Shown here one piece after another: positions 1 through 64,000 of a stretch of DNA of 64,000 bases. The notes beneath the pieces were generated by a model. That model was not told where the DNA came from, made no database searches, and worked only from the letters and a program-made list of their open reading frames with translations. The position numbers and the translations under genes were made by a program. Source of the DNA: an uncultured Bacteroidia bacterium (GTDB lineage Bacteria > Bacteroidota > Bacteroidia > Bacteroidales > Prolixibacteraceae); assembly GCA_903854235.1 (NCBI GenBank), contig CAINVV010000227.1:4065-68064 (forward strand), written 5' to 3'. The number at the start of each line of letters is the position of its first letter. Positions within the stretch are counted from its first letter, which is position 1.

Positions 1-314
1 GATCCATCAGTGCAAGAAAATGCTTGATGATCATAGACAACCTGGAAAAGATACAGGGGATTGAACTCTTTTGTGCCGCACAAGGCTTTGATTTCAGGAA
101 ACCATTAAAATCAAGTATGATCCTGGAAGCTTGTCACGATCTGGTTCGCGAACAAATCCCATTTGCCGAATCGGATCATGTGATGTCGGAGGAGATGAGC
201 AAAGCGATCGGGATGGTTAAAAATAAATCACTGGTGAAATGTTCGGGGAGAGTTGCTTCCGCAATGGGCGTTAACCTTAAAAATGAACAGGATGAATTTT
301 TCGGAATTTATTGA
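1..314 (+). CDS. hutH: histidine ammonia-lyase, C-terminal fragment (5' end lies outside the window)
   Basis: The frame is open from the window edge. The tail '...[23 protein letters not shown]...' resembles a HAL C-terminus. It sits immediately upstream of, and overlaps, hutU. Confidence 0.8.
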
Positions 315-1968
315 AGTCTATGCCTCCCACCCCAACTATCGTGCTCCACGGGGCAATCAGTTGCATGCAAAATCCTGGCAGACAGAGGCACCACTGCGGA
401 TGCTGCTCAACAACCTGGACAGTGAGGTCGCAGAGAATCCCGAGGAGTTGGTCGTTTACGGTGGAACCGGTCAGGCAGCGCGAAACAAGGAAGCATTGCA
501 ACAAATAATCAAGGAGTTGCTTCTTTTAGATGAAAATCATTCCCTGCTGATACAATCCGGAAAGGCAGTGGGAATCGTTCGGACCCATCCCGAAGCCCCC
601 CGTGTGCTGATTGCCAACAGCAACCTGGTACCTGCCTGGGCCAACTGGGAACACTTTGAGAAACTGAAACAAGACGGACTGATGATGTATGGCCAAATGA
701 CGGCTGGAAGCTGGATATACATTGGCAGTCAGGGAATTCTGCAGGGAACCTACGAGACTTTTATGGCTTGTGGGAAGAAATATTTCAACAATGATCTGAA
801 ACATAAATTGCTGGTTTCCGGCGGAATGGGCGGCATGGGTGGAGCTCAGCCCCTGGCGGCTACCATGGCCGGAGCCACTTTTTTGGGAGTGGATATAGAT
901 CCGGAAAGAATCAGGAAAAGACTACATTCAGGTTACATCGATCAAATAGTCTTTACCTACCGGGAAGCTGCTGATCTAGCTTTGCAGGCACAGGAAAAAG
1001 GGGAAGCCATTTCAATTGGGCTGGTCGCAGATATAGGAGACACCTTGCAAAATTTGCTGAATGACGGAATCGTCCCCGATATTTTAACGGACCAGACCTC
1101 CGCACACGACCCGCTTCACGGTTATGTTCCAAACGGTATTTCGCTGGAGGAGGCTTTCTCCTTGAGGAAAGCGGATCCAAATAAATACAGGGAGTTATCC
1201 ATGAAAAGCATGGCCCGCCATGTAGGACTCATGCTTGAGTTGCAAAAATTGGGAAGCATCACCTTTGATTATGGCAACAACCTCCGCGAGATGGCGAAAC
1301 AGGGAGGCGAGACCAATGCGTATGATTACGACGGATTTACCCCCAAATTTATACGACCGCTATTTTGCGAAGGAAAAGGGCCCTTCCGCTGGGCGGCACT
1401 TTCGGGAGATCCAAATGACATTTATGCAACGGATCAAGCCCTGATAGAGGCTTTCCCGGAGAACAAGGAGATGATCAACTGGCTGAAAAAAGCTAGGGAA
1501 CGAGTCTCTTTTCAGGGACTTCCGGCTCGTATTTGCTGGCTGGGAATGGGTGAACGAGAAAAGGCCGGGTTGCTTTTCAACGATCTGGTTAAATCCGGCA
1601 AAGTGAAGGCTCCATTGGTGATCGGTCGTGACCACCTGGACTGCGGTTCTGTGGCATCGCCCAACCGCGAAACGGAAAAGATGAAAGACGGGAGTGACGC
1701 CGTCTCCGATTGGCCATTGCTCAATCTGATGTCGAATACGGCTGGTGGAGCAACCTGGGTCTCTTTTCACCACGGGGGTGGAGTAGGAATGGGCTATTCC
1801 CAGCATGCAGGAATGGTAGTCCTGGCCGATGGAACCGACCGGGCTGCCGAATGCATCCGCAGGGTGCTCTACAACGATCCGGCCATGGGGATCTTCAGGC
1901 ACCACGATGCAGGATATGAAATAGCAACCGATACCTTGAATCATTTCGGGATGGGCTTATCAATCTAA
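283..1968 (+). CDS. hutU: urocanate hydratase
   Basis: Contains '[27 protein letters not shown]' and '[13 protein letters not shown]' at full urocanase length. ATG 283 or 292 is preferred over the TTG at 253. Confidence 0.93.
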
Positions 1969-1985
1969 ATTAAGTGCAAAGGATA

Positions 1986-2462
1986 ATGAAAATAGCTCCC
2001 GCAAAAATATTGTTAAAAATCCCGGTGCCCTGGGTTTTTGTATTGGCTTACCTATTGGCGCTTCCGTTTCAGTTGCTTTTTCCGTTTAATCTTTTCTCCA
2101 GCGACAACCTACTTTATGCCAAAATAGCCGGTGTCCTCTTTTTTGCTATTGGTGCTTTCTTTGCATCATGGAGTCTGCTGATCTTTCACAGAGCCAGTAT
2201 AACGACCACACCTGGCGAGCAATCAAAGTTGCTGGTTGAACAGGGTCCTTACCGCTATTCCCGTAATCCAATGTATGTGAGTCTGGTCCTTGCCTATCTT
2301 GGTGAAGCTGGATTCCTGACGCAAGCCTGGCCGCTTTTCGCCTTGCCGCTGGTGATTCTCTATCTCAACCGGATCGTCATTCCATTGGAAGAGGAGATCC
2401 TGAGGCGTGACTTTGGGAACACATACGGAGCCTATTGCTCTCAGGTTAGACGATGGATTTAA
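1986..2462 (+). CDS. isoprenylcysteine carboxyl methyltransferase / phospholipid methyltransferase-like membrane protein
   Basis: Several hydrophobic segments and the C-terminal 'YRYSRNPMYVSLVLAYLGEAG' motif typical of the ICMT/PEMT family. ATG at 1986 (GTG at 1974 is possible). Confidence 0.65.
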   Translation: MKIAPAKILLKIPVPWVFVLAYLLALPFQLLFPFNLFSSDNLLYAKIAGVLFFAIGAFFASWSLLIFHRASITTTPGEQSKLLVEQGPYRYSRNPMYVSLVLAYLGEAGFLTQAWPLFALPLVILYLNRIVIPLEEEILRRDFGNTYGAYCSQVRRWI

Positions 2463-2498
2463 TTTTGCAGTTTTGTACAAGGATCAAATCATAAAAGT

Positions 2499-3761
2499 AT
2501 GACCCAATCGCATCTCCCGTTTACTATAACCGGCCCTTTCAGGCAACTGCTAACCATGGACCATCTACCAAGGAAGGGTGGTCTCAAGGATGCCCAACTG
2601 GAGGTTGTACAAGAGGCCGGAATTTTGCACAGGGATGGAAAAGTTCTCGAGGTCGGTATCTTTAAAGAGCTTTGCGTGAAATACAATGCTGCCGGTCCTG
2701 AGATTCAATTCCTCGAATCGGATACCGTTGCACTTCCAGGCCTGATTGATCCTCACACCCATCTTTGCTGGGCGGGCAGCAGGGAAAATGATTATTCCCT
2801 CCGGCTTGAAGGGAAAAGCTATCCCGAAATTGCACAAACTGGAGGTGGAATATGGGATACCGTCACCAAAACCAGAAGTGCATCCATAGAGGATCTCAAA
2901 AATCTGCTGATTCACAGGGCGCTCCGACAACTGAAAAATGGCATTACCACCTGTGAAGTTAAAAGCGGGTATGCGCTCGATCCTGCCGGTGAGATCAGGC
3001 TACTCGAAATTATCCAATCGGCAGGAAAGGAAATTGATTCGGATCTGATCCCAACCTGCCTGGCTGCCCACATCAAACCAAAGGATTTCAACGGTGATGC
3101 GATTCAATATCTTCAGATTCTGGTAAATGAACTGCTTCCAGTTGTCAGTGAAAAAAGGTATTCCAATCGGGTAGATATTTTTGTCGAAGAGGGTGCTTTT
3201 GGAGTCACAGAGGCTGAATATTATATGAAAGCCGCCAGAGGAATGGGCTTTGATCTGGTGGTTCACGGTGAGCAATTTACGTCGGGTGGCGTATCGCTTG
3301 CAGTTAAAATGGCCGCCAAAAGTGTGGACCACCTGGAGATGATTGAATCCGATGCCATCAAAAAACTTGCGGAATCTGAAGTGGTAGCCGTGGTATTACC
3401 CGGAGCATCCATCGGCCTCGGTTGTCCATTCGCTCCAGCCAGAAAACTGCTGGATGCCGGATGTTGTCTGGCTATCGGTTCCGACTGGAATCCGGGATCT
3501 GCCCCCATGGGCGATCTCCTGGTGCAGACTGCCATCCTGGGAACTTTCGAAAGAATGACCATGGCCGAACAACTGGCCGCCGTGACCATCCGAGCTGCAA
3601 ACGCATTAAATCTTTGCGACAGGGGAGTCCTTAGGTCAGGGTCCCTTGCTGATTTCATCGGCTTTCCCGGCAGGAATTACAAGGAAATATTGTACCAACA
3701 GGGCATGTTGAAACCGACTTTCATCTGGAAAAGAGGCAGACCGGTTTCCTTCAAAGATTGA
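2499..3761 (+). CDS. hutI: imidazolonepropionase
   Basis: Amidohydrolase metal motif 'GLIDPHTHLCWAGSR', plus 'VVHGEQF' and 'AIGSDWNPGS'. Lies within the hut operon. Confidence 0.9.
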   Translation: MTQSHLPFTITGPFRQLLTMDHLPRKGGLKDAQLEVVQEAGILHRDGKVLEVGIFKELCVKYNAAGPEIQFLESDTVALPGLIDPHTHLCWAGSRENDYSLRLEGKSYPEIAQTGGGIWDTVTKTRSASIEDLKNLLIHRALRQLKNGITTCEVKSGYALDPAGEIRLLEIIQSAGKEIDSDLIPTCLAAHIKPKDFNGDAIQYLQILVNELLPVVSEKRYSNRVDIFVEEGAFGVTEAEYYMKAARGMGFDLVVHGEQFTSGGVSLAVKMAAKSVDHLEMIESDAIKKLAESEVVAVVLPGASIGLGCPFAPARKLLDAGCCLAIGSDWNPGSAPMGDLLVQTAILGTFERMTMAEQLAAVTIRAANALNLCDRGVLRSGSLADFIGFPGRNYKEILYQQGMLKPTFIWKRGRPVSFKD

Positions 3762-3777
3762 TTGATTCCGCTTTCGC

Positions 3778-5244
3778 ATGAACAAGCTTTCACATGAGAC
3801 CATGTCAAGATCTATATTTTTCATTTTCGCATTCGTATTAATTTGTCAGAATTCTATCGCACAAATTGCGATTCCAGAATTGGCATTGCAGAAATTTTCT
3901 GCGGACACTGTCCTAAAAGCGATCAATGATGTGTCCAGAGAGCTAAGTATCAAGCATCCTGGATTTTACAGATACCACTCAAAAGAAGAATTCAACCAAT
4001 ACCTCGATTCTGTTAAAGCAACAGTGAAGGATTCGTTGTCTGAATTGGAAGCCTACTTGAAATTGAAGCCAATCATTTCTTACATTGATTGTATTCATAC
4101 CGGTCTTTCCCTTCCACAGGAATACAAAGATTACCAGAACCAAAAACCAAATCTTTTTCCCTTTCAGCTTGATTGTGTAGGATCCAGGGCCTTCGTGTTC
4201 AAAAATCATTCAACCTGTAATTCCATTTTAGCAGGCGATGAAATAGTCAGCATCAACGGACAGGGTATGGATCAGATTATCCTGAAACTGCTTCGGCTTA
4301 TTCCTTCAGATGGCTATAACCTTACCAGGAAATATAGGGCCTTGTATTTTCAGTTTCCCGGCTGGTACAGAAATATTGATCTGAAGGAATCATTTCTGGT
4401 AGTTGTCAACCAGCATGGCAAGGAACAATCTTATCATGTCGAAGGAAAGAAATTTAAAGACATTGCCGAAGAGGGATTTTTAATAGAACCAAAGAGGGCG
4501 AATCAGCTGGAGTTTAAAATTGAAAACAAGATTGGTTATCTAACCATTCATTCATTTGCAAAGACAGAAATAGTTAAATGCAACCAAAACTTTAAAAATT
4601 TTATTGATCAGGCATTTACCCGGTTAAAAACTGCGAATGTTAAAAATCTTGTCGTAGATTTGAGAGACAATACCGGTGGTTCAGACCCATTCGCGGCCTA
4701 TTTTACTAGTTATTTCTTTGACAAAACTTTTCGATATTGGGATAGAATCGAGGTAACTCAAGCTGTTGCGAATGAAATAAAGGGAGCCGCGTTGAGATTG
4801 TTTTACAGAAAACCTGTTCAGGAGGATAGCGTTTGGCTTTGGCAAAAGGCAAGACACAGTGATGAATTCAATTTTTTTGAGGAACAGAAACCTGCCAGAA
4901 ATAACTTCAAGGGAAGGGTTTACATCCTGATGAACGGGTTTTGTATGTCATCCTGTGCGGATGTCATAGCAGTTTTGTCTTACAACAAAAAAGCAACTTT
5001 AATTGGACAAGAGACTGGTGGAGGATATTCGGGCAATAATAGTGGAATGATTCCCGATATCCAGATAAAACCTTTTGATTTTACCCTGTCAGTTCCGCTG
5101 CAGAAGTACGTCAACTATGTTGACAGATCAAAGAATATAGGGAGGGGAACAATGCCTGATTATGTCATCAACAGGACCATTGAAGACCTGCTCGAAGGGA
5201 AAGATCTTGAACTTAATTTGGCCATTGATTTGATAGGCAGATAA
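3778..5244 (+). CDS. S41-family (tail-specific-protease-like) exported peptidase
   Basis: Signal-like N-terminus (the MSRSIFFIFAFVLICQNSIAQ start at 3802 is possible) and the S41 hallmark 'LVVDLRDNTGGS'. Confidence 0.65.
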   Translation: MNKLSHETMSRSIFFIFAFVLICQNSIAQIAIPELALQKFSADTVLKAINDVSRELSIKHPGFYRYHSKEEFNQYLDSVKATVKDSLSELEAYLKLKPIISYIDCIHTGLSLPQEYKDYQNQKPNLFPFQLDCVGSRAFVFKNHSTCNSILAGDEIVSINGQGMDQIILKLLRLIPSDGYNLTRKYRALYFQFPGWYRNIDLKESFLVVVNQHGKEQSYHVEGKKFKDIAEEGFLIEPKRANQLEFKIENKIGYLTIHSFAKTEIVKCNQNFKNFIDQAFTRLKTANVKNLVVDLRDNTGGSDPFAAYFTSYFFDKTFRYWDRIEVTQAVANEIKGAALRLFYRKPVQEDSVWLWQKARHSDEFNFFEEQKPARNNFKGRVYILMNGFCMSSCADVIAVLSYNKKATLIGQETGGGYSGNNSGMIPDIQIKPFDFTLSVPLQKYVNYVDRSKNIGRGTMPDYVINRTIEDLLEGKDLELNLAIDLIGR

Positions 5245-5297
5245 ATAATGAGAATATACAGTGAGCTTGTTGGCTCTAAAAAGATAAAAATTAGAAA

Positions 5298-6989
5298 ATG
5301 AAACGAATCATCGAGTGTGTGCCCAACTTTTCGGAGGGAAGGGAGATGGAGGTTATCCGTCTGATTACAGAGGTCATCGAAAAATCGGCCGGAATAAAAT
5401 TGCTCAATGTCGATCCGGGCTTTGCCACCAACCGGACCGTGGTCACCTTTGCCGGCGAACCGGAAGCAGTTGTTGAGGCGGCTTTTCAAGCCATAAAAAA
5501 GGCAGCAGAACTGATCGATATGCGCCACCATGCGGGTGAACATCCACGGTTTGGTGCAACAGACGTTTGCCCTTTGGTGCCGGTTTCCGGCATTTCTATG
5601 GAGGAGACGGTCGAATATGCCCGGGCCCTGGCGAAGCGAGTAGGGGAAGAACTTCAGATTCCGGTTTATTGCTATGAATTTGCTGCTTTCGAGACTAAAC
5701 GACAGAGTCTGGCCAATTGCCGCTCCGGGGAATACGAGGGACTTCCTTCAAAAATTGTCTCTAATGAATGGAAACCGGATTTTGGTCCGGCGACCTTCAA
5801 TGCAAAGTCGGGTGCCGTAGCTATCGGTGCCAGAAATTTTCTGGTTGCCTACAACATCAACCTCAATACCACTTCCGTACGCCGTGCCAACTCCATCGCA
5901 TTCGATGTAAGGGAGGCGGGACGGATTTTGCGGGAGGGTGATCCCTTCACAGGCAAGATCGTCAATGACGACAAAGGGGAACCTGTCCGGATTCCGGGCA
6001 CCCTGAAAAAGGTTAGGGCCATTGGTTGGTACATCAAAGAGTACAGAATGGCCCAGATCTCTATGAATCTAACAGATATTACCGTAACTCCCATCCATGT
6101 TGCCTTTGATGAGGTATCCGACAGGGCAGCGGATCGTGGAATCCGGGTTACGGGATCTGAACTGATAGGAGTTGTCCCACTTCAGTGCCTGTTGGATGCC
6201 GGCAAGTATTTCCTGCATAAGCAAAGACGTTCTTCAGGAATTCCCGACGAAGAGATCATTGAAATGGCGGTCCGGTCGCTGGGGCTGAATGAACTTGCCC
6301 CCTTCGATCCCAAAAAGAGGATCATCGAATATCTGCTGAAGGAAGATCCCAAAGATTTACTGGCAGATCTTACTCTGAGGAAACTTACCCATGAAACGGC
6401 CTCCGACTCACCGGCTCCCGGAGGAGGATCTATTTCTGCCACAGTGGGCGCTTTGGGCGCAGCCTTGGGTTCGATGGTGGCCAACCTTTCTGCCCACAAA
6501 AGAGGATGGGATGAAAGATGGGAAGAGTTTTCAGTCTGGGCCGAAAGGGGGAAGGCAGCCTACGAAGAGATGTTGGTTTTGGTTGATGAGGATACCCGTG
6601 CATTCAATCAGGTCATGGATGCCTTTGGTCTTCCAAAGGAGCGTCCGGAACAGAAGGAGTATAGAAAAATGGCCATTCAGCAGGCGACCCTGAACGCCAT
6701 TGAAGTGCCTTTCCGTGTCATGAAAGTAGCTGCGGCCTCTCTGGAGTTATTGGAAAAGATGGCAGAGATCGGAAATCCAAACTCCGCGAGCGATGTGGCT
6801 GTTGGAGCCCTCTGTGCGCTGACTGCCGTTTCCGGCGCATACCTGAACATTAAGATCAATGCCGGTGAAATTCAGGATACTTCCCTGATCGAAAATTTAC
6901 TTCAACAGGCGGATCTTTTGGAAAAGGAGACCATCTTGCGCTGCAATCAGATCCAGAAGATCGTTTTATCGAAAATTAAATTTAGGTAA
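5298..6989 (+). CDS. ftcD: bifunctional glutamate formimidoyltransferase / formimidoyl-THF cyclodeaminase
   Basis: N-terminal 'MKRIIECVPNFSEGR' (formiminotransferase). C-terminal 'SPAPGGGSISATVGALGAALGSMVANLS' (cyclodeaminase domain). 563 aa in one frame. Confidence 0.88.
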   Translation: MKRIIECVPNFSEGREMEVIRLITEVIEKSAGIKLLNVDPGFATNRTVVTFAGEPEAVVEAAFQAIKKAAELIDMRHHAGEHPRFGATDVCPLVPVSGISMEETVEYARALAKRVGEELQIPVYCYEFAAFETKRQSLANCRSGEYEGLPSKIVSNEWKPDFGPATFNAKSGAVAIGARNFLVAYNINLNTTSVRRANSIAFDVREAGRILREGDPFTGKIVNDDKGEPVRIPGTLKKVRAIGWYIKEYRMAQISMNLTDITVTPIHVAFDEVSDRAADRGIRVTGSELIGVVPLQCLLDAGKYFLHKQRRSSGIPDEEIIEMAVRSLGLNELAPFDPKKRIIEYLLKEDPKDLLADLTLRKLTHETASDSPAPGGGSISATVGALGAALGSMVANLSAHKRGWDERWEEFSVWAERGKAAYEEMLVLVDEDTRAFNQVMDAFGLPKERPEQKEYRKMAIQQATLNAIEVPFRVMKVAAASLELLEKMAEIGNPNSASDVAVGALCALTAVSGAYLNIKINAGEIQDTSLIENLLQQADLLEKETILRCNQIQKIVLSKIKFR

Positions 6990-7085
6990 GTCTTACTTGA
7001 ATTTCAGGAAGAATTTCATCCCTCTTGCTTCCGATACTGTATGGATCCCACAGGCAATTCTGTGTAATTTTGAAAAATTGATTGC

Positions 7086-7093
7086 TATATTTG
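7086..7093 (+). promoter_or_regulatory. Bacteroidota-type -7 box (TATATTTG)
   Basis: Matches the TAnnTTTG consensus and lies 10 nt upstream of ATG 7103 of the PBP1A gene. A TTTG lies at 7069-7072. Confidence 0.35.
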
Positions 7094-7102
7094 CAACCAT
7101 CT

Positions 7103-9451
7103 ATGACACCGAACAACCCGTTTAAAAAATACCTGATCCTACTTTGGTCGCTGTTTGCCGCCGGAGTTCTGGCAGTGGTGCTCCTTTTTGCCCTGATAGG
7201 CAATGGTAAGCTTGGTTATATGCCCACCCTGACAGAGCTGGAGAGTGTCGAATCTTCGCTCGCTTCGGAAGTCCTCACATCCGATAGCCTCGTGATGCGC
7301 AGGTATTATTACAAGGAAAACAGGTCATTTATTGGTTATGAAGCCATCAGCCCAAATGTGATCCATGCACTGATAGCCACGGAAGATGTTAGATTCTACA
7401 AACATTCGGGGGTTGACCTGAGGGGACTGTTCCGTGTTTTCAAAGGTGTATCCACCGGCGATCAGAGTGCTGGAGGCGGAAGTACCCTTTCCCAGCAACT
7501 GGCCAAAATGCTCTTTCCACGGGAGGATATTGGAAACAAATTTCAATTGGCCATCCGAAAATTGAGGGAGTGGGTCATTGCCGTGAAACTTGAGCGAAGT
7601 TTCACCAAAGAGGAGATCATTTCGATGTACCTCAACAAATACGACTTTCTGAATCTGGCAGTCGGCATTAAATCCGCCGCAGAGATCTATTTCGGTACTA
7701 CGCCGGATCAGCTGAAATTGGAACAAGCCGCCATGTTGGTGGGAATGGCGAAAAATTCATCCCTTTACAATCCCATCCGAAGGCCTCAACTGGTATTGGC
7801 AAGGCGCAATGTAGTCCTTGCACAGATGAAGAAGAATGGTTACCTATCTGATGCCGAATACAATGCCTGCAAGTCACTTCCGCTTCACCTCAACTTTCAC
7901 AAGGAAGATTATAAATCAACTCCCGGAACCTACTTTACGGAATACCTGCGTACCCTGCTGACCGCTCCAAAACCCGACAGGGAGCACTACAAGGCTTGGC
8001 AGATGTTGCAGTTTCACGAAGATTCCATTGAATGGGAGTCAAATCCACTCTATGGCTGGGTGACTAAAAATCCCAAACCGGATGGCAAACTCTACGACAT
8101 TTACACGGATGGTTTAAAGATCTATTCAACCATAGACATGCGGATGCAGACCTATGCCGAAAAGGCTGTCATTACGCATTTGAGCAAAAACGTGCAGCCT
8201 TTGTTCAATGAACGGATCAAAGGTCAGCGGAACAGGCCTTTCTCTAATGATCTGACCAATGAGCAGGCCCAACAGGTCTATGACAACATGATGAAAGGGA
8301 GTGACCGATACAGGTCTTTGCGTTCTCAGGGGATGAATGCCAATGAGATCAAGCGATCCTTCCTGACTCCGACCGATATGACCGTCTTCTCCTGGCGTGG
8401 CGAAATTGACACCACCATGTCGCCTCTGGATTCGATAAAATACCACCTTGGATTCTTGCGCTCCGCGATGATGACCATGGAGGTTAAAACGGGAAAAATC
8501 AAGGCATGGGTAGGTGGACCAAACTACAAGCATTTCATGTACGACATGGTGAAAAGTGGCAGACGACAGGTGGGTTCCACCGTCAAACCATTCCTTTACA
8601 CCCTGGCCATGCAGAACGGATTCTCACCCTGCACACTGGTTCCAAATACCGAGCACTCCTTCACCCTGTTTGACGGTTCCACCTGGACGGCTAAAAACTC
8701 GGGGGAAACAAAAATGGATGGCAAGATGGTCACCCTAAAATGGGGCCTTGCCAACTCTGTCAACCAAATATCGGCCTGGGTAATGAAGCAATTTAACCCG
8801 CAAGCCATGGCAGATATGATGCATAAACTGGGGATCACCAGCCCCATCGACGCAGTCCCCTCCATGTTTCTGGGGACATCGGACGTCTCCTTGTACGAAA
8901 TGGTTGGAGCTTATGGGACCTATGGCAACCACGGAGTCTATACCAAACCCTATTGTGTATCCAGGATTGAAGACCGTAACGGAAATGTCCTTGCCCGATT
9001 CTCCCCTGAATCGCACGATGCCATCGATGCAAAAACCGCCTATCTGATGATCAACCTGATGGAGGCTGTTGTCAATGAAGGCACAAGTGCCCGGTTGAGG
9101 AGAGATGTGCCCTACGGAAATATCAAGGCCGATGTTGCCGGGAAAACCGGGACGACCCAAAACCAATCGGATGGATGGTTCATGGGCATTACACCCGAAC
9201 TGGTCACCGGGGTATGGACTGGAGGAGACCTCCGCAGCATTCACTTTGAAGGACTTTCTGCCGGCCAGGGAGCCAGCATGGCACTTCCCGTTTACGGTTA
9301 TTACATGAATAGTCTCTACCGTGATCCCACGCTGGGGTACACACAGTCCTCCGTCTTTGAAGTACCACCGGGTTTTAATGTGGATATGGACTGCAGCAAA
9401 GTGATGAAGGAGGAGAAGGAGGATGAATCGGCAGAGAAGATTTTCTTCTGA
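7103..9451 (+). CDS. mrcA: class A penicillin-binding protein 1A (transglycosylase/transpeptidase)
   Basis: GT51 motifs 'ATEDVRFYKHSGVD' and 'GGSTLSQQLAK'. Transpeptidase motifs 'GSTVKP' (SxxK), 'NSVN' (SxN) and 'GKTGTT' (KTG). N-terminal TM segment. ATG 7103 is preferred because the TTG 7082 start would include the promoter box. Confidence 0.93.
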   Translation: MTPNNPFKKYLILLWSLFAAGVLAVVLLFALIGNGKLGYMPTLTELESVESSLASEVLTSDSLVMRRYYYKENRSFIGYEAISPNVIHALIATEDVRFYKHSGVDLRGLFRVFKGVSTGDQSAGGGSTLSQQLAKMLFPREDIGNKFQLAIRKLREWVIAVKLERSFTKEEIISMYLNKYDFLNLAVGIKSAAEIYFGTTPDQLKLEQAAMLVGMAKNSSLYNPIRRPQLVLARRNVVLAQMKKNGYLSDAEYNACKSLPLHLNFHKEDYKSTPGTYFTEYLRTLLTAPKPDREHYKAWQMLQFHEDSIEWESNPLYGWVTKNPKPDGKLYDIYTDGLKIYSTIDMRMQTYAEKAVITHLSKNVQPLFNERIKGQRNRPFSNDLTNEQAQQVYDNMMKGSDRYRSLRSQGMNANEIKRSFLTPTDMTVFSWRGEIDTTMSPLDSIKYHLGFLRSAMMTMEVKTGKIKAWVGGPNYKHFMYDMVKSGRRQVGSTVKPFLYTLAMQNGFSPCTLVPNTEHSFTLFDGSTWTAKNSGETKMDGKMVTLKWGLANSVNQISAWVMKQFNPQAMADMMHKLGITSPIDAVPSMFLGTSDVSLYEMVGAYGTYGNHGVYTKPYCVSRIEDRNGNVLARFSPESHDAIDAKTAYLMINLMEAVVNEGTSARLRRDVPYGNIKADVAGKTGTTQNQSDGWFMGITPELVTGVWTGGDLRSIHFEGLSAGQGASMALPVYGYYMNSLYRDPTLGYTQSSVFEVPPGFNVDMDCSKVMKEEKEDESAEKIFF

Positions 9452-9559
9452 AAATTCCTTTGCGTCAGTTTGAGGTAGCTACAAATAGAATGGATTAAAA
9501 AAACAGTAACCACTTTTTACAATCCATCGGTTGCTAAACACGGAGTTGGTATTTATTCA

Positions 9560-11056
9560 TTAATCCTTTATCGCGGATTCCCTGATTGCCTTGCTTAAAT
9601 CCTCATCCGGTTTGATGACGTTGTAATTTCCCCAGAAGGTCTTGTCGTAGGGTCCTATCTTTTCCGAAAAAATATCTTTTTCGTGGAAGATCCCATCTGG
9701 TCCAAACCTTGCCTTTTTGGGAAAAGGAAATTGTTGGGTGACCAATACGTCAGTCACGTTGCGGTATTCAGTCTTGAATTTTCGCTTTTGCTTCACCCTA
9801 AATACAATGTCGCTATGGGCGGCATAGAATTGCCACTTCTCGTTGAGCAGCCGGTAGTGGACCGCGTATTCAACCGTCTCTGGTCTGGTGTCAAATCCAA
9901 AGGGTTCTTTTTGAATGAAGCTCTGCCCATTTATTTTCAGGCTTTTTTTATCGTACGAATATTCCGCACCCACCAGGGCATAACTGTCGGCATCAATCCA
10001 GATTCTTCCGTTGAAACAGGGAAAGTCGGTTTCAGCCAAACGATCAAATCGAATGATCCAGGTGATTCTCCCGTTGATTATTTCTGGCTGCTCAAAACGA
10101 TACTTGTATAAATATTGGTATTCGGGATCAAGGAAGGTCTCCGGATTTTTTACGACATCCAGCGAATTGATTCCCAGGGGTCCCCCCTGGACCTTCAGGA
10201 AAATTTCTTTCGGCTTTCGGTTAAGATCTGCTTTCCTCCCTTTGATGAAACGAACGCGTTCTGCATAGTTTTCGTTGTAAGGAGGTTTAAGAATTTCCAT
10301 AACAGCCTCCCAGACGCCAACATAATTTCCGTCCTGTCGGGCTGTTTCTCTGTAAAAAGTAACCATCAATTGGGGATCGATGGTATAGTTTTTCTCGATG
10401 TTCTCCCGGTATTCCCTCAAAATAGCCAATGGGTCAGCAGGTTTAACTAGAATTTCACGCAGGCTGAATGACTCACTCTCCAGCCTGATCAGCAGATTAT
10501 TTTCTATTTCTTTCTGGGAAATTATTTTCTGCTTGTATCCCAATGAGCCGACTACTATATTCCCATGACGAAAATTGGCTGGAATGGTAAGATCAAAATA
10601 GCCTTCCCGGTTGGACATAGTGCCAATATAGGTCTCCTCTATCGTTACAGAAGCGTAGGGGACAGGTGTTTTTCCGTCTTTTTCGACAACCCTGCCAGAA
10701 AATTTAAATGGTTTAGGTTCTACTCTGGTAATAATCAGTTGACGATCAATGAGGCTTACCTTGTAGAGTGAATCAGGAAGAAGGTCGGCAAGAACCTTAC
10801 CCAAGGAAAGATCTATTACGGAGAAATTTCTTTTCCCGGGAGGCAATAAATCGGGATTATAAGAGAAAAAGAGTTCGTTATCGGCAACCAATTTTTCGAG
10901 AAAAGATTCAACGGTGGTGGAATCCATCTGTATGGAAATATGCCTTTTCAAAGGCTCCGGATTATCCTGGGCCAACGATCGTGCCAGAGGAGTGATCAGC
11001 AGGATCAAGAACAAAATCTTTGATCTTAGTCGCATGAATCTCTTTATTTGAGACAA
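9560..11056 (-). CDS. exported STN + carboxypeptidase-regulatory-like domain protein with an unknown ~300 aa C-terminal domain (no TonB plug or barrel)
   Basis: Signal peptide, then an STN-like segment 'ISIQMDSTTVESFLEKLVADNELFFSYNPDLL...LIITRV', then 'FSGRVVEKDGKTPVPYASVTIEETYIGTMSNREGYFDL' (CarboxypepD_reg). At 498 aa it is too short for a TonB-dependent barrel. Confidence 0.7.
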   Translation of the reverse strand: MSQIKRFMRLRSKILFLILLITPLARSLAQDNPEPLKRHISIQMDSTTVESFLEKLVADNELFFSYNPDLLPPGKRNFSVIDLSLGKVLADLLPDSLYKVSLIDRQLIITRVEPKPFKFSGRVVEKDGKTPVPYASVTIEETYIGTMSNREGYFDLTIPANFRHGNIVVGSLGYKQKIISQKEIENNLLIRLESESFSLREILVKPADPLAILREYRENIEKNYTIDPQLMVTFYRETARQDGNYVGVWEAVMEILKPPYNENYAERVRFIKGRKADLNRKPKEIFLKVQGGPLGINSLDVVKNPETFLDPEYQYLYKYRFEQPEIINGRITWIIRFDRLAETDFPCFNGRIWIDADSYALVGAEYSYDKKSLKINGQSFIQKEPFGFDTRPETVEYAVHYRLLNEKWQFYAAHSDIVFRVKQKRKFKTEYRNVTDVLVTQQFPFPKKARFGPDGIFHEKDIFSEKIGPYDKTFWGNYNVIKPDEDLSKAIRESAIKD

Positions 11057-11075
11057 TGGTTGTCACGTTTGACTG

Positions 11076-12071
11076 CTATTTTACCACAAAGACATAACCA
11101 TCGGCATTTTTAACAACGGATAGATGGTGGGTTCTGGCAATTACGTTGACAATATCACCCAGTTGAAACTTGTCAAAGTTGGCAGTATAAGGGATATTCG
11201 CGATTTTTGGATCAGCGTAGGCTACTTTTACGTGGTAAATGTTTTCGAGTTGTTCAAATACACTGGAGAGCGGTGTATGATGAAAAGAGAGCTCTTTTGT
11301 GATCCAGGAAAGATAATTGATGCTGAGTTTGTTGGCGACTTCAATTGTCCCACTTTTCCTCACATATTTTCCACTTGAACCTGCATAAAGGACAGCTGCT
11401 TCATTTTTAGTGGTATTGGTCAACCTGACGCTACCTGAAGCTACATTTACCTCCACCTTTTCATGGCCGGGATATGCAGAAATATTGAAGGAAGTGCCCA
11501 AATCCTCGATCTGTACATTATTTAAATCCACGATGAAAGGATGGGCAGATTCGTGCCTGACTTCAAAGAATGCTTCCCCAACCAACTTTACTCTCCTGTC
11601 AGAGGCTACAAATTTTTCGGGGTATTGAAGGGTCGAATTGGCATTTAACTTCACGGTAGTCCCATCAGGAAGTACAACAATGGAAGGTTCCGTCGGATTT
11701 GGTCCGGTCTGAATGACTTTCATTTTTGGCAGAGAAACAGTCTCTTGCAATGAGTGGTTATCCTGGCGTGTTGTGAGCAGGTAAGTTAAGGAGGCCAAGG
11801 CCACTAGCGCGATAAAAATGGCAGCATAACGCAAGAAAGCAAATTTTCTTGCAGGTACTGCCCTGGCTGCGGGTCCCATCTTTGCACTTAGTTTTGCCCA
11901 AGCCTTGTCCGGATCACTGTTGCGGTAACTGTAGGCAGTTCCGGCAAGTTCCCAGGGTTGATCCAGCTCCCTGAAATTTTTTTTATCGGGAATGATCTGC
12001 CCAGCTTCCGTCGCCGTTTCTCCCGTCAAATAGGAGACAATTTTTTCTTCTATGTCTTCTTCCTTCTTCAT
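11076..12071 (-). CDS. FecR-family anti-sigma factor (transmembrane sensor)
   Basis: Single TM 'FAFLRYAAIFIALVALASLTYLL', a periplasmic FecR-like beta-rich domain, and a C-terminal 'HLSVVKNADGYVFVVK' segment of the kind that contacts STN domains. Follows the ECF sigma gene. Confidence 0.85.
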   Translation of the reverse strand: MKKEEDIEEKIVSYLTGETATEAGQIIPDKKNFRELDQPWELAGTAYSYRNSDPDKAWAKLSAKMGPAARAVPARKFAFLRYAAIFIALVALASLTYLLTTRQDNHSLQETVSLPKMKVIQTGPNPTEPSIVVLPDGTTVKLNANSTLQYPEKFVASDRRVKLVGEAFFEVRHESAHPFIVDLNNVQIEDLGTSFNISAYPGHEKVEVNVASGSVRLTNTTKNEAAVLYAGSSGKYVRKSGTIEVANKLSINYLSWITKELSFHHTPLSSVFEQLENIYHVKVAYADPKIANIPYTANFDKFQLGDIVNVIARTHHLSVVKNADGYVFVVK

Positions 12072-12126
12072 CTATGGTGATTCAATCTTTAATCAATTTT
12101 CAGATAATCAGTAAAATAGCAGCAGT

Positions 12127-12789
12127 TTAACAACAAAAGGTACTTTTCCAGATTTTTTTGTCCTCCTTGAGATCCATACCCTCCCCATCACATTGACACC
12201 TATCCCCGGAAATACCCTTATCTGTGTGCAGGAAAAAAAGTAACAAATGATGGTATTCTTTCAGTGCTTCCCTGAGTTGTTTCAAGGCAAGCGTCATCTG
12301 TGTCTCAACGGTTTTTACTGAAAGATGGAGTTGGTCAGCAATTTCGCGGTATTTTAACCCTTCTTCGCGGGCTAGCCTGAAGATCTCCTGTCTCTTCGCA
12401 GGCAGTGCATTGATGGCCGCCTCTATTTTCTCCAGCAATCCAATCTCGGGATAAAAAGCACTGTAATCTTCCTCATTGTGCTCTTGTTCGAGTTTCATCC
12501 GCAGATATCCGGAGCGTACCTTGGCCTTATCAAGATGGTTCAGGCTGTGATTTTTTACTGATCTGAACAGATAATGTACCAGGGAGGTAGTGATTACCAA
12601 ATTATGACGGTTCAGCCATAATTTTAAAAATACATCCTGAACGATGTTCTCTGCTGTTGGCAAATCCGAAACAAAGCGAAAAGCGTAGGCGGTCAGGGGA
12701 AGATATGACTCCCTGAACACCTGCTCAAATGCCTCTCTATCATCCAGTCGGATGGCCTCAAATATATTTGGCTCCGCTGACAGGCTCAT
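12127..12789 (-). CDS. ECF (sigma-70 family) RNA polymerase sigma factor
   Basis: Region 2 'AYAFRFVSDLPTAENIVQDVFLKLW' and region 4 HTH 'LPAKRQEIFRLAREEGLKYREIADQLHLSVKTVETQM'. It carries an unusual ~40 aa Cys-containing tail. Confidence 0.88.
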   Translation of the reverse strand: MSLSAEPNIFEAIRLDDREAFEQVFRESYLPLTAYAFRFVSDLPTAENIVQDVFLKLWLNRHNLVITTSLVHYLFRSVKNHSLNHLDKAKVRSGYLRMKLEQEHNEEDYSAFYPEIGLLEKIEAAINALPAKRQEIFRLAREEGLKYREIADQLHLSVKTVETQMTLALKQLREALKEYHHLLLFFLHTDKGISGDRCQCDGEGMDLKEDKKIWKSTFCC

Positions 12790-12988
12790 ATTTTGATCTC
12801 CAAACTTTTGCTTTGCAAATTCACCATTGTCAATTCAGTCAGGTTCAATTTTTCAATTTTTTCCCATCACATCCATTGGATGGTCTCCGGAATCGTTTCA
12901 ATCCGGAAATATTTTCTGAATTTACGACAAACAATTTATTTAGGGGGTTGTTTTTTTTAAAATTATTTTCGGGTTTAGATTTTTGGCT

Positions 12989-12996
12989 TATCTTTG
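12989..12996 (+). promoter_or_regulatory. Bacteroidota-type -7 box (TATCTTTG) upstream of tRNA-Leu
   Basis: Matches TAnnTTTG and lies 27 nt upstream of the tRNA 5' end. Confidence 0.4.
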
Positions 12997-13022
12997 CACC
13001 GCACTGAGAAAAGCGAATCAAT

Positions 13023-13106
13023 GCCCGGGTGGCGGAATTGGTAGACGCGCTGGACTCAAAATCCAGTGATAGCAATATCGTGCGGGTTCGATTCCCGCCC
13101 CGGGTA
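13023..13106 (+). tRNA. tRNA-Leu (anticodon CAA)
   Basis: Hand-folded cloverleaf. Acceptor GCCCGGG/CCCGGGT with discriminator A. Anticodon stem CTGGA/TCCAG with loop CTCAAAA. Long variable arm. T-arm GCGGG-TTCGATT-CCCGC. Confidence 0.93.
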
Positions 13107-13124
13107 CAGGTTGCAGACCTAAAA

Positions 13125-13161
13125 TCCCTTGTAATCAATTGATTGCAGGGAATTTTTTTTT
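13125..13161. terminator. bidirectional rho-independent terminator (tRNA-Leu and the convergent TlpA-like gene)
   Basis: Hairpin TCCCTTGTAATC-AATT-GATTGCAGGGA, followed by a T9 run on the + strand and preceded by AAAA. Confidence 0.7.
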
Positions 13162-13176
13162 GTGATAACTGGGTTT

Positions 13177-14700
13177 TTACCGGAATTTGTCCATCCAGGA
13201 TTGTAATTCGGCTGCATCGGCAGGTTTCGCAAGAATTTTTCTTTCCTTGTCCAGAAGGAAAAGGCTGGGTGTAGCATAAATGTTGTACAATTTTGGCGTA
13301 ACACCCTGCCAGCCTTTGAGTTCAGAAGTATTGAGCCAATTCATCAACTGGTTATCTTTTACAAATGTTTTCCAACGGGAAGTATCTGAGTCAACTGAAA
13401 TGGCTACAGTAGTTAGCTTTTCCCTGACCGAATCCGTTAAATTTCTTACCTCAGGCAGCAGTTGGGCGCAATGAGGACACCAGGATGCCCAAAAGACAAG
13501 GAGGATGTAATCACTCTTTATCGAAGAAAGCTTAAGTCCTCCTTTTTCAAGCTCAAAATCAGGTGCGACTGCTCCGATCAGGGTTCCTTTCAGGAGACTG
13601 GCATATTCTCTGGCCCAGGAAAATCGGTCAGCACTCACTGCACCACATTCTCCATCATCGGGTTGGAGATTCGAATCATAAAGCGAAAGGAAAGACTTCT
13701 CCTTGTGTCCCTTTTTGAACTCTTTTAGAAAATAGTTCAGGCAAAAGGAATAGGGACCCTTCTGGCCAAAACCTTTTTGGTCTGTGCTGGATTTTATCTT
13801 GCCAAGAAAGTCTGTTGCCGCCTGTGATAGCAGCAGTTCATCCTGAATGGGCTGTCCCAATGGACCCTTCTTGTTGGTTCTCAAGGCAAGATAAAGTTCC
13901 ATTTTCTCAGGAAGGATGTTGGAATGCAGATAGAAAGTATCTGATGGATCAAAAAAATCAAAGTAATGCCTGGCCAAAATACTGTCTCTTCCTGGATCCG
14001 GCAGTTTCCAATCCGGCAGAACAGGCTGAAAATAGGCCTTTGCGATTTTTGTGCTCATCGTTTCCGGATATGTGGAAATCTGTTGATTGACAAATTCTTG
14101 CATCATTTGAAAGCGCTTGGCATACTCGTTTTCTATCGTTTTGTGAAATGGATCTTCCATCGGGTAAAGGCGCATCATCTGAAGCAAAAAATAGTTGGCA
14201 ATGTTCAGCTCCTGTTGAAGATGTTGGAAGTGTTGCAATTGTCGGTTGATAACAAAATCGTTGAATCCGTTTGCTCTTTCTGCTTGATTTTCTGAATTTT
14301 TCACCACCAAACTGTCAGTGGTGATGTTGGAAAATGGAGTTTCAGAGAAAATGGTGTGAAACTGAACCAATCCATATTGATGTAGAAATAAAAAACTTTG
14401 ATTTCCGCGAAGTTGTATTTTGAAAAGGCCCTTCGGTTTGCTCATTAAAAGCGAGGAAGCAGATATTTGGAATGCAAACTTCCCCTTTTCATCCGTTTTC
14501 ACAGAATCCACAAACAGCAGCGAGTCTGCCTGACATTTGAAAAGCGTCAACGGTCGATTCTCGTAATGTTCGATCGTTCCCTGCACAAATACATTTGGCA
14601 CGGCAGATGGATCCTTCTTTTTAACTTCTGCTCCCAGCAACGAAGAGAGGCAGGTCAGTGCAAGGGGAAAGACCAAAAGAAAATTCTTAGCTCCTTTCAT
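13177..14700 (-). CDS. exported thioredoxin-fold thiol:disulfide oxidoreductase (TlpA/AhpC-TSA-like) with a long N-terminal extension
   Basis: Signal peptide and C-terminal 'LLVFWASWCPHCAQLLPE' (CxxC). The N-terminal ~370 aa are uncharacterised. Confidence 0.75.
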   Translation of the reverse strand: MKGAKNFLLVFPLALTCLSSLLGAEVKKKDPSAVPNVFVQGTIEHYENRPLTLFKCQADSLLFVDSVKTDEKGKFAFQISASSLLMSKPKGLFKIQLRGNQSFLFLHQYGLVQFHTIFSETPFSNITTDSLVVKNSENQAERANGFNDFVINRQLQHFQHLQQELNIANYFLLQMMRLYPMEDPFHKTIENEYAKRFQMMQEFVNQQISTYPETMSTKIAKAYFQPVLPDWKLPDPGRDSILARHYFDFFDPSDTFYLHSNILPEKMELYLALRTNKKGPLGQPIQDELLLSQAATDFLGKIKSSTDQKGFGQKGPYSFCLNYFLKEFKKGHKEKSFLSLYDSNLQPDDGECGAVSADRFSWAREYASLLKGTLIGAVAPDFELEKGGLKLSSIKSDYILLVFWASWCPHCAQLLPEVRNLTDSVREKLTTVAISVDSDTSRWKTFVKDNQLMNWLNTSELKGWQGVTPKLYNIYATPSLFLLDKERKILAKPADAAELQSWMDKFR

Positions 14701-15027
14701 TCGGTCACAATTAGGTTAGGTCATCAGTAAGAAAAGACAGGTCAGTTGTTTCGCTATCTCAAAAGTTGAAAATCCAGCATCCAGCTATACGCTGCAACGA
14801 CCAGTTTCATCCGTTAAGAGTCAAATTTATGAAAAAGAATCCAAGATACAACTGATGGGTTACGCTTTTTCAGTAGGTCAATCACGGGAATCCGGCAAGG
14901 CCTCTTTTCGAAGGATTTTAGATTAAAATAGGTTAGGATATTTCGTGCAAAGCCATTATTTGTTCTTTTTATTGTAAACGGTTAATGCTATATTTACCAA
15001 TGTAAAATCCTCAAAGCTTGAAATAAA

Positions 15028-15606
15028 ATGAAAAAACTTGTCATCTTTTTGATTATTTCTGCAATGATTGCTGCCTGTGGGTCAAAACAACCAAAAACGA
15101 TTTCGACCGGACAGGCAAAGTCTGATTCGGCAAGTACCTCTTTACCCAATGAGCCTGTTATGTGGAAAGTATCCAGTTACGCAAGCAACCTTGGGAACAA
15201 CAGGAATTCAGCCTATGTGACCAATTCCTTTTCGATTTGGGGAACCTTTACCAACAAGGCTAATGACAAGGCTGAGTTGAAGGTGAAATTTGTCGTTGAC
15301 AAAGAGACATTCTGTATCAAACTTTTGGAATTCGGTACGAAAGCAGTCAAGAAAGGGGATGAGAATCAATACAAAATCAGCATCAAATCCAATCATTCTG
15401 AACCAATTGAATTTTCGGCAAAGAATGTATCTGACAGGCTGTTCATTAAGAGTATCGATTCGCAAAAGATCATCGATTGTTTTGCCAAAGGAGGCTTGAT
15501 CTCCTTTTACCTGGTAACGGATTCTAAAACGGATCCTGCCATCTATGCTTTCACCATTGATCATCCTGATGGATTCGACAAGGCGATCAAAAAGCTTTAC
15601 GAGTAA
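15028..15606 (+). CDS. hypothetical lipoprotein
   Basis: Lipobox 'LIISAMIAACGS'. I recognise no family motif. Confidence 0.55.
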   Translation: MKKLVIFLIISAMIAACGSKQPKTISTGQAKSDSASTSLPNEPVMWKVSSYASNLGNNRNSAYVTNSFSIWGTFTNKANDKAELKVKFVVDKETFCIKLLEFGTKAVKKGDENQYKISIKSNHSEPIEFSAKNVSDRLFIKSIDSQKIIDCFAKGGLISFYLVTDSKTDPAIYAFTIDHPDGFDKAIKKLYE

Positions 15607-15908
15607 TCCGTACCAATAGACGACTCTCAACCATTCATTTCATTAACAGATCCTGAGAATAGAAATCTTGGATATTGAAGTCTGTAAATACGGGGAAACA
15701 TCATTTGGCGTAAATAATTCTAACTCACCGGAAAGAAAGTATGGTACTTCACCTAACGAGGTAGGCATAAGAATGTCAAAAAACGATGTCTTAATGAGAT
15801 CGTGCGAGCCTGAAAAAGAGATAAATAACTGTATTCAAGTAGATTAGGCAGTAGTGAGCGTACTTCATTTTTGCTTATTTTGTACAGTGTTCAAAAAATA
15901 GTTGGAAT

Positions 15909-16637
15909 ATGAATATGGATGATATTTTTCAGAAAATTGGAACGTCTCAAACGCTCAGTCAGAAGATTGAGCGGAACATAGAACGGGCAATCCGCGAAAA
16001 AAAATTGCCCATTGGCGCAAAGTTACCTCCAGAACGTGAGCTTTGCGAGATGTTTGCTGTTAGCCGGACTGCTTTGCGAGAAGCGCTCAGGCGACTCAGC
16101 GCCAGGGGTTTGATCGAGATCAAGAAGGGTAGTGGCATGGTGGTCACAAAAATTGACATTAAAGACGCTATTAGTTCTCTAAACCTTTACTACGACTTAA
16201 AATTTGATGATCAGCTAATCAGACAGATCATCGAACTTCGTTTGGCTTTTGAACCGGAAATTGCCAAGATGGCGGCCATCAACAGAACGGACGAAGATCT
16301 TAAAAATCTGGAGGCAAACCTGATTGAATTCGGGAAATGCAATCCAGACAATACCCAGCTGGAATCAGACATCGACAACAAGTTTCACCTTTGCCTGGCA
16401 CGGGCTACCACCAATCCCTTTGTAATTGTCACGATGGAGCCGGTGTATAATTTATTGCCAAGAATGAGGAATTTCATATACGCAAACATTGAAGGGGAGA
16501 AGGAGATTACCCTTGGTTATCACAAGGAAATCGTGAACGCCATCAGGGAAAAGGATGCAGACAGGTCTTACGAGAAAATGCAGGCGCATCTGGATCGCAA
16601 CATGCAGGTTTACAACAAATTCCTTAAACAGTTTTGA
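15909..16637 (+). CDS. GntR-family transcriptional regulator (FadR/FCD subfamily)
   Basis: Winged HTH 'LPPERELCEMFAVSRTALREALRRLSARGLIEIKKGSG' followed by an all-helical FCD-like C-terminal domain. Confidence 0.85.
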   Translation: MNMDDIFQKIGTSQTLSQKIERNIERAIREKKLPIGAKLPPERELCEMFAVSRTALREALRRLSARGLIEIKKGSGMVVTKIDIKDAISSLNLYYDLKFDDQLIRQIIELRLAFEPEIAKMAAINRTDEDLKNLEANLIEFGKCNPDNTQLESDIDNKFHLCLARATTNPFVIVTMEPVYNLLPRMRNFIYANIEGEKEITLGYHKEIVNAIREKDADRSYEKMQAHLDRNMQVYNKFLKQF

Positions 16638-16656
16638 ATTTAGTCCTTGGAAGGGT

Positions 16657-17094
16657 TTAATCCCAGACAAAGCGCCAGTTGCCTTTGGCTTGTTTCTTCC
16701 ATACCGTATGAAAATAGCCCTGTGAGGAGATTGCCTTCCCTGTTGAATCTTTGGAAGTGAAGGTATACTTTCCGTAGGTGTAACCCAGGTCCGCAGAGGC
16801 GGAAACATCCACAAAATCAGGTTCCCATTTTAGGGTTACCCCTTTGTATCTTGGAGAGAGGTAAACGAGCCGTATGGAATCCTTCCCGTGCACCAAATTA
16901 CTCCCACGGTTAATCGTTGCGGCAGAGTCTGCATAGTAACTGAATGCCTCCGATAGTCCTTTCTCTTGAGCCAAGGTTTCAAAAGCCTTTTCGGTCTGAA
17001 CAATTTCCTGTTTGGCGAATTCAACCTGCGATTTGTCTGATGGGGTAGCGCAGGCAGTCAGTGAAAAAAATATCCAGATAAGTTGTTTTGTCAT
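16657..17094 (-). CDS. DUF4440/SnoaL-like (NTF2-fold) lipoprotein
   Basis: ATG 17094 gives 'MTKQLIWIFFSLTACATPS' (lipobox). The C-terminus 'GYFHTVWKKQAKGNWRFVWD' is typical of DUF4440. The upstream extension to 17172 is probably not translated. Confidence 0.65.
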   Translation of the reverse strand: MTKQLIWIFFSLTACATPSDKSQVEFAKQEIVQTEKAFETLAQEKGLSEAFSYYADSAATINRGSNLVHGKDSIRLVYLSPRYKGVTLKWEPDFVDVSASADLGYTYGKYTFTSKDSTGKAISSQGYFHTVWKKQAKGNWRFVWD

Positions 17095-17195
17095 GAGTCC
17101 TCCCTGATATCCAATGTGGAATCCCGATTTGACCGATGCAGGAAGAATTTTACCCGCAGGAATCAGGATCATTCACAAGGACACTTCCTTTTAAT

Positions 17196-17831
17196 TTAGC
17201 ATGTACAGTAGAAATAGATTACAATGTAATGGCAAAAAGCGCCCAACAATACAAAAATATGGAAGATGGCGTGGTTGTACTTTAGTTTTTTTATTTGATA
17301 GAGTAGGGCGCCAAAAGTATAGGCCAATCCGCCTGCAAGCAACCAAAGCAAACCCGGGAATGCCATGCAGCCGACTAATGGTTTGATGGCAATTACGATG
17401 ACCCAACCCATCAGCACATACATCACGGTAGATAATTTGGGGAAACTGCCGATGAAGAAGAATTTTAAGATGATTCCAGTTGCCGCAATCAACCATACCG
17501 CAAGGAGGACTGAAATTCCCCAGAAAGGAGGAAGGTTCAGCAAGCTGATGGGAGTGTAGCTTCCTGCGATGGTCAGATAAATGGCACTATGATCAAATAT
17601 ATTCAGCCTGCCCCTTTTCACCGGATCTTTCGCCGAGTGATAAAGGGTGGAAGCCAGAAACATCGTGGTAAGTCCTATCCCATAAATGAGGAAGGAGATA
17701 AATGCCTTGGTTGAGTGCAATTGATAGGACTTGTAAAACAATGCCACTACGCCAGCAACCGCAAAAACCAAACCAATGCCATGGGTTGCGATATTCCATC
17801 TTTCTTCTGCGACAGTATATTTTTTTTCCAA
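17196..17831 (-). CDS. hemolysin-III/PAQR-family integral membrane protein
   Basis: Seven hydrophobic segments, plus the 'LYHSAKD' and 'HAIFHIFVLLGAFCHY' motifs. Confidence 0.8.
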   Translation of the reverse strand: MEKKYTVAEERWNIATHGIGLVFAVAGVVALFYKSYQLHSTKAFISFLIYGIGLTTMFLASTLYHSAKDPVKRGRLNIFDHSAIYLTIAGSYTPISLLNLPPFWGISVLLAVWLIAATGIILKFFFIGSFPKLSTVMYVLMGWVIVIAIKPLVGCMAFPGLLWLLAGGLAYTFGALLYQIKKLKYNHAIFHIFVLLGAFCHYIVIYFYCTC

Positions 17832-17892
17832 AGTAAGTATTTTTAGTAGACTTGACCTTCAGGTATATTATACGTTACGGACAGGTGCATAG

Positions 17893-18780
17893 TTACTGTC
17901 CGGTATGCAAAGGGTCTGCAGATTCCTTGTAAAACCTGTTTTGCAACTCTTCAATCTTGTTGGAGTGCTTCAGTATTTTAATCAGCTGAACCAATTGTGA
18001 TGCGTCAGATTCGACGATCAGTCTTCCAAGTTCAGGGCTACTTTTTGTGGCGTCACCTGCATAGTGGTTGGGATAATTGGCGTACCACCAAATGCCGGTA
18101 TATTGAAAAGGAATTTCTGCCAGTCGCTCCTGATTTTTTCCTGACTGGGTCCCTGCCCGTTCTGTCTTGACCAAATCTGGCCTGATGAAGCGCATCATCG
18201 ATGTTTCCATCTCATCTGCGTGACCGCCTGTATCTGTCTGGCGAAGCGAGCTAATTTTTTTTGAGGTTTCAGGGCTTTCAGATGGCTGGAAAAATACCAG
18301 TACATAATCTTTTGGGCTGTGAAGTTGTGACATACAGAAAAATTTCAGGAAATCGTTGTTGCCACCATGACCATTTACGATGATAATCTTCTTCATCCCA
18401 TTGCGGGAAAGCTCGTCACAAGTCTCCTGAAGGACTTTCCAGATCAGTTCAGAACTATAAGCGATCGTTCCGGGCTGATGTCTTGCCTCATTGATCTGAC
18501 CCGTGTAATAGGTTGGGAAGACCACACAATACTCTTGCTCGGCAGCTGTTGTGGCAATTTTTCGGCATTCATAGATGTCTGTCCCAAGAGGTAAATGGGG
18601 TCCATGTTTTTCGAGGATGCCAATTGGAAGGAGGCAGACTCCGGAAGATTTTTCGACAGCCTTGATAAAGTCTGGTGCCGTAAGTTCTTCATAGCTGCAA
18701 TTTATTTTGATTTCTCTCAGTGTTTGTCCCATCACACCCCAGGAGCACAACAATAGAAAAACAGCCAACAGATTTTTCAT
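17893..18780 (-). CDS. creatininase-family amidohydrolase with signal peptide
   Basis: 'LPIGILEKHGPHLPLGTD' and 'IIVNGHGGN' motifs. N-terminal 'MKNLLAVFLLLCSWGVMGQ'. Confidence 0.75.
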   Translation of the reverse strand: MKNLLAVFLLLCSWGVMGQTLREIKINCSYEELTAPDFIKAVEKSSGVCLLPIGILEKHGPHLPLGTDIYECRKIATTAAEQEYCVVFPTYYTGQINEARHQPGTIAYSSELIWKVLQETCDELSRNGMKKIIIVNGHGGNNDFLKFFCMSQLHSPKDYVLVFFQPSESPETSKKISSLRQTDTGGHADEMETSMMRFIRPDLVKTERAGTQSGKNQERLAEIPFQYTGIWWYANYPNHYAGDATKSSPELGRLIVESDASQLVQLIKILKHSNKIEELQNRFYKESADPLHTGQ

Positions 18781-18791
18781 GGGGATAAATT

Positions 18792-19463
18792 TTAATAGTA
18801 GGATATACCGTTTATTCTCTCAATTATTTCGCTGAAACGGGAGATTCGCCAGTTGGCTTCGGATTGATCCTGATGCTCAGAACCCGGACCATTGAAAGCG
18901 ATGCAATAGATTCCTGCTGCCATAGCGGCCTTGATCCCATTGGTGGAATCTTCGATAATGATGCAATTTTCTCTGGGAATACCGAGCTTTCTCTGGGCCA
19001 GTAAGAAGATGGCGGGATCGGGTTTGCCTGCACCTGCTTCCAGGCTTTCCGCGATCACTTCAAAGAAGTCGCCTAGACCGGTTTTATCCAGAATGACGCG
19101 GATGACGTCGATCGTGGAGGAGGAGGCCAGTGCAAGTCTAATTCCCTTTTGCTTGAGAAAAAAAAGAAGATCGACAACCCCCGGCATCGGTTCAATTTGT
19201 GGAAGGGAGCTAAAATAGTTGATGACGGTTCTTTCTGTCATTTCAACCAACTCGTGAAGGGGTTGACTTAATCCGTGTTTTTTTCTGATTTGGCTCCACA
19301 TGACGGGGTTGGAGCTTCCCTGGTAAGAGACATGTTCCTCGGGAGTCATTACCACGCCAACCTCACTGAATAACCCGTTTTCAATGACTTTGTAAAGATT
19401 TTCACTGTCAATGAGTACTCCGTCCATATCAAAGATAAATGCCTTGCAATCCTCCAAAAGCAT
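18792..19463 (-). CDS. HAD-superfamily hydrolase (beta-phosphoglucomutase-like subfamily IA)
   Basis: Motif I 'FIFDMDGVLIDSE', plus later 'ASSS' and 'GKPDP' / 'EDSTNG' motifs. Confidence 0.85.
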   Translation of the reverse strand: MLLEDCKAFIFDMDGVLIDSENLYKVIENGLFSEVGVVMTPEEHVSYQGSSNPVMWSQIRKKHGLSQPLHELVEMTERTVINYFSSLPQIEPMPGVVDLLFFLKQKGIRLALASSSTIDVIRVILDKTGLGDFFEVIAESLEAGAGKPDPAIFLLAQRKLGIPRENCIIIEDSTNGIKAAMAAGIYCIAFNGPGSEHQDQSEANWRISRFSEIIERINGISYY

Positions 19464-19604
19464 AAGAATAGATTTAATTTTAAAATTACTGAAATAAGAT
19501 GTAAAAAGAAGGATCTGTGGATTTATTAATCAAAGAATCAAATTGGCAAAAGTGGATTGGATTTATCGCAATACACTCCGGCAAAAGAATGGCCGGAAGA
19601 ATTT

Positions 19605-21476
19605 TTAGAAGGATAGCGCGACTATCTCTCCATCCAGCACACTCACTAAAATACTTCTTGGCCCTATCGGCAGCACTGCATTGATCATTGCATTGCTGAT
19701 TTTGTGTTTCCAGGCGACCAGATGTGTTTTTCTGTTTATGGCAACTACCAATCCTGCAGAGGTTGGGACATAGAGGTAATCACCTGATTCGACAATGGGT
19801 GACGGGGCGATTTCATATCCCAGATCGGCTTTGCACTCCCAAGCCAACTGTTGATTGTCGGAAGCGGTATAGAAAGCATCGATGTTTCCCTCTGTCATAT
19901 TTTTTATGTAAACAAGTTGCTTATCTTTCGAAATTCCGATGGATTCGCGGCAGGAATACTTTTGAGAATCCCAGATTTCCTTTCCCGAATTTTCATTTAG
20001 GGCAGTCAAATGCCGATCGGGGGCTGCAATAAAAATTTTGCCGGATCCGGCCACCGGCCATACCGCTGCAGGCGAGAGCATCCGGTTGCTGTATTTTTCT
20101 CTTTTCCAGAGAAGTCGGCCTGTTTGCTTATCGAGCGAATAGAATGCATTCCCCCAGGAACCGAAACAAACGCTTTCTTTCAGAATCAGGGGTTTGCATT
20201 CCACGAAGTTACGGACACTGTCAAAACTCCATATTAATTTTCCGTTTGAAAGGTTTATGCATCGAAATGAACCGTCTGAAGAACCAATGAAAATTTTATC
20301 TCCCTCAATGGCAGGGGAGGCAACAATTGGTTTTACGGTCGGATGCATCCAGATCAGTTTGCCGGAATTGCGGTCAAGGCAATAAATATTGTGGTCGGTA
20401 GAGGCGCCGACGACCCTGTTGCCCTGAATGGCCGGAGTGGTGTAAATTTTCCCGTGGGTTTTGAAAATCCAGTTTTTCTTGCCTGAATTGATGTTGATGG
20501 AGACCATTTCACCTTCGGTGTTGGCAAAGATGGCCTGATTTTTCTTTCTGGTTATCCCTGTACCCACATCGCATTTCTCCCGAATAATCCAATTTGTTTT
20601 GACCCCGGCATATTTTTGGTTGATGGAATAGTCGGGGCGTTTGTATGCGATCCTGGAAACAGAAGACGAATCGCCAGCAGTCATATGAGCGTAAAATTGA
20701 TGGTCTCTTCTTATCGGGACTTTGCACCAGCATGGTAAGGTAATCCCGGACGACCGTCGTTCCCTGTAATAGATGGTATCTTTTTCGATGGTGACCAGGT
20801 TGTAACCTGCCCCAGACTGGCTTGTCCGGAGATTTGAGCGCCCCATGATTCCGGGTATCCCTTCAAAATCAAATAGTTTGTTTACGTGCCCATGGCCCAG
20901 AAGAGTAGACTGAATATTGACACTTTTCAGTTTTTCAATGATATCATACCAGTTGGAAAGTGATTCATCAAGGGGATAGTGGTTGACAAAAATGACTGGT
21001 TCCCTGCTAGTTTTTCTGCTTTCGAGTACTGAATCAATAAAGGATAATTGCTCTCGGGGGACCAGCCCAGGAGCCATTCGCATGTTTGGACCGGAAGCAG
21101 TACCCAGGAAAAGAAAGCCCTTCGTTTCAAACGCGAATTTTTCTGCACCGAGAATAGTGACGAAGCTGTTGTTACCACTTTCAGACCATTTAGAATCATG
21201 GTTACCTGGAAGTACATACCAGGGTTTATTCAACTGGTCAAGAATCTTTCTGGTCTGGATCAACTCCACATCAGACCCAAATTCGGTAAGGTCGCCAGTA
21301 AGCAGAATAAATTGGATATCCTCTTGAAGGTTAAGGTCATTTACAGTTTCCTGCAGATCCGCTGCTCCGGTCTGGCTCCCAACATGGCTATCGGTAATAT
21401 GCGCAAAATGAATCTGCTGGGCATTTAACCCGGTCCAGATTAACCAAATAGCAACGAACAGAAAAGCCTTTTTCAT
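19605..21476 (-). CDS. exported metallophosphoesterase fused to a PQQ-like beta-propeller
   Basis: Signal peptide. Metallophosphoesterase motifs 'ITDSHVG', 'LTGDLTEFG', 'LPGNHD' and 'LLGHGHV'. The C-terminal ~330 aa carry repeated 'G..IW' propeller-blade patterns. Confidence 0.75.
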   Translation of the reverse strand: MKKAFLFVAIWLIWTGLNAQQIHFAHITDSHVGSQTGAADLQETVNDLNLQEDIQFILLTGDLTEFGSDVELIQTRKILDQLNKPWYVLPGNHDSKWSESGNNSFVTILGAEKFAFETKGFLFLGTASGPNMRMAPGLVPREQLSFIDSVLESRKTSREPVIFVNHYPLDESLSNWYDIIEKLKSVNIQSTLLGHGHVNKLFDFEGIPGIMGRSNLRTSQSGAGYNLVTIEKDTIYYRERRSSGITLPCWCKVPIRRDHQFYAHMTAGDSSSVSRIAYKRPDYSINQKYAGVKTNWIIREKCDVGTGITRKKNQAIFANTEGEMVSININSGKKNWIFKTHGKIYTTPAIQGNRVVGASTDHNIYCLDRNSGKLIWMHPTVKPIVASPAIEGDKIFIGSSDGSFRCINLSNGKLIWSFDSVRNFVECKPLILKESVCFGSWGNAFYSLDKQTGRLLWKREKYSNRMLSPAAVWPVAGSGKIFIAAPDRHLTALNENSGKEIWDSQKYSCRESIGISKDKQLVYIKNMTEGNIDAFYTASDNQQLAWECKADLGYEIAPSPIVESGDYLYVPTSAGLVVAINRKTHLVAWKHKISNAMINAVLPIGPRSILVSVLDGEIVALSF

Positions 21477-21584
21477 GAGTCAATCTTTTAGGGAAAAATA
21501 ATTGAAAATGGAGGCGAAAAAATGTCCTCACGGAGACGGGAAATTTGTCTTACAACTGAGAAAACCACCAGAAAATAGCTTGTT

Positions 21585-21612
21585 CAGGAGAAACTAATAC
21601 TCCTGTTAGTTT
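21585..21612 (+). other. two mutually exclusive hairpins in the intergenic region upstream of the susC-like gene (about 55 nt upstream of the TATTTTTG box at 21666-21673)
   Basis: CAGGAG(21585-90)/CTCCTG(21600-05) competes with AAACTAA(21591-97)/TTAGTTT(21606-12). A TGATTT follows. Confidence 0.3.
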
Positions 21613-21665
21613 TGATTTCGGTTATAAAGTTAGATTTTAATTGGTAAGACAGGAAAATAGCGGCA

Positions 21666-21673
21666 TATTTTTG
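21666..21673 (+). promoter_or_regulatory. Bacteroidota-type -7 box (TATTTTTG) upstream of susC-like gene
   Basis: Matches TAnnTTTG about 155 nt upstream of ATG 21828. Confidence 0.3.
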
Positions 21674-21774
21674 CAAAATGAAAAAGAATTTGGAGAATTT
21701 CGAAAAGATGTAATACAACATACAAATTAAATGTTTAATTTTATTAAAATTTTGTAATGTTTAGTTAATTGAAA

Positions 21775-21806
21775 AATCTATTCCAAAATTTAATCTATTC
21801 CAAAAT
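21775..21806 (+). repeat. perfect 15-bp direct repeat AATCTATTCCAAAAT x2 (17-bp period) just upstream of susC start
   Basis: Copies at 21775-21789 and 21792-21806, read directly from the sequence. Confidence 0.8.
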
Positions 21807-21827
21807 GTCATTTTTAACCTGTTTGTT

Positions 21828-24800
21828 ATGAAAAAAACGGTAGCATTAATCTTCATCTTGTGCATGGTTTTTCAACTGACTATGGCACAAAAGCGGTTGA
21901 TTTCCGGGGTTATCCGGGATAAATCAACCAATGAGACACTTCCGGGAGTTTCAGTTCTTGAGAAAGGAAGCAAGAACGGAATTACGACCAATATGGATGG
22001 CAAGTATGAACTTTCGGTTTCCGCGGGTGCAACCTTGGTAGTCAGTTATATTGGGATGAAACCTATGGAGGTGAAAGTAGGTAACTTATCCACTGTAAAC
22101 ATTTCACTTGAATCCTCAAATGAGGTGATTGATGAAGTGGTAGTTGTTGGTTACGGGCAGCAAAAGAGGGCCAATTTAACAGGAGCTGTTGCGTCTGTTG
22201 ATACTAAAGTACTGGAGGCAAGACCTATCGCCGATGTGGGTCGTGGTCTTCAAGGAACTACCCCTGGACTAAGTGTCGTCATTCCAAGTGGAGAAGTCGG
22301 TTCTGATCCGGTCATGAAGATTCGTGGTCAGCTCGGATCCCTTCAGGGCGGTTCTGCACCTTTGATCTTAATGGATAACGTGGAGATTCCATCCATACAG
22401 ATGCTAAATCCTGATGACATTGAATCCATTTCAGTCTTGAAAGACGCCGCATCAGCTTCCATCTACGGAGCAAAGGCAGCTTTTGGTGTCATCTTGATTA
22501 CTACCAAAAAAGGGGCAAAAACGGAGAGTGTCAATGTAAGTTATTCAGGCAACTATTCGGTTCAGAACATTTCCAAAAAAATGGAAATGGCCAGACTGGA
22601 TGCCCTGGAATATTCTACTCTGGCAATGGAACGGGTAGGAGCCGTTGCAACTGGTGCATTTTGGATGGTGACAAGAGAAGGTTTTGAAAAAGCCAAAGTG
22701 TGGCAGACGAAATACGGTAATTCAGTCAAACCGAATGATCCTATGTTGTATGGTCGCGACTGGTATGTAGATGCCAATGGTCGTAAAATCGGACTTAGGA
22801 CTTATGACCCTTATGATTACATGGTCAAAGAATGGGCACCAACACAGACCCACAATCTATCTGTGAATGGCAAAAGTGGTAAGACAGATTTCAACATTGG
22901 TTTGGGTTATTTAGGTCAGTCAGGGATGGTAAAACCAGCGAAGACGGATGATTTCAAGAGATACAATGGTTCCCTCAGGTTAAGTACGGATGTAGCCGAC
23001 TGGATGAAGATCTATGCAGGTACCATGTATTCAAAGAGGATCAAACGTTATGGATACGCGACCAGCTCAACAACGGCAGATCCATGGTTGTATTTGTATC
23101 GTTGGGGACCAACCTACCCAATGACTACCGAAGATGGTGATCCGATTAGGAGCCCTGCATCTGAACTGGCCCAGGCAAATACTGCTGTCCAGGAGACTAA
23201 TTATACCAGTTTGAACGGCGGATTCATCATCACACCGCTAAAAGATTGGAAGATCAACTTTGATTATACCCATGCCAATCAGGAATATATGAATGACAGG
23301 CCTGGAACTCGCTTTACTGCACGTGACAGCTGGTCAGCTGCGGTTGCAAAAAATGATGCTACGGGGAACAGAATTTACATGGATGATGCGGGCCAAGTAG
23401 TTGCCTCAACTGCAACCAATGCTATGCCTGCCTATCAATTGGTGAATTCAACTTATACAGGCGTTGGTGCAAATCCTGATCATATTTACCGGATTACGCA
23501 GAATGACCAATGGAATACAATCAACCTGAACACAACCTATGAGATGAGTCTCAATGATATTCATAAATTCAGGTTTATGCTTGGAATGAACAGTGTGGCT
23601 TACAATTATGAAAACAATTGGTCTCAGATCACACAATTGGTGGATTATTCAAATCCACAATTCAATTTGGCTACCGGTGTCCAAACGACAGGTGGAAACA
23701 AATACTGGGAATCTCAGCTGGGTTACTTCGGTCGTGTGAATTACAATTTCAAAGACAAGTATCTGTTGGAAGCCAACTTAAGGTATGATGGAACCTCTAA
23801 ATTTCCAACGAGTCTGCAATGGAGATATTTCCCTTCCTTCTCAGGAGGTTGGCGTGTAAACGAAGAATCCTGGATGGACTGGACGAAACCAATACTCAGT
23901 GCTTTGAAAGTCCGTGGATCCTGGGGTACCATTGGAGACCAAACTGTCAGCAACTCGCTGTATGTTCCAACCATGACTGGTTCATTCAACAATTTTATTC
24001 TGGGTGGTGCCAAACTCTATCAATTTGGGACACCGGGAGCCGTTTCCGCGACAGTTACCTGGCAGGATATTACAACGTTGGATTTGGGACTGGATGCCCG
24101 TTTCCTGAAAAGCGAATTGGGTGTTTCATTTGACTGGTTCAGGCGCAGTACGGAGAATATGATTGTTCCGCAAGAAGGTATTCCGGTTACTTACGGTTCA
24201 GGAGCTCCTCAGGGTAACTTCGGTTCTTTGAAAACGGATGGAGTAGAACTTCAGCTGGACTACAACCACCGTTTTAAAAATGGGGTGGGCATCAACATGG
24301 TAGCCACTTTCGCAGATGCAAAAACCATCATCACGAAATATGGGTCAACACAAAGTATAGACTCGTGGTATGTGGGTAAAACGTATGGTGAAATCTGGGG
24401 CTATGAAACAGACAGGTTGTATCAGAAGGAGGACTTTGTTTATGATGCTGCAGGAAAACTGATTACCACTACCTCAAAAGATGGATTTACGGTAAATAAA
24501 TTGAATGATGCTACAGTGGCGACTCAAGGTAAGCTTCAATCAGGGAACTTTGTGTTCGGACCTGGTGATGTTAAATTCAAGGACTTGAATGGCGACGGAG
24601 TGATAAATGCCGGAAACAGACTGCTTAAAAATGCAAGTGGTGCACCAGATTACGGTGACTTGAAAAAGATTGGAAACTCAACGCCACGTTACCAGTACAG
24701 TTTCCGTGTTGGGGCTGATTACAAAGGATTTGATGCCTCTGTATTCATTCAGGGCGTTGGTCAACGCAGTGTATGGGGCGAAGGTTCTACGGTAATTCCA

Positions 24801-25220
24801 GGTTATCAGGCATCCGACGGTGGTATGCCAGAAGCCATTGCCGGAAATTTCTGGAGAGCCGACAGAACGAATGCTTTCTATCCTGCTCCCTACAACCAGG
24901 CGGGAAGTGGTACGACACTGAACATGCAGATTCAATCCAGGTATTTGTTGAACATGGCCTACATGAGAATCAAAAACATTACTGTTGGTTATTCTTTGCC
25001 TGCCAGTGTTTTAAGAAAAATTCAAATCAGCAAGCTTCGTGTATATGTTGCGCTGGAGAATTTCTTCACCTTTGATCATCTTGGAACGCTTCCTGTTGAT
25101 CCTGAGGAAATTGAGGGCTATTCCATGTGGAATACCACCAACTACGATGCAGGACGAACTGGTGTAGGTGTACCAACGTACAAAAGTGCTTCAGTTGGTA
25201 TTCAGTTGAACTTTAAATAA
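21828..25220 (+). CDS. SusC/RagA-family TonB-linked outer-membrane transporter (no STN domain)
   Basis: Signal peptide, CarboxypepD_reg 'ISGVIRDKSTNETLPGVSVLEKGSKNGITTNMDGKYEL', a plug beginning 'VVVVGYGQQKRANLTGAV', 1130 aa in total, and followed by a SusD-like gene. Confidence 0.93.
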   Translation: MKKTVALIFILCMVFQLTMAQKRLISGVIRDKSTNETLPGVSVLEKGSKNGITTNMDGKYELSVSAGATLVVSYIGMKPMEVKVGNLSTVNISLESSNEVIDEVVVVGYGQQKRANLTGAVASVDTKVLEARPIADVGRGLQGTTPGLSVVIPSGEVGSDPVMKIRGQLGSLQGGSAPLILMDNVEIPSIQMLNPDDIESISVLKDAASASIYGAKAAFGVILITTKKGAKTESVNVSYSGNYSVQNISKKMEMARLDALEYSTLAMERVGAVATGAFWMVTREGFEKAKVWQTKYGNSVKPNDPMLYGRDWYVDANGRKIGLRTYDPYDYMVKEWAPTQTHNLSVNGKSGKTDFNIGLGYLGQSGMVKPAKTDDFKRYNGSLRLSTDVADWMKIYAGTMYSKRIKRYGYATSSTTADPWLYLYRWGPTYPMTTEDGDPIRSPASELAQANTAVQETNYTSLNGGFIITPLKDWKINFDYTHANQEYMNDRPGTRFTARDSWSAAVAKNDATGNRIYMDDAGQVVASTATNAMPAYQLVNSTYTGVGANPDHIYRITQNDQWNTINLNTTYEMSLNDIHKFRFMLGMNSVAYNYENNWSQITQLVDYSNPQFNLATGVQTTGGNKYWESQLGYFGRVNYNFKDKYLLEANLRYDGTSKFPTSLQWRYFPSFSGGWRVNEESWMDWTKPILSALKVRGSWGTIGDQTVSNSLYVPTMTGSFNNFILGGAKLYQFGTPGAVSATVTWQDITTLDLGLDARFLKSELGVSFDWFRRSTENMIVPQEGIPVTYGSGAPQGNFGSLKTDGVELQLDYNHRFKNGVGINMVATFADAKTIITKYGSTQSIDSWYVGKTYGEIWGYETDRLYQKEDFVYDAAGKLITTTSKDGFTVNKLNDATVATQGKLQSGNFVFGPGDVKFKDLNGDGVINAGNRLLKNASGAPDYGDLKKIGNSTPRYQYSFRVGADYKGFDASVFIQGVGQRSVWGEGSTVIPGYQASDGGMPEAIAGNFWRADRTNAFYPAPYNQAGSGTTLNMQIQSRYLLNMAYMRIKNITVGYSLPASVLRKIQISKLRVYVALENFFTFDHLGTLPVDPEEIEGYSMWNTTNYDAGRTGVGVPTYKSASVGIQLNFK

Positions 25221-25228
25221 CTAGAACA

Positions 25229-27055
25229 ATGAAAAAATATATATTGAGTTTATCGTTGGTAGTTACGCTTGTTTTGACCAGCTGCAGCGGCTTTCTTGAC
25301 AGGCCTTCCCTGACCACCATGAATGATGGAAACTACTGGACTTCTGAAAATAACATCCGGCTTTTTGCCAACGGATTTTATACGAACTATTTTGTAGGTT
25401 ATAATTCATCCTTTACCTATGATTATGCACCGTTAAACGGATACAATTTTTCCGATGATTTGACTTCAGCTGGAAAACAGGCGAATTTTGAATCTCAGGC
25501 TCCAGACTCCAGGTATTCTACCAGTGAGGCGGCAGCCTGGATGTCTACCTATGCGGGACCGACGTGGGATTTCGCCTGGGTGAGAAAATCCAATTTGTTC
25601 CTGGCAAGGGTAGAGGCTATGAAGGGCAATGCGATCACCACATCCGTTTATCAGCATTGGAGTGCCGTAGCCCGTTTCTTCAGAGGTTATGAGTATTGCC
25701 GTTTGGTAAGTGTCTTTGGAAACGTTCCTTATTTTGACAAAGTCGTAGGGGATTCGGAAATGGATTTGTTATACAAAGACAGAGATGACAGGACAGTCGT
25801 AATGGACAAAGTTTATGATGATTTTGTTTATGTTCTTGACAATATGCGGTTGGTAGATGGCGACGTTCAGTATCTAAACAGGTACATCGCAGCTGGATTT
25901 ATCTCTCGCTTTATGTTGTTTGAAGGTACCTGGCAGAAATATCAACTGAACAACACGGTCAAGGCGCAGAAATATCTTGACCTGGCTGTGAAGGCTGCCA
26001 ATATTGTCATGTCTTCCGGGAGATACTCCTTTACCAGCGATTTTCGTTCCTTGTTTGGATCTGACAACTTATCCTCCAACAAGGAGATGATTATGTACAG
26101 GGTATATGATGCAGCCATTGGTGTGACCCACGCTGTTGCTTCGTATTCCAATTTATACGAAAGTCAGTCGGCTTCTCCCAACTTGAAACTGGCCAAAGCC
26201 TTTATCTGCAGCGACGGGAAACCGTATAAACTGTCTACTGTAGCCAATGCAACACAATTGGATATCAAGAGTATGGTTACCACACGCGACCCTAGATTTG
26301 AAGCCACTTTCTGGGGGGCACCGAAGATCGAGGCAGGAACGCTGTTGTATGCAGATAAATTCATCGACCGTGTTGGTGTAACCTATTATCCCGGCCCTTA
26401 TCCTGCCATGTACGGCTCCAATACCAACACCAACGATGCACCTGTCATGCGATTGGCAGAGGTTGTCCTCAACTGGATTGAGGCCAAGGCAGAATTGGCC
26501 TCCATGGGCGGAACGGCAGTCACGCAGTCAGACATCGATGCCTCTATCAATGCCATCCGTCTGCGTCCTTTGGATGCTACAGCAACCGCGAAAGGGATTA
26601 AGAAGACCGCACCCTTGTCTCTGGCAACACTTCCCAACGATCCTGACCGTGATGCCGATGTTCCTGCCCTTATCTGGGAAATCAGGCGTGAGCGCAGAAT
26701 GGAATTTGTTTTTGAACATACCCGTCTGCTGGATTTGAAACGTTGGAAGAAGATCAGTTACATGAACAATTCGGATCCTGATAACCTGCTTGGGTTGTGG
26801 ATCAATTTCCAGACGGAATATCCGGCTTGGTTGGTGGCTGCCAAAGTCAACAAACTTAGGGTAAAGAAAGAGGATGGCACCATTGTTACCTACACTGGAT
26901 CCAATGCTTCTGACATGGTGGGCTATTACATTCCTGAGAATGTTTCCAACAGGGATCCATTCACTGAAAGAGTCAATCTTGCACCAATTGGCAATACCCA
27001 GATCAGTGAATACCTGGGCAAGGGATACAAATTGACCCAAACTACCGGCTGGTAA
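25229..27055 (+). CDS. SusD/RagB-family outer-membrane lipoprotein
   Basis: Lipobox 'VLTSCSGFLD', helical TPR-like composition, and a position directly after the SusC-like gene. Confidence 0.9.
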   Translation: MKKYILSLSLVVTLVLTSCSGFLDRPSLTTMNDGNYWTSENNIRLFANGFYTNYFVGYNSSFTYDYAPLNGYNFSDDLTSAGKQANFESQAPDSRYSTSEAAAWMSTYAGPTWDFAWVRKSNLFLARVEAMKGNAITTSVYQHWSAVARFFRGYEYCRLVSVFGNVPYFDKVVGDSEMDLLYKDRDDRTVVMDKVYDDFVYVLDNMRLVDGDVQYLNRYIAAGFISRFMLFEGTWQKYQLNNTVKAQKYLDLAVKAANIVMSSGRYSFTSDFRSLFGSDNLSSNKEMIMYRVYDAAIGVTHAVASYSNLYESQSASPNLKLAKAFICSDGKPYKLSTVANATQLDIKSMVTTRDPRFEATFWGAPKIEAGTLLYADKFIDRVGVTYYPGPYPAMYGSNTNTNDAPVMRLAEVVLNWIEAKAELASMGGTAVTQSDIDASINAIRLRPLDATATAKGIKKTAPLSLATLPNDPDRDADVPALIWEIRRERRMEFVFEHTRLLDLKRWKKISYMNNSDPDNLLGLWINFQTEYPAWLVAAKVNKLRVKKEDGTIVTYTGSNASDMVGYYIPENVSNRDPFTERVNLAPIGNTQISEYLGKGYKLTQTTGW

Positions 27056-27074
27056 AAAATGGGTTCTGATCAAC

Positions 27075-27116
27075 AAAAGGGGCTGTACCAACTTGGTGCA
27101 GCCCCTTTTCTGTTTG
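27075..27116. terminator. bidirectional rho-independent terminator between SusD-like and epimerase genes
   Basis: AAAA-GGGGCTGTACC-AACTT-GGTGCAGCCCC-TTTTCTGTTT, with a G-U wobble in the stem. Confidence 0.8.
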
Positions 27117-27131
27117 TAAATATTTGTGGAT

Positions 27132-28268
27132 TTATCCTTTTGGCCGAATTCCGATACCTGCCAATTCAGGGAGTAAAATTTTACCCTCGACTACTTTCAT
27201 TCCCTCGAAGACATCGTTGGAAATAAGAAGATTGCCATCCAGATCGGCCCAATCAACAATTGGGGAAAGCTGTGATGCAGCGCTAACAGCACAGGAGGTC
27301 TCCGTCATGCAGCCGATCATGGTCTTCATCTTTAAGCTTCTGGCCATTTCGATGATCTTGTGTGCTTCGCGCATCCCGGTGCATTTCATCAGTTTGCAGT
27401 TGATTCCTGAGTAGACGCCGTGAATTCGGTCCAGATCACCAATTCGTTGCAACGCTTCATCGGCCATGATGGGAAGCGGGCTGTGCTGCGTCAACCAGGC
27501 TGTGTCGTCGAAATTGTGCTTTTCAAAGGGTTGTTCGATAAATACGACGCCCTGTTCCTTGAGCCAGTGGATCTTGTCGAGGGCCTCCTGTCGATCTTTC
27601 CAGCCCTGATTGACATCGACACAAAGTGGAACATTGGTTACAGATCGTACTCCTTTGATCATCTCCTCATCATTGCCCCCACCAATCTTGACTTTTAGTA
27701 TTTTGAAGGCAGAAGCTTCCTTTGTTTTGGTCACTACCTCGTCACTTTTGGCCATCCCAATCGTAAAAGTGGTCAGGGGCGTCTTTTCGGCTGAGTAACC
27801 CCAAATCCGGTACCAGGGTTGATTGAGCAGTTTCCCAACCAGATCGTGAAGAGCGATGTCAACGGAAGCCTTGGCCGCACAATTTCCGGGCATTGCAGCA
27901 TCCACATAGTCCAAAATCTCCTCCATCCTAAACGGATCTTTGAATTGTGACAAATTGAGGGTGGAAAGAAACTTGGTGGCTGTCTGATGTGACTCTCCCA
28001 AATAAGGGGGCATCGAGGCTTCTCCATACCCTGTTACACCTTCCCATTCAAGCTGCGTAAGCATGACTGCAGTCGATGTTCTGGAATTGGAGGCAATGGT
28101 AAAAGTATGTTTAAGCTGCAATTCATAAGGTTTGAAGGAAAACTTCAATCCACTTCCGGTAGGCTGATACCGGGGAAGGACCTTTCCTGCCTTAGTAAAG
28201 GAAGATAGAAAACCTGCGCCGGCGGCCAGAGAGGTTGCTTCCAAAAATGTTCTGCGGTTTGCTTTCAT
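27132..28268 (-). CDS. dipeptide (L-Ala-D/L-Glu-type) epimerase, enolase superfamily, with twin-arginine signal
   Basis: Enolase-superfamily residues 'ILKVKIGG' (KxK), 'LCVDVNQGW', 'VFIEQPF', 'IMADEAL' and 'INCKLMKCTG'. N-terminal 'MKANRRTFLEATSLAAGAGFL' looks like a Tat signal. Confidence 0.85.
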   Translation of the reverse strand: MKANRRTFLEATSLAAGAGFLSSFTKAGKVLPRYQPTGSGLKFSFKPYELQLKHTFTIASNSRTSTAVMLTQLEWEGVTGYGEASMPPYLGESHQTATKFLSTLNLSQFKDPFRMEEILDYVDAAMPGNCAAKASVDIALHDLVGKLLNQPWYRIWGYSAEKTPLTTFTIGMAKSDEVVTKTKEASAFKILKVKIGGGNDEEMIKGVRSVTNVPLCVDVNQGWKDRQEALDKIHWLKEQGVVFIEQPFEKHNFDDTAWLTQHSPLPIMADEALQRIGDLDRIHGVYSGINCKLMKCTGMREAHKIIEMARSLKMKTMIGCMTETSCAVSAASQLSPIVDWADLDGNLLISNDVFEGMKVVEGKILLPELAGIGIRPKG

Positions 28269-28351
28269 CGTAGGATCAAATATTACAAATTAATAGATCG
28301 TCAACTGTATGACCGTTTCGCAAGTGTCAACGTAAATCGTATTCCCCTAAG

Positions 28352-29527
28352 TTAATACCAGGGGTGGTTCTTGAGAGGAACAATACCTTTTTCCTTTGTG
28401 GTCCCAAGGATGGTTCTGCCTCCGAGCCAGTTATCAGTCCTGAATTGCGAGAAATTCATCTGGGTCGGGTCAAAACTGTCGATCCTGACGAAACCAGAGG
28501 AGTTGATATAGGCCCCATTCCCAAGGTAAAGGCCAACGTGAGTCGCCTTGGCAGGGAGATCTCCCTCGGCTTTCTTGCCAAAGAAGACCAGGTCGCCAGG
28601 TTTTAGCTTACCATATCCGCTTTGCGGATCCGTAAAAATTCCGTGTCGAAATTGTAATGAAGCATCGCGGGCCAAAATGTAACCATTCAGGAAAAAGACG
28701 GTCTTCACAAATCCACTGCAATCCACCCCTTTCGTGGAGGTTCCTCCCCACAAATAGGGACGACCCAGGAGCGTTCGGGCGCATTTGCTTAAATCCTCTG
28801 CGGTTGGGAGCCCTTTTTCTTTCCACATGGAAAAGTCCATGGCTTCTTCCAAAGGGATGGACAACCTTCTTCCATCCGGCATTTCAACCACTACACTCTG
28901 CCTGGAGAATTCATCCAATTTGAGAATACTTCCGGCCACCAGATCTGTGACGGCCTCTTTTGTCTCAGGATTAAAACCTGAGCCAAGGTTGCCAAGATAG
29001 ATCACTCGCTTGTCTTTTCTCCAAGCATCCAATCCCAGAGCATCGGTCTGATAGATGGCATCATCATCGACCCAGCCCAGGTAGTGGTCGGGAGTCTGAA
29101 TATAAATCCAGCGCCCGGATTTCTTTAGCAGATGAACCGGAGTCCCAAGAATGGCCTGCGAGATCATTTCGGCACTGTGACCAGGCAAGGCGCGGATGTT
29201 GCAAACACTAACATTGACCAGTCCCCAGGTTTTTTCCCCCATTGATTCACCCGGTAGAACAAGTATGCTGTCAATCGCGACCAGATTCGCTTTTGCCAAA
29301 GCAGTGAGCAATGCCTGTTTACATTCCGGGGAACTGGTCTCTCCGGAGGCTGTAAGTTGGGACCCGGTTTCCCTGAAATGGATTTGAAACAAATCTTCCC
29401 GGCTATCTGGTGCACATTGTTGGGCCACAGACTTATAAATTTGCTCAGCCTCCCTAACCGGGGAAGTGTTCGGTTGGCAGCCCACGCAAAATGCGGTAAA
29501 AACCAAAAGGTGAAGGAGACGCAACAT
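28352..29527 (-). CDS. exported NlpC/P60 (C40) peptidase with N-terminal SH3b-like domains (YkfC-like gamma-D-Glu-diamino-acid endopeptidase)
   Basis: Signal peptide, catalytic 'GGTSTKGVDCSGFV' and 'THVGLYLGNGAYINSS', and an SH3-like N-terminal half. Confidence 0.85.
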   Translation of the reverse strand: MLRLLHLLVFTAFCVGCQPNTSPVREAEQIYKSVAQQCAPDSREDLFQIHFRETGSQLTASGETSSPECKQALLTALAKANLVAIDSILVLPGESMGEKTWGLVNVSVCNIRALPGHSAEMISQAILGTPVHLLKKSGRWIYIQTPDHYLGWVDDDAIYQTDALGLDAWRKDKRVIYLGNLGSGFNPETKEAVTDLVAGSILKLDEFSRQSVVVEMPDGRRLSIPLEEAMDFSMWKEKGLPTAEDLSKCARTLLGRPYLWGGTSTKGVDCSGFVKTVFFLNGYILARDASLQFRHGIFTDPQSGYGKLKPGDLVFFGKKAEGDLPAKATHVGLYLGNGAYINSSGFVRIDSFDPTQMNFSQFRTDNWLGGRTILGTTKEKGIVPLKNHPWY

Positions 29528-29539
29528 ATGTTTAACGTT

Positions 29540-29722
29540 TTATTGATACGATTTGAAGGACGATTGATTCGCTAAACAACCACATTCATTGTGACTGTTG
29601 AAGGAAGAAAGGATCAGTTGGGTAAATCTACTAATTTTTAATATCTGTATTTTTCCGCTATAGCCTTGTAGGATCATTTTTAAAAACAACAAATAACCGG
29701 AAAGTTGGGCCGTAGTTTTCAT
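29540..29722 (-). CDS. possible small protein (60 aa) filling the only large gap in the array
   Basis: The ORF starts 9 nt after the GH3-fusion stop codon and its stop codon (29540-29542) ends 12 nt before the NlpC/P60 ATG. It is on the same strand in AT-rich DNA. No recognisable motif. Confidence 0.2.
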   Translation of the reverse strand: MKTTAQLSGYLLFLKMILQGYSGKIQILKISRFTQLILSSFNSHNECGCLANQSSFKSYQ

Positions 29723-29731
29723 TTTCTGGTC

Positions 29732-32728
29732 TTAATTGATGCCACAGTTTTTATAAATGATGCGTTGAATTTCTGTCCTCACATTCAGTTCACTGATCCT
29801 GTTGTTTTCCCGTGTCGGGAAGACACGATTCGACAAGAAGATGTAGACCAGTCCATATTTGGGATCGACCCATACGAAAGTGCCGGTATAGCCCGAATGG
29901 CCAAAGCTCTCGGGGGAGGCGGCTTTGATGGGATAGGCTTCTTTTTCGCTCAATCCTGAATTGTTCAGCAAGGGTTTGTCGAATCCCATTCCACGTCTGT
30001 TGTTGTTTTGTGGAAATTGCACCCGGGAGAACTCCTTCAGCGTCGATGCCTTCAGGTATTGCTCCCCACCGTAATTTCCCATTTGCAGGTACATCTGCAG
30101 TAGTTTGGCCAGGTCATTTGCGGAGGCAAAGAGACCGGCATTGCCGGAAATGCCTCCCAATACAGCCGAAGATTCATCGTGTACGGTGCCTAGCAGTTGT
30201 TGTTCTCGATAGTAATTATCCAGTTCCGTTGGGATAATCTCATTCTCGCTAAATTTAACCAACGGGTTGTAAGTAATCCGGTAGGCTCCAAGCGGTTTGT
30301 AGAAATTGGAATCCAGCTGCGCCAGATATGGTTTGCCTGAAATTGTGCCAGTGATTTTTGGGGTCAATACAAATGGAAGGTCGCTGTAGACATAACTGCC
30401 TCGGGATTTTAGGCGTGATTTTCGAATGATTTTGAAAACTCTATCTGGAAATTTATTCTCCAGATAGAGTCCCTTGGCTACCTGAAGCGGATGTTTTCTA
30501 TCGGCTTCAAAGGCATACCATGCTGCAGTAATTTTCCCCTTTTTCAACGTCTCTTTCCAAAATGGAAGAAATGGAATGAGACCTGATTGGTGCGCCAAAA
30601 GCTCCCTGACCGTAATATCCGATTTATTGCTTCTATGGAATATCCTGTTTCTCCATTCCGGATAGTAGGCCGAGACTTTCTCATCCGGATTGACTTTCCC
30701 TTCGTCGTATAGTTTCATCCAGGCAGGCAGGCCCGCTGTCATCTTGGTAACGGATGCCAGATCATATAAATCATTCTCACGCTCTGGAATGATCCGGTCG
30801 TAACCGTGGAAACCATAAGCCTTGTGGAAAATTACCTTCCCGTCTTTGGCCACCAGAACATTGCAACCAGGGAATGCTCTTTGCTCCAGGGCTCCAGAAA
30901 CAATGGAGTCGATCTGTCTGTTGATTCTATCAGAAGCTACTCCAACCTCCTCTGGCAAGGTATATTTTAGCCTGATAGATTTTGAAATCGAAATGCCTTC
31001 TCCCATCTTGAACTTCCCGGTTACGGAAACGGGAAGCTTACCTTTGGCCCCAATCCCTCCAAAAATAAGTTGGGCGGAAAGTTCCTGGGCGAGTGAGTCA
31101 TTTTGATAGGCCAACAAAATCCCATCCATCTTTAATGGTGCTTTTACCTCTCCCAAACCATAAGGACTGCAAAAAAAGGCAACAATTGTTTGTTGTTTGC
31201 CGGAAAGAAAAGTTAAAAGAGAATCTAACCCGCCTGTAACGCCATAAGGCCTTGATGGAAGTGCTTTTTGGTCGCTTCCTACCTGCATCGAATGACGAAG
31301 TTTGCTTTCGTACATGGAATGTACGCCGGTAATAACGAGGTCATACTCCCCCAGTTTCTTCTGAAGTTCCACCCTTTCGGACTCAGAAAAATCTTGTTTT
31401 AGTTGAAAATGATCCACCTTTGTGTAGTTGGCCAACATCCTCTGGAAGGGCGTAATTCGTTCGCTTCCTACAGCAACCGACGCGATGCGTGTACGCTCCA
31501 GGTGAGCTACAGGTATGACACCATTTCTGTTGTTTAAGAGGGTGAGGGAGGATTCAATTATCTTACGTTTGACGAGTTCGGTTGCAGGTGTATTCAGCTC
31601 TTTGACCAATAATCCGGTCTCGATTTTTATTTTGCGATTTAGTCCGCACCACAACTTGGCTGCCAGCACTTTTCTGCATTTTAGTTCAAGTTCCTCTCTG
31701 GATAATTCATTTTTTTTCAGGGCTTCCACGACGGATTTTACCACCAATTCGGGATCTGCCGGAAACTCCAGAACATCGTTTCCTGCTTTTAATGCCAGAA
31801 CCGCAGCCCTGCCAGGTTCAACGTAGCCATCTACCCCTTTCATGTTCATGGCATCTGTGAGGACCAGTCCTTTGAAATGCCATTCGTGGTGAAGGATCCG
31901 ATCTATTATCTGCGGGGATAGGCTGGAGGGCAGATTTTTGGTTGAATCCAATGCCGGAACTCGCAGGTGTGCAGTCATGATACATCCAATACCGGCCCTG
32001 GATAAAGCCTGGAAAGGATACATTTCAAGCGAATCGAGCCGTTGTTTGAAATAGGGGAGAACCGGAAGCAGCAGGTGGGAATCCGTCTGGGTATCTCCGT
32101 GACCAGGAAAGTGTTTGGCTGTTGCCAGGATTCCATTTTCCTGCAAGGCACGCATGCATGCCAGGCTAAAATCTGTCACTTGGTTGCGAGATTCTCCGAA
32201 AGAGCGCATGCCGATAATCGGATTCATCGGTTCTGTGTTGATGTCGCAGGAAGGACCGAGGGTGATGTTGATTCCGATTCGCCTCATTTGTTGTGCCATC
32301 TCTCTGGCTCCCTCCCGGGCGAGTGTGGTATCCCCGGTTGCACCTAGTGCCATGTTGTATGGAAAGGGGTTGATCCCCTGTAACCGCATGCCGATGCCCC
32401 ATTCTGCATCCATTGCAATCAAAAGGGGTGTGGTAGAAATGGATTGGTAGAAATTGGTCAGATTGGCCTGTGTCACGGGATCCCCTTCAAAAAAAATAAT
32501 TCCGCCAAACCCGTATTTTTTTATTAGATCGGCATTCTGCAACTGTTGGGATGGCTTATTCCTGGCTGTAACAGATATCCACACCAGTTGGCCGACCCTC
32601 TGTTCATTAGAAAGAGAGAGGTACACCGAATCCACCCAGGGATGATGCATCAATTTTTCAAGATCTACCTGGGAATACGCAACCTTATAAACAAAAAAGA
32701 TCAAGGCCAGAACAAAATATTTTTTCAT
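29732..32728 (-). CDS. exported NagZ-type GH3 beta-N-acetylhexosaminidase fused to a beta-lactamase-fold (AmiE/PBP4*-like) serine hydrolase domain
   Basis: Signal peptide. NagZ signature 'KHFPGHGDTQTDSH' (32075-32116). Nucleophile region 'GLVLTDAMNM'. C-terminal 'ASVTK' SxxK motif (30743-30754). 998 aa. Confidence 0.88.
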   Translation of the reverse strand: MKKYFVLALIFFVYKVAYSQVDLEKLMHHPWVDSVYLSLSNEQRVGQLVWISVTARNKPSQQLQNADLIKKYGFGGIIFFEGDPVTQANLTNFYQSISTTPLLIAMDAEWGIGMRLQGINPFPYNMALGATGDTTLAREGAREMAQQMRRIGINITLGPSCDINTEPMNPIIGMRSFGESRNQVTDFSLACMRALQENGILATAKHFPGHGDTQTDSHLLLPVLPYFKQRLDSLEMYPFQALSRAGIGCIMTAHLRVPALDSTKNLPSSLSPQIIDRILHHEWHFKGLVLTDAMNMKGVDGYVEPGRAAVLALKAGNDVLEFPADPELVVKSVVEALKKNELSREELELKCRKVLAAKLWCGLNRKIKIETGLLVKELNTPATELVKRKIIESSLTLLNNRNGVIPVAHLERTRIASVAVGSERITPFQRMLANYTKVDHFQLKQDFSESERVELQKKLGEYDLVITGVHSMYESKLRHSMQVGSDQKALPSRPYGVTGGLDSLLTFLSGKQQTIVAFFCSPYGLGEVKAPLKMDGILLAYQNDSLAQELSAQLIFGGIGAKGKLPVSVTGKFKMGEGISISKSIRLKYTLPEEVGVASDRINRQIDSIVSGALEQRAFPGCNVLVAKDGKVIFHKAYGFHGYDRIIPERENDLYDLASVTKMTAGLPAWMKLYDEGKVNPDEKVSAYYPEWRNRIFHRSNKSDITVRELLAHQSGLIPFLPFWKETLKKGKITAAWYAFEADRKHPLQVAKGLYLENKFPDRVFKIIRKSRLKSRGSYVYSDLPFVLTPKITGTISGKPYLAQLDSNFYKPLGAYRITYNPLVKFSENEIIPTELDNYYREQQLLGTVHDESSAVLGGISGNAGLFASANDLAKLLQMYLQMGNYGGEQYLKASTLKEFSRVQFPQNNNRRGMGFDKPLLNNSGLSEKEAYPIKAASPESFGHSGYTGTFVWVDPKYGLVYIFLSNRVFPTRENNRISELNVRTEIQRIIYKNCGIN

Positions 32729-32750
32729 ATCACGGCTTCTTCTGTTTGCA

Positions 32751-34619
32751 TTAATCGAACTTTTCTAACGGATTCTTTTTCCCAAAATCCGGTTTTACAT
32801 TCAGAAAGAGTACCGGGATAACACCCGGAACCATGCACAACATCACCCACACAAAGAAATGCTTGTATCCGATAATCTCCTGCAACCATCCAGAGAACAT
32901 CCCTGGAAGCATCATACTCAGGGCCATAAATCCAGTGGCAATGGCAAAATGGGCGGTTTTATTTTCTCCTTCTGCAATGTAGATCATGTAAAGCATGTAG
33001 GCGGTAAAACCAAAACCATAGCTAAACTGTTCGATGGCAGCACACAGACTGATGATTAAATAGTTGGATGGCTGGGCATAGGCCATATAAACATAGGCTA
33101 CATGAGGGATGTTGATGGCAAGAACCATCCACCACAGCCAATACTTGAATCCCTTTCTGGAAGCAGCGAGGCCACCCAGAATACCTCCGGCTGTGAGCGC
33201 CAGAATACCAAAAGTGCCATAAATGAGGCCAACTTCACCGGTTGTCAGACCCAATCCACCTACCTGTCGCGGATCCAGCATAAACGGAGAGGCCATTTTT
33301 ATCAACTGTGCCTCTCCAAAACGATAGAACAACAAGAAGGAGAGTATGACCCAGATTTCCTTGCGCCTGAAGAATGAACCAAAGGTCCGGAAGAAGGCTC
33401 GAAACAGGTTTTCTTGTTCCTGGATGACCCTCTTGTCTGAAGGAGGATAGGGTAACATCAATCGGTGGTAAAAGGAGAATAGAACAAACAAAATGGCTAA
33501 TATAAGGAAAGTGAGACTCCAGGCGAGGTGAATGTTTCCGGAAGTTCCTTTAAAACTGGCTTCCGTTGGAGCATTGAGTTTGGAATCCGCCTGAAACAAA
33601 AGATAGGCAGGTTGCTCCCAGTTTTGTAGGTTAAAGGCCAGTCGCTCTCCTTCCAACAATCTAAGATCATTGTCTCCATCCTTCATTTTGAAATTTAGAA
33701 TCATCTCTTTACCTGCTTCCGGTTTGCCGTTCAGTTTGATGGCCACAATCGCCAGATTGCCAGTCATTTTTTCACCAGAGGTGATCCCTTCTGTTTTAGG
33801 AAAGTGTTTTTGAAGGAAGCTTTTCAGGGGAGAAGAGACATAATCGGACCAAAAGGAGGAACTGTCGTCTTTTCTACTGGCCGCCAATGGGTTGCCATTC
33901 CCTACAAACCCAAATTCGAGGTTGTGACTGGTGACGATTTTGCGCACTGAATCCATCTGCCTGGCAGTGATGTTTTGCGTCGTGAGACTGGCCACCTCGG
34001 GGAAAGCAGAAAAACTGGCAGTGCCGGATTGTGCCTTTGCATCCTGAAAAAGCTGGGGAATTGTGATCGTTCGTGCATAGGAAGGATTGGCTTTCACCTG
34101 GATATCAATCGGAGGCAATCCGGTTGTGGTCTCAAAATATCCAGCAAGAATGATTAACAACCCCTGACCAGTAATCATCGCAATGCGGTAAAAAGTACTT
34201 CTTATCCCAACAAAATAAGCTTGTTGGTGTTCATTAAGTCCTAGCATATAAAACCCATCGGCCGAAATATCATGCGTAGCTGAACTGAAAGCAAGCAACC
34301 AGAGGAAGATCAGGGTTATTTTGAAATAGCCAGGCAATGGAATGGCCAGAGCTACCCCCCCCAACGCAGCACCAATCACCAGTTGCATGAAAATAATCCA
34401 CCATCGCTTGGTTTTAAAGAGATCCACCACCGGACTCCATAATGGTTTAATGACCCAGGGTAAATAGAGCCAACTGGTATACAGGGCAATATCCGTATTT
34501 GAAATGCCAAGTCTTTTAAACATAATTACAGCAACGGTCATGGCCACTACATAGGGAACGCCCTCTGCAAAATAGAGGGTTGGGATCCAGGTCCAGGGGT
34601 TGCGGAAAGCTTTTTTCAT
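32751..34619 (-). CDS. ampG: AmpG-family MFS muropeptide permease with ~200 aa loop insertion
   Basis: N-terminus 'NPWTWIPTLYFAEGVPYVVAMTVAVIMFKRLGISNTDIALYTSWLYLPWVIKPLWSPVVD' is AmpG-like. Multiple TM segments. A hydrophilic block spans about residues 165-363. Confidence 0.8.
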   Translation of the reverse strand: MKKAFRNPWTWIPTLYFAEGVPYVVAMTVAVIMFKRLGISNTDIALYTSWLYLPWVIKPLWSPVVDLFKTKRWWIIFMQLVIGAALGGVALAIPLPGYFKITLIFLWLLAFSSATHDISADGFYMLGLNEHQQAYFVGIRSTFYRIAMITGQGLLIILAGYFETTTGLPPIDIQVKANPSYARTITIPQLFQDAKAQSGTASFSAFPEVASLTTQNITARQMDSVRKIVTSHNLEFGFVGNGNPLAASRKDDSSSFWSDYVSSPLKSFLQKHFPKTEGITSGEKMTGNLAIVAIKLNGKPEAGKEMILNFKMKDGDNDLRLLEGERLAFNLQNWEQPAYLLFQADSKLNAPTEASFKGTSGNIHLAWSLTFLILAILFVLFSFYHRLMLPYPPSDKRVIQEQENLFRAFFRTFGSFFRRKEIWVILSFLLFYRFGEAQLIKMASPFMLDPRQVGGLGLTTGEVGLIYGTFGILALTAGGILGGLAASRKGFKYWLWWMVLAINIPHVAYVYMAYAQPSNYLIISLCAAIEQFSYGFGFTAYMLYMIYIAEGENKTAHFAIATGFMALSMMLPGMFSGWLQEIIGYKHFFVWVMLCMVPGVIPVLFLNVKPDFGKKNPLEKFD

Positions 34620-34658
34620 ATTAGGCAGATTAATTCAGTAATTGTCGGAAAAGATCTC

Positions 34659-35996
34659 TTATCTCTCATATCTTTTTTCAAGTTCTGCTCCCACAAAATA
34701 GTGTTTCAATATTTCTTCGTGAGCATACCCTTTTTCTCCCATCATGGCAGCACCGATCTGGCAAAGTCCGACACCATGGCCCCAACCGGCACCTGTTAAG
34801 ATGATTTTACCGGGGATGTTGTCACTCCACTCTTCGTAATCGACGACAAAAGCCGAGCTGTACAAATGTGAGTTGGACAGTATTTTCCTTATTTCCAATT
34901 CTTTGCCGACTGTTAATGTCTTCTTCGTACCGATTATCTTCATTTTTACTAGTCTGCCAGAATTTCCCCTTTCAACAGGTTGGATTCCAATAATTAGTCC
35001 GAAATCAAATCCGGTTTTTCTTAGAAGGAGTTCAGAAAGCTCAGATTGCCCAAAGGTTACCTTCCACCTGTAAAAATCCATGGTTTCCTGATCGTAGTCG
35101 TTAAGCACCTGTGAAAGGACCTTGTGATCGGTGGTGTTGCAAAAAGCATCGGGAGAAGAGCGAATCCATTTATCTGCCTCGCGTTCATTTGTCAGCACCG
35201 GAACGTCCCTGATATGACCTTCAGGTGTGTCATAGAAAGTCTGCAAGTAAGGATGAACCTCCGGTTCCCATACTTTTTCAAAGGTTTCCGTCGCACCACC
35301 GCAACTCTTGGAGAAACGTGCATCACACACTTGTCCCTCAAACATCAAGACCATACCGAAGGTATCGGTTACTGCTCTTTCAACGAGATTGCTGCTTTGA
35401 CGTGTAATGCCCTGATAGCGTTGACAGTGGTCATCGGCGCAAACATCAAATAGTTGATGATCTTCCCGGTCATACCATCGAATGTATTCTTCCTTTGTTT
35501 GATGGATGGTTTGGTAGTTGACTTTGGATGCTCTTAAGTCACTCCCTTTTACGACCTGAGCTATTAGCCAGGAGCGGGAGATGACTGCATGTGCCTTCAA
35601 CAGTTCCAGGCTGCTGGTGGCGCTCATCTCAGAGGAGATTACACTAATCAGATAATCTTCCAACGGTAAAATATTAATGGCCTGAAGTTTATTCCCTTCC
35701 GGAAGAAATTGGAGGGCGCCTTTAAATAGTTGATCTTCCTTTCGCTCCCAGTGGAATTGCACCCCAATGGTAACATCGGACAGTTCGAAGGAACAGTTGT
35801 TTGCATTCAGTGGAATAAAAGTAAGATCGGGTTGGTCAAAGGGCAGACCATTGAGCGAAATTTTCCCATCTTCCAAACGGATGACCTGTTTCCCAGAACA
35901 GATGGTCCCATTTTCAAACTGCGTATATTCACCGTTGAGGCAAAAACGAATTTCCGTTTCTGCCATGATCCCTATCTTCAATTGTGGCTGATTCAT
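34659..35996 (-). CDS. SpoIID/LytB-domain protein without a detectable signal peptide
   Basis: 'AHAVISRSWL', 'CQRYQGI', 'FSKSCGGATE' and 'GWGHGVGLCQIGAAMMGEKG'. ATG 35996 gives a TAAcATG junction with the upstream gene; ATG 36059 is an alternative. Confidence 0.8.
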   Translation of the reverse strand: MNQPQLKIGIMAETEIRFCLNGEYTQFENGTICSGKQVIRLEDGKISLNGLPFDQPDLTFIPLNANNCSFELSDVTIGVQFHWERKEDQLFKGALQFLPEGNKLQAINILPLEDYLISVISSEMSATSSLELLKAHAVISRSWLIAQVVKGSDLRASKVNYQTIHQTKEEYIRWYDREDHQLFDVCADDHCQRYQGITRQSSNLVERAVTDTFGMVLMFEGQVCDARFSKSCGGATETFEKVWEPEVHPYLQTFYDTPEGHIRDVPVLTNEREADKWIRSSPDAFCNTTDHKVLSQVLNDYDQETMDFYRWKVTFGQSELSELLLRKTGFDFGLIIGIQPVERGNSGRLVKMKIIGTKKTLTVGKELEIRKILSNSHLYSSAFVVDYEEWSDNIPGKIILTGAGWGHGVGLCQIGAAMMGEKGYAHEEILKHYFVGAELEKRYER

Positions 35997-35997
35997 G

Positions 35998-36978
35998 TTA
36001 AATGACCTCCCTTTGAAATTTGGAAATGGATTGGCGAAGTCTTTGAAAACCTTCGTCATCCAAAGTTACCTGGTTAAAAATATCCAAAATAACCGATTCT
36101 GTTATTTTTTCGTAATCCTCATGGCGCGGGGTGATGAAGACCCCGCCAAAATCAACGGCAGCAGGACTAATGAGCAGTTGCCTGTCACCCTCCTCAAAAA
36201 ACTGGGAAGGGCGATGCAGTTTGCGCGGGAAGAGATGAATGATCCATTTCCCCTCCTTAAAATAGCTGAGCAGGTTCATCATCGGCTCCACCTTGCCCGG
36301 TTGAAGTTCTCCCAAGCTACTGGTGACGTACTCCAAAGCGGATACCCCAGCTTCCGCACGCTCAAATTCAAAGGAAATCATCTTTCTGACATAGTTTCCA
36401 AAAGCCCATATTTTTAATCCTTCCGATTGATGGAGTAGATATTCGGTTTGGATTTTTAAGGTTTCAAAATCTTCTTCGACAGGCATAAAACCATTTTCTC
36501 CGGCTTGAAAATGGAGATGGTCGGGTGCAGAAGCTCCACATTCCGGACCATTGTAAAACACGGTGTAGCCTGTCATTTGAAGGGCAAATTCCAACAGGGC
36601 GGGAAAATTTCCACTGATTAGCTGGTCTGTATGGTGAAGAAATGGAAGTGTGAAATGGATCCGAAAGATCGGAAAGGGATTGACCAGAAGCAGAAAATCG
36701 TGCCCCATCAGGAGATGTCGCTGCTCCTCAGGACGATTTTCGGTACATAAAAAGCATTTTCGTGCGGTGATGGAACCCCTGTCCACTTTGGCAGCAGAAG
36801 ATCGTATTCTTTCGGGATTGAATTGAATCCTGAACTTCCATCCATTAAGGGTTAGATCCCGCTCTACTACCTGGTCCAGGTTGCGGTAATTGTCGTACGA
36901 GAGCTTCCAGTCATGGTTTTGGTCTATCAGAAAATTTCTGTACCTGTCGTTTTTTTGTACCATTTTTTTATGCACCAT
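35998..36978 (-). CDS. DUF4922-like protein, HIT superfamily GalT/Ap4A-phosphorylase/GDP-L-galactose-phosphorylase branch
   Basis: 'FYNGPECGASAPDHLHFQAG' (HxHxQ at 36505-36519), 'IQFNPERIRS' and 'LLLVNPFPIFRIHFTL'. No signal peptide. Confidence 0.7.
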   Translation of the reverse strand: MVHKKMVQKNDRYRNFLIDQNHDWKLSYDNYRNLDQVVERDLTLNGWKFRIQFNPERIRSSAAKVDRGSITARKCFLCTENRPEEQRHLLMGHDFLLLVNPFPIFRIHFTLPFLHHTDQLISGNFPALLEFALQMTGYTVFYNGPECGASAPDHLHFQAGENGFMPVEEDFETLKIQTEYLLHQSEGLKIWAFGNYVRKMISFEFERAEAGVSALEYVTSSLGELQPGKVEPMMNLLSYFKEGKWIIHLFPRKLHRPSQFFEEGDRQLLISPAAVDFGGVFITPRHEDYEKITESVILDIFNQVTLDDEGFQRLRQSISKFQREVI

Positions 36979-38437
36979 TTTTATCCTTGTTCATCGCCTT
37001 CCTGGCAAGGAATTCGATGGTCCTGATTCTGTCTTTGTAAAGATTGTGTCCATTCATCACCTCCACGCTTAAGGAGGCATCTGAATTGTCGTCCCATCTT
37101 CGGCAAAGATAAATTGGGTCATAGATTCTGCCAATCTGGTAATGTCTCGAAATAGCCAGTCCGAGGGCATAATCTTCGCCATAATTCACATTGGGCACTT
37201 TTATACAGCGAAGGACCGGTGTATAAAAGGCTCTTGGCGCGCCTAATCCATTAATTCGCAATGCATTATTTCGGCCATTATCGGGCGTCCATTCCTTATG
37301 GTCAATGATTCCAGGCGGAATTTCCTCGAGCGCAAAGTTGACCATCTTGTAGGAACCCACCACCATGGCACATTGCTCCCTGTAAAAAGCATCCACCACT
37401 TGCTGAAGGGTCGTCTCATCGAGATAAAGATCGTCGCTGTCCAGTTGAACCGCAAATTTTCCACACAGAGGGTGCGCCGCCGCTGCATTCCAGCAACCAC
37501 CTATACCCAAATCCTTGCGGTCAGGAATGAGATGAATCAGCCTGGCATCTTTTTCGGCATATTTCTCGATAAGTTCAGTAGTCCCATCTGTCGAGTAGTT
37601 ATCGGCGATGATCAGGTTAAAAGAAAAATTGGCTTTCTGGGAGAGGACGGAGACAATGGCATCTTCGATGGTACGCACCCGGTTTCTGACCGGTATAATC
37701 ACGGATGCTTCCACGGGAAAAGACTCCGCGTTAAAGTCGACTGGGTGAAAAGTAGGCTCGAGATAGGCCCCCGAAGTTTTAAGAAAGCTGGTACAGACTT
37801 TTTCCATCTCGACCTGTACGGCCCGATTTTTGGGATCCACATAATCGAAGATTTTCTCACCAGAGAGACGAAGGTCGGATTCCTCTTCGGTATAGAGATA
37901 CTCTGGAATCCTGAAAATCGGAGCAATCAACGATAGTTGGAGGCGGAGCGCATAAAGGCCAGCACGGGAAAGTCCCTTGTCGACCTGTGCGGCTGCCATT
38001 TTGAAATACTCACTCTTGTAAAACAGGAGTGAACCAAAATTGAAATCATCCCGCAAGCCACCTTCCTGATAGTCTATCACAGGATTTACCTCGGGAATAC
38101 CTGATTTCACCGCCAGATAATTCGAATAGAGCATTCCGCTACCGGTATCTTCGGCTATTTGTACAAAGCGTTCCAGGGCAAACTGGCTCAATTTCAGCGG
38201 ACTGTGCCTAGTATAGAGCAGCATATATTCCGAACGACCTTGGGCGGCGATGGTCTGAATGGCGGATCCACTGGTCATGCTATCCGTGTAAAGCCATTCA
38301 GCACCTTCCACGTCAAAAAGGGCCTTCTCAGATCCAATCAGAAATATTTTGGCAATCAAGGCAGAACTTCTCAGTTCCCTGACTGTTGCCTTTGTCTCAT
38401 TTTCACTCCCAAAAGGGATAAAACAGGTAATCTTCAT
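36968..38437 (-). CDS. family-2 glycosyltransferase with ~240 aa N-terminal extra domain
   Basis: C-terminal half has 'ASVIIPVRNRVRTIEDAIVSVLSQ', 'IIADNYSTDGT' and 'VQLDSDDLY' (DxD). The N-terminal half starts 'KITCFIPFGSENE', which is GT-A-like but degenerate. Confidence 0.8.
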   Translation of the reverse strand: MKITCFIPFGSENETKATVRELRSSALIAKIFLIGSEKALFDVEGAEWLYTDSMTSGSAIQTIAAQGRSEYMLLYTRHSPLKLSQFALERFVQIAEDTGSGMLYSNYLAVKSGIPEVNPVIDYQEGGLRDDFNFGSLLFYKSEYFKMAAAQVDKGLSRAGLYALRLQLSLIAPIFRIPEYLYTEEESDLRLSGEKIFDYVDPKNRAVQVEMEKVCTSFLKTSGAYLEPTFHPVDFNAESFPVEASVIIPVRNRVRTIEDAIVSVLSQKANFSFNLIIADNYSTDGTTELIEKYAEKDARLIHLIPDRKDLGIGGCWNAAAAHPLCGKFAVQLDSDDLYLDETTLQQVVDAFYREQCAMVVGSYKMVNFALEEIPPGIIDHKEWTPDNGRNNALRINGLGAPRAFYTPVLRCIKVPNVNYGEDYALGLAISRHYQIGRIYDPIYLCRRWDDNSDASLSVEVMNGHNLYKDRIRTIEFLARKAMNKDKNGA

Positions 38438-38464
38438 TTGTTATAATTTTTCATGTTTTGCCTG

Positions 38465-41400
38465 CTATTTTTTATCCAGAACCCGAATCACTTGGCCAAT
38501 CAGAGCATCCCGTTCCTCCGTTGTGGATATCGTTTCGATCGGAATACCAAGAACGACGGCTGCATATTTGCCCTTGAAACAGACTCCGGCACTTTTGTTG
38601 TCCCCAAAATAGCGAAAAAGAACGGATGCCCCATTCCCGGCAGGTTCAATGGCGTCGGGCGATTCTACTTTGTAAATGGTTGGATGCCAATTGTTCACAT
38701 AGTGATAGGCTTCGATATTTTTTTCTTTCCAACCATTGACTGTGTAAATAAGACCAGATTTTGAGCCGTGGCTGGTTCGTAGCGTGTAGTGAAGGGTTTC
38801 GGCTGCGAATTTTTTTGACAGCGAATCTCCACACAACGATAGGTCTGATCCTAGATAGGCGCCAGACAACAACAACTTGGCCCCATCATAATTGGCTATT
38901 CTGGTTAAGGCAGCTCTCATCCCCGGGGTAAAAATGGTGAAGTCCCTACCGGGAAAGCCAATGGACCTGCTGGTAGTCTTCTCTTCCCCAAAAATCAGAT
39001 CTACTATCGAGAAAGAGGGGGTATTTATTTGTTGCTTTTCAAAAGCTTCGTCGCTCATTGAGATAAATCCGAATCCATTGTTTCGGAATGATTTTCCGTG
39101 AACATAGGGATAGTCGAAACTATTTCCAGGAACAATCCGGGTCTCCTGGTCTGCGTGACTGGATCCAAAACCGGAAGCATCATCATCCAGCCAAGGGGAT
39201 TTGCGGTCAAAATCATACTGCTCTCCAATGTAGGATACGTTTTTAAGGTAGGAAACTCCTTCATCTTCCGACATCAGGAAGCCTGCCTTTTTACCGTTGT
39301 CGTAGGCTGCCGGAGCACATATTCTATCGAAGCCATTGACGATAAGTACTGGTTTCTTCCCGTCGATGGGAAGGGAGCAGGCGAGAATCTCGGATGGAAA
39401 GCTCTCACCGCCTTCATTGAAGGCGGTCACTTTGAAGCTGACAATCGTCCCTGGCTTCAGATTTGTAATTGACAAGGTAGTATCCCTGACTACAATCCCT
39501 TCATCAAATCCATCATCTTCAATCCGTTTGTATACCCTGTACCCAGATGGTTTTGCGGTGGGTTCAAGCAGATCAGTTACAGGAGTCCAGGAGAGTATCA
39601 AACGATTTTCCTCCAGGTTCATGGCCATATGGTCTACTGGCAATGGCTGAACGACGTAGGGAAACCCGTTCTGATAGGAAAGAAATTTTAATATTCCTTT
39701 GTAGAAGGCACGGCAAACATCGAACTTGAACCGGGGGTCCTGGGCGAGATACATGTCCGCGAAATTCTGGTGGGAGAGCAATTCAGACAAGATGGCCGGC
39801 ACTTTGGGTCTTGCCGCCTCAAAATATTTTTTATTCCAGAGTCCTCGCCTGGTCCAGTCGGCTTTGTGCAATTTTTGCAAATCACCCACCACCTGGGATT
39901 GAACGATATCTGCAAGATCGCGGCTGGCCCATTTGGACTGTCCGTTGGGAAAAGTCTCCTTATCAAAGGAGGTATCGAAAATCATCAGGGAACCGATGAT
40001 GGAGCTGTCGGGAGTGGTTCCTGCGTCGGTATGAAAGGCCATCGACAAATCCATCGGAATGCCCATCCCTTTCACATGAGGAGCCTTGGTAGGTCCATTG
40101 GGATCACCCATCAGGTAATTGACAAATTCACCCCGGCTCATGTAGTCGTCCTTGTAGTCCTCCTTGCCGCTTTCGCGCTGGGCAAAATTGGCAGCATCAG
40201 ATCCACGGTTGGAATAATCGACCTTGGTACGGTTCAGGTTGTACACAATCGAATCGGGAAATCCTGCGTACTGGAGGTAGTACCTGGCCGCCTCCTGGTA
40301 TCGGGGGCGTTGACTGGTGAAGGGAATCCAAGCCGTTGAATCCATCTTCCAACCCTTCTTTTCGCGTAGTTCATACAATTTTTTCAGTTGAGGCTCATTC
40401 CCGCGCACGATGTTTCCAGTCCCCCCACCGAAACGCACCGCATCTGCGGAGATCATTTTCCCGGGTTCACCGGAAGAATTGGCCAGCAAAACCATTCCCC
40501 GCTCTGGATGTTTGCCTTTTTCAAATTTGAAGGTCCCAAGGTAGATCCAAGTCCCTCCACCGATCGACTGGTTTACCCTGAAGGTCGTTTGTCCACCGGC
40601 ATGGGAGATGGTGTAGCTTGCATCCGTTGCATTTTTTTCGCTTTGGAGATAGGAGATGTAAACGGCATAATAGTCTGTTTCAGGAATTTCCGGAACGTAT
40701 TTGGCAAACGCATCAGCTGTTGATTTGGCTGCGACGGTTCGGGTGTGACCAAACTGGAATGGATTTTCCCCGTCGAACAAAAAAGGATATTTGAATGCAA
40801 ATCCTGGCTGAACTGAGTTTTGCCAGTTTTCACCCTCCTCCTTGTATTCAGACCCGGGGGAAGATCCTTCTGCATCCACTACGACTTCTCTGTAGCCGAA
40901 ATCCCTTTCGCGGGGTAACCACACCGTGGCTCCGGCATTCTCGAGCATCGGAGTCAGGTAGGGAACCACAAAACCAAGCGTCCAGATATCCTCAACGGTC
41001 AGGAAATCCCTTGCCCGCTGCCATTCCCAACGATCCAGCGTGTTTTCGTAATACCATCCGTGGCTGTGCCATAGGGAGATGTTCCGGTTGTCCAGCCCTT
41101 TGGGGAACTTTACATCCCGAGTTAGGTTGCGGGCCACCTGAGCGGGTCTTGGTCTGTTCACCGTCAGACGAGCGGAGTCGATCCGGTCTGATTTGCTTCG
41201 ATAAAAATTAGGGACCAATTCTCCGATTTCTTTCCCCATGGTGGTGATGGTGAGGTTGCTTTTTTTGAATTTTCTACCGAGCAACAGCCTGTAGTCGGTG
41301 TAATATTTTTTTATATCCTCCGGTCGGAAGGGGATTTCACAGAAGGAAGGGTTCATAACCAGTTGGAGGATATCCCCCTTTGGGTTCATTTTGACGGTAT

Positions 41401-41605
41401 CCATCCTGAATTTATAGTTTGTACCCGCAGAAACTTGTATGGCAAACTCTTTGGAAGCCTCTTTGGCCTTTTTGTAAAGCCGCTGTTTCTTATCAGCCAT
41501 GGATACCTGCGTCAGCATTAGCAGGGCAAAGATCAGTAGCATTAATCTTGACAGAGGCAAAGCATATCCTTGCGTTCGATGGCAACTCAGGCGATATTTT
41601 TTCAT
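38465..41605 (-). CDS. 1046-aa exported multidomain protein: split Amidase_3-like (MurNAc-L-Ala amidase-fold) region with a large beta-rich insert, an Fn3 domain, and an unknown ~300 aa C-terminal domain
   Basis: ATG 41605 lies 8 nt after the upstream stop and gives the signal 'LMLLIFALLMLTQVSMA'. Amidase-like motifs 'LWHSHGWYY', 'TVEDIWTLGFVVPYLTPMLENAGATV', 'MAFHTDAG' and 'ILSELLSHQNFAD'. The insert contains 'GGGTWIYLGTFKF...ISADAVRF'. Fn3-like segment at about residues 655-745. Confidence 0.65.
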   Translation of the reverse strand: MKKYRLSCHRTQGYALPLSRLMLLIFALLMLTQVSMADKKQRLYKKAKEASKEFAIQVSAGTNYKFRMDTVKMNPKGDILQLVMNPSFCEIPFRPEDIKKYYTDYRLLLGRKFKKSNLTITTMGKEIGELVPNFYRSKSDRIDSARLTVNRPRPAQVARNLTRDVKFPKGLDNRNISLWHSHGWYYENTLDRWEWQRARDFLTVEDIWTLGFVVPYLTPMLENAGATVWLPRERDFGYREVVVDAEGSSPGSEYKEEGENWQNSVQPGFAFKYPFLFDGENPFQFGHTRTVAAKSTADAFAKYVPEIPETDYYAVYISYLQSEKNATDASYTISHAGGQTTFRVNQSIGGGTWIYLGTFKFEKGKHPERGMVLLANSSGEPGKMISADAVRFGGGTGNIVRGNEPQLKKLYELREKKGWKMDSTAWIPFTSQRPRYQEAARYYLQYAGFPDSIVYNLNRTKVDYSNRGSDAANFAQRESGKEDYKDDYMSRGEFVNYLMGDPNGPTKAPHVKGMGIPMDLSMAFHTDAGTTPDSSIIGSLMIFDTSFDKETFPNGQSKWASRDLADIVQSQVVGDLQKLHKADWTRRGLWNKKYFEAARPKVPAILSELLSHQNFADMYLAQDPRFKFDVCRAFYKGILKFLSYQNGFPYVVQPLPVDHMAMNLEENRLILSWTPVTDLLEPTAKPSGYRVYKRIEDDGFDEGIVVRDTTLSITNLKPGTIVSFKVTAFNEGGESFPSEILACSLPIDGKKPVLIVNGFDRICAPAAYDNGKKAGFLMSEDEGVSYLKNVSYIGEQYDFDRKSPWLDDDASGFGSSHADQETRIVPGNSFDYPYVHGKSFRNNGFGFISMSDEAFEKQQINTPSFSIVDLIFGEEKTTSRSIGFPGRDFTIFTPGMRAALTRIANYDGAKLLLSGAYLGSDLSLCGDSLSKKFAAETLHYTLRTSHGSKSGLIYTVNGWKEKNIEAYHYVNNWHPTIYKVESPDAIEPAGNGASVLFRYFGDNKSAGVCFKGKYAAVVLGIPIETISTTEERDALIGQVIRVLDKK

Positions 41606-41613
41606 AAGTGCAA

Positions 41614-42735
41614 TTAAACTTTGATAAATATTTTCTTTTTGAACAAAAAATACCCCAACAACCAGAAGAGAAAAACGTGGGATATGGCAAAGAGCAACGA
41701 TCCATTCAACTCTCCTGCCAGAGGCAGAAACACATTGTTGTACAACCAGGCTGAGCCGCTTATCATTTTCCCATTGGTCGAGGGAATCTGGATCAACCTG
41801 CCGAGAATCCTGGCCCATAATCCGGAGAAGGCAAAGATAAAAAGGGGGTTTACCCCGAACACGATAAAGAAGGAACACCAGTAGGAATATCCTTTCAAAT
41901 CGATAAGCCAGATCAACAAGGCGAGCATTAAGGAGGCCCAACCAGCAGAATATAAAACATAGGAGCTGGACCAAATTGGTTTCGAAATGGGAAAATAGAG
42001 ACCCCATAACCAGCCTGTAATCACTGCAAGAATGCCAGCCACAGCCAGCGTGAGGGGAACTTTCCCTTTGGGGGTCTCTTTGATGACGGATCCTGCCAGG
42101 TACCCAATCACCACCGTGACGATGGAGGGCAGGGTGCTGAAAATCCCCTCGGGATCGAACGGAATCCCAAAACCTCTGTAAAGATGATCTACGCCCAGCC
42201 AGGCTGTATCAAAAGGAATGGCAGGATTGCCCTGAAGGGAATATGGGTCTGTTCCTCCTCCCCAAGCAACCAATCCCCAATATAGGAGGAGGATCAATCC
42301 GCTTGCAAAAGGCAAATATTTCTTGTTCATGGATAAAACGAGCAAAGCTGCCAGTCCGTAGGCCAACGCAATCCGCTGCAAAACTCCCATGATTCTCAAA
42401 TGGGCATAGTCAGCACTCCATTGGGGAAAAGAATTCAAGAAGAGGCCTATCGCAAAGATCAAAAGGGTGCGTTTCCCTATTTTCAGCAGGGATTCCTTGT
42501 TCAATCGGTTGCCATATTTGGAGAATGAAAAAAACATGGAAGCCCCGACCACAAAAAGAAAGAAGGGAAATACCAGATCAGTTGGAGTACACCCCTGCCA
42601 GGCAGCATGTTCCAGGGGAGCATATATATGTGCCCAGCTACCGGGATTGTTGACGAGAATCATCAATGCCACGGTCATCCCCCGAAGTACATCCAGGGCA
42701 AGATACCTTTGGTTGTTTGGTGATATGTTTTCCAT
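41614..42735 (-). CDS. DUF5009/DUF1624 membrane acyltransferase (heparan-alpha-glucosaminide N-acetyltransferase-like, NagX-like)
   Basis: 'RYLALDVLRGMTVALMILVNNPGSWAHIYAPLEHAAWQGCTPTDLVFPFFLFVVG' plus about 10 further hydrophobic segments. Confidence 0.78.
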   Translation of the reverse strand: MENISPNNQRYLALDVLRGMTVALMILVNNPGSWAHIYAPLEHAAWQGCTPTDLVFPFFLFVVGASMFFSFSKYGNRLNKESLLKIGKRTLLIFAIGLFLNSFPQWSADYAHLRIMGVLQRIALAYGLAALLVLSMNKKYLPFASGLILLLYWGLVAWGGGTDPYSLQGNPAIPFDTAWLGVDHLYRGFGIPFDPEGIFSTLPSIVTVVIGYLAGSVIKETPKGKVPLTLAVAGILAVITGWLWGLYFPISKPIWSSSYVLYSAGWASLMLALLIWLIDLKGYSYWCSFFIVFGVNPLFIFAFSGLWARILGRLIQIPSTNGKMISGSAWLYNNVFLPLAGELNGSLLFAISHVFLFWLLGYFLFKKKIFIKV

Positions 42736-42739
42736 CTTG

Positions 42740-44281
42740 TCAGTGTTTAACGAATTTAACCGGTTTGCTTTCCAAATGCGTTGGACTCAGCGCCGTTACA
42801 ACATATCGGAAACGGGATGGCCTGTATCCTTTTGCTCCATTTAGCAGCAATTTTTGGTAGGAAGTGATGGCAATGATCTTGTTGGGGTGATCGGTATTTT
42901 TACGCTGCAATATTTTATAACGATAAACCACATACAGGCTGTTGTTCTCTTGCCTCTGCCACGACAAAACGATGTTTTTTCCTTCGCGTTGAAGGGTGGC
43001 ATTCCCCGGTTCTGCAGGTATCACAGGATCAATTCTCGGGTTGACAGGAGTTAAGGAAGGAAATTTATAATGCTCATTTAGGAGCTTTTCCCTGATGCCA
43101 AGGGGATTGCTTTTCAGGAACTTGGCACTGAAATACATGCTGCCTTTAATTTCAGTGATGGTTCGGTTTAAACTAAGCTGCCGGTTGATTTCGTCGGAAC
43201 TTCTCCAAGCCGGGTCTTTCGATGCTGGATCGAGCAGATACAAGGCTTGTCCCGTATAAATGTTGCAACCATAACTGTGATCGGCCCACCATTTTACCAG
43301 AATTTTGTAGTCAGCAACCTCTTTCCCAATGTACCAGTAAAGTTGCGGGGTAACGTAGTCGATCCATTTTTCCTGTTGCCATTTGAGGATGTCCGCATAC
43401 AAATCATCGTAATTGGAGACGCCGGCTCTCGTATCAGATCCGTTTGGGTCATTTTTTTTGTTGCGCCATACTCCAAAGGGAGATATGCCGAACTCGACCG
43501 TAGGTCGGATGGCCTTGATGCTGTCGTGCAATTGCTTGATGATAAGATCCACGTTGTTTCGCCGCCAATCCTCCTTTTGCTGGGGACCAAAATTTCCAGC
43601 AAATTTTTTGAAGGACTTATCATCGGGAAAATCAGCTCCGGAGATTTTGTAGGGGTAAAAATAGTCATCGAAATGAATGGCATTGATGTCATAGCGCCTC
43701 ACAAGATCACTGACGACATTGGCAACATGGTTGCGAACAGCAGGAATACCCGGATCAAAATACTTCTTGTTTCCATAGGTAACCATCCACTCGGGATGGG
43801 TATTGACCACATGATTGGGAGCAGCCTTTGTTTTTTCCGTGTTTTGGATGGCCCGGTAAGGGTTGAGCCACACGTGGATATCCAAGCCTCTCTTCCGGCA
43901 CTCTTCAATGGTGAATTGCAGCGGATCGTACCAGGGATCCGGTGCGACACCCTGTTTGCCTGTCAGCCACTCTGACCAGGGTTCAATGGTTGAATAATAA
44001 AGGGCATCTGCATCGGGCCGGATCTGAAAAACAACCGTGTTCAGGTTATAGGCCTTCACCGAATCCAGCAAGGTTATCATTTCGGCTTGCTGTTCGGCTG
44101 TGGTTAAATGGGAACTGGATGGCCAGTCAATGTTCTCGACGGTTGCAATCCATACGGCCCTCATCTCCCGTTTGGGGTATTCCTTGTTTTTGGCTGAAAC
44201 TGTCAATCCAACCATCCATAGAACAATAAATAAGTATTTCAGCTTCTTCACGAGATAGATCTTTAATATATTGTGGTACAA
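42740..44281 (-). CDS. exported GHL10 / UPF0748 glycosyl-hydrolase-like protein (YddW/DigH, YngK family)
   Basis: Signal peptide, then 'EMRAVWIATVENIDWPS' and a TIM-barrel-like pattern ('IHVWLNPYR', 'IHFDDYFYP'). Confidence 0.75.
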   Translation of the reverse strand: MYHNILKIYLVKKLKYLFIVLWMVGLTVSAKNKEYPKREMRAVWIATVENIDWPSSSHLTTAEQQAEMITLLDSVKAYNLNTVVFQIRPDADALYYSTIEPWSEWLTGKQGVAPDPWYDPLQFTIEECRKRGLDIHVWLNPYRAIQNTEKTKAAPNHVVNTHPEWMVTYGNKKYFDPGIPAVRNHVANVVSDLVRRYDINAIHFDDYFYPYKISGADFPDDKSFKKFAGNFGPQQKEDWRRNNVDLIIKQLHDSIKAIRPTVEFGISPFGVWRNKKNDPNGSDTRAGVSNYDDLYADILKWQQEKWIDYVTPQLYWYIGKEVADYKILVKWWADHSYGCNIYTGQALYLLDPASKDPAWRSSDEINRQLSLNRTITEIKGSMYFSAKFLKSNPLGIREKLLNEHYKFPSLTPVNPRIDPVIPAEPGNATLQREGKNIVLSWQRQENNSLYVVYRYKILQRKNTDHPNKIIAITSYQKLLLNGAKGYRPSRFRYVVTALSPTHLESKPVKFVKH

Positions 44282-44383
44282 AAAAATAAGAGCAAAAAAT
44301 GTACAAATTTCTCAGAACCTTAAACTGTCCCAGCATTCTTCTTGTCAGGCTCCAAGTCCTACAGCCCAATAGTTTCTCCGTCT

Positions 44384-45826
44384 CTATTGATAGCTCACCT
44401 CCATGTGCCAGCTCCACTTATCAAAATAGAGGTTTCCCCCTTTCCACTCCACCTCTCCGCGCTGGAAATCATAAGGCTCACTTCGGAAGAATTTCTTGAC
44501 CGGAGTGAAGGGTTGGCTGATATCATCGTTGACAATCAATCGGTAGGCATCGATACTGGTGATGTAAAAATCACGGATCAATGGGTCTGGACTGTCTTGC
44601 AATCCAAACGATTGATCCAGAGGGATCCAGCCGTAACCCTCAAACCATACTTCGCACCAGTCGTGCAGGTTGACGGCTCCCGGATGGAGCATCCATCCGC
44701 TTTGCCATTTGACGGGAATTCCGGCATACCTGGCGAGGGTCATGAAGAGCAGGGTCTGCATCCCACAGTCACCGTGGTGATTTTCAATCACAAATCCGGG
44801 AATGTCAGACATGATGCTGTACTCCAGCGCACTGGCCCAGGTGACTGAATCGTTGATCCAGCGATATATTTTTCTGACCTTAAGCAGTGGATTAGTCTCG
44901 TCTTGTAAAATCCTCTTGGCGAGAGATTTGATCTTGTGATTGAAAATTATTTGAGGAGGTCTTTCTGCAACATAAACTTGATAGAGGAGATCATAGGTCT
45001 GATAGGGCTTCATCATTTCAGGTGTAAGTCGGAAGGACTGAGCAAAAGTAGTAACCTGAATTTCAGAATGGAAAACGGTAGGAAGATGAGCAGAGGTTGT
45101 CTTCTCGAGGTAAAGAGATCTTTGAAAATCTGACACCGGTGAAATCAGACTTTGAGCAGGTTCGGTTAGAATAAGTTTTACCTCTTGCTGCCTCGGGTGG
45201 TTTTCCCTCGGGAAGGGCATCCAGCAACGAATGGTCTCTCCTGCCGGAACGGCATCGGGTGCCACTGTGATGGTATAAGAGAGTTTCATCCTGACCGAAT
45301 TGACGGGTTGACCGGATTGTTTGGTGTTTTGCACAATTTTCGCCAAATCAGCCACCCGGAATTGGGAGATCAAATCCGGCTCATTGCCCTCTTTTTGAAC
45401 TTTCAGCCTTCGGTACAAACTATCCAGTCTGAAAATATTGCCTATACAGTTTTTGAAATAGTATTTTTTACCCTCAATTGTCAGGAAATCGATTTTATGC
45501 TCCTTTTCAAGCCTTAACATTTCTTTGGTATCAAATCCGGCATTGTACTTCTCCATTTTCTGGATGACATCGCTGTCGGTGAGGGTGAAATCCTTTCTGA
45601 TGCGCGACATTGTTTCAAGCAGGGAATCGAGGCGTATATGGTCGGTCACCGGAATCTTATTGGTGCTCCTGAGCTGGGATGCCTCAAAAGCTGCCTCTGT
45701 GAAATTGCCTGCTTTAACCAGGTTTTCAAGGTGAGAAACACCCTTGTCACCGGAACGAATAGTACATCCGGTCAGACAAACATGAAGAAAAAGTGCCAGC
45801 GTCAAAATTCCAAATATACGGGCCAT
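44384..45826 (-). CDS. transglutaminase-like cysteine-protease-fold lipoprotein
   Basis: Lipobox 'LHVCLTGCT'. Intact Cys-His-Asp core 'HHGDCGMQTLLFMTLARYAGIPVKW', 'NLHDWCEVW' and 'WIPLDQS'. Confidence 0.8.
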   Translation of the reverse strand: MARIFGILTLALFLHVCLTGCTIRSGDKGVSHLENLVKAGNFTEAAFEASQLRSTNKIPVTDHIRLDSLLETMSRIRKDFTLTDSDVIQKMEKYNAGFDTKEMLRLEKEHKIDFLTIEGKKYYFKNCIGNIFRLDSLYRRLKVQKEGNEPDLISQFRVADLAKIVQNTKQSGQPVNSVRMKLSYTITVAPDAVPAGETIRCWMPFPRENHPRQQEVKLILTEPAQSLISPVSDFQRSLYLEKTTSAHLPTVFHSEIQVTTFAQSFRLTPEMMKPYQTYDLLYQVYVAERPPQIIFNHKIKSLAKRILQDETNPLLKVRKIYRWINDSVTWASALEYSIMSDIPGFVIENHHGDCGMQTLLFMTLARYAGIPVKWQSGWMLHPGAVNLHDWCEVWFEGYGWIPLDQSFGLQDSPDPLIRDFYITSIDAYRLIVNDDISQPFTPVKKFFRSEPYDFQRGEVEWKGGNLYFDKWSWHMEVSYQ

Positions 45827-45844
45827 TGTTAAAAATATTAAAAA

Positions 45845-48391
45845 TCAGTTAGAATGAAGTTGTCCTTTGCTCTTGTCTGCTGTTGACAGCTCTGTTATCT
45901 TGCAAAAGTGGTAACCTTTTCCGGTGAAAAATTCAAGTAATTCATCGAGATGGTTGTACAATTTATCGGTACGAAGTGGTGAAGTACCAAGATGAATGAG
46001 AAGAAGGGTGCCATTTAATCCATTTTTATCCGAGGATTCAAATTTCTTCAATTTTGTCATTATCTTTTCCGAGCTATTGTAGTTGAGCTGTTCAGGCGTG
46101 GTATAATCCGAGTTGGAACCGATACCGGGTGTGTAGTTGAGGATGGTCAATCCCAATTTGCTTGCCCTGTCAACGATTTCACGGTTGCACCACTCATAGG
46201 GAGGAAGAAAGTAGTTGGCCTCTTTCGTTTGGATCCCAAAAGTCTTCATGGTTTTGTAATTGGCTATCAGGTCATTTGTAAAATCAGCGGAATTCACCAG
46301 GGTTGAATCTCTTTTGATCCAATCGGCATACAGCAGATGCTTGTCTGAATGTGCACCCAGATAGTGACCGTCTGCAATCAGCCTCCTGATCAAATCTGAA
46401 TTTTTGCCATTTCGGTAGAATTCGCCCGTGAAGAAAAAGGAGGCTTTGGCTCCATATTTTTTAAGTGTTTTTTCAATGGTTATACCACCTTCTCCAAATT
46501 CGTGTGCAGAGAAAATCAAGTAAATTTTTTTCTCCTGGCTGTCGAATCTGACGACCGCCCCCTGGCTGTCGAATGATCGTGAGGAGTGACCGGAAATGGT
46601 GTCGGACGCTTCCAGGGAGGAGAGCAGGTAACTCAAACTGGCGGTACCATCCATGGTCGGTTCGTTGGTGGAGTAATCCCCGTTATCGTCGTGATAGACG
46701 GCCCTCCCTCCCTGTAATTCTGCATGGGCATCCGACTTATGAAGCTTGATGCCAAGCAGCGAACCGTAGATCTGTCTGTAAACGGGACCATCTACCAATC
46801 CGCCGTAGGTTGGCTGTTTCATCCAATAGGTGATGGCTGAATGAGGGTCTTTCGGATACTCACCATAAGAAGGCATTCCACAGATCATCGAGGTGCCCCA
46901 AGGATTGCATCCAAATAGCCAGTCAGTAAGAGCGGCTTCCAATTCCTCAAACTGACGGTCTCCTGTAATCAGCCTGTAAAGTCTGGCCTGTGTAGCTGCA
47001 GCGACAACCAGATTGTTGGAGCACCAAATGAAAGGAATACCGATGGGGAAGGGGTCGTTGACCGAAAATTTCTGAAGGGAAGTTAAGCCCTGTCTTAAAT
47101 AGTCCCTGAATTTTTTTGAAAGTAGCGTATCGCCGGACTGAGCCAGTAAGGTATGCCCCAGGTTGACAAAAGGATAATATTGGTAGTGACGGGCGCGATG
47201 AAGTTCCATCCAGGGAGTGACCGGTTCCAGATCTCCCCATTTGGCAGCAGCCAATTGATCCTCGCTGGAATGTGAGATTTGTGCCAGGTTAGCAGCAGCC
47301 AGTTCAAGGTCATCTGCGTAATTCTCCTCTTCATAAAAATAGGGAGAGACTACACAAGCCGTTTGGCAGACTCCTGGATCGGACAAGGCAAATTCCCACG
47401 CTTCGCGGGATTTTCTCTCCAGTTTAACGGAAAGATCCGGGTCGATGTTTTTAAATACTTTTGCGCCCAAAGCAAAGGAGGAGCTGAACTTGGCAGCTAC
47501 TGAGGCGACCCCTGTGGTGCGGTTTCGGTGTTTTCCTGTTCCCTGGGGCTTTCCTGTTACGAAATAGACGGGTCTGAATTTTTTACCCAACCCATAGGAT
47601 ACGGTATCTTGATTGGGAAGCCGGTAGCCCCTGTGATCTCTGTCATCGGCTATCTGGTAATACATTTCATTCCTGGAAGGATTCATTTTCAAAAGCCAAT
47701 CCAGACCCCAGCGGGCTTCATCCAGAATGTCGGGTATTCCGTTCGGACCTGATAGTCCGTTTGCCTGATAATTGTCCTTATAGACAGATGGGTTGCGGAG
47801 ATAGGCGAACAACATTTGGTAGACTGCATTGGCTGAAGTGAGGGTATATTGAAGATAGTCGGAAGCATCGTGCCACCCCCCTGTGACATCTATCCATTTG
47901 CCGCTCTTGGTGGGGTGATCAACAATAATTCCGTCTGCGGTATGACAGGAATCTTTTAGAAACGGATTGAATCCACAACGCTGCTGCCGAAGATAGTTGA
48001 GAACATAGTCTGCCGAACCTCTGTATATGCCGAAGGAGATGGGGAATGGGGGTGAAACTGCGTTACCGGCTTCCAGGTGATATCCTCCCGGTTGTACGAC
48101 AGAAGAAAAATTTAGCCTGAAGGCACTTCTTTGCCCCCATAAAGTGCCATCAGCGGCTTCCGGGACTCCTTTAAAGATGGTTTTGCCCGAAAGATTGTCA
48201 ACCAAAACAAAATTCTTCAACAAAATTCTTTCGTCACTGAGGAAAACCGCTGTTTTTAGCCCTTCCGGGAGATATCCCATTTGATTTACCCTTATTGCAT
48301 CCGCCCCGAAGGCAGGCGAACAAAGGCAAAGAACAGCTATGATGACACCATATATTTTATACATGGAAAGGAGTATTTGTAAGAAAAACAT
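45845..48391 (-). CDS. exported GH9 glycoside hydrolase fused to a C-terminal polysaccharide-deacetylase-like domain
   Basis: GH9 motifs 'VTGGWHDASDYLQY', 'DDRDHRGYR' and 'YHDDNGDYSTNEPTMDGTA'. The C-terminal ~235 aa (about 45848-46558) carry 'GAKASFFFTGEFY', 'GHYLGAHSDKH' and 'YFLPPYEW', which resemble NodB/CE4. An alternative start at 48364 gives 'MYKIYGVIIAVLCLCSPAFGA'. Confidence 0.8.
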   Translation of the reverse strand: MFFLQILLSMYKIYGVIIAVLCLCSPAFGADAIRVNQMGYLPEGLKTAVFLSDERILLKNFVLVDNLSGKTIFKGVPEAADGTLWGQRSAFRLNFSSVVQPGGYHLEAGNAVSPPFPISFGIYRGSADYVLNYLRQQRCGFNPFLKDSCHTADGIIVDHPTKSGKWIDVTGGWHDASDYLQYTLTSANAVYQMLFAYLRNPSVYKDNYQANGLSGPNGIPDILDEARWGLDWLLKMNPSRNEMYYQIADDRDHRGYRLPNQDTVSYGLGKKFRPVYFVTGKPQGTGKHRNRTTGVASVAAKFSSSFALGAKVFKNIDPDLSVKLERKSREAWEFALSDPGVCQTACVVSPYFYEEENYADDLELAAANLAQISHSSEDQLAAAKWGDLEPVTPWMELHRARHYQYYPFVNLGHTLLAQSGDTLLSKKFRDYLRQGLTSLQKFSVNDPFPIGIPFIWCSNNLVVAAATQARLYRLITGDRQFEELEAALTDWLFGCNPWGTSMICGMPSYGEYPKDPHSAITYWMKQPTYGGLVDGPVYRQIYGSLLGIKLHKSDAHAELQGGRAVYHDDNGDYSTNEPTMDGTASLSYLLSSLEASDTISGHSSRSFDSQGAVVRFDSQEKKIYLIFSAHEFGEGGITIEKTLKKYGAKASFFFTGEFYRNGKNSDLIRRLIADGHYLGAHSDKHLLYADWIKRDSTLVNSADFTNDLIANYKTMKTFGIQTKEANYFLPPYEWCNREIVDRASKLGLTILNYTPGIGSNSDYTTPEQLNYNSSEKIMTKLKKFESSDKNGLNGTLLLIHLGTSPLRTDKLYNHLDELLEFFTGKGYHFCKITELSTADKSKGQLHSN

Positions 48392-48408
48392 TCAGCCAAT
48401 CCCATCTT

Positions 48409-48416
48409 CAAAAATA
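48409..48416 (-). promoter_or_regulatory. Bacteroidota-type -7 box (TATTTTTG on the minus strand) in front of the 12-gene array
   Basis: Plus-strand CAAAAATA, 17 nt upstream of ATG 48391. Confidence 0.3.
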
Positions 48417-48442
48417 GCCTAAAAAATGAAAATTACAATATT

Positions 48443-48465
48443 GGTAATACATATTATATGTTACC
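48443..48465. promoter_or_regulatory. near-perfect palindrome GGTA-at-ACATAT-T-ATATGT-TACC (candidate operator)
   Basis: Perfect core 6-1-6 inverted repeat at 48449-48461, flanked by GGTA/TACC. It lies in the divergent GH9-array / murK intergenic region. Confidence 0.4.
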
Positions 48466-48493
48466 TAAAATGTATTAATAAAATATTTATCTT

Positions 48494-48501
48494 TACGTTT
48501 G
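48494..48501 (+). promoter_or_regulatory. Bacteroidota-type -7 box (TACGTTTG) upstream of murK-like gene
   Basis: Matches TAnnTTTG about 168 nt upstream of GTG 48669. Confidence 0.25.
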
Positions 48502-48668
48502 AAAATTATGTTGAGCGGATGCAATCTTGTTAATTATGCAGTTTTCGGGCAAGAAGAGGTTCAATATTTCCTGACCTTGAATTGTATATATTGAGTTAAA
48601 TTGAATCAGCCCGTTTTGTGACATAGTTGATTGCATTGGAAGTATAAAGATAACTTAAAATTGCCGGT

Positions 48669-49514
48669 GTGATATTAATTGCAGATTCTGGATCCACAAA
48701 ATGCGCCTGGAAATTGGTCTTTCCTTCTGGCCGGTTGGTTTCAATTTACACCTCAGGAGTTAATCCGTTTTTCAGATCGACGGAGTCGATTTACGAAGAG
48801 TTAGCGATTGAACTCCTTCCAAAAATTACAGCTACCGTAGGGGATATCTATTTCTATGGTTCCGGAATCCTCAATGAGGAGAAGGCGGATGTAGTCCGAC
48901 TTGCCCTGCAAAAATTATTTCCTGGTGCCAGGATCGAACTCTTCAGTGACGTTGTCGCTGCTTCCAGATCCCTTTTTGGCAACAGCGCAGGAATTGCCTG
49001 TATTCTTGGAACAGGATCCAATGCTTGTTTGTATGATGGTCAGAAGGTGGTTGGCGGAATATCACCACTTGGATTCATCCTCGGGGATGAGGGCAGTGGT
49101 GCCGTTTTAGGGAAGAAATTGCTGGGAGATTTTTTTAAAGAGGTCATGCCGGAGCCACTTCGTAAAAAATTTGCACAAAAATACCAACTTACCAGAGCTG
49201 AAGTTCTTCAAAGGGTATACAAATCAGAGAAGCCGAACTTCTATCTGGCATCTTTTGCCCCTTTTCTCTCAGAAGAATTTTCCTCAGACTATGTCCAACA
49301 ACTGGTAAAAAGCAGTTTGATCGAATTCTTTGAGCGCAATGTCACCAAAATTTCCGGATACGAATCCCACTCCATCGGCTTTGTGGGATCCATCGCTTTC
49401 CATTTCAAGTCGATTGTAGAAGAAATTTGTGAGCGTTATCGCCTTCCTTGTAAAGCGATTCTTCAGGAACCGATGGAAAATTTAGTGAAATACCACCAGA
49501 ACATTATTAATTAA
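48669..49514 (+). CDS. murK: BadF/BadG/BcrA/BcrD-type ATPase, N-acetylmuramic acid/N-acetylglucosamine kinase-like
   Basis: 'ILIADSGSTKCAW', 'ACILGTGSNA' and 'GFILGDEGSGAVLG'. It lies 9 nt upstream of murQ, as in the Tannerella murTKQ arrangement. GTG start. Confidence 0.7.
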   Translation: MILIADSGSTKCAWKLVFPSGRLVSIYTSGVNPFFRSTESIYEELAIELLPKITATVGDIYFYGSGILNEEKADVVRLALQKLFPGARIELFSDVVAASRSLFGNSAGIACILGTGSNACLYDGQKVVGGISPLGFILGDEGSGAVLGKKLLGDFFKEVMPEPLRKKFAQKYQLTRAEVLQRVYKSEKPNFYLASFAPFLSEEFSSDYVQQLVKSSLIEFFERNVTKISGYESHSIGFVGSIAFHFKSIVEEICERYRLPCKAILQEPMENLVKYHQNIIN

Positions 49515-49523
49515 GCCTGAAAT

Positions 49524-50342
49524 ATGAATACCGAAAGTATTACCGAAAAAGATTCGCTATATCACGATTTGGAAAAGATGTCGGTAAAGGAGTTGCTTCA
49601 TCACATCCACGAAGAGGATAAGAAAATACTGCCAGCTGTAGGGGCAGTGATTCCGAAGATTGAAGAGCTGGTAGAGCAGGTATTTCTGAGGATGAAGAAA
49701 GGTGGGCGACTGTTCTACATGGGAGCCGGTACAAGTGGACGTTTGGGTATTTTGGATGCATCTGAGATTCCTCCAACATTTGGCGTGGGCCACGGACTAG
49801 TTATCGGTCTGATCGCGGGGGGTGATAAGGCCATTCGGAAAGCCGTTGAGGCCGCCGAAGATGACGAGGAGGTTGGATGGAAAGAGCTTGAAAAACAGGA
49901 TATTAACGAACTGGATACGGTGGTTGGTATTGCCGCTTCCGGCAGAACTCCCTACGTAGTTGGTGCCGTTAAAAAAGCGAGGGAAAACAAGATCTTGACG
50001 GCCTGCATTGTAAATAATCCCGGCAGTGTCCTTGCTAGAAATGTGGACATTGCCATTGAAGCGATTGTTGGCCCGGAGTTTGTAACAGGAAGTACGCGCA
50101 TGAAATCAGGCACTTCACAGAAAATTATCCTGAATATGATCACTACTTCGGTCATGATCAAGCTGGGCAGAGTGAAGGGGAATAAAATGGTCAATATGCA
50201 ACTTACCAACCAAAAACTCGTGCACAGGGGAACCCGGATGATTGTGAGTGAACTGGGTTACAGTGAAGACAAGGCCAAGAGACTCCTTTTGTTGCACGGA
50301 TCCGTAAATGAGGTTCTTGAGGCAGCTAGAAATGAAAAATAG
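49524..50342 (+). CDS. murQ: N-acetylmuramic acid 6-phosphate etherase
   Basis: SIS-domain motifs 'YMGAGTSGRLGILDASEIPPTFG', 'GIAASGRTPYVVGA' and 'TGSTRMKSGTSQK'. Confidence 0.92.
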   Translation: MNTESITEKDSLYHDLEKMSVKELLHHIHEEDKKILPAVGAVIPKIEELVEQVFLRMKKGGRLFYMGAGTSGRLGILDASEIPPTFGVGHGLVIGLIAGGDKAIRKAVEAAEDDEEVGWKELEKQDINELDTVVGIAASGRTPYVVGAVKKARENKILTACIVNNPGSVLARNVDIAIEAIVGPEFVTGSTRMKSGTSQKIILNMITTSVMIKLGRVKGNKMVNMQLTNQKLVHRGTRMIVSELGYSEDKAKRLLLLHGSVNEVLEAARNEK

Positions 50343-50346
50343 GAAA

Positions 50347-50378
50347 TAAAAAAAGGGAGATCGAATCTCCCTTTTTTT
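50347..50378. terminator. bidirectional rho-independent terminator (murQ / sucD)
   Basis: A8-GGGAGAT-CGA-ATCTCCC-T7. It overlaps the sucD stop codon. Confidence 0.85.
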
Positions 50379-51246
50379 ATTTCATTACCTCTTTAAGTAA
50401 ATCAGGTATTTCACTTGGAATCCTGGCTACCTTGACTCCTACCCGTTCGAAAGCCTTTATTTTTTCTTCGGCAGTACCACTTCCGCTGGAAATAATTGCC
50501 CCGGCATGACCCATGCGTTTCCCGGGAGGTGCAGACTGTCCGGCAATAAACGCAACGACAGGCTTGGTCACGTGATCCTGAATAAACTGGGCAGCGCGTT
50601 CCTCTGCATCGCCACCAATTTCACCTATTAAGACGATCGCTTCTGTTTCAGGATCATCCTGAAACATCTGCAACAATTCCAGATAATAGAGTCCGGCGAC
50701 CGGATCCCCGCCGATGCCCACACAGGTACTCTGACCAATGTTGTTACTCGTAAGTTGGTATACCATTTCATAAGTCAGGGTACCACTACGGCTCATTAAA
50801 CCAACATTCCCTTTCAGAAAGATATTCCCGGGCAAGATGCCCACAAGTGCTGCGTCCGGAGAGATTAATCCCGGGCAGTTTGGACCAATGAGTTTGGTTC
50901 CTTTTTTAACCAGGTAGGGCATTACTTTGACCATATCGAGGGTTGGTACACCTTCCGAGATGGCGATAACCAGTTCAATTCCGGCTTCAGAGGCTTCCAG
51001 AATGGCATCAGCCGCCAGATGAGCCGGCACAAAGATGATAGAGGTGTTGGCCCCTGTTGCTAGGACGGCAGCTTCAACCGTATTGAAGACTGGAATGCCA
51101 TCCACTGTCTGACCGCCTTTCCCAGGGGAGACGCCGGCTACCACATTTGTTCCATAGGCTTTCATTTTGCCTGCGTGAAAACTTCCATCTCTGCCAGTAA
51201 TTCCCTGTACCAATAATTTTGTATTCTGATTGACTAAAATGCTCAT
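50377..51246 (-). CDS. sucD: succinate--CoA ligase subunit alpha
   Basis: '[12 protein letters not shown]', 'SRSGTLTYE' and 'MGHAGAII'. Confidence 0.95.
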
Positions 51247-51267
51247 ATCTTTTAAATAAGGTGGTTC

Positions 51268-52404
51268 TTAATTTTTCGCACACAATTCAATGGCTCTCTG
51301 AGCAGCCTGACTCATGGTCTCCACAATGGGAAGATTCGCCTGTTTCAGAATTTCCAGACCTTCTTTGGAGTTGGTTCCTGAAAGACGTACCACTATTGGG
51401 ACCTCAACCTTTATTTTTTCCAGGGCAATGATCAATCCACGCGCAACATCGTCGCACCTGGTGATCCCACCAAAAATGTTGATCATAACAACCTTCACAT
51501 TTTTATCTGAGAGGATCAGGTTCATCGCATCAATGACCTTCTGAGGATTGGAGCTTCCCCCGATATCGAGAAAATTGGCAGGTTCCCCACCAAAATATTT
51601 GATCAGATCGAGCGTTGCCATTGCCAATCCGGCACCATTGACCATACAGCCAATCGAGCCGTCCAGCCGGATGTAGGTAAGGCCTTTTTCCTTGGCATCC
51701 AATTCTTTCAACTCATCTTCTGTTGGTTCATTCAATGCTTCAATTTCAGGTTGACGAAACAGGGCGTTGTCGTCGAAATTCATTTTCCCATCCAGTGCGA
51801 GAAGTTGTCCCTCAGAGGTTATAACCAGCGGGTTGATCTCTACCAGAGAAGAGTCGGTATCCATAAATATTTTGTAGAGCTTCTGAAAAAGATCGGCCCC
51901 CTGTTTCACAAGGCTGAAATCAGTAAAGAGCGCAAAAGCAATTTTTCTGGCAAGAAAAGGAGTCAGCCCAAGGTCCGGATCGATGATGAATTTGTGAATG
52001 GCATCGGGATTCTCCTTAGCCACCTCTTCAATTTCTACCCCACCCTCACTGCTGGCCATAAAAATGACCGACTTGGAGTTGCGGTCAATGGTCAATCCAA
52101 CATAAAATTCAGAGGAGAATTTCACCCCCTGGGCGATCAGGATTTTCTCAACGGTGTATCCCTTGATGTCCATCCCAAGTATTTTTCCGGCAAATTCCGG
52201 AACCTCTTCCTTGGTCCTTGCCAATTTGACACCGCCTGCCTTGCCCCTGCCGCCTGCGAGTACCTGTGCCTTGACAACAACAGGAAGTCCCAGCTTTTCA
52301 GCAGCTGTCACCGCCTCTTCTACCGTGTAACATACCACTTCATTGGTTACGGGAATCCGGTAGCGGGAAAAAATCTCCTTTGCTTGATATTCGTGAATCT
52401 TCAT
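51268..52404 (-). CDS. sucC: succinate--CoA ligase (ADP-forming) subunit beta
   Basis: 'MKIHEYQAKEIF', 'VLAGGRGKAGGVK' and 'NIFGGITRCD'. Confidence 0.95.
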   Translation of the reverse strand: MKIHEYQAKEIFSRYRIPVTNEVVCYTVEEAVTAAEKLGLPVVVKAQVLAGGRGKAGGVKLARTKEEVPEFAGKILGMDIKGYTVEKILIAQGVKFSSEFYVGLTIDRNSKSVIFMASSEGGVEIEEVAKENPDAIHKFIIDPDLGLTPFLARKIAFALFTDFSLVKQGADLFQKLYKIFMDTDSSLVEINPLVITSEGQLLALDGKMNFDDNALFRQPEIEALNEPTEDELKELDAKEKGLTYIRLDGSIGCMVNGAGLAMATLDLIKYFGGEPANFLDIGGSSNPQKVIDAMNLILSDKNVKVVMINIFGGITRCDDVARGLIIALEKIKVEVPIVVRLSGTNSKEGLEILKQANLPIVETMSQAAQRAIELCAKN

Positions 52405-52557
52405 ATCTATATAATTTGATTAAAATAAGCTCAGTAAGGAAAAATTTGATTTTTAGCCAATTTGAATTTTTTACTTGAAAAGTTTAGTTTGTTAATTCGT
52501 CGTGAAATTAAATAAATTTTATAAAAAGATTTAATTTAGCACTTCTAAATATTCCCC

Positions 52558-53415
52558 ATGAGCAAGAAATTATTCTCCAAAATTCAAATATATACTTTCA
52601 TGGTCATCGGATTGGCCATGTATGCTTTAGGGGTGACGGCTTTTCTAATTCCCTTGAAAATTACGGCAGGTGGTGTGACAGGAATTTCGATGCTGATTTT
52701 TTATTCAACGGGAATTCCAACCGGGTATCCCTATTTTATCATCAACAGTTTTCTGGTCGTACTGGCTATTCGGATTCTGGGGACCAGCTTTGGGCTTAAA
52801 ACGCTTTTTAGTATGGTCGTTATCTCTATATTGCTTAATGTGATGCAGGTTTTTATTAAAGAACCACTTGTTAAAGACATCTTCCTGTCCTCGGTGTTGG
52901 GTGGTATTCTGGGGGGTGTCGGTCTGGGTATTACTTTCAACCAGGGAGGGAGTACCGGTGGTACGGATATCATTGCCATGATCATCAACAAATACCGCAA
53001 CATCAGTCCGGGAAGGATCATTATGTATTGCGACGTCATTATCATTACCTCTTCCTATTTCCTGACACACTCCGTCGAAAAACTGGTTTACGGATATGTC
53101 ACCATGTGGATTGTCGCCTATTCGATAGATGCATTTCTCACTGGGGCTCAACAATCCGTGCAATTGTTTATTTTTTCAGAAAAATATGAACAGATTGCAG
53201 ATTTTATCAATACCGAGTCGAGACGAGGTTTGACCATCATTGAGGGTACAGGCTGGTACACCAAGAAACAGGTGAAAATGATCATGACAGTTGTTAAAAA
53301 GCGAGAGTCACCGATGATTTTTCAAAAAATTAAGGAGATTGACCCTGAAGCCTTTATCTCACAAGGATCCGTAATGGGTGTCTATGGAAAGGGGTTTGAT
53401 GAAATTAAACTTTAA
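52558..53415 (+). CDS. YitT-family membrane protein (DUF2179 C-terminal domain)
   Basis: Five to six TM segments and a C-terminal 'GLTIIEGTGWYTKK...VMGVYGKGF'. Confidence 0.8.
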   Translation: MSKKLFSKIQIYTFMVIGLAMYALGVTAFLIPLKITAGGVTGISMLIFYSTGIPTGYPYFIINSFLVVLAIRILGTSFGLKTLFSMVVISILLNVMQVFIKEPLVKDIFLSSVLGGILGGVGLGITFNQGGSTGGTDIIAMIINKYRNISPGRIIMYCDVIIITSSYFLTHSVEKLVYGYVTMWIVAYSIDAFLTGAQQSVQLFIFSEKYEQIADFINTESRRGLTIIEGTGWYTKKQVKMIMTVVKKRESPMIFQKIKEIDPEAFISQGSVMGVYGKGFDEIKL

Positions 53416-54739
53416 ATCATTTGGTTTTCGACGGATCAATCAAGCAGGAAAACGATCCGTTCAAAGAAAGTATCTTCCGGAATGGATGCTTGGAGTTGCA
53501 CTTTTCTTGCTGTTGCTCTTCACTTTTTCGCGTATCATGTGGTACAACTATATGATTCCTTCTGTGGATCAGAAGGATGACATCTTGTTTGTTGAGCCTA
53601 AACTTCTGTTTGGGTTACCCGTTGAATCATTCCACGTCGAGGAAAACAATGTGAGACCCAATGAAAGTTTATCCGATATCTTGAAAGACAGGGGAGTTTC
53701 TGGGCAGATCATTGACAAAATTGCCCATTTACCGGCTTCTGTTTTTGACTTGAGAAAAATGAAAGTTGGAAACGATTACGCAGTCTTCTATTCTCGCGAT
53801 TCCCTGAGAATTCCACTTTACTTTGTCTATTCCGAAAATCCGGTCAATTATTTCCAATACAAGCTTTCTCTCGATTCGTGCCAGGTCATCCCCGGAAAGA
53901 ATGAAGTGAAATGCGAGCGGAAGCTGGCTACCGGAACCATCAACTCCTCCCTCTGGAATGCCATGAAGGAGAACAATCTGGATCCGATGCTGGCCATACA
54001 GTTGTCAGATCTATTTGCCTGGACCATCGACTTCTTTGCCATTCAGAAAGGAGACAATTTCACTGTTTTGTACGATCAGAATTTTGTCAAGGGAGAAAAA
54101 ATCGGAATAGGGACGATTCATGCCGCTATTTTTAATTCTTCTGGTCAGGATTTCATTGCCATTCACTTCGAACAGGAGGATGGCCAAACTTACTTTGACG
54201 AACAGGGAAGAAGTATCAGAAAAGAGTTTTTAAAAGCACCGCTAAAATTTTCCAGAATCAGTTCCCGGTTTTCTGCCGCCAGAATGCATCCTGTTTTGCG
54301 CATAGTCAGGCCTCACTTTGGAGTTGACTATGCTGCTCCCAGTGGTACGCCGGTCTTTTCGATTGGAGATGGAGTAGTTCTTGCCAGGGCCTATCAGCCG
54401 GCAGGTGGAGGTAATTTTTTGAAAATCAGACACAACTCCGTATATACCACTACTTACATGCACCTTTCCAAATTTGGAGAGGGAATTCAAGCGGGGACCA
54501 GGGTCAAACAAGGTCAGTTGATTGGTTATGTGGGTGCAACGGGTCTGGCCTCCGGACCTCATCTGGATTTTCGCGTATTTATGAATGGATCCGCCGTCGA
54601 TCCGTTGAAGCTGAAATCGCCCCCGGCGAACCCTGTCAGCCAGTCGAATATGGCTAATTTCCAGCAGACCAGGGATAAATTGCTTAGAGAAATAAAAAAT
54701 GCCAGATCTGCAGGGTTGAAAAAGAGGTCGTCGATCTGA
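53399..54739 (+). CDS. M23-family metallopeptidase (membrane anchored)
   Basis: TM 'WMLGVALFLLLLFTF'. M23 motifs 'HFGVDYAAPSGTPVFSIGDG' and 'GATGLASGPHLDF'. The start is uncertain (53378, 53384 or 53399). Confidence 0.85.
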   Translation: MKLNFKSFGFRRINQAGKRSVQRKYLPEWMLGVALFLLLLFTFSRIMWYNYMIPSVDQKDDILFVEPKLLFGLPVESFHVEENNVRPNESLSDILKDRGVSGQIIDKIAHLPASVFDLRKMKVGNDYAVFYSRDSLRIPLYFVYSENPVNYFQYKLSLDSCQVIPGKNEVKCERKLATGTINSSLWNAMKENNLDPMLAIQLSDLFAWTIDFFAIQKGDNFTVLYDQNFVKGEKIGIGTIHAAIFNSSGQDFIAIHFEQEDGQTYFDEQGRSIRKEFLKAPLKFSRISSRFSAARMHPVLRIVRPHFGVDYAAPSGTPVFSIGDGVVLARAYQPAGGGNFLKIRHNSVYTTTYMHLSKFGEGIQAGTRVKQGQLIGYVGATGLASGPHLDFRVFMNGSAVDPLKLKSPPANPVSQSNMANFQQTRDKLLREIKNARSAGLKKRSSI

Positions 54740-54743
54740 TGAT

Positions 54744-55835
54744 TTAAGATTTCTTCTCCTCCGCAAGGGTCACATCGGCAACGAATTGCCGGATTTGCTG
54801 CTCATCATCTTTTTTGCATATGAGCAAGATCTTTTGGGATTCTACCACAATGTAGTCCTCCAGTCCCTGGATGACGGCAATTTTATCTGCTGGCAGATTG
54901 ACTATGCACCCTTCGGTATCATAGAGGAAAATCTTGGAACCGGAGACGGCATTGCCTTTCAGGTCGAGCGGATGGTTTTCATAAAGGGAACCCCAGGTTC
55001 CCAAATCGGACCATCCAAAATCGGCTGTAAGAACATAGACATTGTCGGCTTTCTCCATTATTCCGTAATCGATGGAGATATTGGGGCATTCAGAATAGGT
55101 CTTGTTGATAAAAAAACATTCATCGGCGGTATTGAGGAGCTTTCTGCCACTTTCAAACAAGGCATTTACATCCGGAAGGTATTTTTCAAACGCATGCTGA
55201 ATGGCTGGAGCAGACCATACAAAGATGCCGGAGTTCCAGTAAAATTCACCAGTGTCCAAGAATACCTGTGCCATCGCACGGTCTGGTTTTTCAGTAAAAG
55301 TCTTTACCTTGTAGAGGTTGTCGAATTGGTTGAATTCCATTTTTTCATTTACCTGAATGTAGCCATAACCGGTTTCGGGCCGGGATGGTTGTATTCCCAG
55401 GGTAACGAGAACCTCTTTTTCTTCGGCGAACTGCAGACCCTTGTCAATCTCGTTGAGAAACAGATCCTCTTTCAGAATCAGATGGTCGGAAGGTGAAACT
55501 ACAATCTTTGCCGTCGGACAGATGCTCAATATTTTATAGGTGGCATAGGCAATGCAGGGAGCGGTATTTCTTCGCAATGGTTCCAGCAAAACCTGTGATT
55601 CGGTCAGCTGTGGCAGTTGACTTATCACCAAATCCTTGTATTTTTCGCTGGTTACAACGAAGATATTCTCCGCGGGCATAATGCGGTTGAATCGTTCGAA
55701 GGTAAGCTGTAGCAGGGTTTTCCCAATACCCAGGATGTCAATAAACTGCTTTGGACGGTCGGCTGTACTCAATGGCCAGAACCGACTTCCAATTCCGCCG
55801 GCCATAATGACGCAATAGTTTCTACAATTTCCCAT
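54744..55835 (-). CDS. manC: mannose-1-phosphate guanylyltransferase
   Basis: 'CVIMAGGIGSRFWPLS'. ATG 55835 is preferred over the 25-codon upstream extension. Confidence 0.85.
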   Translation of the reverse strand: MGNCRNYCVIMAGGIGSRFWPLSTADRPKQFIDILGIGKTLLQLTFERFNRIMPAENIFVVTSEKYKDLVISQLPQLTESQVLLEPLRRNTAPCIAYATYKILSICPTAKIVVSPSDHLILKEDLFLNEIDKGLQFAEEKEVLVTLGIQPSRPETGYGYIQVNEKMEFNQFDNLYKVKTFTEKPDRAMAQVFLDTGEFYWNSGIFVWSAPAIQHAFEKYLPDVNALFESGRKLLNTADECFFINKTYSECPNISIDYGIMEKADNVYVLTADFGWSDLGTWGSLYENHPLDLKGNAVSGSKIFLYDTEGCIVNLPADKIAVIQGLEDYIVVESQKILLICKKDDEQQIRQFVADVTLAEEKKS

Positions 55836-55959
55836 ATTCTGGCTATTTTTACCAAAATTAACTTTATTTTTCTGAATTTGCTTATTCTCCAAACTAAAAG
55901 ACAGCTTCAAATCGCTTCGCCCCTTTATTTAAATATTTGTACTTTTACAAAAAAAATCC

Positions 55960-56700
55960 ATGAGGATTTTCAACGAAATCGGAAGCTATTTTTTGTTGAT
56001 GTACCGGGTTTTCAGCAGGCCTGAGAAGAGCCGGATCTATTGGCGCCAGTTACTGCTGGAGATAGAAAAGCTAGGAATAAATTCTTTGGCAATTGTTGCG
56101 ATTATTTCTGTTTTTATGGGTGGCATCATTACGCTTCAGTTAACCTACAACATGTCCAATCCCCTTATGCCCTCCTACCTGATAGGGCTTGGCAACCGGG
56201 ATACACTGATTCTTGAGTTCTCCTGTACCGTACTTAGTCTGATGATGGCGGGAAAGGTAGGGTCGAACATAGCCTCTGAAATTGGTAGCATGCGTGTTAC
56301 CGAACAGATTGACTCACTGGAGTTGATGGGCGTAAATTCCGCCTCTTTCCTGATACTTCCCAAAATAGTTGCAGTGGTATTGATGAGTCCCATCCTTTTT
56401 ATTTTGAGTGTTTTCTGTGGCATCATTGGTGGGTTGATCGCAGGTCCGCTTTCCGGTGTAGTGACGGTGGCACAATACATGGGAGGGATAAGGACCATGT
56501 TTGTTCCTTTTTATGTAACTTTTTCGATCCTCAAGACTCTGGTGTTCGGATTTTTGATTGCTACAGTACCTGCATTTCAGGGATTTAATGTTCAGGGTGG
56601 GGCGTTGGAGGTTGGAAAAGCCAGCACACGGTCGGTGGTCAATACCAGCATCCTGATTCTCTTCTTTGACTTGATTCTTACTCAATTGCTGTTCAAATGA
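55960..56700 (+). CDS. mlaE: MlaE-family ABC transporter permease
   Basis: About 250 aa multi-TM protein with MlaE-like loops. Overlaps the ATPase gene by ATGA. Confidence 0.85.
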   Translation: MRIFNEIGSYFLLMYRVFSRPEKSRIYWRQLLLEIEKLGINSLAIVAIISVFMGGIITLQLTYNMSNPLMPSYLIGLGNRDTLILEFSCTVLSLMMAGKVGSNIASEIGSMRVTEQIDSLELMGVNSASFLILPKIVAVVLMSPILFILSVFCGIIGGLIAGPLSGVVTVAQYMGGIRTMFVPFYVTFSILKTLVFGFLIATVPAFQGFNVQGGALEVGKASTRSVVNTSILILFFDLILTQLLFK

Positions 56701-57467
56701 TCGAAATAAGGAATATAAAGAAATCATTTGAGGGCAGACCAATTCTAAAGGATGTCAGCACCCTCTTTGAAAAAGGGAAAACGAATTTGATTATTGGGCA
56801 GAGTGGTTCGGGAAAGACGGTACTTCTTAAATCGATTGTCCGGCTTTTGGAGGTTGATGAAGGGGAGATCCTATTTGATGGCAGGGACATCAGAAAATTG
56901 AATTTCAGCGATCTCAAGCAATTGAGGCAAGAGATGGGGATGGTATTTCAGGGAGGAGCCCTCTTCGATTCACTGGATGTAGCCGATAATGTGAGATTCC
57001 CGATGGACATGTTTACAAATATGACCACTGGAGAGAAAAACAAGCATGTTGATTTCTGCCTGGATCGCGTGAACATCAAAGGGGCACATCATCTTTTCCC
57101 TTCGGAAATCTCCGGGGGCATGCGCAAAAGAGTAGCCATTGCAAGAGCCATTGCCCTCAATCCAAAGTACCTCTTTTGTGATGAGCCCAATTCCGGATTG
57201 GATCCTGTTACTTCTATCCTGATAGATAATCTGATCAAGGAGATCACGGTCGAATTTGACATCACCACCCTGATCAACACCCACGATATGAACTCCGTGA
57301 TGGAGATTGGAGACAACATTTTATTTATCTCCAACGGGGAAAAAGGGTGGGAAGGGAACAATACCCAGGTATTGTTTACCAGAAATAAAAAGCTGAACGA
57401 ATTTGTTTTTGCATCTCCCCTGTCGAAACGAATTCGTGACCTGAAACAAAGGGAGGACGACGAATGA
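56697..57467 (+). CDS. mlaF: MlaF-like ABC transporter ATP-binding protein
   Basis: Walker A 'GQSGSGKT', signature 'ISGGMRKR' and Walker B 'LFCDEP'. Confidence 0.9.
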   Translation: MIEIRNIKKSFEGRPILKDVSTLFEKGKTNLIIGQSGSGKTVLLKSIVRLLEVDEGEILFDGRDIRKLNFSDLKQLRQEMGMVFQGGALFDSLDVADNVRFPMDMFTNMTTGEKNKHVDFCLDRVNIKGAHHLFPSEISGGMRKRVAIARAIALNPKYLFCDEPNSGLDPVTSILIDNLIKEITVEFDITTLINTHDMNSVMEIGDNILFISNGEKGWEGNNTQVLFTRNKKLNEFVFASPLSKRIRDLKQREDDE

Positions 57468-57904
57468 AAAAATATTTCTATCCAGCGATGATCCTGATGA
57501 TGTTTTTGCTGGCTTGTGAGAGCAGCCATTTGCCCGATGGGGTGCTAACCAGAAAGAAGATGGTTCCCATTCTGGTCGATATACATCTTTCGGAGGCCAT
57601 ATTCAACCAACGGTTCAGCATCGCCATGCTCAAGGACAGCTTACCAGAAGACCTTTACCTATCGGTTTGCAGAAAGTACAAGATGGATCGGACTGTTCTT
57701 GAGAAATCGCTGCATTATTACGGCAAACATACTGCCGAATTTATTCCCATCTATGATCAGGTTCTGAATGTGCTCAGCGAGATGGAGGTCGATGCCAAGA
57801 GGGATTCTGTAAAACCGATACACGTTGGCGGATTTGACAAAGACACCTCCAAAATCAGAAAGGCTTCGGCTGCTGCCGATAAAACCCATCTTGAGGTTAA
57901 ATGA
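57464..57904 (+). CDS. DUF4296-like lipoprotein
   Basis: Lipobox 'MFLLACES' and 'KKMVPILVDIHLSEA'. ATGA overlap with mlaF. Confidence 0.6.
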   Translation: MKKYFYPAMILMMFLLACESSHLPDGVLTRKKMVPILVDIHLSEAIFNQRFSIAMLKDSLPEDLYLSVCRKYKMDRTVLEKSLHYYGKHTAEFIPIYDQVLNVLSEMEVDAKRDSVKPIHVGGFDKDTSKIRKASAAADKTHLEVK

Positions 57905-57925
57905 GGCCTTTTTTAACAAGAACAA

Positions 57926-59119
57926 ATGCGTAAGATAGCTGCACACCTGATTTTGGATGGCCGTGGAAATTGCTTTTCCAAAGGCATTGTGACCATTGAT
58001 ACCAATGGGATGATTCTGGATGTTCAGGATACTGGCGGAAATTTACAAGAAGAAGCAGGCATAGAATTTTACAGTGGTATATTGGTTCCCGGGTTTATCA
58101 ATGCCCACTGTCATCTTGAGGTGTCGCATCTGGCTAATGCTTTTCCAGAGGGTGCTGGTTTCATTCCTTTTTTGAAAATGGTCGTAGATCAAAGGGCTGA
58201 TGAGTTGGGTGTAATTACCTCAGCAGCTGAAACTGCTGATTTGCTGATGCAAAGAAATGGCATCGTAGCCGTTGGCGATATTTCCAATGGGACTAGTTCG
58301 TTCGAAGTCAAGGCGAAGTCCAAAATTGGCTATTTCACCTTTCTGGAGACGCTTGGATTCAACCCTGAGAGGGCAGAAAAGGCGATTGAATGGGCGCAGT
58401 CTTGTTCAGGAAGCGCCAGTGAACTGGGATTAAAATGCTCCATTGTTCCACATGCCCCCTATTCCGTTTCGGAACCCCTCTTTCGCGCGGTGGCGTCTGA
58501 GGCAGTGCGATCTGGTCTGCCCATCTCCATACACAGCCAGGAGAGCCGTGAGGAGGATGAGCTTTTCGAATACGGTAAGGGAGGAATGGCGGCTCATTTA
58601 CGAGACAATCTTGGGATAGATACTTCCTCCTTTCTTCCCACGGGCAGAAATGCCCTGCGGAGCACCTTGGAATTTTTGCCGGCTCAGAATCCTTTGCTAC
58701 TGGTCCATAATGTATATACGGAGCAAGAAGACCTGGACTACATTCAGGGCGTCCGTCGTCTTGAAAACACCTGGTTTGTCCTTTGTCCTTGCTCCAATCT
58801 GTTCATTCAAAAGAGGCTGCCGGATGTGGAACTTTTCAGGAGAAATGACCTTCAACTTTGTTTGGGAACAGATAGTCTGGCCTCCAATCATCAGCTCTCC
58901 ATTTTGGAGGAGATGAAAATTATCCAGCAGGCTTTTCCATCGGTATCGCTCGGAGAGATGATCCAATGGGCAACCCTTAATGGAGCAAGTGCACTGGGAA
59001 TTTCAGCAGGTGTTGGCTCTCTGGAAGTAGGCAAAAGGCCGGGAATCAACCTGTTGACAGGGACTGATCTCTCCAGCCAAAAACTCCTGCCTGGTAGCGG
59101 GATAAAAAAATTGTGCTAA
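57926..59119 (+). CDS. amidohydrolase-superfamily protein (chlorohydrolase/deaminase-like)
   Basis: 'PGFINAHCHLEVSHL' metal-binding motif, plus later 'HSQES' and 'GTDSLASN'. Confidence 0.75.
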   Translation: MRKIAAHLILDGRGNCFSKGIVTIDTNGMILDVQDTGGNLQEEAGIEFYSGILVPGFINAHCHLEVSHLANAFPEGAGFIPFLKMVVDQRADELGVITSAAETADLLMQRNGIVAVGDISNGTSSFEVKAKSKIGYFTFLETLGFNPERAEKAIEWAQSCSGSASELGLKCSIVPHAPYSVSEPLFRAVASEAVRSGLPISIHSQESREEDELFEYGKGGMAAHLRDNLGIDTSSFLPTGRNALRSTLEFLPAQNPLLLVHNVYTEQEDLDYIQGVRRLENTWFVLCPCSNLFIQKRLPDVELFRRNDLQLCLGTDSLASNHQLSILEEMKIIQQAFPSVSLGEMIQWATLNGASALGISAGVGSLEVGKRPGINLLTGTDLSSQKLLPGSGIKKLC

Positions 59120-59146
59120 ACGAATCTTATTCAACGATACGAATAT

Positions 59147-59929
59147 ATGGCTACCTTCCTTTTTGACCAGACTATTTTTGGACCGGTAATCAGCAGAAGA
59201 CTTGGGGTATCCCTGGGAATCAATTTACTTCCCAATGATACCAAACTATGTTCCTTTGACTGCATCTACTGCGAATGCGGCTGGAATCCAGACCGGAAGG
59301 AACATCCGGTACATCTGCCCAAGCGAATGGAAGTAAAATCCCTGCTTCGGCAAAAACTGTTTGAAATGAAGGAAGGAAGCGTGTTGCCGGATGTAATCAC
59401 CTTTGCCGGGAATGGAGAACCAACCATGCATCCTGATTTTTCCGACATCATAGCCGATACCATCCTGCTAAGGGATGAGTTTGCCCCATTGTCAAAAATT
59501 GCCGTGTTATCGAATTCCACCATGTTGCACAAGGATCGGGTGGTCGAAGCATTGAAATCCGTCGACGACAACATCCTCAAGCTTGACTCAGGTATTTTGG
59601 AGACGATTCAACTGCTGAACAAACCGGTTGGAAAGTTCGACTTGCCCTCTCTCGTGGATAATTTGAAGAAATTTGAAGGAGCACTCATCATTCAAACCAT
59701 GTTTCTGAAGGGGACTTATGAAGGGAGGTTCTTCGACAATACCACCGAACTGGAAATTGAAAGATGGATAGGGCTTTTGAAAGAGATTCGACCCAAAAGC
59801 GTAATGATCTATTCGGTAGCCCGCGAAACGCCGGCTGAAAATCTGGTCGGAATTAAATTATCCAAACTCAGGGAAATAGGGAAAAGAGTAGAGAGAGAAA
59901 CCACCCTGACGGTTCAGGTAAGTGGGTAA
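59147..59929 (+). CDS. radical SAM protein
   Basis: 'CSFDCIYCECGW' CxxxCxxC cluster motif near the N-terminus. Confidence 0.8.
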   Translation: MATFLFDQTIFGPVISRRLGVSLGINLLPNDTKLCSFDCIYCECGWNPDRKEHPVHLPKRMEVKSLLRQKLFEMKEGSVLPDVITFAGNGEPTMHPDFSDIIADTILLRDEFAPLSKIAVLSNSTMLHKDRVVEALKSVDDNILKLDSGILETIQLLNKPVGKFDLPSLVDNLKKFEGALIIQTMFLKGTYEGRFFDNTTELEIERWIGLLKEIRPKSVMIYSVARETPAENLVGIKLSKLREIGKRVERETTLTVQVSG

Positions 59930-60030
59930 GAGTTTGATCCGTACATTCCTTTTGCCTTCGGAGGCCAATCCGTTTAGTTGGATTATCCAGTAAATCACTT
60001 TATTAATCAGTAGTAAAACCGAGAAGATTG

Positions 60031-60723
60031 ATGGAGATAAATATTTTGCAATTGACAGAAGGGGCTAAGAAAGCCAGGGGAACCACTGTTGTTATTGATG
60101 TTTTCCGGGCTTTTTCTACGGCTTGTTATCTCTTTGCTGCAGGGGCTGAACGAATTATTCCCGTGGAACGAGTGGAGGAGGCACTTCGGTTGAAAGTTCT
60201 GATCCCGGATGCCATCCTGTTGGGGGAGAGACACGAAAAAAAAGTAGAAGGGTTTGATTTTGGCAATTCACCTACCCATCTGTCGGGTCATTATTTCACT
60301 GGGAAAACGATTATAATGACCACCAGTTCAGGTACGAAAGGATTGATGAACGCGACCGGAGCAGATGAAATTCTTACCGGGAGTTTCGTCAATGCGGGTG
60401 CCATCCTTCGTTATTTGGCAAAGAGGAGTCCTTCGACAGTCAGCCTGGTTTGCATGGGTTACGAAGGCAAAAGACCGACCCAGGAAGACACCTTTCTTGC
60501 AGAATATTTGAGATCGAAATTGCTGAGTCAGGTTACAGATTTTCAGCTGATGAAGGAGATCTTACGCACCGGAGACGGGGCTCGCCTGCTTGATCCCGCC
60601 AACATCACCTGGTCGCCGGCAGGAGACTTTGAACGGTGTCTTGATCTGGATAAGTTTGATTTTGTTCTAAAACTGACATCGGAGGCAAATTTTAAAGTAC
60701 TAAAAGCAATCTCAGTTCCCTAG
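60031..60723 (+). CDS. comB: 2-phosphosulfolactate phosphatase family protein
   Basis: 'TTVVIDVFRAFSTA' and 'LGERHEKKVEGFDFGNSP'. Confidence 0.8.
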   Translation: MEINILQLTEGAKKARGTTVVIDVFRAFSTACYLFAAGAERIIPVERVEEALRLKVLIPDAILLGERHEKKVEGFDFGNSPTHLSGHYFTGKTIIMTTSSGTKGLMNATGADEILTGSFVNAGAILRYLAKRSPSTVSLVCMGYEGKRPTQEDTFLAEYLRSKLLSQVTDFQLMKEILRTGDGARLLDPANITWSPAGDFERCLDLDKFDFVLKLTSEANFKVLKAISVP

Positions 60724-60771
60724 TTTAAAACCAAGTTGGCAATTGATTTTTGGAGTCCTATGAATCTTTAA

Positions 60772-60809
60772 GTACTTTAGATCACTCTAGTCACTTTAGC
60801 TCACTTTCC
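60772..60809 (+). repeat. four tandem ~10-bp units (GTACTTTAG / ATCACTCTAG / TCACTTTAG / CTCACTTTCC) abutting the patB-like start
   Basis: Read directly. The ACT(T/C)T cores start at 60774, 60784, 60793 and 60803. Confidence 0.75.
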
Positions 60810-60811
60810 CT

Positions 60812-61984
60812 ATGAAAAAGTACGATTTTGATGAAATAATACCCCGTAAAGGGACCAATTGCGAGAAGTATGATCATCTCGAGAGCCATTTCGGGAACGG
60901 GAATGCCATTCCCTTGTGGGTGGCTGACAGTGATTTCAGGGTGCCGGATTTCATCACGGCAGCCATCCGATACCGGGCTGACCATGAGATTTATGCATAC
61001 TCTTTCCGGCCCGCTGGTTATTATCAGTCGATCATTCAATGGCAGTTGGCCAGACACCAGTGGAGCGTTGAAAAGGAGATGATTTTGCCAACTCAGGGAG
61101 TTGTCTCCTCCCTTGCTTCGCTGATTATGGCTTTTACCGGGGCCGGCGACGGGGTGGTCATTCAGCCACCTGTGTATACTCCTTTCTTTTCTTGTGTGCG
61201 TGATTGTGAAAGGAGGGTAATTGAAAATCCACTGAAATTTGAAAACGGGAGTTATACCTTCGATTTCGAGGATCTGGAGCGTAAGATTGATGGCCAGACC
61301 CGATTGCTGATCTTGTGTAATCCCCACAATCCGGTTGGAAGAGTCTGGACTAAAGAGGAACTTGAAATGATTGGTGATATTTGTTTGAAAAACAATGTTA
61401 TGATTATATCCGATGAAATTCATTCTGATCTGATATTTGGGGGGTACCGTCACCTTCCACTCCCAAAAATATCGGAACAGCTGGCGGATAACTGCATCGT
61501 TTGTATGGCTCCCAGCAAGACCTTCAATATTGCCGGACTTTCAACTTCCTATGTCATTATTCCGAACAAGGCAATCCGGCATAAGTTTGACCGTTTTTTG
61601 CATACCCTGCATCTTTCAAATGGAAATTTATTTGGGAATGTGGCCCTGGAAGCAGCCTATCAATATGGAATGGACTGGGTCAATCAGCAGAATGATTACC
61701 TGGAAGGGAACAGGGATTTTATGCTGGAATTTTTCGGATCGAAGATGCCACGGATCAGGATGGTTGTTACGGAGGCTACTTATTTGGCTTGGCTGGATCT
61801 TCGTGAGTATGGTCTGGGCGAAGCCGAGATGAACCGGTTACTGATCGATAAAGCTGGTGTGGTCTTGAACAAGGGATCCATTTACGGCAAAGAGGGAGAA
61901 GGCTTTTTCAGGTTGAATTTTGCCTGCCCACGGCAGGTACTGGAGGAGGCCCTAATTCAGATGAAGCAAGTTTTGGGTAGTTGA
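60812..61984 (+). CDS. MalY/PatB-type PLP-dependent C-S lyase (class I/II aminotransferase fold)
   Basis: 'MKKYDFDEIIPRKGTNCEKYD' N-terminus typical of PatB/MalY, plus 'APSKTFNIAGL' (PLP lysine). Confidence 0.85.
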   Translation: MKKYDFDEIIPRKGTNCEKYDHLESHFGNGNAIPLWVADSDFRVPDFITAAIRYRADHEIYAYSFRPAGYYQSIIQWQLARHQWSVEKEMILPTQGVVSSLASLIMAFTGAGDGVVIQPPVYTPFFSCVRDCERRVIENPLKFENGSYTFDFEDLERKIDGQTRLLILCNPHNPVGRVWTKEELEMIGDICLKNNVMIISDEIHSDLIFGGYRHLPLPKISEQLADNCIVCMAPSKTFNIAGLSTSYVIIPNKAIRHKFDRFLHTLHLSNGNLFGNVALEAAYQYGMDWVNQQNDYLEGNRDFMLEFFGSKMPRIRMVVTEATYLAWLDLREYGLGEAEMNRLLIDKAGVVLNKGSIYGKEGEGFFRLNFACPRQVLEEALIQMKQVLGS

Positions 61985-61990
61985 TGCGAT

Positions 61991-62974
61991 TTATTTTATC
62001 CTGTAAAGCACCTGAGCGGCGAAATTTCGCAACTCTGTTTTTTCTGAATCTGCCACTTCAAGCTGTTGAAGGGTATTCATTGCCTTGTTGTAGTACTCTT
62101 CCATCAGTTTTCTGGTTGCCTCGGCGGCTCCAGAGTTGGTAAATATCTTCCTGACCGATTCGATTTTTTCATTTTTATCAAACTCGGCTTTATCGATCCA
62201 ATTTTTCAGATATGCCCTGTCCTTCTCTCCGCTCATTTCGAGGGCCTTGATCAGGATATGGGTTTTTTTATTCTCGCATATGTCACCACCAATCATTTTC
62301 CCGAAGGAGCTCTCTTCCCCATAAACATCCAGCCAATCATCCTGAAGTTGAAAGGCAATGCCAATCAGGATGCCGAATTGATAGAGCAATTGGCAACTTT
62401 GCTTATCGGCACCGCCAATCAAAGCACCAGTTTTTAGGCTACAAGCGATAAGAACAGCAGTTTTTAATCTTGTCATCTCCAGATATTCAGATTCAGTTAC
62501 CTGATCTCTTACTTCAAATTCCATATCATATTGCTGCCCTTCGCACACTTCGAGCGCGGTGGTTGAAAAGAGTGTGAGCAGGGAGGATATTTTGGACGCT
62601 TCACATCTGGAGAGGAATTGAAATGCGATGATTGACATGGCGTCTCCACTGAGGATTGCCTTATTTTCCCCGTACTTGAGGTGAACGGTAGGCATTCCTC
62701 TTCGAATGGAGGCATGGTCCATGATGTCGTCGTGTAGTAGGGTGAAGTTGTGAAAGAATTCGATGGCTGCTGCGGCCGGGAAGGCAGTCTGAGGTTGTTC
62801 GGAAAAAAGGGATGCTGTGTGCAGTACAAGGACCGGCCGGATTCTCTTGCCGCCACCAACCAGGGAATAGGCTACAGGGTCGTAGAGTTGTTGCGGGGCA
62901 GTTGCCTGGATGATTTGAATCTCTTTTTGAAACTCTTTTTCAAAATAGTCCAGGAGAAGTTGAAAACTGAGCAT
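61991..62974 (-). CDS. polyprenyl diphosphate synthase (trans-IPPS)
   Basis: FARM 'LLHDDIMD' and SARM 'QLQDDWLD'. Confidence 0.9.
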   Translation of the reverse strand: MLSFQLLLDYFEKEFQKEIQIIQATAPQQLYDPVAYSLVGGGKRIRPVLVLHTASLFSEQPQTAFPAAAAIEFFHNFTLLHDDIMDHASIRRGMPTVHLKYGENKAILSGDAMSIIAFQFLSRCEASKISSLLTLFSTTALEVCEGQQYDMEFEVRDQVTESEYLEMTRLKTAVLIACSLKTGALIGGADKQSCQLLYQFGILIGIAFQLQDDWLDVYGEESSFGKMIGGDICENKKTHILIKALEMSGEKDRAYLKNWIDKAEFDKNEKIESVRKIFTNSGAAEATRKLMEEYYNKAMNTLQQLEVADSEKTELRNFAAQVLYRIK

Positions 62975-63127
62975 GGCATCTGTGTTTCGGAGAGAAGAAC
63001 AACAAAGTTAAAGCCTTAAAATTGGCTTTGGGCAGAAGTCAGATTGGATGGAATAAAAAAAGCTGGCAGTACCCGTTGGAACCTACAAATAACCGTTCCC
63101 AATCGCAGACAAGTAGGACTGCAACTT

Positions 63128-63508
63128 TTATTTTTCCTCTTCTTCCGTTTCAGGGACAAATTTCTCGTCGCTGATCATTTTACAGTGACCAATAAAGCGG
63201 GCACCTGGTTCCACGGAAAGCTTTCCCATGGTTAGATTTCCGGTGATGGAGGCGCTGCCTTTGAGGGAAAGCAGATCCTTGACGACAATTTCGCCATTCA
63301 CGTAACCCATTATTTCGGCACTGGAACAGCGGATGGTGCCGTTGATCTTCGAATCCGGACCAACAACCACTCTCCCTTTGCAATCGAGGTCTCCCACCAA
63401 TATACCATCGATACGAATATCTCCGTCAGATTCGATATTTCCCTTAATCTTGGTATCCTGAGCTATGGTATTCAGGGCCTTAACTTCGCTAATGACTGGT
63501 TTTGACAT
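63128..63508 (-). CDS. bactofilin-family cytoskeletal protein
   Basis: Repetitive beta-helix pattern 'DTKIKGNIESDGDIRIDGILVGDLDCKGRVVVG...INGTIRC' and an acidic tail. Confidence 0.8.
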   Translation of the reverse strand: MSKPVISEVKALNTIAQDTKIKGNIESDGDIRIDGILVGDLDCKGRVVVGPDSKINGTIRCSSAEIMGYVNGEIVVKDLLSLKGSASITGNLTMGKLSVEPGARFIGHCKMISDEKFVPETEEEEK

Positions 63509-63581
63509 GATTGTATGTATTGATCAGTTTAAAACGCCGATGAAGATAATAATTCGTTCCGATTTTTCGGTGATTAGCAAC

Positions 63582-63606
63582 AAAAAAATCCCTTGCGGGA
63601 TTTTTT
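63582..63606 (-). terminator. rho-independent terminator downstream of rpmF
   Basis: A7-ATCCC-TTGC-GGGAT-T6. It reads as a hairpin plus T-run on the minus strand as well. Confidence 0.8.
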
Positions 63607-63654
63607 AGACGATTTGTCCGAGGTATACAAATGACGATTTGTGAGGTCGGACAA

Positions 63655-63840
63655 TTAAACTGTTGCGCTCTTTTCGATCGCCAATTTACCCCTGTAGTAT
63701 CCGCATTCAGCGCAAACGGTATGATATTTTACCGCTGCACCGCAGTTGGAGCAGGATGAAATTTGTGCCGGGATCGCTTTGTCGTGAGTCCTGCGCTTAT
63801 CTCTTCTTGTACTGGAGTGTTTGTGCTTTGGATGTGCCAT
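63655..63840 (-). CDS. rpmF: 50S ribosomal protein L32
   Basis: 'MAHPKHKHSSTRRDKRRTHDK' and the zinc ribbon 'CSNCGA...CAECG'. Confidence 0.95.
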   Translation of the reverse strand: MAHPKHKHSSTRRDKRRTHDKAIPAQISSCSNCGAAVKYHTVCAECGYYRGKLAIEKSATV

Positions 63841-63857
63841 TTTAAATAGTCTTTACT

Positions 63858-64000
63858 TTAATTACCAATAATTTTTCTTAACTCATTCCATCTTGGGTCA
63901 TCCGGTTCATCCAGGTTATTGCCATGGTACCTGAGCTCCTCCAGTTTTTTGATCATCACCGGATCACAAAGGCTTTTCCCATTTTCTCCATCTGGATGGA
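63858..64000 (-). CDS. YceD/DUF177-family protein, C-terminal fragment (5' end outside the window)
   Basis: The minus-strand frame ends '...DPRWNELRKIIGN*', the canonical DUF177 tail. It sits in the conserved position upstream of rpmF. Confidence 0.75.
   Translation of the reverse strand, partial: HPDGENGKSLCDPVMIKKLEELRYHGNNLDEPDDPRWNELRKIIGN

Follow-up and report, generated by a model that had tools for sequence, protein, structure and literature searches.

A studied counterpart of the locus reported here is the ampG/peptidoglycan (PGN) salvage operon of Tannerella forsythia, in which Tanf_08345-08385 form a single transcript, ampG is required for growth on PGN, and AmpG is a demonstrated inner-membrane carrier of GlcNAc-(anh)MurNAc disaccharides (PMC5388701, PMC7670621). 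In a 64-kb stretch of DNA from a Prolixibacteraceae-like Bacteroidota genome (the window), genes for a giant secreted protein, a GT2 protein, a DUF4922 protein, a SpoIID-like protein and AmpG stand in the same order as in that operon (PMC5388701). The core of the array to which they belong is thus known biology, a likeness overlooked by the sequence-only reading of this DNA, which had given the array a peptidoglycan role (PMC5388701, PMC7670621). What looks new is the tie between such salvage genes and a SusC/SusD pair (SusCD); in the literature searched, we found no published description of a peptidoglycan locus with SusCD. From sequence comparisons, we consider it reasonably probable that the locus is a Sus-like peptidoglycan utilisation system built around a T. 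forsythia-type salvage operon.

ORF listing together with Pfam and NCBIfam profile searches confirmed the layout first proposed: 12 co-directional minus-strand genes (27132-48391), a plus-strand SusC/SusD pair (21828-27055) that converges on them, and murK-murQ (48669-50342, plus strand) divergent from them (Table 1). Domain assignments bore out that nearly all identifiable products target peptidoglycan, and signal sequences predict an extracytoplasmic location for most enzymes. Four products that had gone unnamed are now a NagX-like acetyltransferase, a GH9-CE4 fusion, the GT2/DUF4922 pair and a transglutaminase-like protein, and two likely members lie outside the bounds originally drawn (19605-21476 and 15909-16637). 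A 204-nt gap had been called the sole exception to tight spacing in the array; it is real, but gaps of 83 nt (epimerase/NlpC) and ~100 nt (GHL10/transglutaminase) accompany it. As also claimed, profile searches of the window found no anmK, nagA/nagB, ldcA or murT, and we identified no surface-exposed endo-acting enzyme within it.

Table 1 Features of the locus in window coordinates; array genes are listed against their direction of transcription, starting next to SusD.
Feature	Position	Strand	Basis or remark
GntR/FCD (NanR-like) transcription factor	15909-16637	+	Pfam GntR+FCD; candidate regulator
Secreted metallophosphoesterase + PQQ-like beta-propeller protein (MetPQQ)	19605-21476	-	Pfam; divergent from susC
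Candidate operator box TGTAATACAACATACAA	21709-21725	+	Upstream of susC
SusC-type TonB-dependent outer-membrane transporter, lineage A	21828-25220	+	TIGR04056; Pfam CarbopepD_reg_2, Plug, barrel
SusD-type lipoprotein, lineage A	25229-27055	+	PF07980; lipoprotein signal ...LTSC
Bidirectional intrinsic terminator hairpin	27072-27114	.	AAAAGGGGCTG...CAGCCCCTTTT; common to susD and array
L-Ala-D/L-Glu-type dipeptide epimerase, Tat-type signal, periplasmic	27132-28268	-	MR_MLE domains (Pfam); PDB 3IJI
YkfC-like gamma-D-Glu-L-diamino-acid endopeptidase, lipoprotein	28352-29527	-	Pfam NLPC_P60 + SH3_16; signal ...CVGC
NagZ-type GH3 fused to beta-lactamase/PBP4B-AmpH-like domain, secreted	29732-32728	-	Pfam; signal peptide
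AmpG-like MFS permease, 622 aa, insert ~190 aa	32751-34619	-	TIGR00901 173 bits, under 350 cutoff
SpoIID/LytB-domain protein	34659-36059	-	TIGR02669 170.6 bits vs cutoff 83
DUF4922/GDPGP1_C (GDP-sugar phosphorylase-like) cytoplasmic protein	35998-36978	-	DUF4922 1.7e-58 (Pfam)
GT2 glycosyltransferase-fold cytoplasmic protein	36968-38437	-	Pfam Glycos_transf_2; 240-aa N-terminal part without assignment
Giant secreted protein, 1046 aa	38465-41605	-	Split Amidase_3-like core, inserted Golvesin_C, FN3, C-terminal domain
NagX-like polytopic membrane protein, putative glucosamine N-acetyltransferase	41614-42735	-	NF046061 1.6e-40
GHL10 peptidoglycan glycan-strand hydrolase, Cwp19/DigH-like, secreted	42740-44281	-	PF02638 1.3e-79
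Transglutaminase-core lipoprotein, cysteine-peptidase fold	44384-45826	-	PF01841 2e-18
GH9 (with CelD_N) fused to CE4 deacetylase domain, secreted	45845-48391	-	Pfam; first array gene
Imperfect palindrome TTGGTAATACATATTATATGTTACC, GTAATAC core	48441-48466	.	Divergent array/murK promoter region
MurK-type MurNAc (or GlcNAc) kinase	48669-49514	+	PDB 1ZXO 1e-75
MurQ, MurNAc-6-phosphate etherase	49524-50342	+	NF003915 360 bits vs cutoff 168

For the AmpG-like permease, 80 related loci were collected. The SpoIID-like protein probably starts at 35996; a signal peptide is absent from it in 14 of 15 diverse loci (the exception, L086, is a mis-parsed ORF), and neither the DUF4922 protein, whose GDPGP1_C assignment comes from precomputed gene calls, nor the GT2 protein has one. 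The giant gene occupies the place of T. forsythia Tanf_08345 (‘xanthan lyase’). Its most likely start is the ATG at 41605, which yields the signal peptide, rather than 42007 as first proposed. The amidase fold suggested for its product fared unevenly: H182, E205, H525 and E608 are invariant across 53 sequences, but the Pfam match to Amidase_3 (20.1 bits) falls under the 27-bit cutoff, beside matches to Golvesin_C (2e-24) and fn3, and the AF2 model is of low confidence across the Amidase_3-like region. Amidase_3 is matched by 23 of 32 diverse homologues (best 5.9e-10), and we regard the protein as a candidate MurNAc-L-Ala amidase.

Among the other array enzymes, the epimerase (Tat-type N-terminal signal MKANRRTFLEATSLAAGAG) matches PDB 3IJI at 1.8e-144, an entry titled ‘muconate cycloisomerase’ that we take to be the B. 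thetaiotaomicron dipeptide epimerase. The YkfC-like protein matches PDB 3PVQ/3NPF (~1e-56) as well as 3H41, and the GHL10 protein matches the Cwp19 structure 5OQ2 (8.8e-106). The NagZ signature reported earlier for the GH3 protein lies at residues 205-218 (KHFPGHGDTQTDSH), and the motifs SVTK659 and HSG944 are present; NCBIfam PBP4B and NagZ matches are both under cutoff. The GH9-CE4 fusion matches PDB 3X17 (9e-32), has an altered motif 1 and a retained HSDKH in its CE4 domain, and is encoded next to AmpG in L030, L075 and L086. The NagX-like protein scores 139 bits against NF046061, under the 480 cutoff, and its gene accompanies AmpG arrays in L008-L017, L030, L075 and L086. No PDB relative was found for the transglutaminase-like lipoprotein, whose gene recurs in the shuffled array of L075. 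The MurK-like protein matches PDB 8OQW (1.6e-69) and 8OW9 (5e-69) (titled ‘Putative novel MurNAc kinase’), and MurQ scores 293 bits against TIGR00274, narrowly under the 302 cutoff.

In the pathway we propose, soluble peptidoglycan fragments would be captured at the surface by the SusD lipoprotein and imported through SusC with TonB energy. Once in the periplasm, the fragments would lose their stem peptides to the giant Amidase_3-like protein, and their glycan would be cut down by GHL10 (Cwp19/DigH-like), the GH3 domain of NagZ type and GH9-CE4. Peptide trimming may fall to the transglutaminase-like lipoprotein and the beta-lactamase-fold domain, the YkfC-like lipoprotein may cleave gamma-D-Glu-diamino-acid bonds, and the Tat-exported epimerase may convert L-Ala-D-Glu to L-Ala-L-Glu. 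GlcNAc-(anh)MurNAc disaccharides would then cross the inner membrane via AmpG and be processed in the cytoplasm by the conserved GT2, DUF4922 and SpoIID-like trio, with MurK and MurQ presumably converting MurNAc to GlcNAc-6-P and D-lactate; the NagX-like protein may re-acetylate glucosamine. The same import and dismantling might instead be anabolic, salvaging MurNAc and peptides to build the cell’s own wall, on the model of T. forsythia, a MurNAc auxotroph. We think this unlikely: the array core does match the T. forsythia salvage operon, MurQ-derived GlcNAc-6-P can supply wall synthesis, and cytoplasmic genes of GT2 and nucleotide-sugar-phosphorylase-like type point to nucleotide-sugar chemistry, but the epimerase and YkfC-like steps would yield ordinary L-amino-acid dipeptides, which suggests catabolism.

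SusC scores 771.8 bits against TIGR04056 (cutoff 368) and by Pfam lacks an N-terminal STN signalling domain. SusD is unusually conserved, with at least 74% identity among the 120 match clusters listed and 74-83% for orthologues in the compared loci; a structure search found no close solved structure and no characterised relative. Judged by strand and by the shared hairpin (-28.1 kcal/mol, z = -4.7), SusCD in the window is a transcription unit apart from the array, which weighs against the functional link drawn earlier between the two.

Seen in one Bacteroidota genome alone, a SusCD pair beside such genes could be there by chance; the comparative data show that it is not. In five of eight gene arrangements, the SusD orthologue lies directly among peptidoglycan genes (NamZ, GHL10, YkfC-like, epimerase, Amidase_3), some of these being fully co-directional. 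L091 is co-directional throughout (beta-lactamase, NamZ, URO-D, NamZ, SusC, SusD, MetPQQ, GHL10, YkfC, epimerase); L096 runs YkfC, epimerase, MetPQQ, SusC, SusD, AMIN-Amidase_3, GntR; L089 runs GHL10, PD40, T9SS Amidase_3, T9SS DUF4623, SusC, SusD, GntR; and L026/L037 run AmpG, NamZ-type ORF (a by-eye assignment based on the N terminus and the L091 context), URO-D-like ORF, SusC, SusD, MetPQQ. L009/L088 are arranged identically to the window, and SusCD pairs of two further lineages come after the epimerase gene, in L008/L010 and in L012/L013/L015/L016/L075. A SusC/D neighbour accompanies 9 of 14 arrays with periplasmic hydrolases (three SusCD lineages) versus 5 of 66 minimal SpoIID-AmpG loci, counts that overstate independence because the compared loci are phylogenetically related. 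SusCD was not seen within 10 kb in most T. forsythia/Bacteroides-type loci; L014 has YkfC-like and epimerase genes and no SusC within 7.5 kb; in L005, L092 and L094 the SusCD orthologue has lpxK and a second SusCD unit for neighbours and lacks any peptidoglycan gene within 10 kb. Since related genomes keep peptidoglycan genes and SusCD together, cell wall is probably imported and digested like a dietary polysaccharide. This retained adjacency, which the sequence-only reading had proposed as a check, supports its tie of SusCD to murein catabolism, as does a cis-element that the promoter regions of SusC, murK/array and YkfC-like genes have in common across genomes.

In the window, that element lies ahead of susC and follows two TAnnTTTG -7-like boxes (21607 and 21666). 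The 17-mer has a single match there, even allowing up to 3 mismatches, and the box recurs ahead of SusC genes in L088 (twice), L075 and L096. Its 15-base family form, GTAWTAYANNNTACA, has 17 matches in 1.56 Mb against 2.05 ± 1.5 expected, all in intergenic promoter regions of relevant genes and including SusC genes of two lineages; matches outside the pattern-defining set come from L008, L010, L013, L015, L016, L017, L086 and L096. The strict box occurs in the window only upstream of susC. Between the array and murK, where -7-like boxes lie at 48409 (-) and 48494 (+), the divergent promoter region holds only a related sequence, the palindrome, which is kin to the family box and not a strict match. 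Relatives also carry a box ahead of the YkfC-like gene; in the window we could not recognise it. The GntR regulator, with a best NCBIfam match to the NanR subfamily (1.2e-40, under cutoff), is 63% identical to the GntR whose gene comes immediately after that of the SusD orthologue in L089, and GntR/FCD genes also follow SusD in L093, L095 and L096 (presence of a family member, orthology aside). By gene neighbourhood, the NanR-like regulator travels with SusCD across loci, and we infer that it probably controls the susC and array/murK promoters via GTAWTAC-containing boxes.

These data also bear on whether the array and murKQ simply turn over and recycle the cell’s own wall (T. forsythia/E. coli type), with SusCD carrying unrelated cargo and brought alongside by high SusCD density and frequent rearrangement. 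Recycling fits the convergent, separately terminated SusCD of the window, the three non-orthologous SusCD lineages that hold the site in relatives, the lpxK-adjacent orthologues and the 61 of 66 minimal AmpG loci without any SusC nearby. We nevertheless find this combination improbable, given orthologous SusCD lying co-directionally amid NamZ, GHL10, YkfC-like, epimerase and Amidase_3 genes (L091, L096, L089) and one box before SusC of two lineages, YkfC-like and murK promoters; an outer-membrane importer and a T9SS-secreted amidase (L089) would, moreover, be superfluous. Quite improbable, too, is another amino-sugar polymer or envelope component as target (chitin/chitosan, poly-GlcNAc, teichoic-acid-linked), or RagAB-like uptake of peptidoglycan-derived peptides without glycan strands or muropeptides: GH9+CE4, NagX-like and the L086 GH20 are not peptidoglycan-specific, the associated phosphoesterase could cleave phosphodiester-linked wall polymers and SusCD orthologues are flanked by YkfC-like, epimerase, S9 peptidase and D-Ser-dehydratase-like genes, but the recurrent neighbours are MurNAc-specific NamZ, MurK and MurQ plus Amidase_3 and Cwp19-like GHL10, and profile searches found no GH18, GH19, GH46 or GH75 chitinase/chitosanase in the window.

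MetPQQ is probably a member of the peptidoglycan-utilisation system. Its gene adjoins SusCD orthologues in L088, L026, L037, L091 and L096, and P0450 is a natural fusion of MetPQQ with the giant amidase-like protein.

The 12-gene array that SusC/SusD (SusCD) faces is very probably a peptidoglycan (PG)-processing system. The layout proposed by the sequence-only reading, a SusCD pair converging on the array with murK-murQ divergent from it, was borne out by an ORF listing and by Pfam and NCBIfam scans. In transcription order, the array encodes a GH9 protein fused to a CE4 domain, a transglutaminase-core lipoprotein, GHL10, a NagX-like membrane protein, a giant secreted 1046-aa Golvesin_C/FN3 protein, GT2, DUF4922, a SpoIID-domain protein, an AmpG-like permease, GH3 fused to a beta-lactamase-fold domain (GH3-bla), a YkfC-like NlpC/P60 lipoprotein and a dipeptide epimerase. 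The gaps between these genes had been described as short apart from one of 204 nt; that gap is present, but further gaps of 83 nt and about 100 nt exist. The start of the giant ORF also needed correction and lies most likely at 41605. As had been claimed, anmK, nagA/B, ldcA and murT were not found within the window, and Pfam and NCBIfam scans of the window returned neither NamZ (GH171) nor MurT. Two candidate recycling genes were set aside: a putative NagA is aminofutalosine-deaminase-like by family match, and a HAD gene considered as MupP had generic beta-phosphoglucomutase-family matches only. An Rfam scan of the window gave one tRNA as its sole match.

Features of the window discussed in the text, in order of position
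Feature	Position (nt)	Strand	Evidence or remark
Histidine utilisation genes and S41 peptidase gene	253-6989
Class A penicillin-binding protein gene	7082-9451
ECF sigma, FecR, CarbopepD_reg_2 cluster	9560-12789
GntR/FCD gene	15909-16637		candidate regulator
HAD gene	18792-19463		considered as MupP
MetPQQ (metallophosphoesterase + PQQ-like beta-propeller)	19605-21476
Strict box (candidate operator motif)	21709-21725		upstream of susC
SusC	21828-25220	+	TIGR04056, 772 bits
SusD	25229-27055	+	PF07980; 8 nt from susC
12-gene array	27132-48391	-	convergent with SusCD; ORF listing, Pfam, NCBIfam
Dipeptide epimerase	27132-28268	-	last gene of array
AmpG-like permease	32751-34619	-	array gene 9
SpoIID-like, DUF4922 and GT2 genes	34659-38437	-	array genes 8 to 6
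GH9-CE4 fusion	45845-48391	-	first gene of array
Imperfect palindrome	48441-48466		array/murK region
MurK-like kinase	48669-49514	+	PDB 8OQW, 1.6e-69; divergent from the array's first gene
MurQ	49524-50342	+	NF003915, 360 bits vs cutoff 168
M23 ShyC/MepM-like DD-endopeptidase gene	53378-54739
Aminofutalosine-deaminase-like gene	57926-59119		rejected as NagA

Several array products have close relatives of known type. GHL10 is very near Clostridioides difficile Cwp19 (8.8e-106), a peptidoglycan lytic transglycosylase; the YkfC-like protein matches PDB 3PVQ at 1e-56, the epimerase matches 3IJI/3IJL/3IJQ at 1.8e-144 while scoring under the cutoff in NCBIfam equivalog models, and the GH3 domain contains the NagZ signature KHFPGHGDTQTDSH. 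The MurK similarity spans residues 1-279 (1ZXO, 1e-75; 8OW9, 5e-69), and the same protein matches K1058-type GlcNAc kinases 8OQK/8OW7 at about 1e-59, so that scores do not separate a MurNAc from a GlcNAc preference. The CE4 domain of the GH9 fusion retains HSDKH and has its first motif, TFDD, replaced by SAHEFGEG; it may be a divergent deacetylase or have another activity. The 622-aa AmpG-like permease reaches 173 bits with TIGR00901, below the cutoff of 350, in two stretches, and a conserved insert of ~190 aa separates its MFS halves in 80 of 80 related loci.

The core of this locus is a known PG-salvage module, as the gene order it shares with Tannerella forsythia indicates. There, Tanf_08345-08365 are annotated as 'xanthan lyase', gtf, gtf, lytB and ampG, and the wider Tanf_08345-08385 cluster, which adds namZ1/ybbC, murT, murK and murQ, is one transcript controlled by GppX (PMC5388701). 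In T. forsythia, GlcNAc-(anh)MurNAc enters through AmpG, whose gene the bacterium needs to grow on peptidoglycan (PMC7670621). Comparing window Pfam domains and gene order, rather than sequences, with the Figure 2 legend of PMC5388701, we found the giant Golvesin_C protein, GT2, DUF4922, SpoIID/LytB-like protein and AmpG in the order of the T. forsythia operon. By this shared order with a characterised gene, the AmpG-like permease probably works like AmpG. The 'xanthan lyase' label derives from a Golvesin_C-like module (PDB 6F2P). In both systems murK adjoins murQ; the pair is divergent in the window and downstream in T. forsythia. Unlike the T. forsythia operon, the window lacks NamZ, MurT and a GppX-type hybrid two-component gene, and it adds seven periplasmic or membrane genes (GH9-CE4, transglutaminase-like, GHL10, NagX-like, GH3-bla, YkfC-like and epimerase) as well as the SusCD pair, the metallophosphoesterase and a GntR regulator. 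By gene content, the SusCD link and the extra genes would be what is new relative to the T. forsythia module.

To examine the array in relatives, we scanned the AmpG alignment against one genome per species, which gave 80 loci (L numbers below denote compared relative loci), and mapped the window proteins by tblastn. Identical SusD occurs on several metagenome contigs, and the relatives are annotated as Prolixibacteraceae or Marinilabiliales. Loci L008-L017, whose AmpG is 80-83% identical, retain GHL10, NagX, the giant protein, GT2, DUF4922, SpoIID, AmpG, GH3-bla, YkfC and the epimerase; in L075, a distant Prolixibacteraceae locus (AmpG 53%), all parts are present in shuffled order. GH9-CE4, GHL10 and NagX surround AmpG in other orders in L030 and in L086, from Marinilabilia salmonicolor JCM 21150, with NamZ, an SSF transporter and GH20 as additional neighbours; NamZ and SSF transporters are present in L030, L086 and L091. 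Because membership persists while gene order varies, the twelve array genes appear to work together. The cultured relative Aquipluma nitroreducens (AP018694.1) has only a mini-cluster of a GNAT acetyltransferase, SpoIID-like protein and AmpG with no SusCD or hydrolases nearby, and could act as a natural minimal comparison strain.

We next consider SusCD itself. Three non-orthologous SusCD lineages fill the site adjoining the epimerase gene. Lineage A, the type of the window, occupies it convergently in the window, L009 and L088; lineage B does so co-directionally in L008 and L010; and lineage C, a unit of SusC, SusD, a 284-aa protein and DUF4251, is found co-directionally in L013, L015 and L016 but convergently in L012. 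In L075, a SusC fragment shares ~52% identity with lineage C across its N-terminus. The window SusD is unusually conserved (120 hit clusters among the matches listed, all at least 74% identical), and a search for solved structures gave no close one, the best PDB match having E about 1e-6. Tracing lineage-A SusD orthologues (74-83% identical) into other genomes gave eight arrangements.

Gene arrangements around lineage-A SusCD
Arrangement	Locus	Genes	Remark
1	the window	the window's own layout
2	L026/L037	AmpG, NamZ-type ORF, URO-D-like ORF, SusCD, MetPQQ
3	L091	beta-lactamase, NamZ, URO-D, NamZ, SusCD, MetPQQ, GHL10, YkfC, epimerase	all co-directional
4	L089/L090	GHL10, PD40, T9SS-secreted Amidase_3, T9SS DUF4623, SusCD, GntR
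5	L005, L092, L094	lpxK, SusCD-A, SusCD-C unit	no PG genes nearby
6	L093	D-Ser-dehydratase-like gene, SusCD, GntR
7	L095	propeller fragment, SusCD, GntR
8	L096	YkfC, epimerase, MetPQQ, SusCD, AMIN-Amidase_3, GntR	co-directional

PG-specific genes directly adjoin SusCD in five of these eight (1-4 and 8). Likewise, a SusC/D neighbour was found for 9 of 14 AmpG arrays with periplasmic hydrolases, two of the five exceptions ending too early for judgement, as against 5 of 66 minimal SpoIID-AmpG loci; the loci are kin, and these counts overstate independence. The adjacency expected from the window is thus kept in related genomes, and the variety of arrangements indicates that SusCD and PG genes have become associated repeatedly and independently. 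In the loci of arrangement 5, lineage-A SusCD lies directly upstream of a lineage-C unit (SusC, SusD, a 283-aa protein and DUF4251), beside dus/lpxK and ribosomal protein genes, so that two array-associated lineages are themselves neighbours. A ~344-aa URO-D/MtaA-like gene stands between or beside NamZ-type genes, upstream of SusCD, in arrangements 2 and 3. MetPQQ travels with lineage-A SusCD, and its secreted product may, speculatively, remove phosphodiester-linked wall polymers; one natural 1444-aa protein (P0450) fuses MetPQQ to the giant amidase-like protein, residues 1-614 matching at 7e-90.

A shared cis-element points in the same direction. The core GTAWTAC is 29-fold enriched upstream of lineage-A SusC genes and has seven sites in the window, two of them in the susC and array/murK promoter regions. 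A longer pattern, GTAWTAYANNNTACA, defined without matches in L008-L017, L086 and L096, has 17 matches in 1.56 Mb of non-redundant sequence compared with 2.05 +/- 1.5 in block shuffles. All 17 fall in one of three kinds of place: upstream of SusC (lineage A, and the SusC of L075 and of L086), in the intergenic gap that precedes the YkfC-like gene (L008, L010, L013 and L015-L017), or in the divergent murK/array region (L030 and L085). The box of the relatives is ATTGGTATTATATCTTACA. The window has a single strict box, upstream of susC, and a related imperfect palindrome in its array/murK region; a search of the window for the relatives' boxes gave no second strict site and none recognisable upstream of the YkfC-like gene, and we therefore keep the claim of co-regulation within the window weak. 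The Bacteroidetes-type -7 box has the consensus TAnnTTTG. Such boxes occur in the susC and divergent promoter regions and are absent from the internal gaps of the array, which fits one long array transcript, and a strong bidirectional terminator serves both SusD and the array. As candidate regulator linked to SusCD we propose the window GntR/FCD protein, whose best family match is NanR: a GntR/FCD gene directly follows SusD in L089, L093, L095 and L096, and the L089 protein is 63% identical to it.

Together, comparative genomics and the shared motif support PG utilisation and the proposed tie between SusCD and a murein-catabolic gene set. We lean towards SusCD importing PG-derived material as part of the same system as the array. 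We give chitin or chitosan a low rating as the target, since the neighbours that recur are specific to MurNAc.

Predicted protein locations suggest how such a PG pathway would run. By inspection of N-termini, SusD, the YkfC-like protein and the transglutaminase-like protein are lipoproteins; GH9-CE4, GHL10, the giant protein and GH3-bla, the sole NagZ-type enzyme in the window, carry signal peptides; and GT2, DUF4922, the SpoIID-like protein, MurK and MurQ have no signal. The epimerase N-terminus is Tat-type (MKANRRTFLE...), implying that L-Ala-D/L-Glu epimerisation takes place in the periplasm, in contrast to YcjG and YkfB, which are cytoplasmic; the PDB construct of the epimerase homologue 3IJI starts at query residue 41. 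Among 15 diverse loci inspected, 14 encode a SpoIID-like protein that likewise lacks a signal, as do 11 of 11 homologues each of DUF4922 and GT2; the SpoIID-like, DUF4922/GDPGP1_C and GT2 proteins, which also occur in L008-L087, are thus a conserved and predictedly cytoplasmic trio beside AmpG. On these locations, the most likely flow would begin with import via SusCD, continue in the periplasm, where peptides would be stripped off and glycan and peptide trimmed, pass through AmpG, which would bring disaccharides in, and end with cytoplasmic processing followed by MurK and MurQ.

The giant protein is a reasonable candidate for the missing MurNAc-L-Ala amidase, since 23 of 32 diverse family members match Amidase_3 (best 5.9e-10) and four residues (H182, E205, H525 and E608) are invariant in 53 sequences at 35-46% identity, their Zn-ligand/catalytic assignment being by motif alone. 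The family is large (1186 clusters at E <= 1e-30). The window protein itself scores 20.1 bits against PF01520, below the gathering score of 27 and covering profile positions 69-173 alone; its LENAGA.V.LPRERD motif aligns with a true Amidase_3 protein, hhalign covering one 19-residue motif only. An AlphaFold2 model built from a 24-sequence alignment had a mean pLDDT of 60.6, with the putative amidase core below 50, and Foldseek with this model returned FN3 domains and the xanthan-lyase C-terminal module and no amidase. Family profiles against PDB sequences gave significant matches to FN3 and a CBM-like module only, the best amidase being 7RAG at E = 0.051. The T. forsythia PGN-salvage literature consulted here calls the MurNAc-L-Ala amidase 'so far unidentified', assigns no function to Tanf_08345/08350/08355, and names inner-membrane transporters only and no outer-membrane importer.

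The system resembles a polysaccharide utilisation locus (PUL) joined to the Bacteroidota PGN-salvage operon, having both SusCD and linked enzymes. As in Sus-type PULs, SusCD adjoins CAZymes (GH3, GH9, CE4 and GHL10) acting on one polymer, here within 22 kb together with PG peptidases, a linkage that recurs in relatives; other PUL-like features are trimming in the periplasm, a permease of the inner membrane and a candidate regulator linked to the locus. The set departs from usual PULs in its proposed target, a glycan crosslinked by peptides, and in including peptidases, a candidate amidase and an epimerase; its candidate regulator is of the GntR/FCD type and not a hybrid two-component or ECF/anti-sigma system. 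In the window SusCD converges on the enzymes; the two are co-oriented in L091, L096, L010 and L013, and the L089 SusC is adjoined by genes for T9SS-secreted Amidase_3 and DUF4623 proteins. PG-active GH families are under-represented in PULs, yet present in several predicted ones (Lapebie et al. 2019, PMC6499787). Full-text literature searches gave no description of a SusCD-linked PG locus; their coverage was incomplete, and one may have been described elsewhere.

Sialic acid systems offer a second comparison. NanO/NanU mediate SusCD-like sialic acid uptake in T. forsythia and Bacteroides fragilis, and Escherichia coli NanR binds GGTATA repeats. The window would share with them a SusCD-type importer whose substrate is an N-acetyl amino sugar of acidic character; it also has a regulator best matching NanR, and the GGTAWTA-containing boxes of the loci resemble NanR hexamers; unlike them, it has no nan catabolic genes, its neighbours are MurNAc/PG enzymes, and its regulator scores under the NanR cutoff. 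Classical recycling comprises AmpG-NagZ-AmpD-LdcA-YcjG in E. coli, and rescue in Bacillus subtilis uses ykfABCD and murQRP-amiE-nagZ-namZ. AmpG, NagZ, an amidase, L-Ala-D/L-Glu epimerase, YkfC and MurQ families are common to these and the window, but the window NagZ, epimerase, YkfC-like and amidase-like proteins bear export signals, which would place dismantling in the periplasm, and GT2, DUF4922 and the signal-less SpoIID-like protein would take the cytoplasmic place of NagZ and AmpD.

PG is one of the largest bacterial necromass pools, and its fragments are potent immune signals; to our knowledge, the route by which PG crosses the outer membrane of Bacteroidota is not known. If the PG interpretation is true, the bacterial cell wall would join the list of PUL substrates, and genes of the locus would serve as a set of markers of how necromass is turned over in sediments, digesters and guts; the locus would also supply candidates for an outer-membrane importer, the missing MurNAc-L-Ala amidase (the Tanf_08345 position), and a regulator with its operator. 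A broader proposal, which we regard as tentative and rather doubtful as a whole, is that Marinilabiliales possess a dedicated, regulon-controlled pathway for eating other bacteria's walls: conserved SusCD importers would take up PG fragments, a split Amidase_3 not recognised before (the 'unidentified amidase' of the T. forsythia pathway) would strip them in the periplasm, and, as a new route in the cytoplasm, signal-less SpoIID-like, GT2 and GDP-sugar-phosphorylase-like proteins would replace NagZ in splitting imported GlcNAc-MurNAc. M. salmonicolor JCM 21150 is cultured and has a similar locus, making these hypotheses directly testable.

Other genes of the window lie further out. The class A penicillin-binding protein and M23 DD-endopeptidase genes, in the distant flanks of the region, are probably ordinary wall-growth genes. 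Genes for an ECF sigma factor, its neighbour FecR (an anti-sigma factor) and a CarbopepD_reg_2 protein of 498 aa form a small cluster without a full SusC alongside; this could represent either a remnant or an atypical set for signalling across the envelope. Near the start of the window, histidine utilisation genes (urocanase, amidohydrolase and formiminotransferase-cyclodeaminase) are split by an S41 peptidase gene; the amidohydrolase gene, with generic Pfam amidohydrolase matches only, is a possible hutI.

Follow-up and report, generated by a model that had tools for sequence, protein, structure and literature searches.

The window, a 64,000-nucleotide stretch of DNA from an uncultured Bacteroidia bacterium, carries four consecutive, colinear genes on its minus strand: G1 (38465..41605, 1046 aa), G2 (36968..38437, 489 aa), G3 (35998..36978, 326 aa, or 321 aa from a second ATG at 36963), and G4 (34659..35996, 445 aa; the mechanical open reading frame extends to 36059). 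ORF calling placed the genes where the earlier note on this DNA had reported a tightly packed core, and an independent gene caller returned G1 at 1046 aa with the same start and G2 at 488 aa from an identical metagenome contig. Direct reading also bore out every reported junction. The TAG of G1 is followed after 27 nt by the ATG of G2; the TAA of G2 lies within ATGGTGCATAAAAAAATGG, giving an 11-nt overlap or a 4-nt gap to G3; G3 and G4 meet at TAAcATG, with GGAGG ahead of the junction; and ampG starts 39 nt past G4. Such packing, which the earlier note took to suggest translational coupling, is not peculiar to the four genes: neighboring junctions of 4, 8, 18, and 22 nt are equally small, and the four genes form part of a 12-gene unidirectional array of 21 kb (27132-48391).

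The remaining genes of the array, all on the minus strand, were assigned from Pfam and NCBIfam matches. Upstream of G1 lie a GH9+CE4 protein (45845-48391), a transglutaminase-like protein (44384-45826), a GHL10 protein (42740-44281), and a NagX-like membrane acetyltransferase (41614-42735), with gaps of 18, 102, 4, and 8 nt in this part of the array (41614..48391). Downstream of G4, an AmpG-like MFS permease (32751..34619, 622 aa) matches MFS_1 and BT1 and contains an insertion of ~190 aa. It scores 173 bits against the AmpG family model TIGR00901 (cut-off 350), in two stretches split by the insertion, and 79-84 bits against the AmpG equivalogs (cut-offs 656-756); we presume it to be the importer that would feed G2, G3, and G4. 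The array ends with an exported GH3 + beta-lactamase-domain protein bearing a signal peptide (29732-32728), an NlpC/P60+SH3 peptidase (28352-29527), and an L-Ala-D/L-Glu epimerase-like protein (27132-28268). RmNag3, a characterized beta-N-acetylglucosaminidase that bears a signal peptide and is taken as periplasmic, shares the three-part architecture of the GH3 protein. Divergently, on the plus strand, a sugar-kinase-like gene (48669-49514; weak NagK_SO3507 match, E 4.4e-6) precedes murQ, encoding MurNAc-6-P etherase (49524-50342; NF003915, 360 bits against a cut-off of 168). Such a divergent pair flanks G1 in 21-22 of 47 related loci.

G1 begins with a signal peptide, followed by an amidase-like region split by a carbohydrate-binding-type Golvesin_C domain (residues 284-392, 86.6 bits in Pfam), an Fn3 domain (residues 662-741, 35.8 bits), and a C-terminal domain of ~300 aa. 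In the earlier description of G1 as a split amidase/Fn3 protein, the Fn3 domain stands, whereas the amidase portion amounts to a sub-threshold Pfam match plus motif reading. Amidase_3 covers only residues 519-639 (profile positions 69-173) at 20.1 bits, against a gathering score of 27; with the insertion spliced out, the score is 25.3 bits, still below 27, only profile positions 66-173 are matched, and the N-terminal part of the profile is not recovered. A profile of 21 G1 orthologues matched no amidase in the PDB. Residues H182, E205, H525-x-D527, and E608 are invariant in these orthologues and, mapped by eye from motif reading alone, appear to fit the ligand pattern of zinc amidases. The only PDB sequence match of G1 was the C-terminal module of a Paenibacillus xanthan lyase (6f2p), which accounts for the "xanthan lyase" annotations of G1-type proteins. 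Residues 1-283, 393-520, and 745-1046 had no Pfam match.

G2 is predicted to be a soluble glycosyltransferase with two tandem GT-A domains, the C-terminal one belonging to GT2. Glycos_transf_2 (PF00535) matches residues 245-379 only (71.3 bits, cut-off 23.3), and this C-terminal domain carries an invariant QLDSDD motif; the N-terminal domain (residues 1-240) lacks a DXD motif and has Y-T-R at that position. Structural modeling, as proposed in the earlier note, yielded clear matches for G2. Its AlphaFold model has a pLDDT of 72 overall, with 80-94 over residues 1-105 and 240-360, and Foldseek ranked the chondroitin polymerase K4CP highest, with both GT-A domains aligned (E 1.8e-16), followed by TarS, TarP, and CgT, all at a probability of 1.00. 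The predicted tandem arrangement recalls K4CP and LH3, although G2 shares only ~14% sequence identity with K4CP, lacks the DXD in its N-terminal domain, and shows no sign of a polymerase function. Across 24 sequences 66-87% identical to G2, residues D333, S334, D335, D336, E421, and D422 are invariant; the motifs suggest D333-S-D335-D336 and E421-D422 as catalytic residues. For donor and acceptor, all NCBIfam equivalogs scored far below their cut-offs, the best being TuaG (52 bits against 400). Neither a signal peptide nor a transmembrane segment was visible by eye in G2 or G3. G2 is conserved to the degree of a core enzyme: its mean identity over 24 loci is 62%, compared with 48% for both G1 and G3.

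G3 is a DUF4922 protein (PF16269, 197.2 bits against a cut-off of 23.6, residues 17-160) and does carry the HIT-type HxHxQ motif ascribed to it: residues C75-x-x-C78, H108, H116, and H154-L-H156-F-Q158 are invariant in 23 sequences, and HxHxQ is kept in all fusion proteins described below. G3 belongs to the GDPGP1/VTC2 family of the HIT superfamily, and we predict that it acts as a nucleoside-diphosphate-sugar phosphorylase or nucleotidyltransferase. GDP-D-glucose phosphorylase and GDP-L-galactose phosphorylase are both built on DUF4922, and the G3 profile matches the yeast Ap4A phosphorylase Apa2 (4i5t) over the HxHxQ region (HKHLQ in Apa2; E 1.3e-3). GDPGP1_C (PF26216) is precomputed for all close G3 homologues, in some cases marked "weak", and went unreported in local Pfam scans of G3. 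The AlphaFold model was poor (pLDDT 71, active-site loop below 50), with a weak top Foldseek match (4qvu, E 0.018); the C-terminal half, at pLDDT 80-95, gave no significant match. G3 shares its Pfam domain and HxHxQ with VTC2 and GDPGP1, and its orthologues may share GDPGP1_C, but it differs from them in being bacterial, in being genetically tied to a GT2 and a SpoIID-fold protein, and in its conserved CxxC pair, a feature of the zinc site of GalT. The view that G2 and G3 are anabolic-type activities is not forced, because the only characterized Pfam-mates of G3 are degradative GDP-hexose phosphorylases.

G4 is a SpoIID/LytB protein (TIGR02669, 170.9 bits against a cut-off of 83.3) that aligns to Bacillus anthracis SpoIID (4rwr), including S-E-M and G-H-G-V-G-x-x-Q-x-G-A; the Glu of S-E-M is presumably the catalytic residue in SpoIID. 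The sporulation equivalog TIGR02870 gave 137.8 bits, below its cut-off of 234.75. An extra domain of ~100 aa is present at the N terminus. As the earlier note had it, the protein is signal-less: neither a signal peptide nor a hydrophobic N-terminal segment was found in G4 or in any of 48 orthologues, which start M-x-x-P-x-I-x-V-G-I, and we therefore place G4 in the cytoplasm. Its likeness to the SpoIID/LytB lytic transglycosylases of B. subtilis, C. difficile, and Waddlia consists of the domain and the motifs of the catalytic region. The SpoIID proteins that have been characterized carry signal peptides, act outside the cytoplasm, and work together with amidases; G4 and its 48 orthologues, in contrast, lack a signal peptide, have the added N-terminal domain, and in some lineages are fused to a cytoplasmic enzyme. 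Denuded glycan strands are digested by the B. subtilis and Waddlia SpoIID proteins, and a SpoIID homologue can use water as the nucleophile, displaying muramidase activity on denuded glycans.

Conservation was surveyed across 47 related loci, each flanked by 6 kb or more in either direction. DUF4922 co-occurs with GT2 in 42 of these loci, SpoIID in 32, the G1-type exported protein in 30, AmpG (counted when no more than 10 kb from DUF4922) in 28, and MurQ in 22; in 39 of 46 loci, GT2 is the gene immediately upstream of DUF4922. From these co-occurrence counts, the evolutionary core is the cytoplasmic trio GT2-DUF4922-SpoIID rather than four genes. What survives of the proposed four-gene core is G2-G3(-G4); G1, absent from the minimal modules L082, L083, L086, and L087, is an exported accessory protein outside it. 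One or more peptidoglycan-linked families occur in 42 of the 47 loci, and the GT2-DUF4922 pair stands without a peptidoglycan gene within 10 kb in 5. The earlier note had asked whether the block falls apart elsewhere or sits in exopolysaccharide or capsule loci; instead, its genes recur with ampG and murQ, as well as a BadF-type kinase, NamZ, GH3, and GHL10, in Bacteroidales, Marinilabiliales/Prolixibacteraceae, Rikenellaceae, and Ignavibacteriota. Close spacing is conserved as well, in the form of 4-nt overlaps and short gaps; the median projected gap is 22 nt between G1 and G2 and 8 nt between G3 and G4.

Members of the trio also occur as single proteins. GT2-DUF4922 fusions are represented by P0268 and P0380, and DUF4922-SpoIID fusions, with SpoIID C-terminal, by P0309, P0398, P0365, and P0366, which make up at least four clusters with less than 50% mutual identity. 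The P0309 cluster contains five full-length proteins, for which 13 occurrences on contigs are listed in total, and another DUF4922-SpoIID cluster is found on a 459-kb contig. In other lineages, a GNAT domain is fused to DUF4922 or encoded beside AmpG. The minimal modules are compact: L082 comprises only a BadF-type kinase, GT2, (GNAT-)DUF4922, SpoIID, and AmpG, and L087 comprises GHL10, a GT2-DUF4922 fusion, SpoIID, and AmpG. L083 encodes DUF4922-SpoIID and AmpG, with no GT2 within 8 kb. AmpG adjoins the trio genes in L082, L083, and L087, the GT2-DUF4922 fusions of L085 and L087 are immediately preceded by GHL10, and a signal-less GH3 directly follows GT2-DUF4922 in L076.

The block is not a new sighting, since this gene order is already in print for the ampG operon of Tannerella forsythia, Tanf_08345-Tanf_08385 (Ruscitto 2017; Mayer 2020; Borisova 2021 preprint). 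That operon runs "xanthan lyase", gtf, gtf, lytB (amidase enhancer/putative lytic transglycosylase), ampG, namZ1, and murT-murK-murQ; it forms one transcript controlled by GppX, and the four genes upstream of ampG were stated to be of unknown function. The G1-G2-G3-G4-ampG order of the window matches it; judged by published annotation and gene order, the genes would be orthologous, and T. forsythia is absent among the 80 related loci listed. By position only, Tanf_08355 ("gtf") would be the DUF4922 protein. Both regions have murQ and a kinase-like gene nearby, but the window array lacks namZ and murT, and its murQ pair is divergent where that of T. forsythia is downstream. The window adds GH9+CE4, GHL10, transglutaminase-like, NagX-like, GH3+beta-lactamase, NlpC/P60, and epimerase genes. 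AmpG of T. forsythia imports GlcNAc-MurNAc and GlcNAc-anhMurNAc, and the organism grows on the latter through AmpG without AnmK; it also lacks glmS, glmU, murA, and murB. Only disaccharides accumulate in the supernatants of its ampG mutant. In recycling by E. coli (AmpG-NagZ-AmpD-AnmK-MurQ) and Pseudomonas (MupP-AmgK-MurU), AmpG similarly feeds cytoplasmic enzymes in a route ending at MurQ. Unlike these, the array has no cytoplasmic NagZ, AmpD, or AnmK, its GH3 is exported, and the position of the missing enzymes is taken by a GT2, a HIT enzyme, and a SpoIID-fold protein.

The best explanation of the data as a whole, to which we give a probability of about one in three, is that the trio forms one assembly, a "split phosphorylase" acting on AmpG cargo, which may process imported GlcNAc-(anhydro)MurNAc via a nucleotide-sugar intermediate. 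We infer the substrates, the direction of the reactions, and the assignment of enzymes to steps as follows. The locus would be a peptidoglycan-scavenging and recycling array in which exported GHL10 (the family of the lytic transglycosylase Cwp19), amidase-like G1, GH3, GH9+CE4, and NlpC/P60 proteins would yield peptide-free GlcNAc-MurNAc and GlcNAc-1,6-anhydroMurNAc, disaccharides that AmpG would then import. The 1,6-anhydroMurNAc end would be the sole ligand of lytic-transglycosylase type in the cytoplasm, and G4 may open its anhydro ring by running the lytic-transglycosylase reaction in reverse with water as the nucleophile; we know of no report of ring opening by a SpoIID-fold enzyme. Alternatively, G4 might cleave imported peptide-free oligosaccharides. 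G2 and G3 would have a nucleoside-diphosphate sugar in common: G2 would move beta-1,4-linked GlcNAc between the disaccharide and NDP, and G3 would interconvert NDP-GlcNAc plus phosphate and GlcNAc-1-phosphate plus NDP. The net reaction would be phosphorolytic cleavage, delivering GlcNAc-1-P to nucleotide-sugar synthesis and free MurNAc to a kinase and MurQ.

Support for the split phosphorylase comes from the linkage in 47 loci, the fusions, the cytoplasmic compartment, and the invariant motifs, and from the enzyme-less steps in T. forsythia; DUF4922 phosphorylases and the water-using SpoIID homologue provide precedents for the chemistry. The association of GNAT with DUF4922 or AmpG fits an amino-sugar-1-phosphate intermediate, as in GlmU. 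Against it, an inverting GT-A enzyme that transfers in reverse works against the thermodynamics (K ~10^-3 by our own estimate), so that its products would have to be removed or UDP replaced by another nucleotide. A two-protein solution is unparsimonious because dedicated one-protein phosphorylases exist for similar bonds, and with the signal-less GH3 of L076 present, the pair would not be needed in a NagZ-like role. The missing GT2 in L083, the five loci with the pair and no peptidoglycan gene, and the poor DUF4922 model also count against it.

An anabolic salvage shunt, the first of two hypotheses in the earlier note, stays viable, if on balance doubtful, given the absence of glmS and glmU from T. 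forsythia and the existence of a GNAT-DUF4922 fusion. Here, G3 would be a nucleotidyltransferase, Leloir-type or a phosphorylase working in reverse, that converts GlcNAc-1-P or MurNAc-1-P from an anomeric kinase to a nucleotide sugar for a glycoside made by G2 or for wall synthesis. T. forsythia must make UDP-GlcNAc and UDP-MurNAc despite its missing genes, yet the module is carried mostly by free-living Bacteroidota, in which GlmU and MurA/B would be expected. The GNAT-DUF4922 fusion follows the same acetyltransferase-plus-nucleotidyltransferase plan as GlmU, and after K4CP the nearest structural matches of G2 include TarS and TarP, which use UDP-GlcNAc; an acceptor for G2 is not apparent, however. 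NahK and GalT form a known N-acetylhexosamine salvage pair in bifidobacteria, and VTC2 reportedly also acts as a guanylyltransferase, but Pfam places G3 in the phosphorylase family DUF4922, outside the GalT family. The shunt also leaves the cytoplasmic SpoIID protein and its fusion to G3 unexplained. We regard it as unlikely that G4 instead performs the usual SpoIID job in the cytoplasm, on AmpG-imported peptide-free tetrasaccharides or longer, while G2 and G3 modify or cap the fragments. Amidase-like G1 would yield the denuded strands that B. subtilis and Waddlia SpoIID digest, and we estimate a tetrasaccharide to be about the size of disaccharide-pentapeptide, a cargo of AmpG proteins. The disaccharide-only supernatants of the T. 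forsythia ampG mutant speak against such cargo, and it would be counterproductive for a cell that lacks AnmK to produce anhydroMurNAc internally. Capping or remodeling, the second hypothesis, found no specific support in this analysis, and a capped product is without evidence.

Readings that detach these genes from cytoplasmic recycling fare worse. It is improbable that GT2-DUF4922 is a general glycosylation or nucleotide-sugar quality-control unit, often beside ampG by location only. The T. forsythia operon was first described as a "glycosylation-related operon", the gppX mutant has altered surface glycoproteins, the title of one reference presents GDPGP1 as a quality-control enzyme of the nucleotide-sugar pool, and the pair does occur in the five loci devoid of nearby peptidoglycan genes. 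Such a unit would not account for the peptidoglycan-linked families in the other 42, for the SpoIID fusions, or for AmpG adjoining even the minimal modules in unrelated surroundings; lipid-carrier, flippase, and polymerase genes were not seen among recurrent neighbors. Very improbable is export of G4 by an unrecognized route into a periplasmic SpoIIP/SpoIID-like machine, an amidase plus transglycosylase, with G1. The shared operon and the extracytoplasmic, amidase-assisted action of characterized SpoIID proteins would suit it, but none of the 48 orthologues has a signal peptide, G4 is fused behind cytoplasmic DUF4922 in several independent lineages, and minimal modules keep G4 without G1.

Overall, the observation recorded in the earlier note is partly confirmed and its interpretation partly supported. 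Because the trio lies beside the importer, is kept together, and is sometimes fused, across many Bacteroidota, it probably represents an undescribed route for the reuse of imported cell wall. If the split-phosphorylase reading is true, the trio would fill the enzyme-less steps in T. forsythia, which has no AnmK and no GlmU.

Four consecutive genes on the minus strand lie within a 12-gene unidirectional array (27132-48391). G1 (38465-41605) encodes an exported multidomain protein of 1046 aa, G2 (36968-38437) a GT2 glycosyltransferase of 489 aa, G3 (35998-36978) a DUF4922 protein of 326 aa, or 321 aa if the ATG at 36963 is used, and G4 (34659-35996) a SpoIID/LytB-fold protein of 445 aa. The mechanical ORF for G4 extends to 36059; all orthologues begin at the position equivalent to 35996. 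An ampG-like gene (32751-34619, minus strand) follows, and an independent gene caller run on an identical metagenome contig also reports G1 (1046 aa) and G2 (488 aa). Base-by-base reading of the G1-G2, G2-G3, and G3-G4 junctions bore out everything that an earlier note on this DNA had said of them: the TAG stop of G1 is followed by 27 nt and the ATG of G2; the G2 stop falls inside ATGGTGCATAAAAAAATGG, giving an 11-nt overlap or a 4-nt gap with G3; and G3 runs into G4 through TAA-c-ATG, with GGAGG just before. The same note had described a tightly packed core, but tight packing is not special to these genes: neighboring gaps of 4, 8, 18, and 22 nt are equally small, and the four genes form no island. 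The array order is GH9+CE4, transglutaminase-like, GHL10, NagX-like membrane acetyltransferase, G1, G2, G3, G4, AmpG, GH3+beta-lactamase domain, NlpC/P60+SH3, and L-Ala-D/L-Glu epimerase-like, with an even regional GC content (0.44-0.48). A kinase-like gene and murQ (360 bits) are divergent to the array (48669-50342). Genes for a SusC-like TonB-dependent transporter and a SusD-like protein (21828-27055, plus strand) converge on its end, suggesting that the whole region may be a peptidoglycan utilization locus. Sigma-70 promoter-like and terminator-like sites in the array occur at chance level without excess, no terminators were found in its intergenic gaps, and no Rfam family matched within it; the sole Rfam match in the 64-kb window is a tRNA gene (13023-13106, plus strand).

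The four-gene block is real, and its sighting is not new, because it corresponds to an ampG operon of the Tannerella forsythia type. That operon is a single transcript activated by GppX and encodes, in order, Tanf_08345 ("xanthan lyase"), Tanf_08350 and Tanf_08355 (both "gtf"), Tanf_08360 ("lytB"), ampG (Tanf_08365), ybbC (namZ1, Tanf_08370), murT, murK, and murQ. The window shares this gene order from G1 through ampG and, judging from order and annotation, the Tanf genes are probably orthologous to G1-G4. T. forsythia AmpG imports GlcNAc-MurNAc and GlcNAc-anhMurNAc. The latter is usable as a MurNAc source, yet AnmK is not predicted, and glmS, glmU, murA, and murB are absent. A later preprint gives the functions of Tanf_08345-08355 as unknown and describes Tanf_08360 as a putative lytic transglycosylase. 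Searches of the literature for a described function, covering DUF4922, the Tanf genes, the combination of SpoIID and AmpG in Bacteroides, and Bacteroidota anhMurNAc, turned up nothing beyond the T. forsythia papers, in which the genes are called unknown.

To assess conservation, G3 served as the anchor for scanning a single genome from each species, and 585 relatives were confirmed. The analysis used the best 80 of these 585 loci, which derive from Bacteroidales, Prolixibacteraceae and other Marinilabiliales, Rikenellaceae, Prevotellaceae, Cyclobacteriaceae, and Ignavibacteriota, along with a few MAGs labeled Acidobacteriota, Verrucomicrobiota, or Bacillota. Among the 47 loci having at least 6 kb on each side of DUF4922, tblastn with the window proteins placed GT2 near DUF4922 in 42, SpoIID in 32, G1 in 30, AmpG in 28, GH9+CE4 in 25, and MurQ in 22; at least one peptidoglycan-linked family was nearby in 42/47. 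By ORF-based adjacency, GT2 is immediately upstream of DUF4922 in 39 of 46 loci, and the complete colinear G1-G2-G3-G4 block is present in 20 of 46. The neighborhood also repeatedly includes NamZ, an SSF transporter, a GntR/FCD regulator, a T9SS-tailed GH18 protein, and a large D-lactate-dehydrogenase-type FAD/Fe-S oxidase. The projected gap has a median of 22 nt at G1-G2 and 8 nt at G3-G4, and in many loci G2 and G3 overlap. Given that the families recur together and keep their tight junctions, the proposal withstands the objection that the block is not conserved as a unit or belongs to EPS or capsule loci. Identity to the respective window protein averages 62% for G2 (24 loci), 58% for G4, and 48% for both G1 and G3; G2 is under strong constraint. 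One Prolixibacteraceae group (L008, L009, L012, and L014-L016) carries DUF4922 directly after G1, followed by NamZ, GH3, or a small uncharacterized ORF, with GT2 and SpoIID undetectable in the locus. This arrangement may represent a second, reduced locus type.

The earlier note had drawn these genes as a four-gene core. The four do recur together, but G1 is dispensable, and the unit should be redrawn as the trio GT2-DUF4922-SpoIID (G2-G3-G4) plus AmpG, with G1 as an accessory. Compact modules without G1 occur in unrelated genomic surroundings: a BadF-type kinase, GT2, GNAT-DUF4922, SpoIID, and AmpG joined by 4-nt overlaps (L082); GHL10, a GT2-DUF4922 fusion, SpoIID, and AmpG (L087); GT2 followed by a DUF4922-SpoIID fusion (L086); and a DUF4922-SpoIID fusion followed by AmpG (L083). 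In the last of these, a 218-aa ORF between the fusion and AmpG matches no family and resembles neither the window proteins nor the insertion in the window's AmpG. A profile search of 1.84 billion cluster representatives retrieved 1996 family members (E ≤1e-3), and among the best 150 of these both junctions of the trio show Rosetta-stone fusions. GT2-DUF4922 fusions measure 806 and 785 aa, and DUF4922-SpoIID fusions of 732-784 aa come from at least four clusters with mutual identity below 50%. The latter are not assembly accidents, since one cluster comprises five full-length members, for which 13 contig occurrences are listed, and another has a member on a 459-kb contig. A 759-aa DUF4922-SpoIID ORF from a long-read MAG (L045, 9959-12238) was left out of the fusion evidence as a probable indel artifact: in its relatives L041 and L060, stop and start overlap in the usual ATGA, the frame is shifted by an indel just upstream, and L060, a neighboring MAG of the same series, carries a split GT2 gene. 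A GNAT acetyltransferase forms the N-terminal part of a DUF4922 fusion in a different lineage (cluster protein P0337, three members; L082, 8001-9533), and the same GNAT is encoded beside AmpG in three Ignavibacteriota loci (L052, L061, and L079).

We then considered the trio proteins individually. The Glycos_transf_2 match in G2 is confined to residues 245-379, while the predicted structure has confident cores and suggests two tandem GT-A domains, with the two-domain chondroitin polymerase K4CP as the best Foldseek match, followed by TarS, TarP, and CgT. In the C-terminal domain, QLDSDD and an ED pair are invariant. The N-terminal domain has Y-T-R at the DXD position and invariant loops of its own, and is most likely a binding or regulatory domain. 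G3 matches DUF4922 at 197 bits, with invariant CxxC, H108, H116, and HxHxQ, and its profile aligns with yeast Ap4A phosphorylase Apa2 over the HxHxQ motif. GDP-D-glucose and GDP-L-galactose phosphorylases belong to the same Pfam family. Owing to its mediocre quality (pLDDT 71) and a Foldseek result of one weak HIT-like match followed by kinase noise, the G3 model was not counted as evidence. G4 scores 170.9 bits against the SpoIID/LytB domain TIGR02669 (cut-off, 83.3) and falls below the sporulation SpoIID equivalog cut-off; it aligns to Bacillus anthracis SpoIID through S-E-M and GHGVG motifs that are identical in the fusion proteins. A Pfam scan of the N-terminal domains of G2 and G4 gave no match. 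SpoIID proteins studied so far are exported and active on denuded glycans, and hydrolytic in one case. None of 48 G4 orthologues has a signal peptide, and inspection by eye found no signal peptide or transmembrane segment in G2 or G3; G4 is thus predicted to be cytoplasmic.

G1 contains Golvesin_C (86.6 bits) and fn3 and gives a sub-threshold, partial match to Amidase_3. Only the Golvesin_C module matches a solved structure, namely that of the C-terminal module from Paenibacillus xanthan lyase, which accounts for the "xanthan lyase" label in other genomes. The earlier reading of G1 as a split amidase is weak: Amidase_3 reaches 20-25 bits where 27 is required, the alignment is limited to the C-terminal 60% of the profile, splicing out the insertion did not recover the N-terminal half, and a 21-sequence G1 profile matched no amidase structures. 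Because H182, E205, H525-x-D527, and E608 are invariant and compatible with the pattern of a zinc amidase, "amidase-like" is retained as a tentative description. Residues 1-283, 393-520, and 745-1046 gave no match in a Pfam scan. The last of these segments (38465-39373, minus strand), a strongly conserved domain of ~300 aa with invariant LIVNGFDR, QYDFDR, PGNSFDYP, and VE-PDAIEP, also has no PDB sequence match.

The permease downstream of G4 is an AmpG-family MFS protein interrupted by a soluble insertion of ~190 aa (33525-34124, minus strand; residues ~166-365) with no Pfam match. The insertion is missing from the 420-427-aa AmpG proteins of L061, L082, L083, and L087. By our reading of the hydrophobic segments and a K/R-rich loop, it would lie between TM5 and TM6 and face the periplasm. 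In this it is reminiscent of Acinetobacter AmpG1, whose periplasmic domain binds the lytic transglycosylase Slt. Several neighboring genes of the array, all on the minus strand, are also of note. An exported fusion of a GH9 glycosidase and a CE4 polysaccharide deacetylase (45845-48391) may deacetylate, and then remove, muropeptide GlcNAc; in most Bacteroidales loci (L025-L056) this gene lies between SpoIID and AmpG and is projected to begin before SpoIID ends (median, -20 nt). An exported GHL10-family protein (42740-44281) is encoded two genes upstream of G1, and GHL10 also immediately precedes the GT2-DUF4922 fusions (L085, 4968-6467; L087, 1474-2979). Clostridioides difficile Cwp19 is described as a lytic transglycosylase in a paper covering this family, which suggests that the periplasmic anhydro-muropeptides of this locus may really come from GHL10. 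A NagX-like transmembrane glucosamine N-acetyltransferase homologue (41614-42735; 139 bits, below cut-off) lies 8 nt upstream of G1, an acetylation theme shared with the GNAT domains fused to DUF4922 or encoded beside AmpG elsewhere. A 998-aa protein (29732-32728) combining a signal peptide with GH3 N-acetylglucosaminidase and beta-lactamase/PBP4B-like domains has the same architecture as Rhodothermus marinus RmNag3, a characterized N-acetylglucosaminidase with a signal peptide. The L-Ala-D/L-Glu epimerase/N-acetyl-D-Glu racemase-like protein (27132-28268) begins MKANRRTFLEATSLAAGAGFLSS, which looks like a twin-arginine export signal; a normally cytoplasmic peptide-recycling epimerase may therefore be periplasmic here. 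Downstream of AmpG in L039 (16628-19558) and 12 other loci is a 976-aa FAD-oxidase and 4Fe-4S protein of the D-lactate-dehydrogenase type, a plausible sink for MurQ-released D-lactate; no copy is among the ORFs listed for window positions 20000-56000.

Two tasks in T. forsythia lack an assigned enzyme, namely handling of the 1,6-anhydro ring and cleavage or reuse of beta-1,4-linked GlcNAc. The trio appears to have intact catalytic motifs and is genetically welded to the importer. Array enzymes outside the cytoplasm could produce peptide-free disaccharides, including anhydro forms, for import by AmpG. G4 may then open the 1,6-anhydroMurNAc ring by a reverse lytic-transglycosylase reaction, a proposal based on lytic-transglycosylase chemistry and on the anhydroMurNAc end being the only matching cytoplasmic ligand (imported oligomers are less likely). 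G2 and G3 both handle nucleoside-diphosphate sugars and are fused in some lineages, which suggests that NDP-sugar and NDP are passed between them. The simplest net reaction, which would be reversible, is disaccharide + phosphate to GlcNAc-1-P + MurNAc. We propose, with a probability of about 0.2, that the trio is an ATP-sparing cytoplasmic route for AmpG cargo in Bacteroidota and Ignavibacteriota, in which SpoIID-fold ring opening and a GT2/GDPGP1-type HIT "split phosphorylase" acting through an NDP-sugar replace NagZ and AnmK.

A serious rival is anabolic: G3 would make a nucleotide sugar from a sugar-1-phosphate, giving T. forsythia a GlmU-independent route. The catabolic direction would be consistent with the importer, the kinase, and MurQ, and an amino-sugar-1-phosphate intermediate would fit the presence of a GNAT, either joined to G3 or, in Ignavibacteriota, located next to AmpG. 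By our own rough thermodynamic estimate, the first half-reaction of the split-phosphorylase route, a reverse glycosyl transfer, is uphill; with UDP facing the normal UDP-GlcNAc pool, we estimate it to be unfavorable unless MurNAc is removed rapidly or another nucleotide is used. The GDP specificity of known members of the DUF4922 family would fit a nucleotide outside any large cellular pool. Further evidence against the route comes from a signal-less GH3 directly after the GT2-DUF4922 pair in L076, the lack of a nearby GT2 in L083, and five loci in which this pair has no peptidoglycan gene within 10 kb. To our knowledge, a two-protein phosphorylase is also without precedent.

Although muropeptide recycling has been well mapped for Proteobacteria, the same cannot be said of Bacteroidota, one of the dominant phyla in gut, oral, and sediment communities. 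The periodontal pathogen T. forsythia, unable to make MurNAc, depends on exactly this operon, in which two or three cytoplasmic steps lack an assigned enzyme. Our analysis adds a trio conserved across two phyla, sometimes fused into single proteins and genetically tied to AmpG, along with a predicted cytoplasmic location for the SpoIID-fold protein and a concrete candidate mechanism, narrowing the question to three soluble proteins. If true, the split-phosphorylase route would account for the ability of T. forsythia to do without AnmK and GlmU. Both a SpoIID-fold enzyme in the cytoplasm and a couple formed by a glycosyltransferase and a HIT phosphorylase would, if confirmed, be new enzymology, in a pathway relevant to how gut Bacteroidota release immunostimulatory peptidoglycan fragments.

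Follow-up and report, generated by a model that had tools for sequence, protein, structure and literature searches.

A DUF4922 protein of the HIT superfamily and its linkage to GT2, SpoIID-like and AmpG genes in a Bacteroidota peptidoglycan-salvage locus

The DUF4922 gene and its neighbours

The window analysed here, a 64,000-nucleotide stretch of DNA from a Prolixibacteraceae-like member of the Bacteroidota, carries on its minus strand a peptidoglycan/MurNAc utilisation locus in which a protein of the families DUF4922 and GDPGP1_C is encoded at 35998..36978. The open reading frame gives 326 residues, and an alternative start at M6 (position 36963) gives the 321-residue version that is called in the public contig. 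Assignment to DUF4922 (PF16269), already made in the first-pass annotation, is borne out by a Pfam match of 197.2 bits against a cut-off of 23.6 bits, which spans residues 17-160 and 145 of the 146 profile positions. The C-terminal half is GDPGP1_C (PF26216) in the precomputed Pfam annotation of an identical protein (P0001), and this domain is annotated in 120/120 homologues among those listed. Ap4A_phos_N matched the query at 13.8 bits (E 0.041), under its 23.1-bit cut-off, and membership of the Ap4A phosphorylases was rejected on this threshold; some DUF4922 fusion proteins match Ap4A_phos_N more strongly than the query does. A Pfam scan at E ≤ 10 reported no other Ap4A-phosphorylase family for the protein, including the C-terminal one. 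GalT membership was likewise rejected on Pfam thresholds, with no GalT family matching at E ≤ 10, and the Pfam scans gave no match to NTP_transferase. No NCBIfam model matches the protein.

The flanking genes are tightly packed. Directly upstream, at 36968..38437 on the minus strand, lies the gene for a 489-residue tandem GT-A glycosyltransferase, the stop codon of which overlaps or abuts the DUF4922 start. Its C-terminal domain belongs to GT2 and contains the sequence QLDSDD, in which DSDD is intact, and its N-terminal domain is GT-A-like with no Pfam match; the protein carries no export signal and is similar to K4CP, a polymerase with two active sites, and to TarS/TarP, which depend on UDP-GlcNAc. 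Downstream, the ATG of a SpoIID/LytB-like protein (34659..35996, minus strand, start at M22) begins 1 nt past the DUF4922 stop. This protein keeps the SEM catalytic-glutamate motif and is predicted to be cytoplasmic because it has no signal peptide. Next comes a 622-residue muropeptide permease of the AmpG family of MFS transporters (32751..34619, minus strand), with an insert of ~200 residues between its two MFS halves. Upstream of the glycosyltransferase, the minus-strand gene at 38465..41605 encodes an exported 1046-residue protein, here called BigAmi, with Golvesin_C, fn3 and a weak Amidase_3 match. No AnmK, AmgK or MurU was found among the scanned open reading frames of the 64-kb window, a result that says little about the remaining genome.

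Fold and conserved residues

The motif on which the first-pass annotation rested is present as described: HLHFQ at 36505-36519 matches the minus-strand translation exactly, with positions 36475-36534 translating to ASAPDHLHFQAGENGFMPVE and the HLHFQ codons running from 36519 to 36505. The other blocks quoted there, IQFNPERIRS, LLLVNPFPIFRIHFTL and FYNGPECGASAPDHLHFQAG, all occur in the DUF4922 translation. Within the pentapeptide (H154-L-H156-F-Q158; 36505..36519, minus strand), H156 is the predicted nucleotidyl-accepting histidine by analogy with characterised members of the branch, H154 is a predicted zinc ligand, and Q158 is a conserved glutamine. Closer to the N terminus, and also on the minus strand, are a predicted zinc-binding CxxC, C75-F-L-C78 (36745..36756), which is the same tetrapeptide as C52-F-L-C55 of Escherichia coli GalT, and H116 (36631..36633), a predicted fourth zinc ligand that aligns with GalT H115. 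The F53-N-P-E-R57 block (36808..36822, minus strand) is probably a phosphate- or nucleotide-binding loop, and the V99-N-P-F-P103 block (36670..36684, minus strand) aligns with LLLNKFPVV of Apa2. Among 128 representatives with 34-50% identity to the query, H154, H156, N100, P101, P103, H108, N143, G144 and R57 are 100% conserved, Q158 is conserved at 99%, N54 at 98%, and both the CxxC and H116 at 97%. Because these residues are near-invariant over relatives of such low identity, HLHFQ is not a chance match. The sequence CFLC occurs 78 times in a neighbour protein set of 356,366 residues, those occurrences listed individually belonging to DUF4922 homologues.

The AF2 model of the DUF4922 protein (pLDDT 80.8, pTM 0.84) shows a HIT-like fold of two alpha+beta domains and has yeast Apa2 as its best Foldseek match, with E 7.3e-9, probability 1.0 and TM 0.53-0.59 for 4i5t over ~320-330 columns, which is the full length. 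The Apa2 entries 4i5t and 4i5w gave E values of 7e-9 to 2e-8, and the DUF4931 structure 4qvu gave 3.5e-6. Both structure prediction and profile comparison therefore recover the fold that had been proposed from the motif. Searching the PDB with the single protein sequence gave only chance matches to inhibin, and profiles were needed to reach Apa2: family profiles match it (E 0.0019 and 2.8e-6) and bring the motifs into register. Wild-type Apa2 scored 30.2 bits against the profile, compared with 24.0 bits for an entry in which a histidine is replaced by alanine (4i5v, DHKALQ). Apa2 (PDB 4I5T/4I5W), of the ATP adenylyltransferase family, resembles the DUF4922 protein in both domains over the full length, has the nucleophile histidine in common with it, and is the sole solved protein reached by sequence profile, where LLVNPFPIF..H aligns with LLLNKFPVVPEH and ..DHLHFQ with ..DHKHLQ. 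The two proteins differ in that they share 16% identity, Apa2 lacks the CxxC and has no histidine at the H116 position in the printed alignments, and the genomic context of DUF4922 is one of peptidoglycan sugars and not of nucleotide housekeeping.

GalT of E. coli (PDB 1HXP/1HXQ) shares with the DUF4922 protein the HxHxQ motif, an identical CFLC and the four aligned positions of the candidate zinc site, whereas the overall architecture of the DUF4922 protein is closer to Apa2. No GalT chain was matched by the model at E ≤ 0.1 in Foldseek, and GalT was not matched in profile searches of the PDB. H154, H156 and Q158 align with H164, H166 and Q168 of GalT (HPHGQ), the profile-to-GalT alignment being confined to this 43-column nucleophile block. 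In a pairwise local alignment, C75, C78, H116 and H154 pair with GalT C52, C55, H115 and H164, which we take from the published structures to be the zinc ligands of that enzyme. The GalT sequence used is identical to 1HXQ. From these alignments, the DUF4922 protein probably contains zinc at C75/C78/H116/H154. Foldseek, the profiles and the HPHGQ alignment agree with the first-pass placement of the protein in the branch that includes GalT, Ap4A phosphorylase and GDP-sugar phosphorylase, and we consider it very highly probable that its fold and catalytic class are those of the HxHxQ branch of the HIT superfamily.

The link to GDPGP1/VTC2 is seen in the Pfam architecture of DUF4922 followed by GDPGP1_C. 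An hhalign comparison with a provisional VTC2 sequence, which matched no Pfam family, was weak (E 0.0027, probability 11%, 205 co-linear columns across both halves), and the pentapeptide HLHFQ presumably also occurs in Arabidopsis VTC2. At most a remote relationship is indicated, and the bacterial clade differs from the eukaryotic proteins in its length of ~320 residues, in its linkage to GT2, SpoIID and AmpG, and in showing no connection with the metabolism of GDP-hexoses or ascorbate. DUF4922 has been reported in animal GDPGP1, and plant GGPs have been assigned to the CDD 'DUF4922 superfamily'. The connection of DUF4922 to HIT proteins and Ap4A phosphorylases is therefore not new and is already held in databases, since Pfam pairs DUF4922 with GDPGP1_C and JGI gives homologues the product name 'ATP adenylyltransferase/Ap4A phosphorylase II'. 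The first-pass annotation gave no strand and left aside the linkage to GT2, SpoIID and AmpG, where the informative evidence lies. Literature searches on DUF4922, PF16269, COG4360 and the Tanf locus tags found no characterisation of a bacterial DUF4922 protein.

Gene linkage across phyla and the ampG operon of Tannerella forsythia

Related loci were counted in the best 80 loci of a genome scan covering ~20 kb per genome, none of them from Tannerella. In 55 of the 65 informative loci the gene directly upstream of DUF4922 is a GT2 on the same strand, and such loci occur in Bacteroidota, Ignavibacteriota, Acidobacteriota and Verrucomicrobiota. Because the gene stands without an adjacent upstream GT2 in the other 10/65, the coupling is frequent and not obligatory, and GT2 was rejected as an obligate partner. 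SpoIID-like genes are present in ~50 and AmpG in 41 of the best 80 loci, which also contain MurQ (25), MurK-like (25), D-lactate-dehydrogenase-like (18) and NamZ (16) genes, with amidases and GNAT proteins recurring as well. In one type of Prolixibacteraceae locus, DUF4922 is accompanied by NamZ, MurK, MurQ and a possible MurT in a setting without SpoIID or AmpG.

Natural fusions join the same families. GT2::DUF4922 proteins (P0145, P0254 and P0257), DUF4922::SpoIID proteins (P0215, P0239, P0167, P0126 and P0214) and GNAT::DUF4922 proteins were found, and for two of these fusions the surrounding genes were those expected. Among orthologues, an export signal or hydrophobic N terminus was present in 1/58 GT2, 0/74 DUF4922 and 0/48 SpoIID-like proteins, and export signals were present in 21/22 GH9-CE4, 30/30 BigAmi, 17/18 NamZ and 12/12 GH3/beta-lactamase proteins. 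Only GT2, DUF4922 and SpoIID-like proteins were without export signals. GT2, DUF4922 and the SpoIID-like protein form a conserved and sometimes fused trio over several phyla that is predicted to be cytoplasmic, a heuristic call made from the absence of an export signal.

The sole experimentally studied instance of this gene order is an operon of T. forsythia, a MurNAc-auxotrophic periodontal pathogen. Its genes, Tanf_08345-08385, are arranged as xanthan lyase, gtf, gtf, lytB, ampG, namZ1, murT, murK and murQ, are co-transcribed and are activated by GppX. The order corresponds to BigAmi-GT2-DUF4922-SpoIID-AmpG in the window, with BigAmi in the place of the 'xanthan lyase' gene at the head of the operon. 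A Bacteroidales locus of the scan (L062) matches too and continues with NamZ and, further on, a multi-TM protein and a MurK-like protein. The window organism differs from T. forsythia in being Prolixibacteraceae-like and in having extra SusC/D and peptidase genes. AmpG of T. forsythia imports GlcNAc-(anh)MurNAc, and the bacterium grows on the GlcNAc-anhMurNAc that AmpG brings in. T. forsythia has AmgK/MurU and no predicted AnmK, and cytoplasmic steps are therefore missing from its pathway. The two 'gtf' genes of the operon were still described as being of unknown function in a 2021 paper. One of them, Tanf_08355, is called a glycosyltransferase in the papers, whereas its position suggests DUF4922; with orthology taken from gene order only, it most likely encodes a HIT-type nucleotidyl-histidine enzyme and not a glycosyltransferase.

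Proposed role in peptidoglycan salvage and alternative explanations

Given this setting, participation of the DUF4922 protein in the salvage of peptidoglycan sugars appears likely, and the protein probably handles a nucleotide-activated cell-wall sugar in that process. We propose an NDP-amino-sugar role because DUF4922, the tandem GT-A protein and the signal-less SpoIID-like protein are encoded directly upstream of AmpG in a peptidoglycan/MurNAc utilisation locus. The best reading, which we hold on balance, is of a cytoplasmic NDP-amino-sugar phosphorylase or transferase, and analogy with the branch gives somewhat better than even prospects to a chemistry that connects NDP-amino sugars and sugar-1-phosphates. 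By this analogy, H156 would attack the alpha-phosphate of a nucleoside-diphosphate compound to form a covalent nucleotidyl-histidine, which phosphate or a sugar-1-phosphate would then resolve. The enzyme would in this way interconvert an NDP-amino sugar resembling UDP-GlcNAc or UDP-MurNAc and a sugar-1-phosphate, and the NDP-sugar could be handed to, or taken from, the partner glycosyltransferase. Of the possible directions we tentatively favour phosphorolysis (NDP-sugar + Pi -> NDP + sugar-1-P), at well below even confidence. The earlier suggestion that it could be a UDP-amino-sugar phosphorylase fits this context. In contrast, the accompanying suggestion that DUF4922 replaces MurU or GlmU is disfavoured, both because the usual, and at times fused, partner of the gene is a glycosyltransferase instead of a Mur enzyme, and because T. 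forsythia, apparently with the same operon, already has AmgK/MurU. The modelled fold of the DUF4922 protein is HIT-like and not the Rossmann-like, UTP-using NTP_transferase fold of MurU/GlmU, and any substitution for these enzymes could only be functional and non-orthologous. Should phosphorolysis or synthesis of UDP-MurNAc or UDP-GlcNAc prove true, peptidoglycan salvage would have a nucleotide-sugar branch and bacterial DUF4922 its first function.

The chemistry could also run towards synthesis, with DUF4922 making an NDP-amino sugar such as UDP-MurNAc or UDP-GlcNAc from a sugar-1-phosphate, for use by GT2 or in peptidoglycan synthesis, either in the manner of GalT (UDP-hexose + sugar-1-P) or as a reversed phosphorylase (NDP + sugar-1-P). 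LnpC/GalT2 of Bifidobacterium, a GalT-type enzyme that acts on the N-acetylhexosamine-1-phosphate produced by the anomeric kinase NahK, is a precedent for such a step, DUF4922 shares its catalytic machinery with GalT, the context is one of peptidoglycan salvage, and the GNAT::DUF4922 fusions recall the pairing of acetyltransferase and uridylyltransferase in GlmU. Nevertheless, neither the window nor the recurrent neighbour families yielded an anomeric kinase of the AmgK/NahK type, AmgK/MurU are already present in T. forsythia, and a cytoplasmic GT2 has no obvious glycoside to make in otherwise degradative loci. The characterised relatives, the GDPGP1/VTC2 and Apa1/2 enzymes, are to our knowledge phosphorylases and not transferases, and we consider this anabolic use of the enzyme rather unlikely. 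Less probable again is a role in proofreading the NDP-sugar pool, where DUF4922 would clear away a faulty nucleotide sugar formed under a flood of salvaged amino sugars. GDPGP1, which shares the DUF4922 and GDPGP1_C architecture, is said to control GDP-glucose levels, and the 10/65 loci in which the gene has no adjacent GT2 would suit such a function; a proofreading role has been proposed for animal GDPGP1. However, tight operonic coupling and fusion to GT2 and SpoIID-like proteins are not expected of a pool-cleaning enzyme, and no more than a remote relationship to the eukaryotic members could be shown.

If the protein were merely a housekeeping phosphorylase of Ap4A and other dinucleoside polyphosphates, with an incidental genomic context, the finding would be ordinary. 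Apa2 as the closest solved structure, the JGI product names, and Ap4A_phos_N matches that are weak in the query and stronger in some fusion proteins all point this way. Against it stand the sub-threshold score of that match with no C-terminal family reported, a predicted CxxC/His zinc site that is absent from Apa2, and the fusions and the conserved proximity to peptidoglycan genes in several phyla, which would be left unexplained, and this reading is very improbable. Least credible of the alternatives is a protein without catalytic activity that would bind a nucleotide sugar and, as a scaffold or regulator, adjust the activity of GT2 or of the SpoIID-like protein: the fusions do suggest physical association, but H156, Q158, H154, the CxxC, N100 and R57 are essentially invariant over a deep family, which is the pattern of an active enzyme.

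The preferred reading, an NDP-amino-sugar phosphorylase or transferase, can be extended to the whole trio in a way that we regard as speculative and improbable as it stands. GT2, DUF4922 and the cytoplasmic SpoIID-like protein might make up a nucleotide-cycling route, not described before, through which muropeptide sugars imported by AmpG would pass. The inverting tandem GT-A protein, working in reverse with a catalytic amount of NDP, would open a beta-glycosidic bond in GlcNAc-(anh)MurNAc, or perhaps even the 1,6-anhydro bond within anhMurNAc, to yield an NDP-alpha-amino sugar, which DUF4922 would phosphorolyse to a sugar-1-phosphate with regeneration of NDP. Literature searches on cytoplasmic SpoIID and on a phosphorylase/glycosyltransferase route for anhMurNAc likewise turned up no characterised bacterial DUF4922 protein. 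Sucrose synthase acting with UDP-glucose pyrophosphorylase runs a glycosyltransferase in reverse to give an NDP-sugar and then a sugar-1-phosphate while recycling the nucleotide, and this energy-conserving cleavage of a glycoside is a conceptual precedent for the catabolic scheme. The folds of that pair (GT-B and a PPi-using nucleotidyltransferase) are unrelated to those of the enzymes considered here, and the analogy is a functional one only. If the route were true, bond energy would be conserved without ATP or UTP, and T. forsythia and related anaerobes would gain the cytoplasmic steps that they lack, independent of both AnmK and NagZ. The processing of GlcNAc-anhMurNAc after import by AmpG is an acknowledged gap in Bacteroidota, and the finding of the trio narrows it to a small set of direct experiments.

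The DUF4922 protein has the fold and catalytic residues of the HIT branch

The DUF4922 gene is an open reading frame of 326 codons at 35998..36978 on the minus strand, and the identical gene in a public contig is annotated as a 321-aa product starting at M6. The first-pass annotation had placed a nucleotidyl-histidine motif, HLHFQ, in this protein, and its position is borne out: 36475-36534(-) translates to ASAPDHLHFQAGENGFMPVE, with the motif at 36519..36505, and the two quoted upstream blocks, IQFNPERIRS and LLLVNPFPIFRIHFTL, are both found in the translation. The Pfam DUF4922 match covers residues 17-160 with 197 bits. Relatives number 7,622 at E <= 0.001 in a word-index search and 1,643 among 50%-identity representatives in an exhaustive search. 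Across 128 representatives with 34-50% identity to the query, H154, H156, N100, P101, P103, H108, N143, and G144 are conserved in 100% of sequences, Q158 in 99%, and C75, C78, and H116 in 97%. Because it is conserved across such divergent representatives, HLHFQ is a family signature and not a chance match.

An AlphaFold2 model calculated from 30 homologues (pLDDT 80.8, pTM 0.84) matched the two-domain yeast Ap4A phosphorylase Apa2 (4i5t/4i5w) in Foldseek (E 7e-9 to 2e-8, probability 1.0), with a TM of 0.5-0.6 across some 320 columns. A DUF4931 structure (4qvu) followed at E 3.5e-6, and the Foldseek search with this model gave no further match below E 0.1. Apa2 was also reached by sequence profiles, at E 0.0019 from an alignment of close homologues (A1) and 2.8e-6 from an alignment of divergent homologues (A3). 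In the profile alignment LLVNPFPIF..H stands opposite LLLNKFPVVPEH, and FYNGPECGASAPDHLHFQ opposite FYNcGPHSGSS-QDHKHLQ. The Apa2 entry 4i5v, whose motif carries a substitution of the second histidine (DHKALQ), scores 24.0 bits, versus 30.2 for the wild type. Since the alignment is in register and the replaced-histidine entry scores lower, H156 sits on the second histidine of the Apa2 motif, which we take to be the nucleophile.

The same residues can be followed into E. coli GalT, with a comparison sequence identical to PDB 1HXQ. H154/H156/Q158 align with GalT H164/H166/Q168 by profile, and in a pairwise local alignment C75-F-L-C78, H116, and H154 stand opposite C52-F-L-C55, H115, and H164. 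From published GalT structures, C52, C55, H115, and H164 are presumably the structural zinc ligands. We therefore predict a zinc site in the query from the alignment. Apa2, unlike the query, lacks both the CxxC and a histidine equivalent to H116, and this joint absence fits the idea that C75, C78, H116, and H154 form one co-evolving metal site. Together, the Apa2 matches and the GalT motif alignment uphold the earlier assignment to the HxHxQ branch of the HIT proteins. Within that branch, Ap4A_phos_N scored 13.8 bits against a threshold of 23.1, and no GalT family match was obtained by Pfam, Foldseek, or profile; the query is therefore filed under the HxHxQ branch with a DUF4922/GDPGP1_C architecture and not as an Ap4A phosphorylase or GalT. 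A comparison by hhalign with a plant VTC2 sequence, which itself has no Pfam match, gave a weak alignment (E 0.0027, probability 11%) that is co-linear over 205 columns and spans both halves.

The superfamily assignment is correct but not new, as it is already in public annotation. The identical public protein carries precomputed Pfam annotation as DUF4922 + GDPGP1_C, and many bacterial homologues bear the JGI product name 'ATP adenylyltransferase/5',5'''-P-1,P-4-tetraphosphate phosphorylase II'. [quoted passage not shown] Our literature search found nothing on bacterial DUF4922 proteins.

DUF4922 is linked to a tandem GT-A glycosyltransferase and a SpoIID-like enzyme

What the present analysis adds is a conserved, at times fused, GT2-DUF4922-SpoIID module, predicted to be cytoplasmic, beside AmpG. 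In the window, the stop codon of GT2 (36968-38437(-)) overlaps the first ATG of DUF4922, and the ATG of the SpoIID/LytB-like gene (34659-35996(-)) starts 1 nt past the DUF4922 stop. A scan with one genome per species confirmed 582 loci. The analysis covered the best 80, which are spread over Prolixibacteraceae, other Bacteroidales, Rikenellaceae, Prevotellaceae, Ignavibacteriota, Acidobacteriota, and Verrucomicrobiota. Of the 65 loci with enough upstream sequence, 55 have GT2 directly upstream of DUF4922 in the same orientation and 10 do not; coupling to GT2 is the rule, not a law. Partners among these best 80 of 582 loci, counted by tblastn and clustering with Pfam annotation of cluster representatives, were the SpoIID-like protein (~50), AmpG (41), a large amidase-like protein (39), GH9-CE4 (26), MurQ (25), a MurK-like protein (25), NamZ (16), a GntR regulator (14), and beta-lactamase-fold, GH18, and FAD/Fe-S D-lactate-dehydrogenase-like proteins (18 each). 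Ignavibacteriota show the orders Amidase_3-GNAT-AmpG-GT2-DUF4922-NamZ-beta-lactamase and SpoIID-GT4-x-GT2-DUF4922-GH18. A second type of Prolixibacteraceae locus (L008, L009, L012, L014-L017, L021; e.g. L009 9971-11423) reads SSF-symporter - MurT? - amidase-like - [+/-GT2] - DUF4922 - 152-aa protein - NamZ, without SpoIID and AmpG; here the constant partner of DUF4922 is the conserved 152-aa protein, which has no Pfam match. The common thread of all loci is peptidoglycan/MurNAc utilisation.

The link is at times physical. Among database homologues, the representative search returned GT2::DUF4922 fusions (P0145, P0254, P0257), DUF4922::SpoIID fusions with SpoIID at the DUF4922 C-terminus (P0215, P0239, P0167, P0126, P0214), and GNAT::DUF4922 fusions (P0249, P0256). 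Two fusions stand in the expected context, as GHL10 - GT2::DUF4922 - SpoIID - AmpG in an NCBI MAG and as GT2 - GNAT::DUF4922 - AmiA-like amidase. In several lineages a GNAT acetyltransferase is fused to DUF4922 or encoded next to it (L082 4362-5867; L064 6501-7028; L073 10939-11850), and an AmiA-like amidase adjoins it in others (L082, L026). These associations hint at N-acetylation chemistry on a shared substrate.

Export signals, called by a simple N-terminal hydrophobicity heuristic, are present on all glycosidases, amidases, and peptidases encoded in the window block and on none of GT2, DUF4922, and the SpoIID-like protein. Across related loci they occur on GH9-CE4 (21/22), the large amidase-like protein (30/30), NamZ (17/18), and GH3/beta-lactamase-fold proteins (12/12), and on GT2 in 1/58, DUF4922 in 0/74, and the SpoIID-like protein in 0/48. 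The three module proteins are therefore predicted to reside in the cytoplasm together with AmpG imports. The usual site of action of SpoIID-type enzymes is outside the membrane, which makes a predicted cytoplasmic SpoIID-like protein unusual; our literature search found nothing on a cytoplasmic SpoIID. The SpoIID-like protein of the window retains the catalytic SEM glutamate motif of solved SpoIIDs. GT2 has an intact QLDSDD, and its model (pLDDT 73.5) is a tandem GT-A that matches the two-site chondroitin polymerase K4CP best (E 2.6e-17, ~550 columns) and the UDP-GlcNAc-dependent TarS/TarP next. The Pfam match and DxD (DSDD) are confined to the C-terminal domain; the model gives the N-terminal ~240 aa a GT-A-like shape, but they have no canonical DxD, and an invariant RDDF (129-132) falls in a low-confidence loop. 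At 67-87% identity across Marinilabiliales, GT2 is more conserved than DUF4922.

The Tannerella forsythia operon and candidate reactions

In Tannerella forsythia, Tanf_08345-08385 ('xanthan lyase' - gtf - gtf - lytB - ampG - ybbC(namZ1) - murT - murK - murQ) forms a single transcript directly activated by GppX, and a 2021 preprint describes Tanf_08345, 08350, and 08355 as genes of unknown function. The Bacteroidales locus L062 reads amidase-like - x - GT2 - DUF4922 - SpoIID - AmpG - NamZ - DLD - multi-TM - MurK-like. Judged by this agreement in gene order, Tanf_08355, the second of the two 'gtf' genes, very probably encodes the DUF4922 orthologue. A new label is thereby proposed for a 'glycosyltransferase of unknown function' that belongs to an experimentally studied operon of a pathogen. 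T. forsythia requires AmpG for growth on complex MurNAc sources, can use GlcNAc-anhMurNAc, and carries AmgK/MurU; yet according to the published account 'no AnmK ortholog ... is predicted', and how the organism proceeds from there 'remains to be explored'.

H156 would react with an NDP-X compound to give a nucleotidyl-enzyme. Since the partner enzyme is NDP-sugar-dependent and the locus concerns GlcNAc/MurNAc, an amino sugar is the most likely identity of X, and the candidate reaction would be NDP-amino sugar <-> sugar-1-P. Among characterised relatives, GDPGP1/VTC2 and Apa1/2 are phosphorylases, and the locus is otherwise degradative, which favours phosphorolysis; our best guess is a UDP-amino-sugar phosphorylase. 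A GalT/LnpC-like anabolic route to UDP-amino sugars we regard as unlikely, because no anomeric kinase was found in the window or among the recurrent neighbour families and MurU is present in T. forsythia. The earlier suggestion of a MurU/GlmU replacement is disfavoured.

A more specific and rather doubtful form of the phosphorylase reading has an inverting GT2 running in reverse on an imported beta-linked disaccharide or 1,6-anhydro bond to yield an NDP-sugar, which DUF4922 would phosphorolyse, recycling the nucleotide, in analogy to sucrose synthase with UGPase. It would account for the cleavage in the cytoplasm and the AnmK-independent steps that are missing, but some loci lack GT2 and we rate it low partly for that reason. 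GDPGP1-like proofreading of the nucleotide-sugar pool appears improbable, a plain Ap4A phosphorylase highly improbable, and a non-catalytic role scarcely credible.

Salvage genes surrounding the module

The DUF4922 gene belongs to a long minus-strand block, embedded in a peptidoglycan-sugar salvage locus. It includes an exported fusion of GH9 and CE4 polysaccharide deacetylase (45845-48391(-)), which suggests periplasmic glycan cleavage dependent on deacetylation; many Bacteroidales loci have its gene between those for the SpoIID-like protein and AmpG. A transglutaminase-like protein, a GHL10 protein, and a 373-aa multi-TM protein (41614-42735(-)) follow. The last has no Pfam match even at E 0.05 and is probably the MurNAc transporter MurT, because its L062 homologue directly precedes the MurK-like gene. 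The next gene encodes a 1046-aa Golvesin_C/fn3/weak-Amidase_3 protein with a clear signal peptide (38465-41605(-)), the counterpart of the T. forsythia 'xanthan lyase'; its mechanical ORF (38465-42007(-)) overlaps the previous gene, and the likely start is M135 (41605), as in the public contig.

AmpG (622 aa, 32751-34619(-)) has ~200 residues without an MFS match between its halves (Pfam 25-126 and 365-570), and its orthologues are 420 to 634 aa long. An Acinetobacter AmpG has an extra domain that docks a lytic transglycosylase (2026 paper). Beside it lies an exported 998-aa GH3 + beta-lactamase-fold fusion (29732-32728(-)), the architecture of the characterised beta-N-acetylglucosaminidase RmNag3 of Rhodothermus marinus (PMC6987092); no NagZ without a signal peptide was found within the window. 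An exported NlpC/P60+SH3 peptidase (28352-29527(-)) adjoins an MR_MLE (L-Ala-D/L-Glu epimerase-like) protein (27132-28268(-)), whose N-terminus, MKANRRTFLEATSLAAGAG, looks Tat-like and suggests a periplasmic location.

A divergent pair at 48669-50342(+) comprises a 281-aa protein with a GTG start and only a weak BcrAD_BadFG match, probably a MurK-type MurNAc kinase, and a MurQ-like SIS etherase, with a NagA-like gene beyond. The pair, often with a GntR regulator, is found again in 25 related loci. In Bacteroidales loci a large FAD-oxidase + 4Fe-4S (D-lactate-dehydrogenase-like) protein follows AmpG (L027 16421-19024 and 17 others) and could plausibly use up D-lactate from MurQ. SusC/SusD genes (21828-27055(+)) adjoin the block, and a calcineurin-like phosphoesterase + PQQ/beta-propeller fusion (19605-21476(-)) is found again next to the module in unrelated loci (L062 6646-8511, L015 18430-20265). 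Unrelated or loosely related neighbours (253-6989, 7082-9451, 9560-12789, 53378-55910, 57926-59119) include histidine-utilisation genes (urocanase, amidohydrolase, formiminotransferase-cyclodeaminase), a class A PBP, an ECF sigma/FecR pair with a CarboxypepD_reg protein, an M23 peptidase, a ManC-like nucleotidyltransferase, and a NagA-like amidohydrolase.
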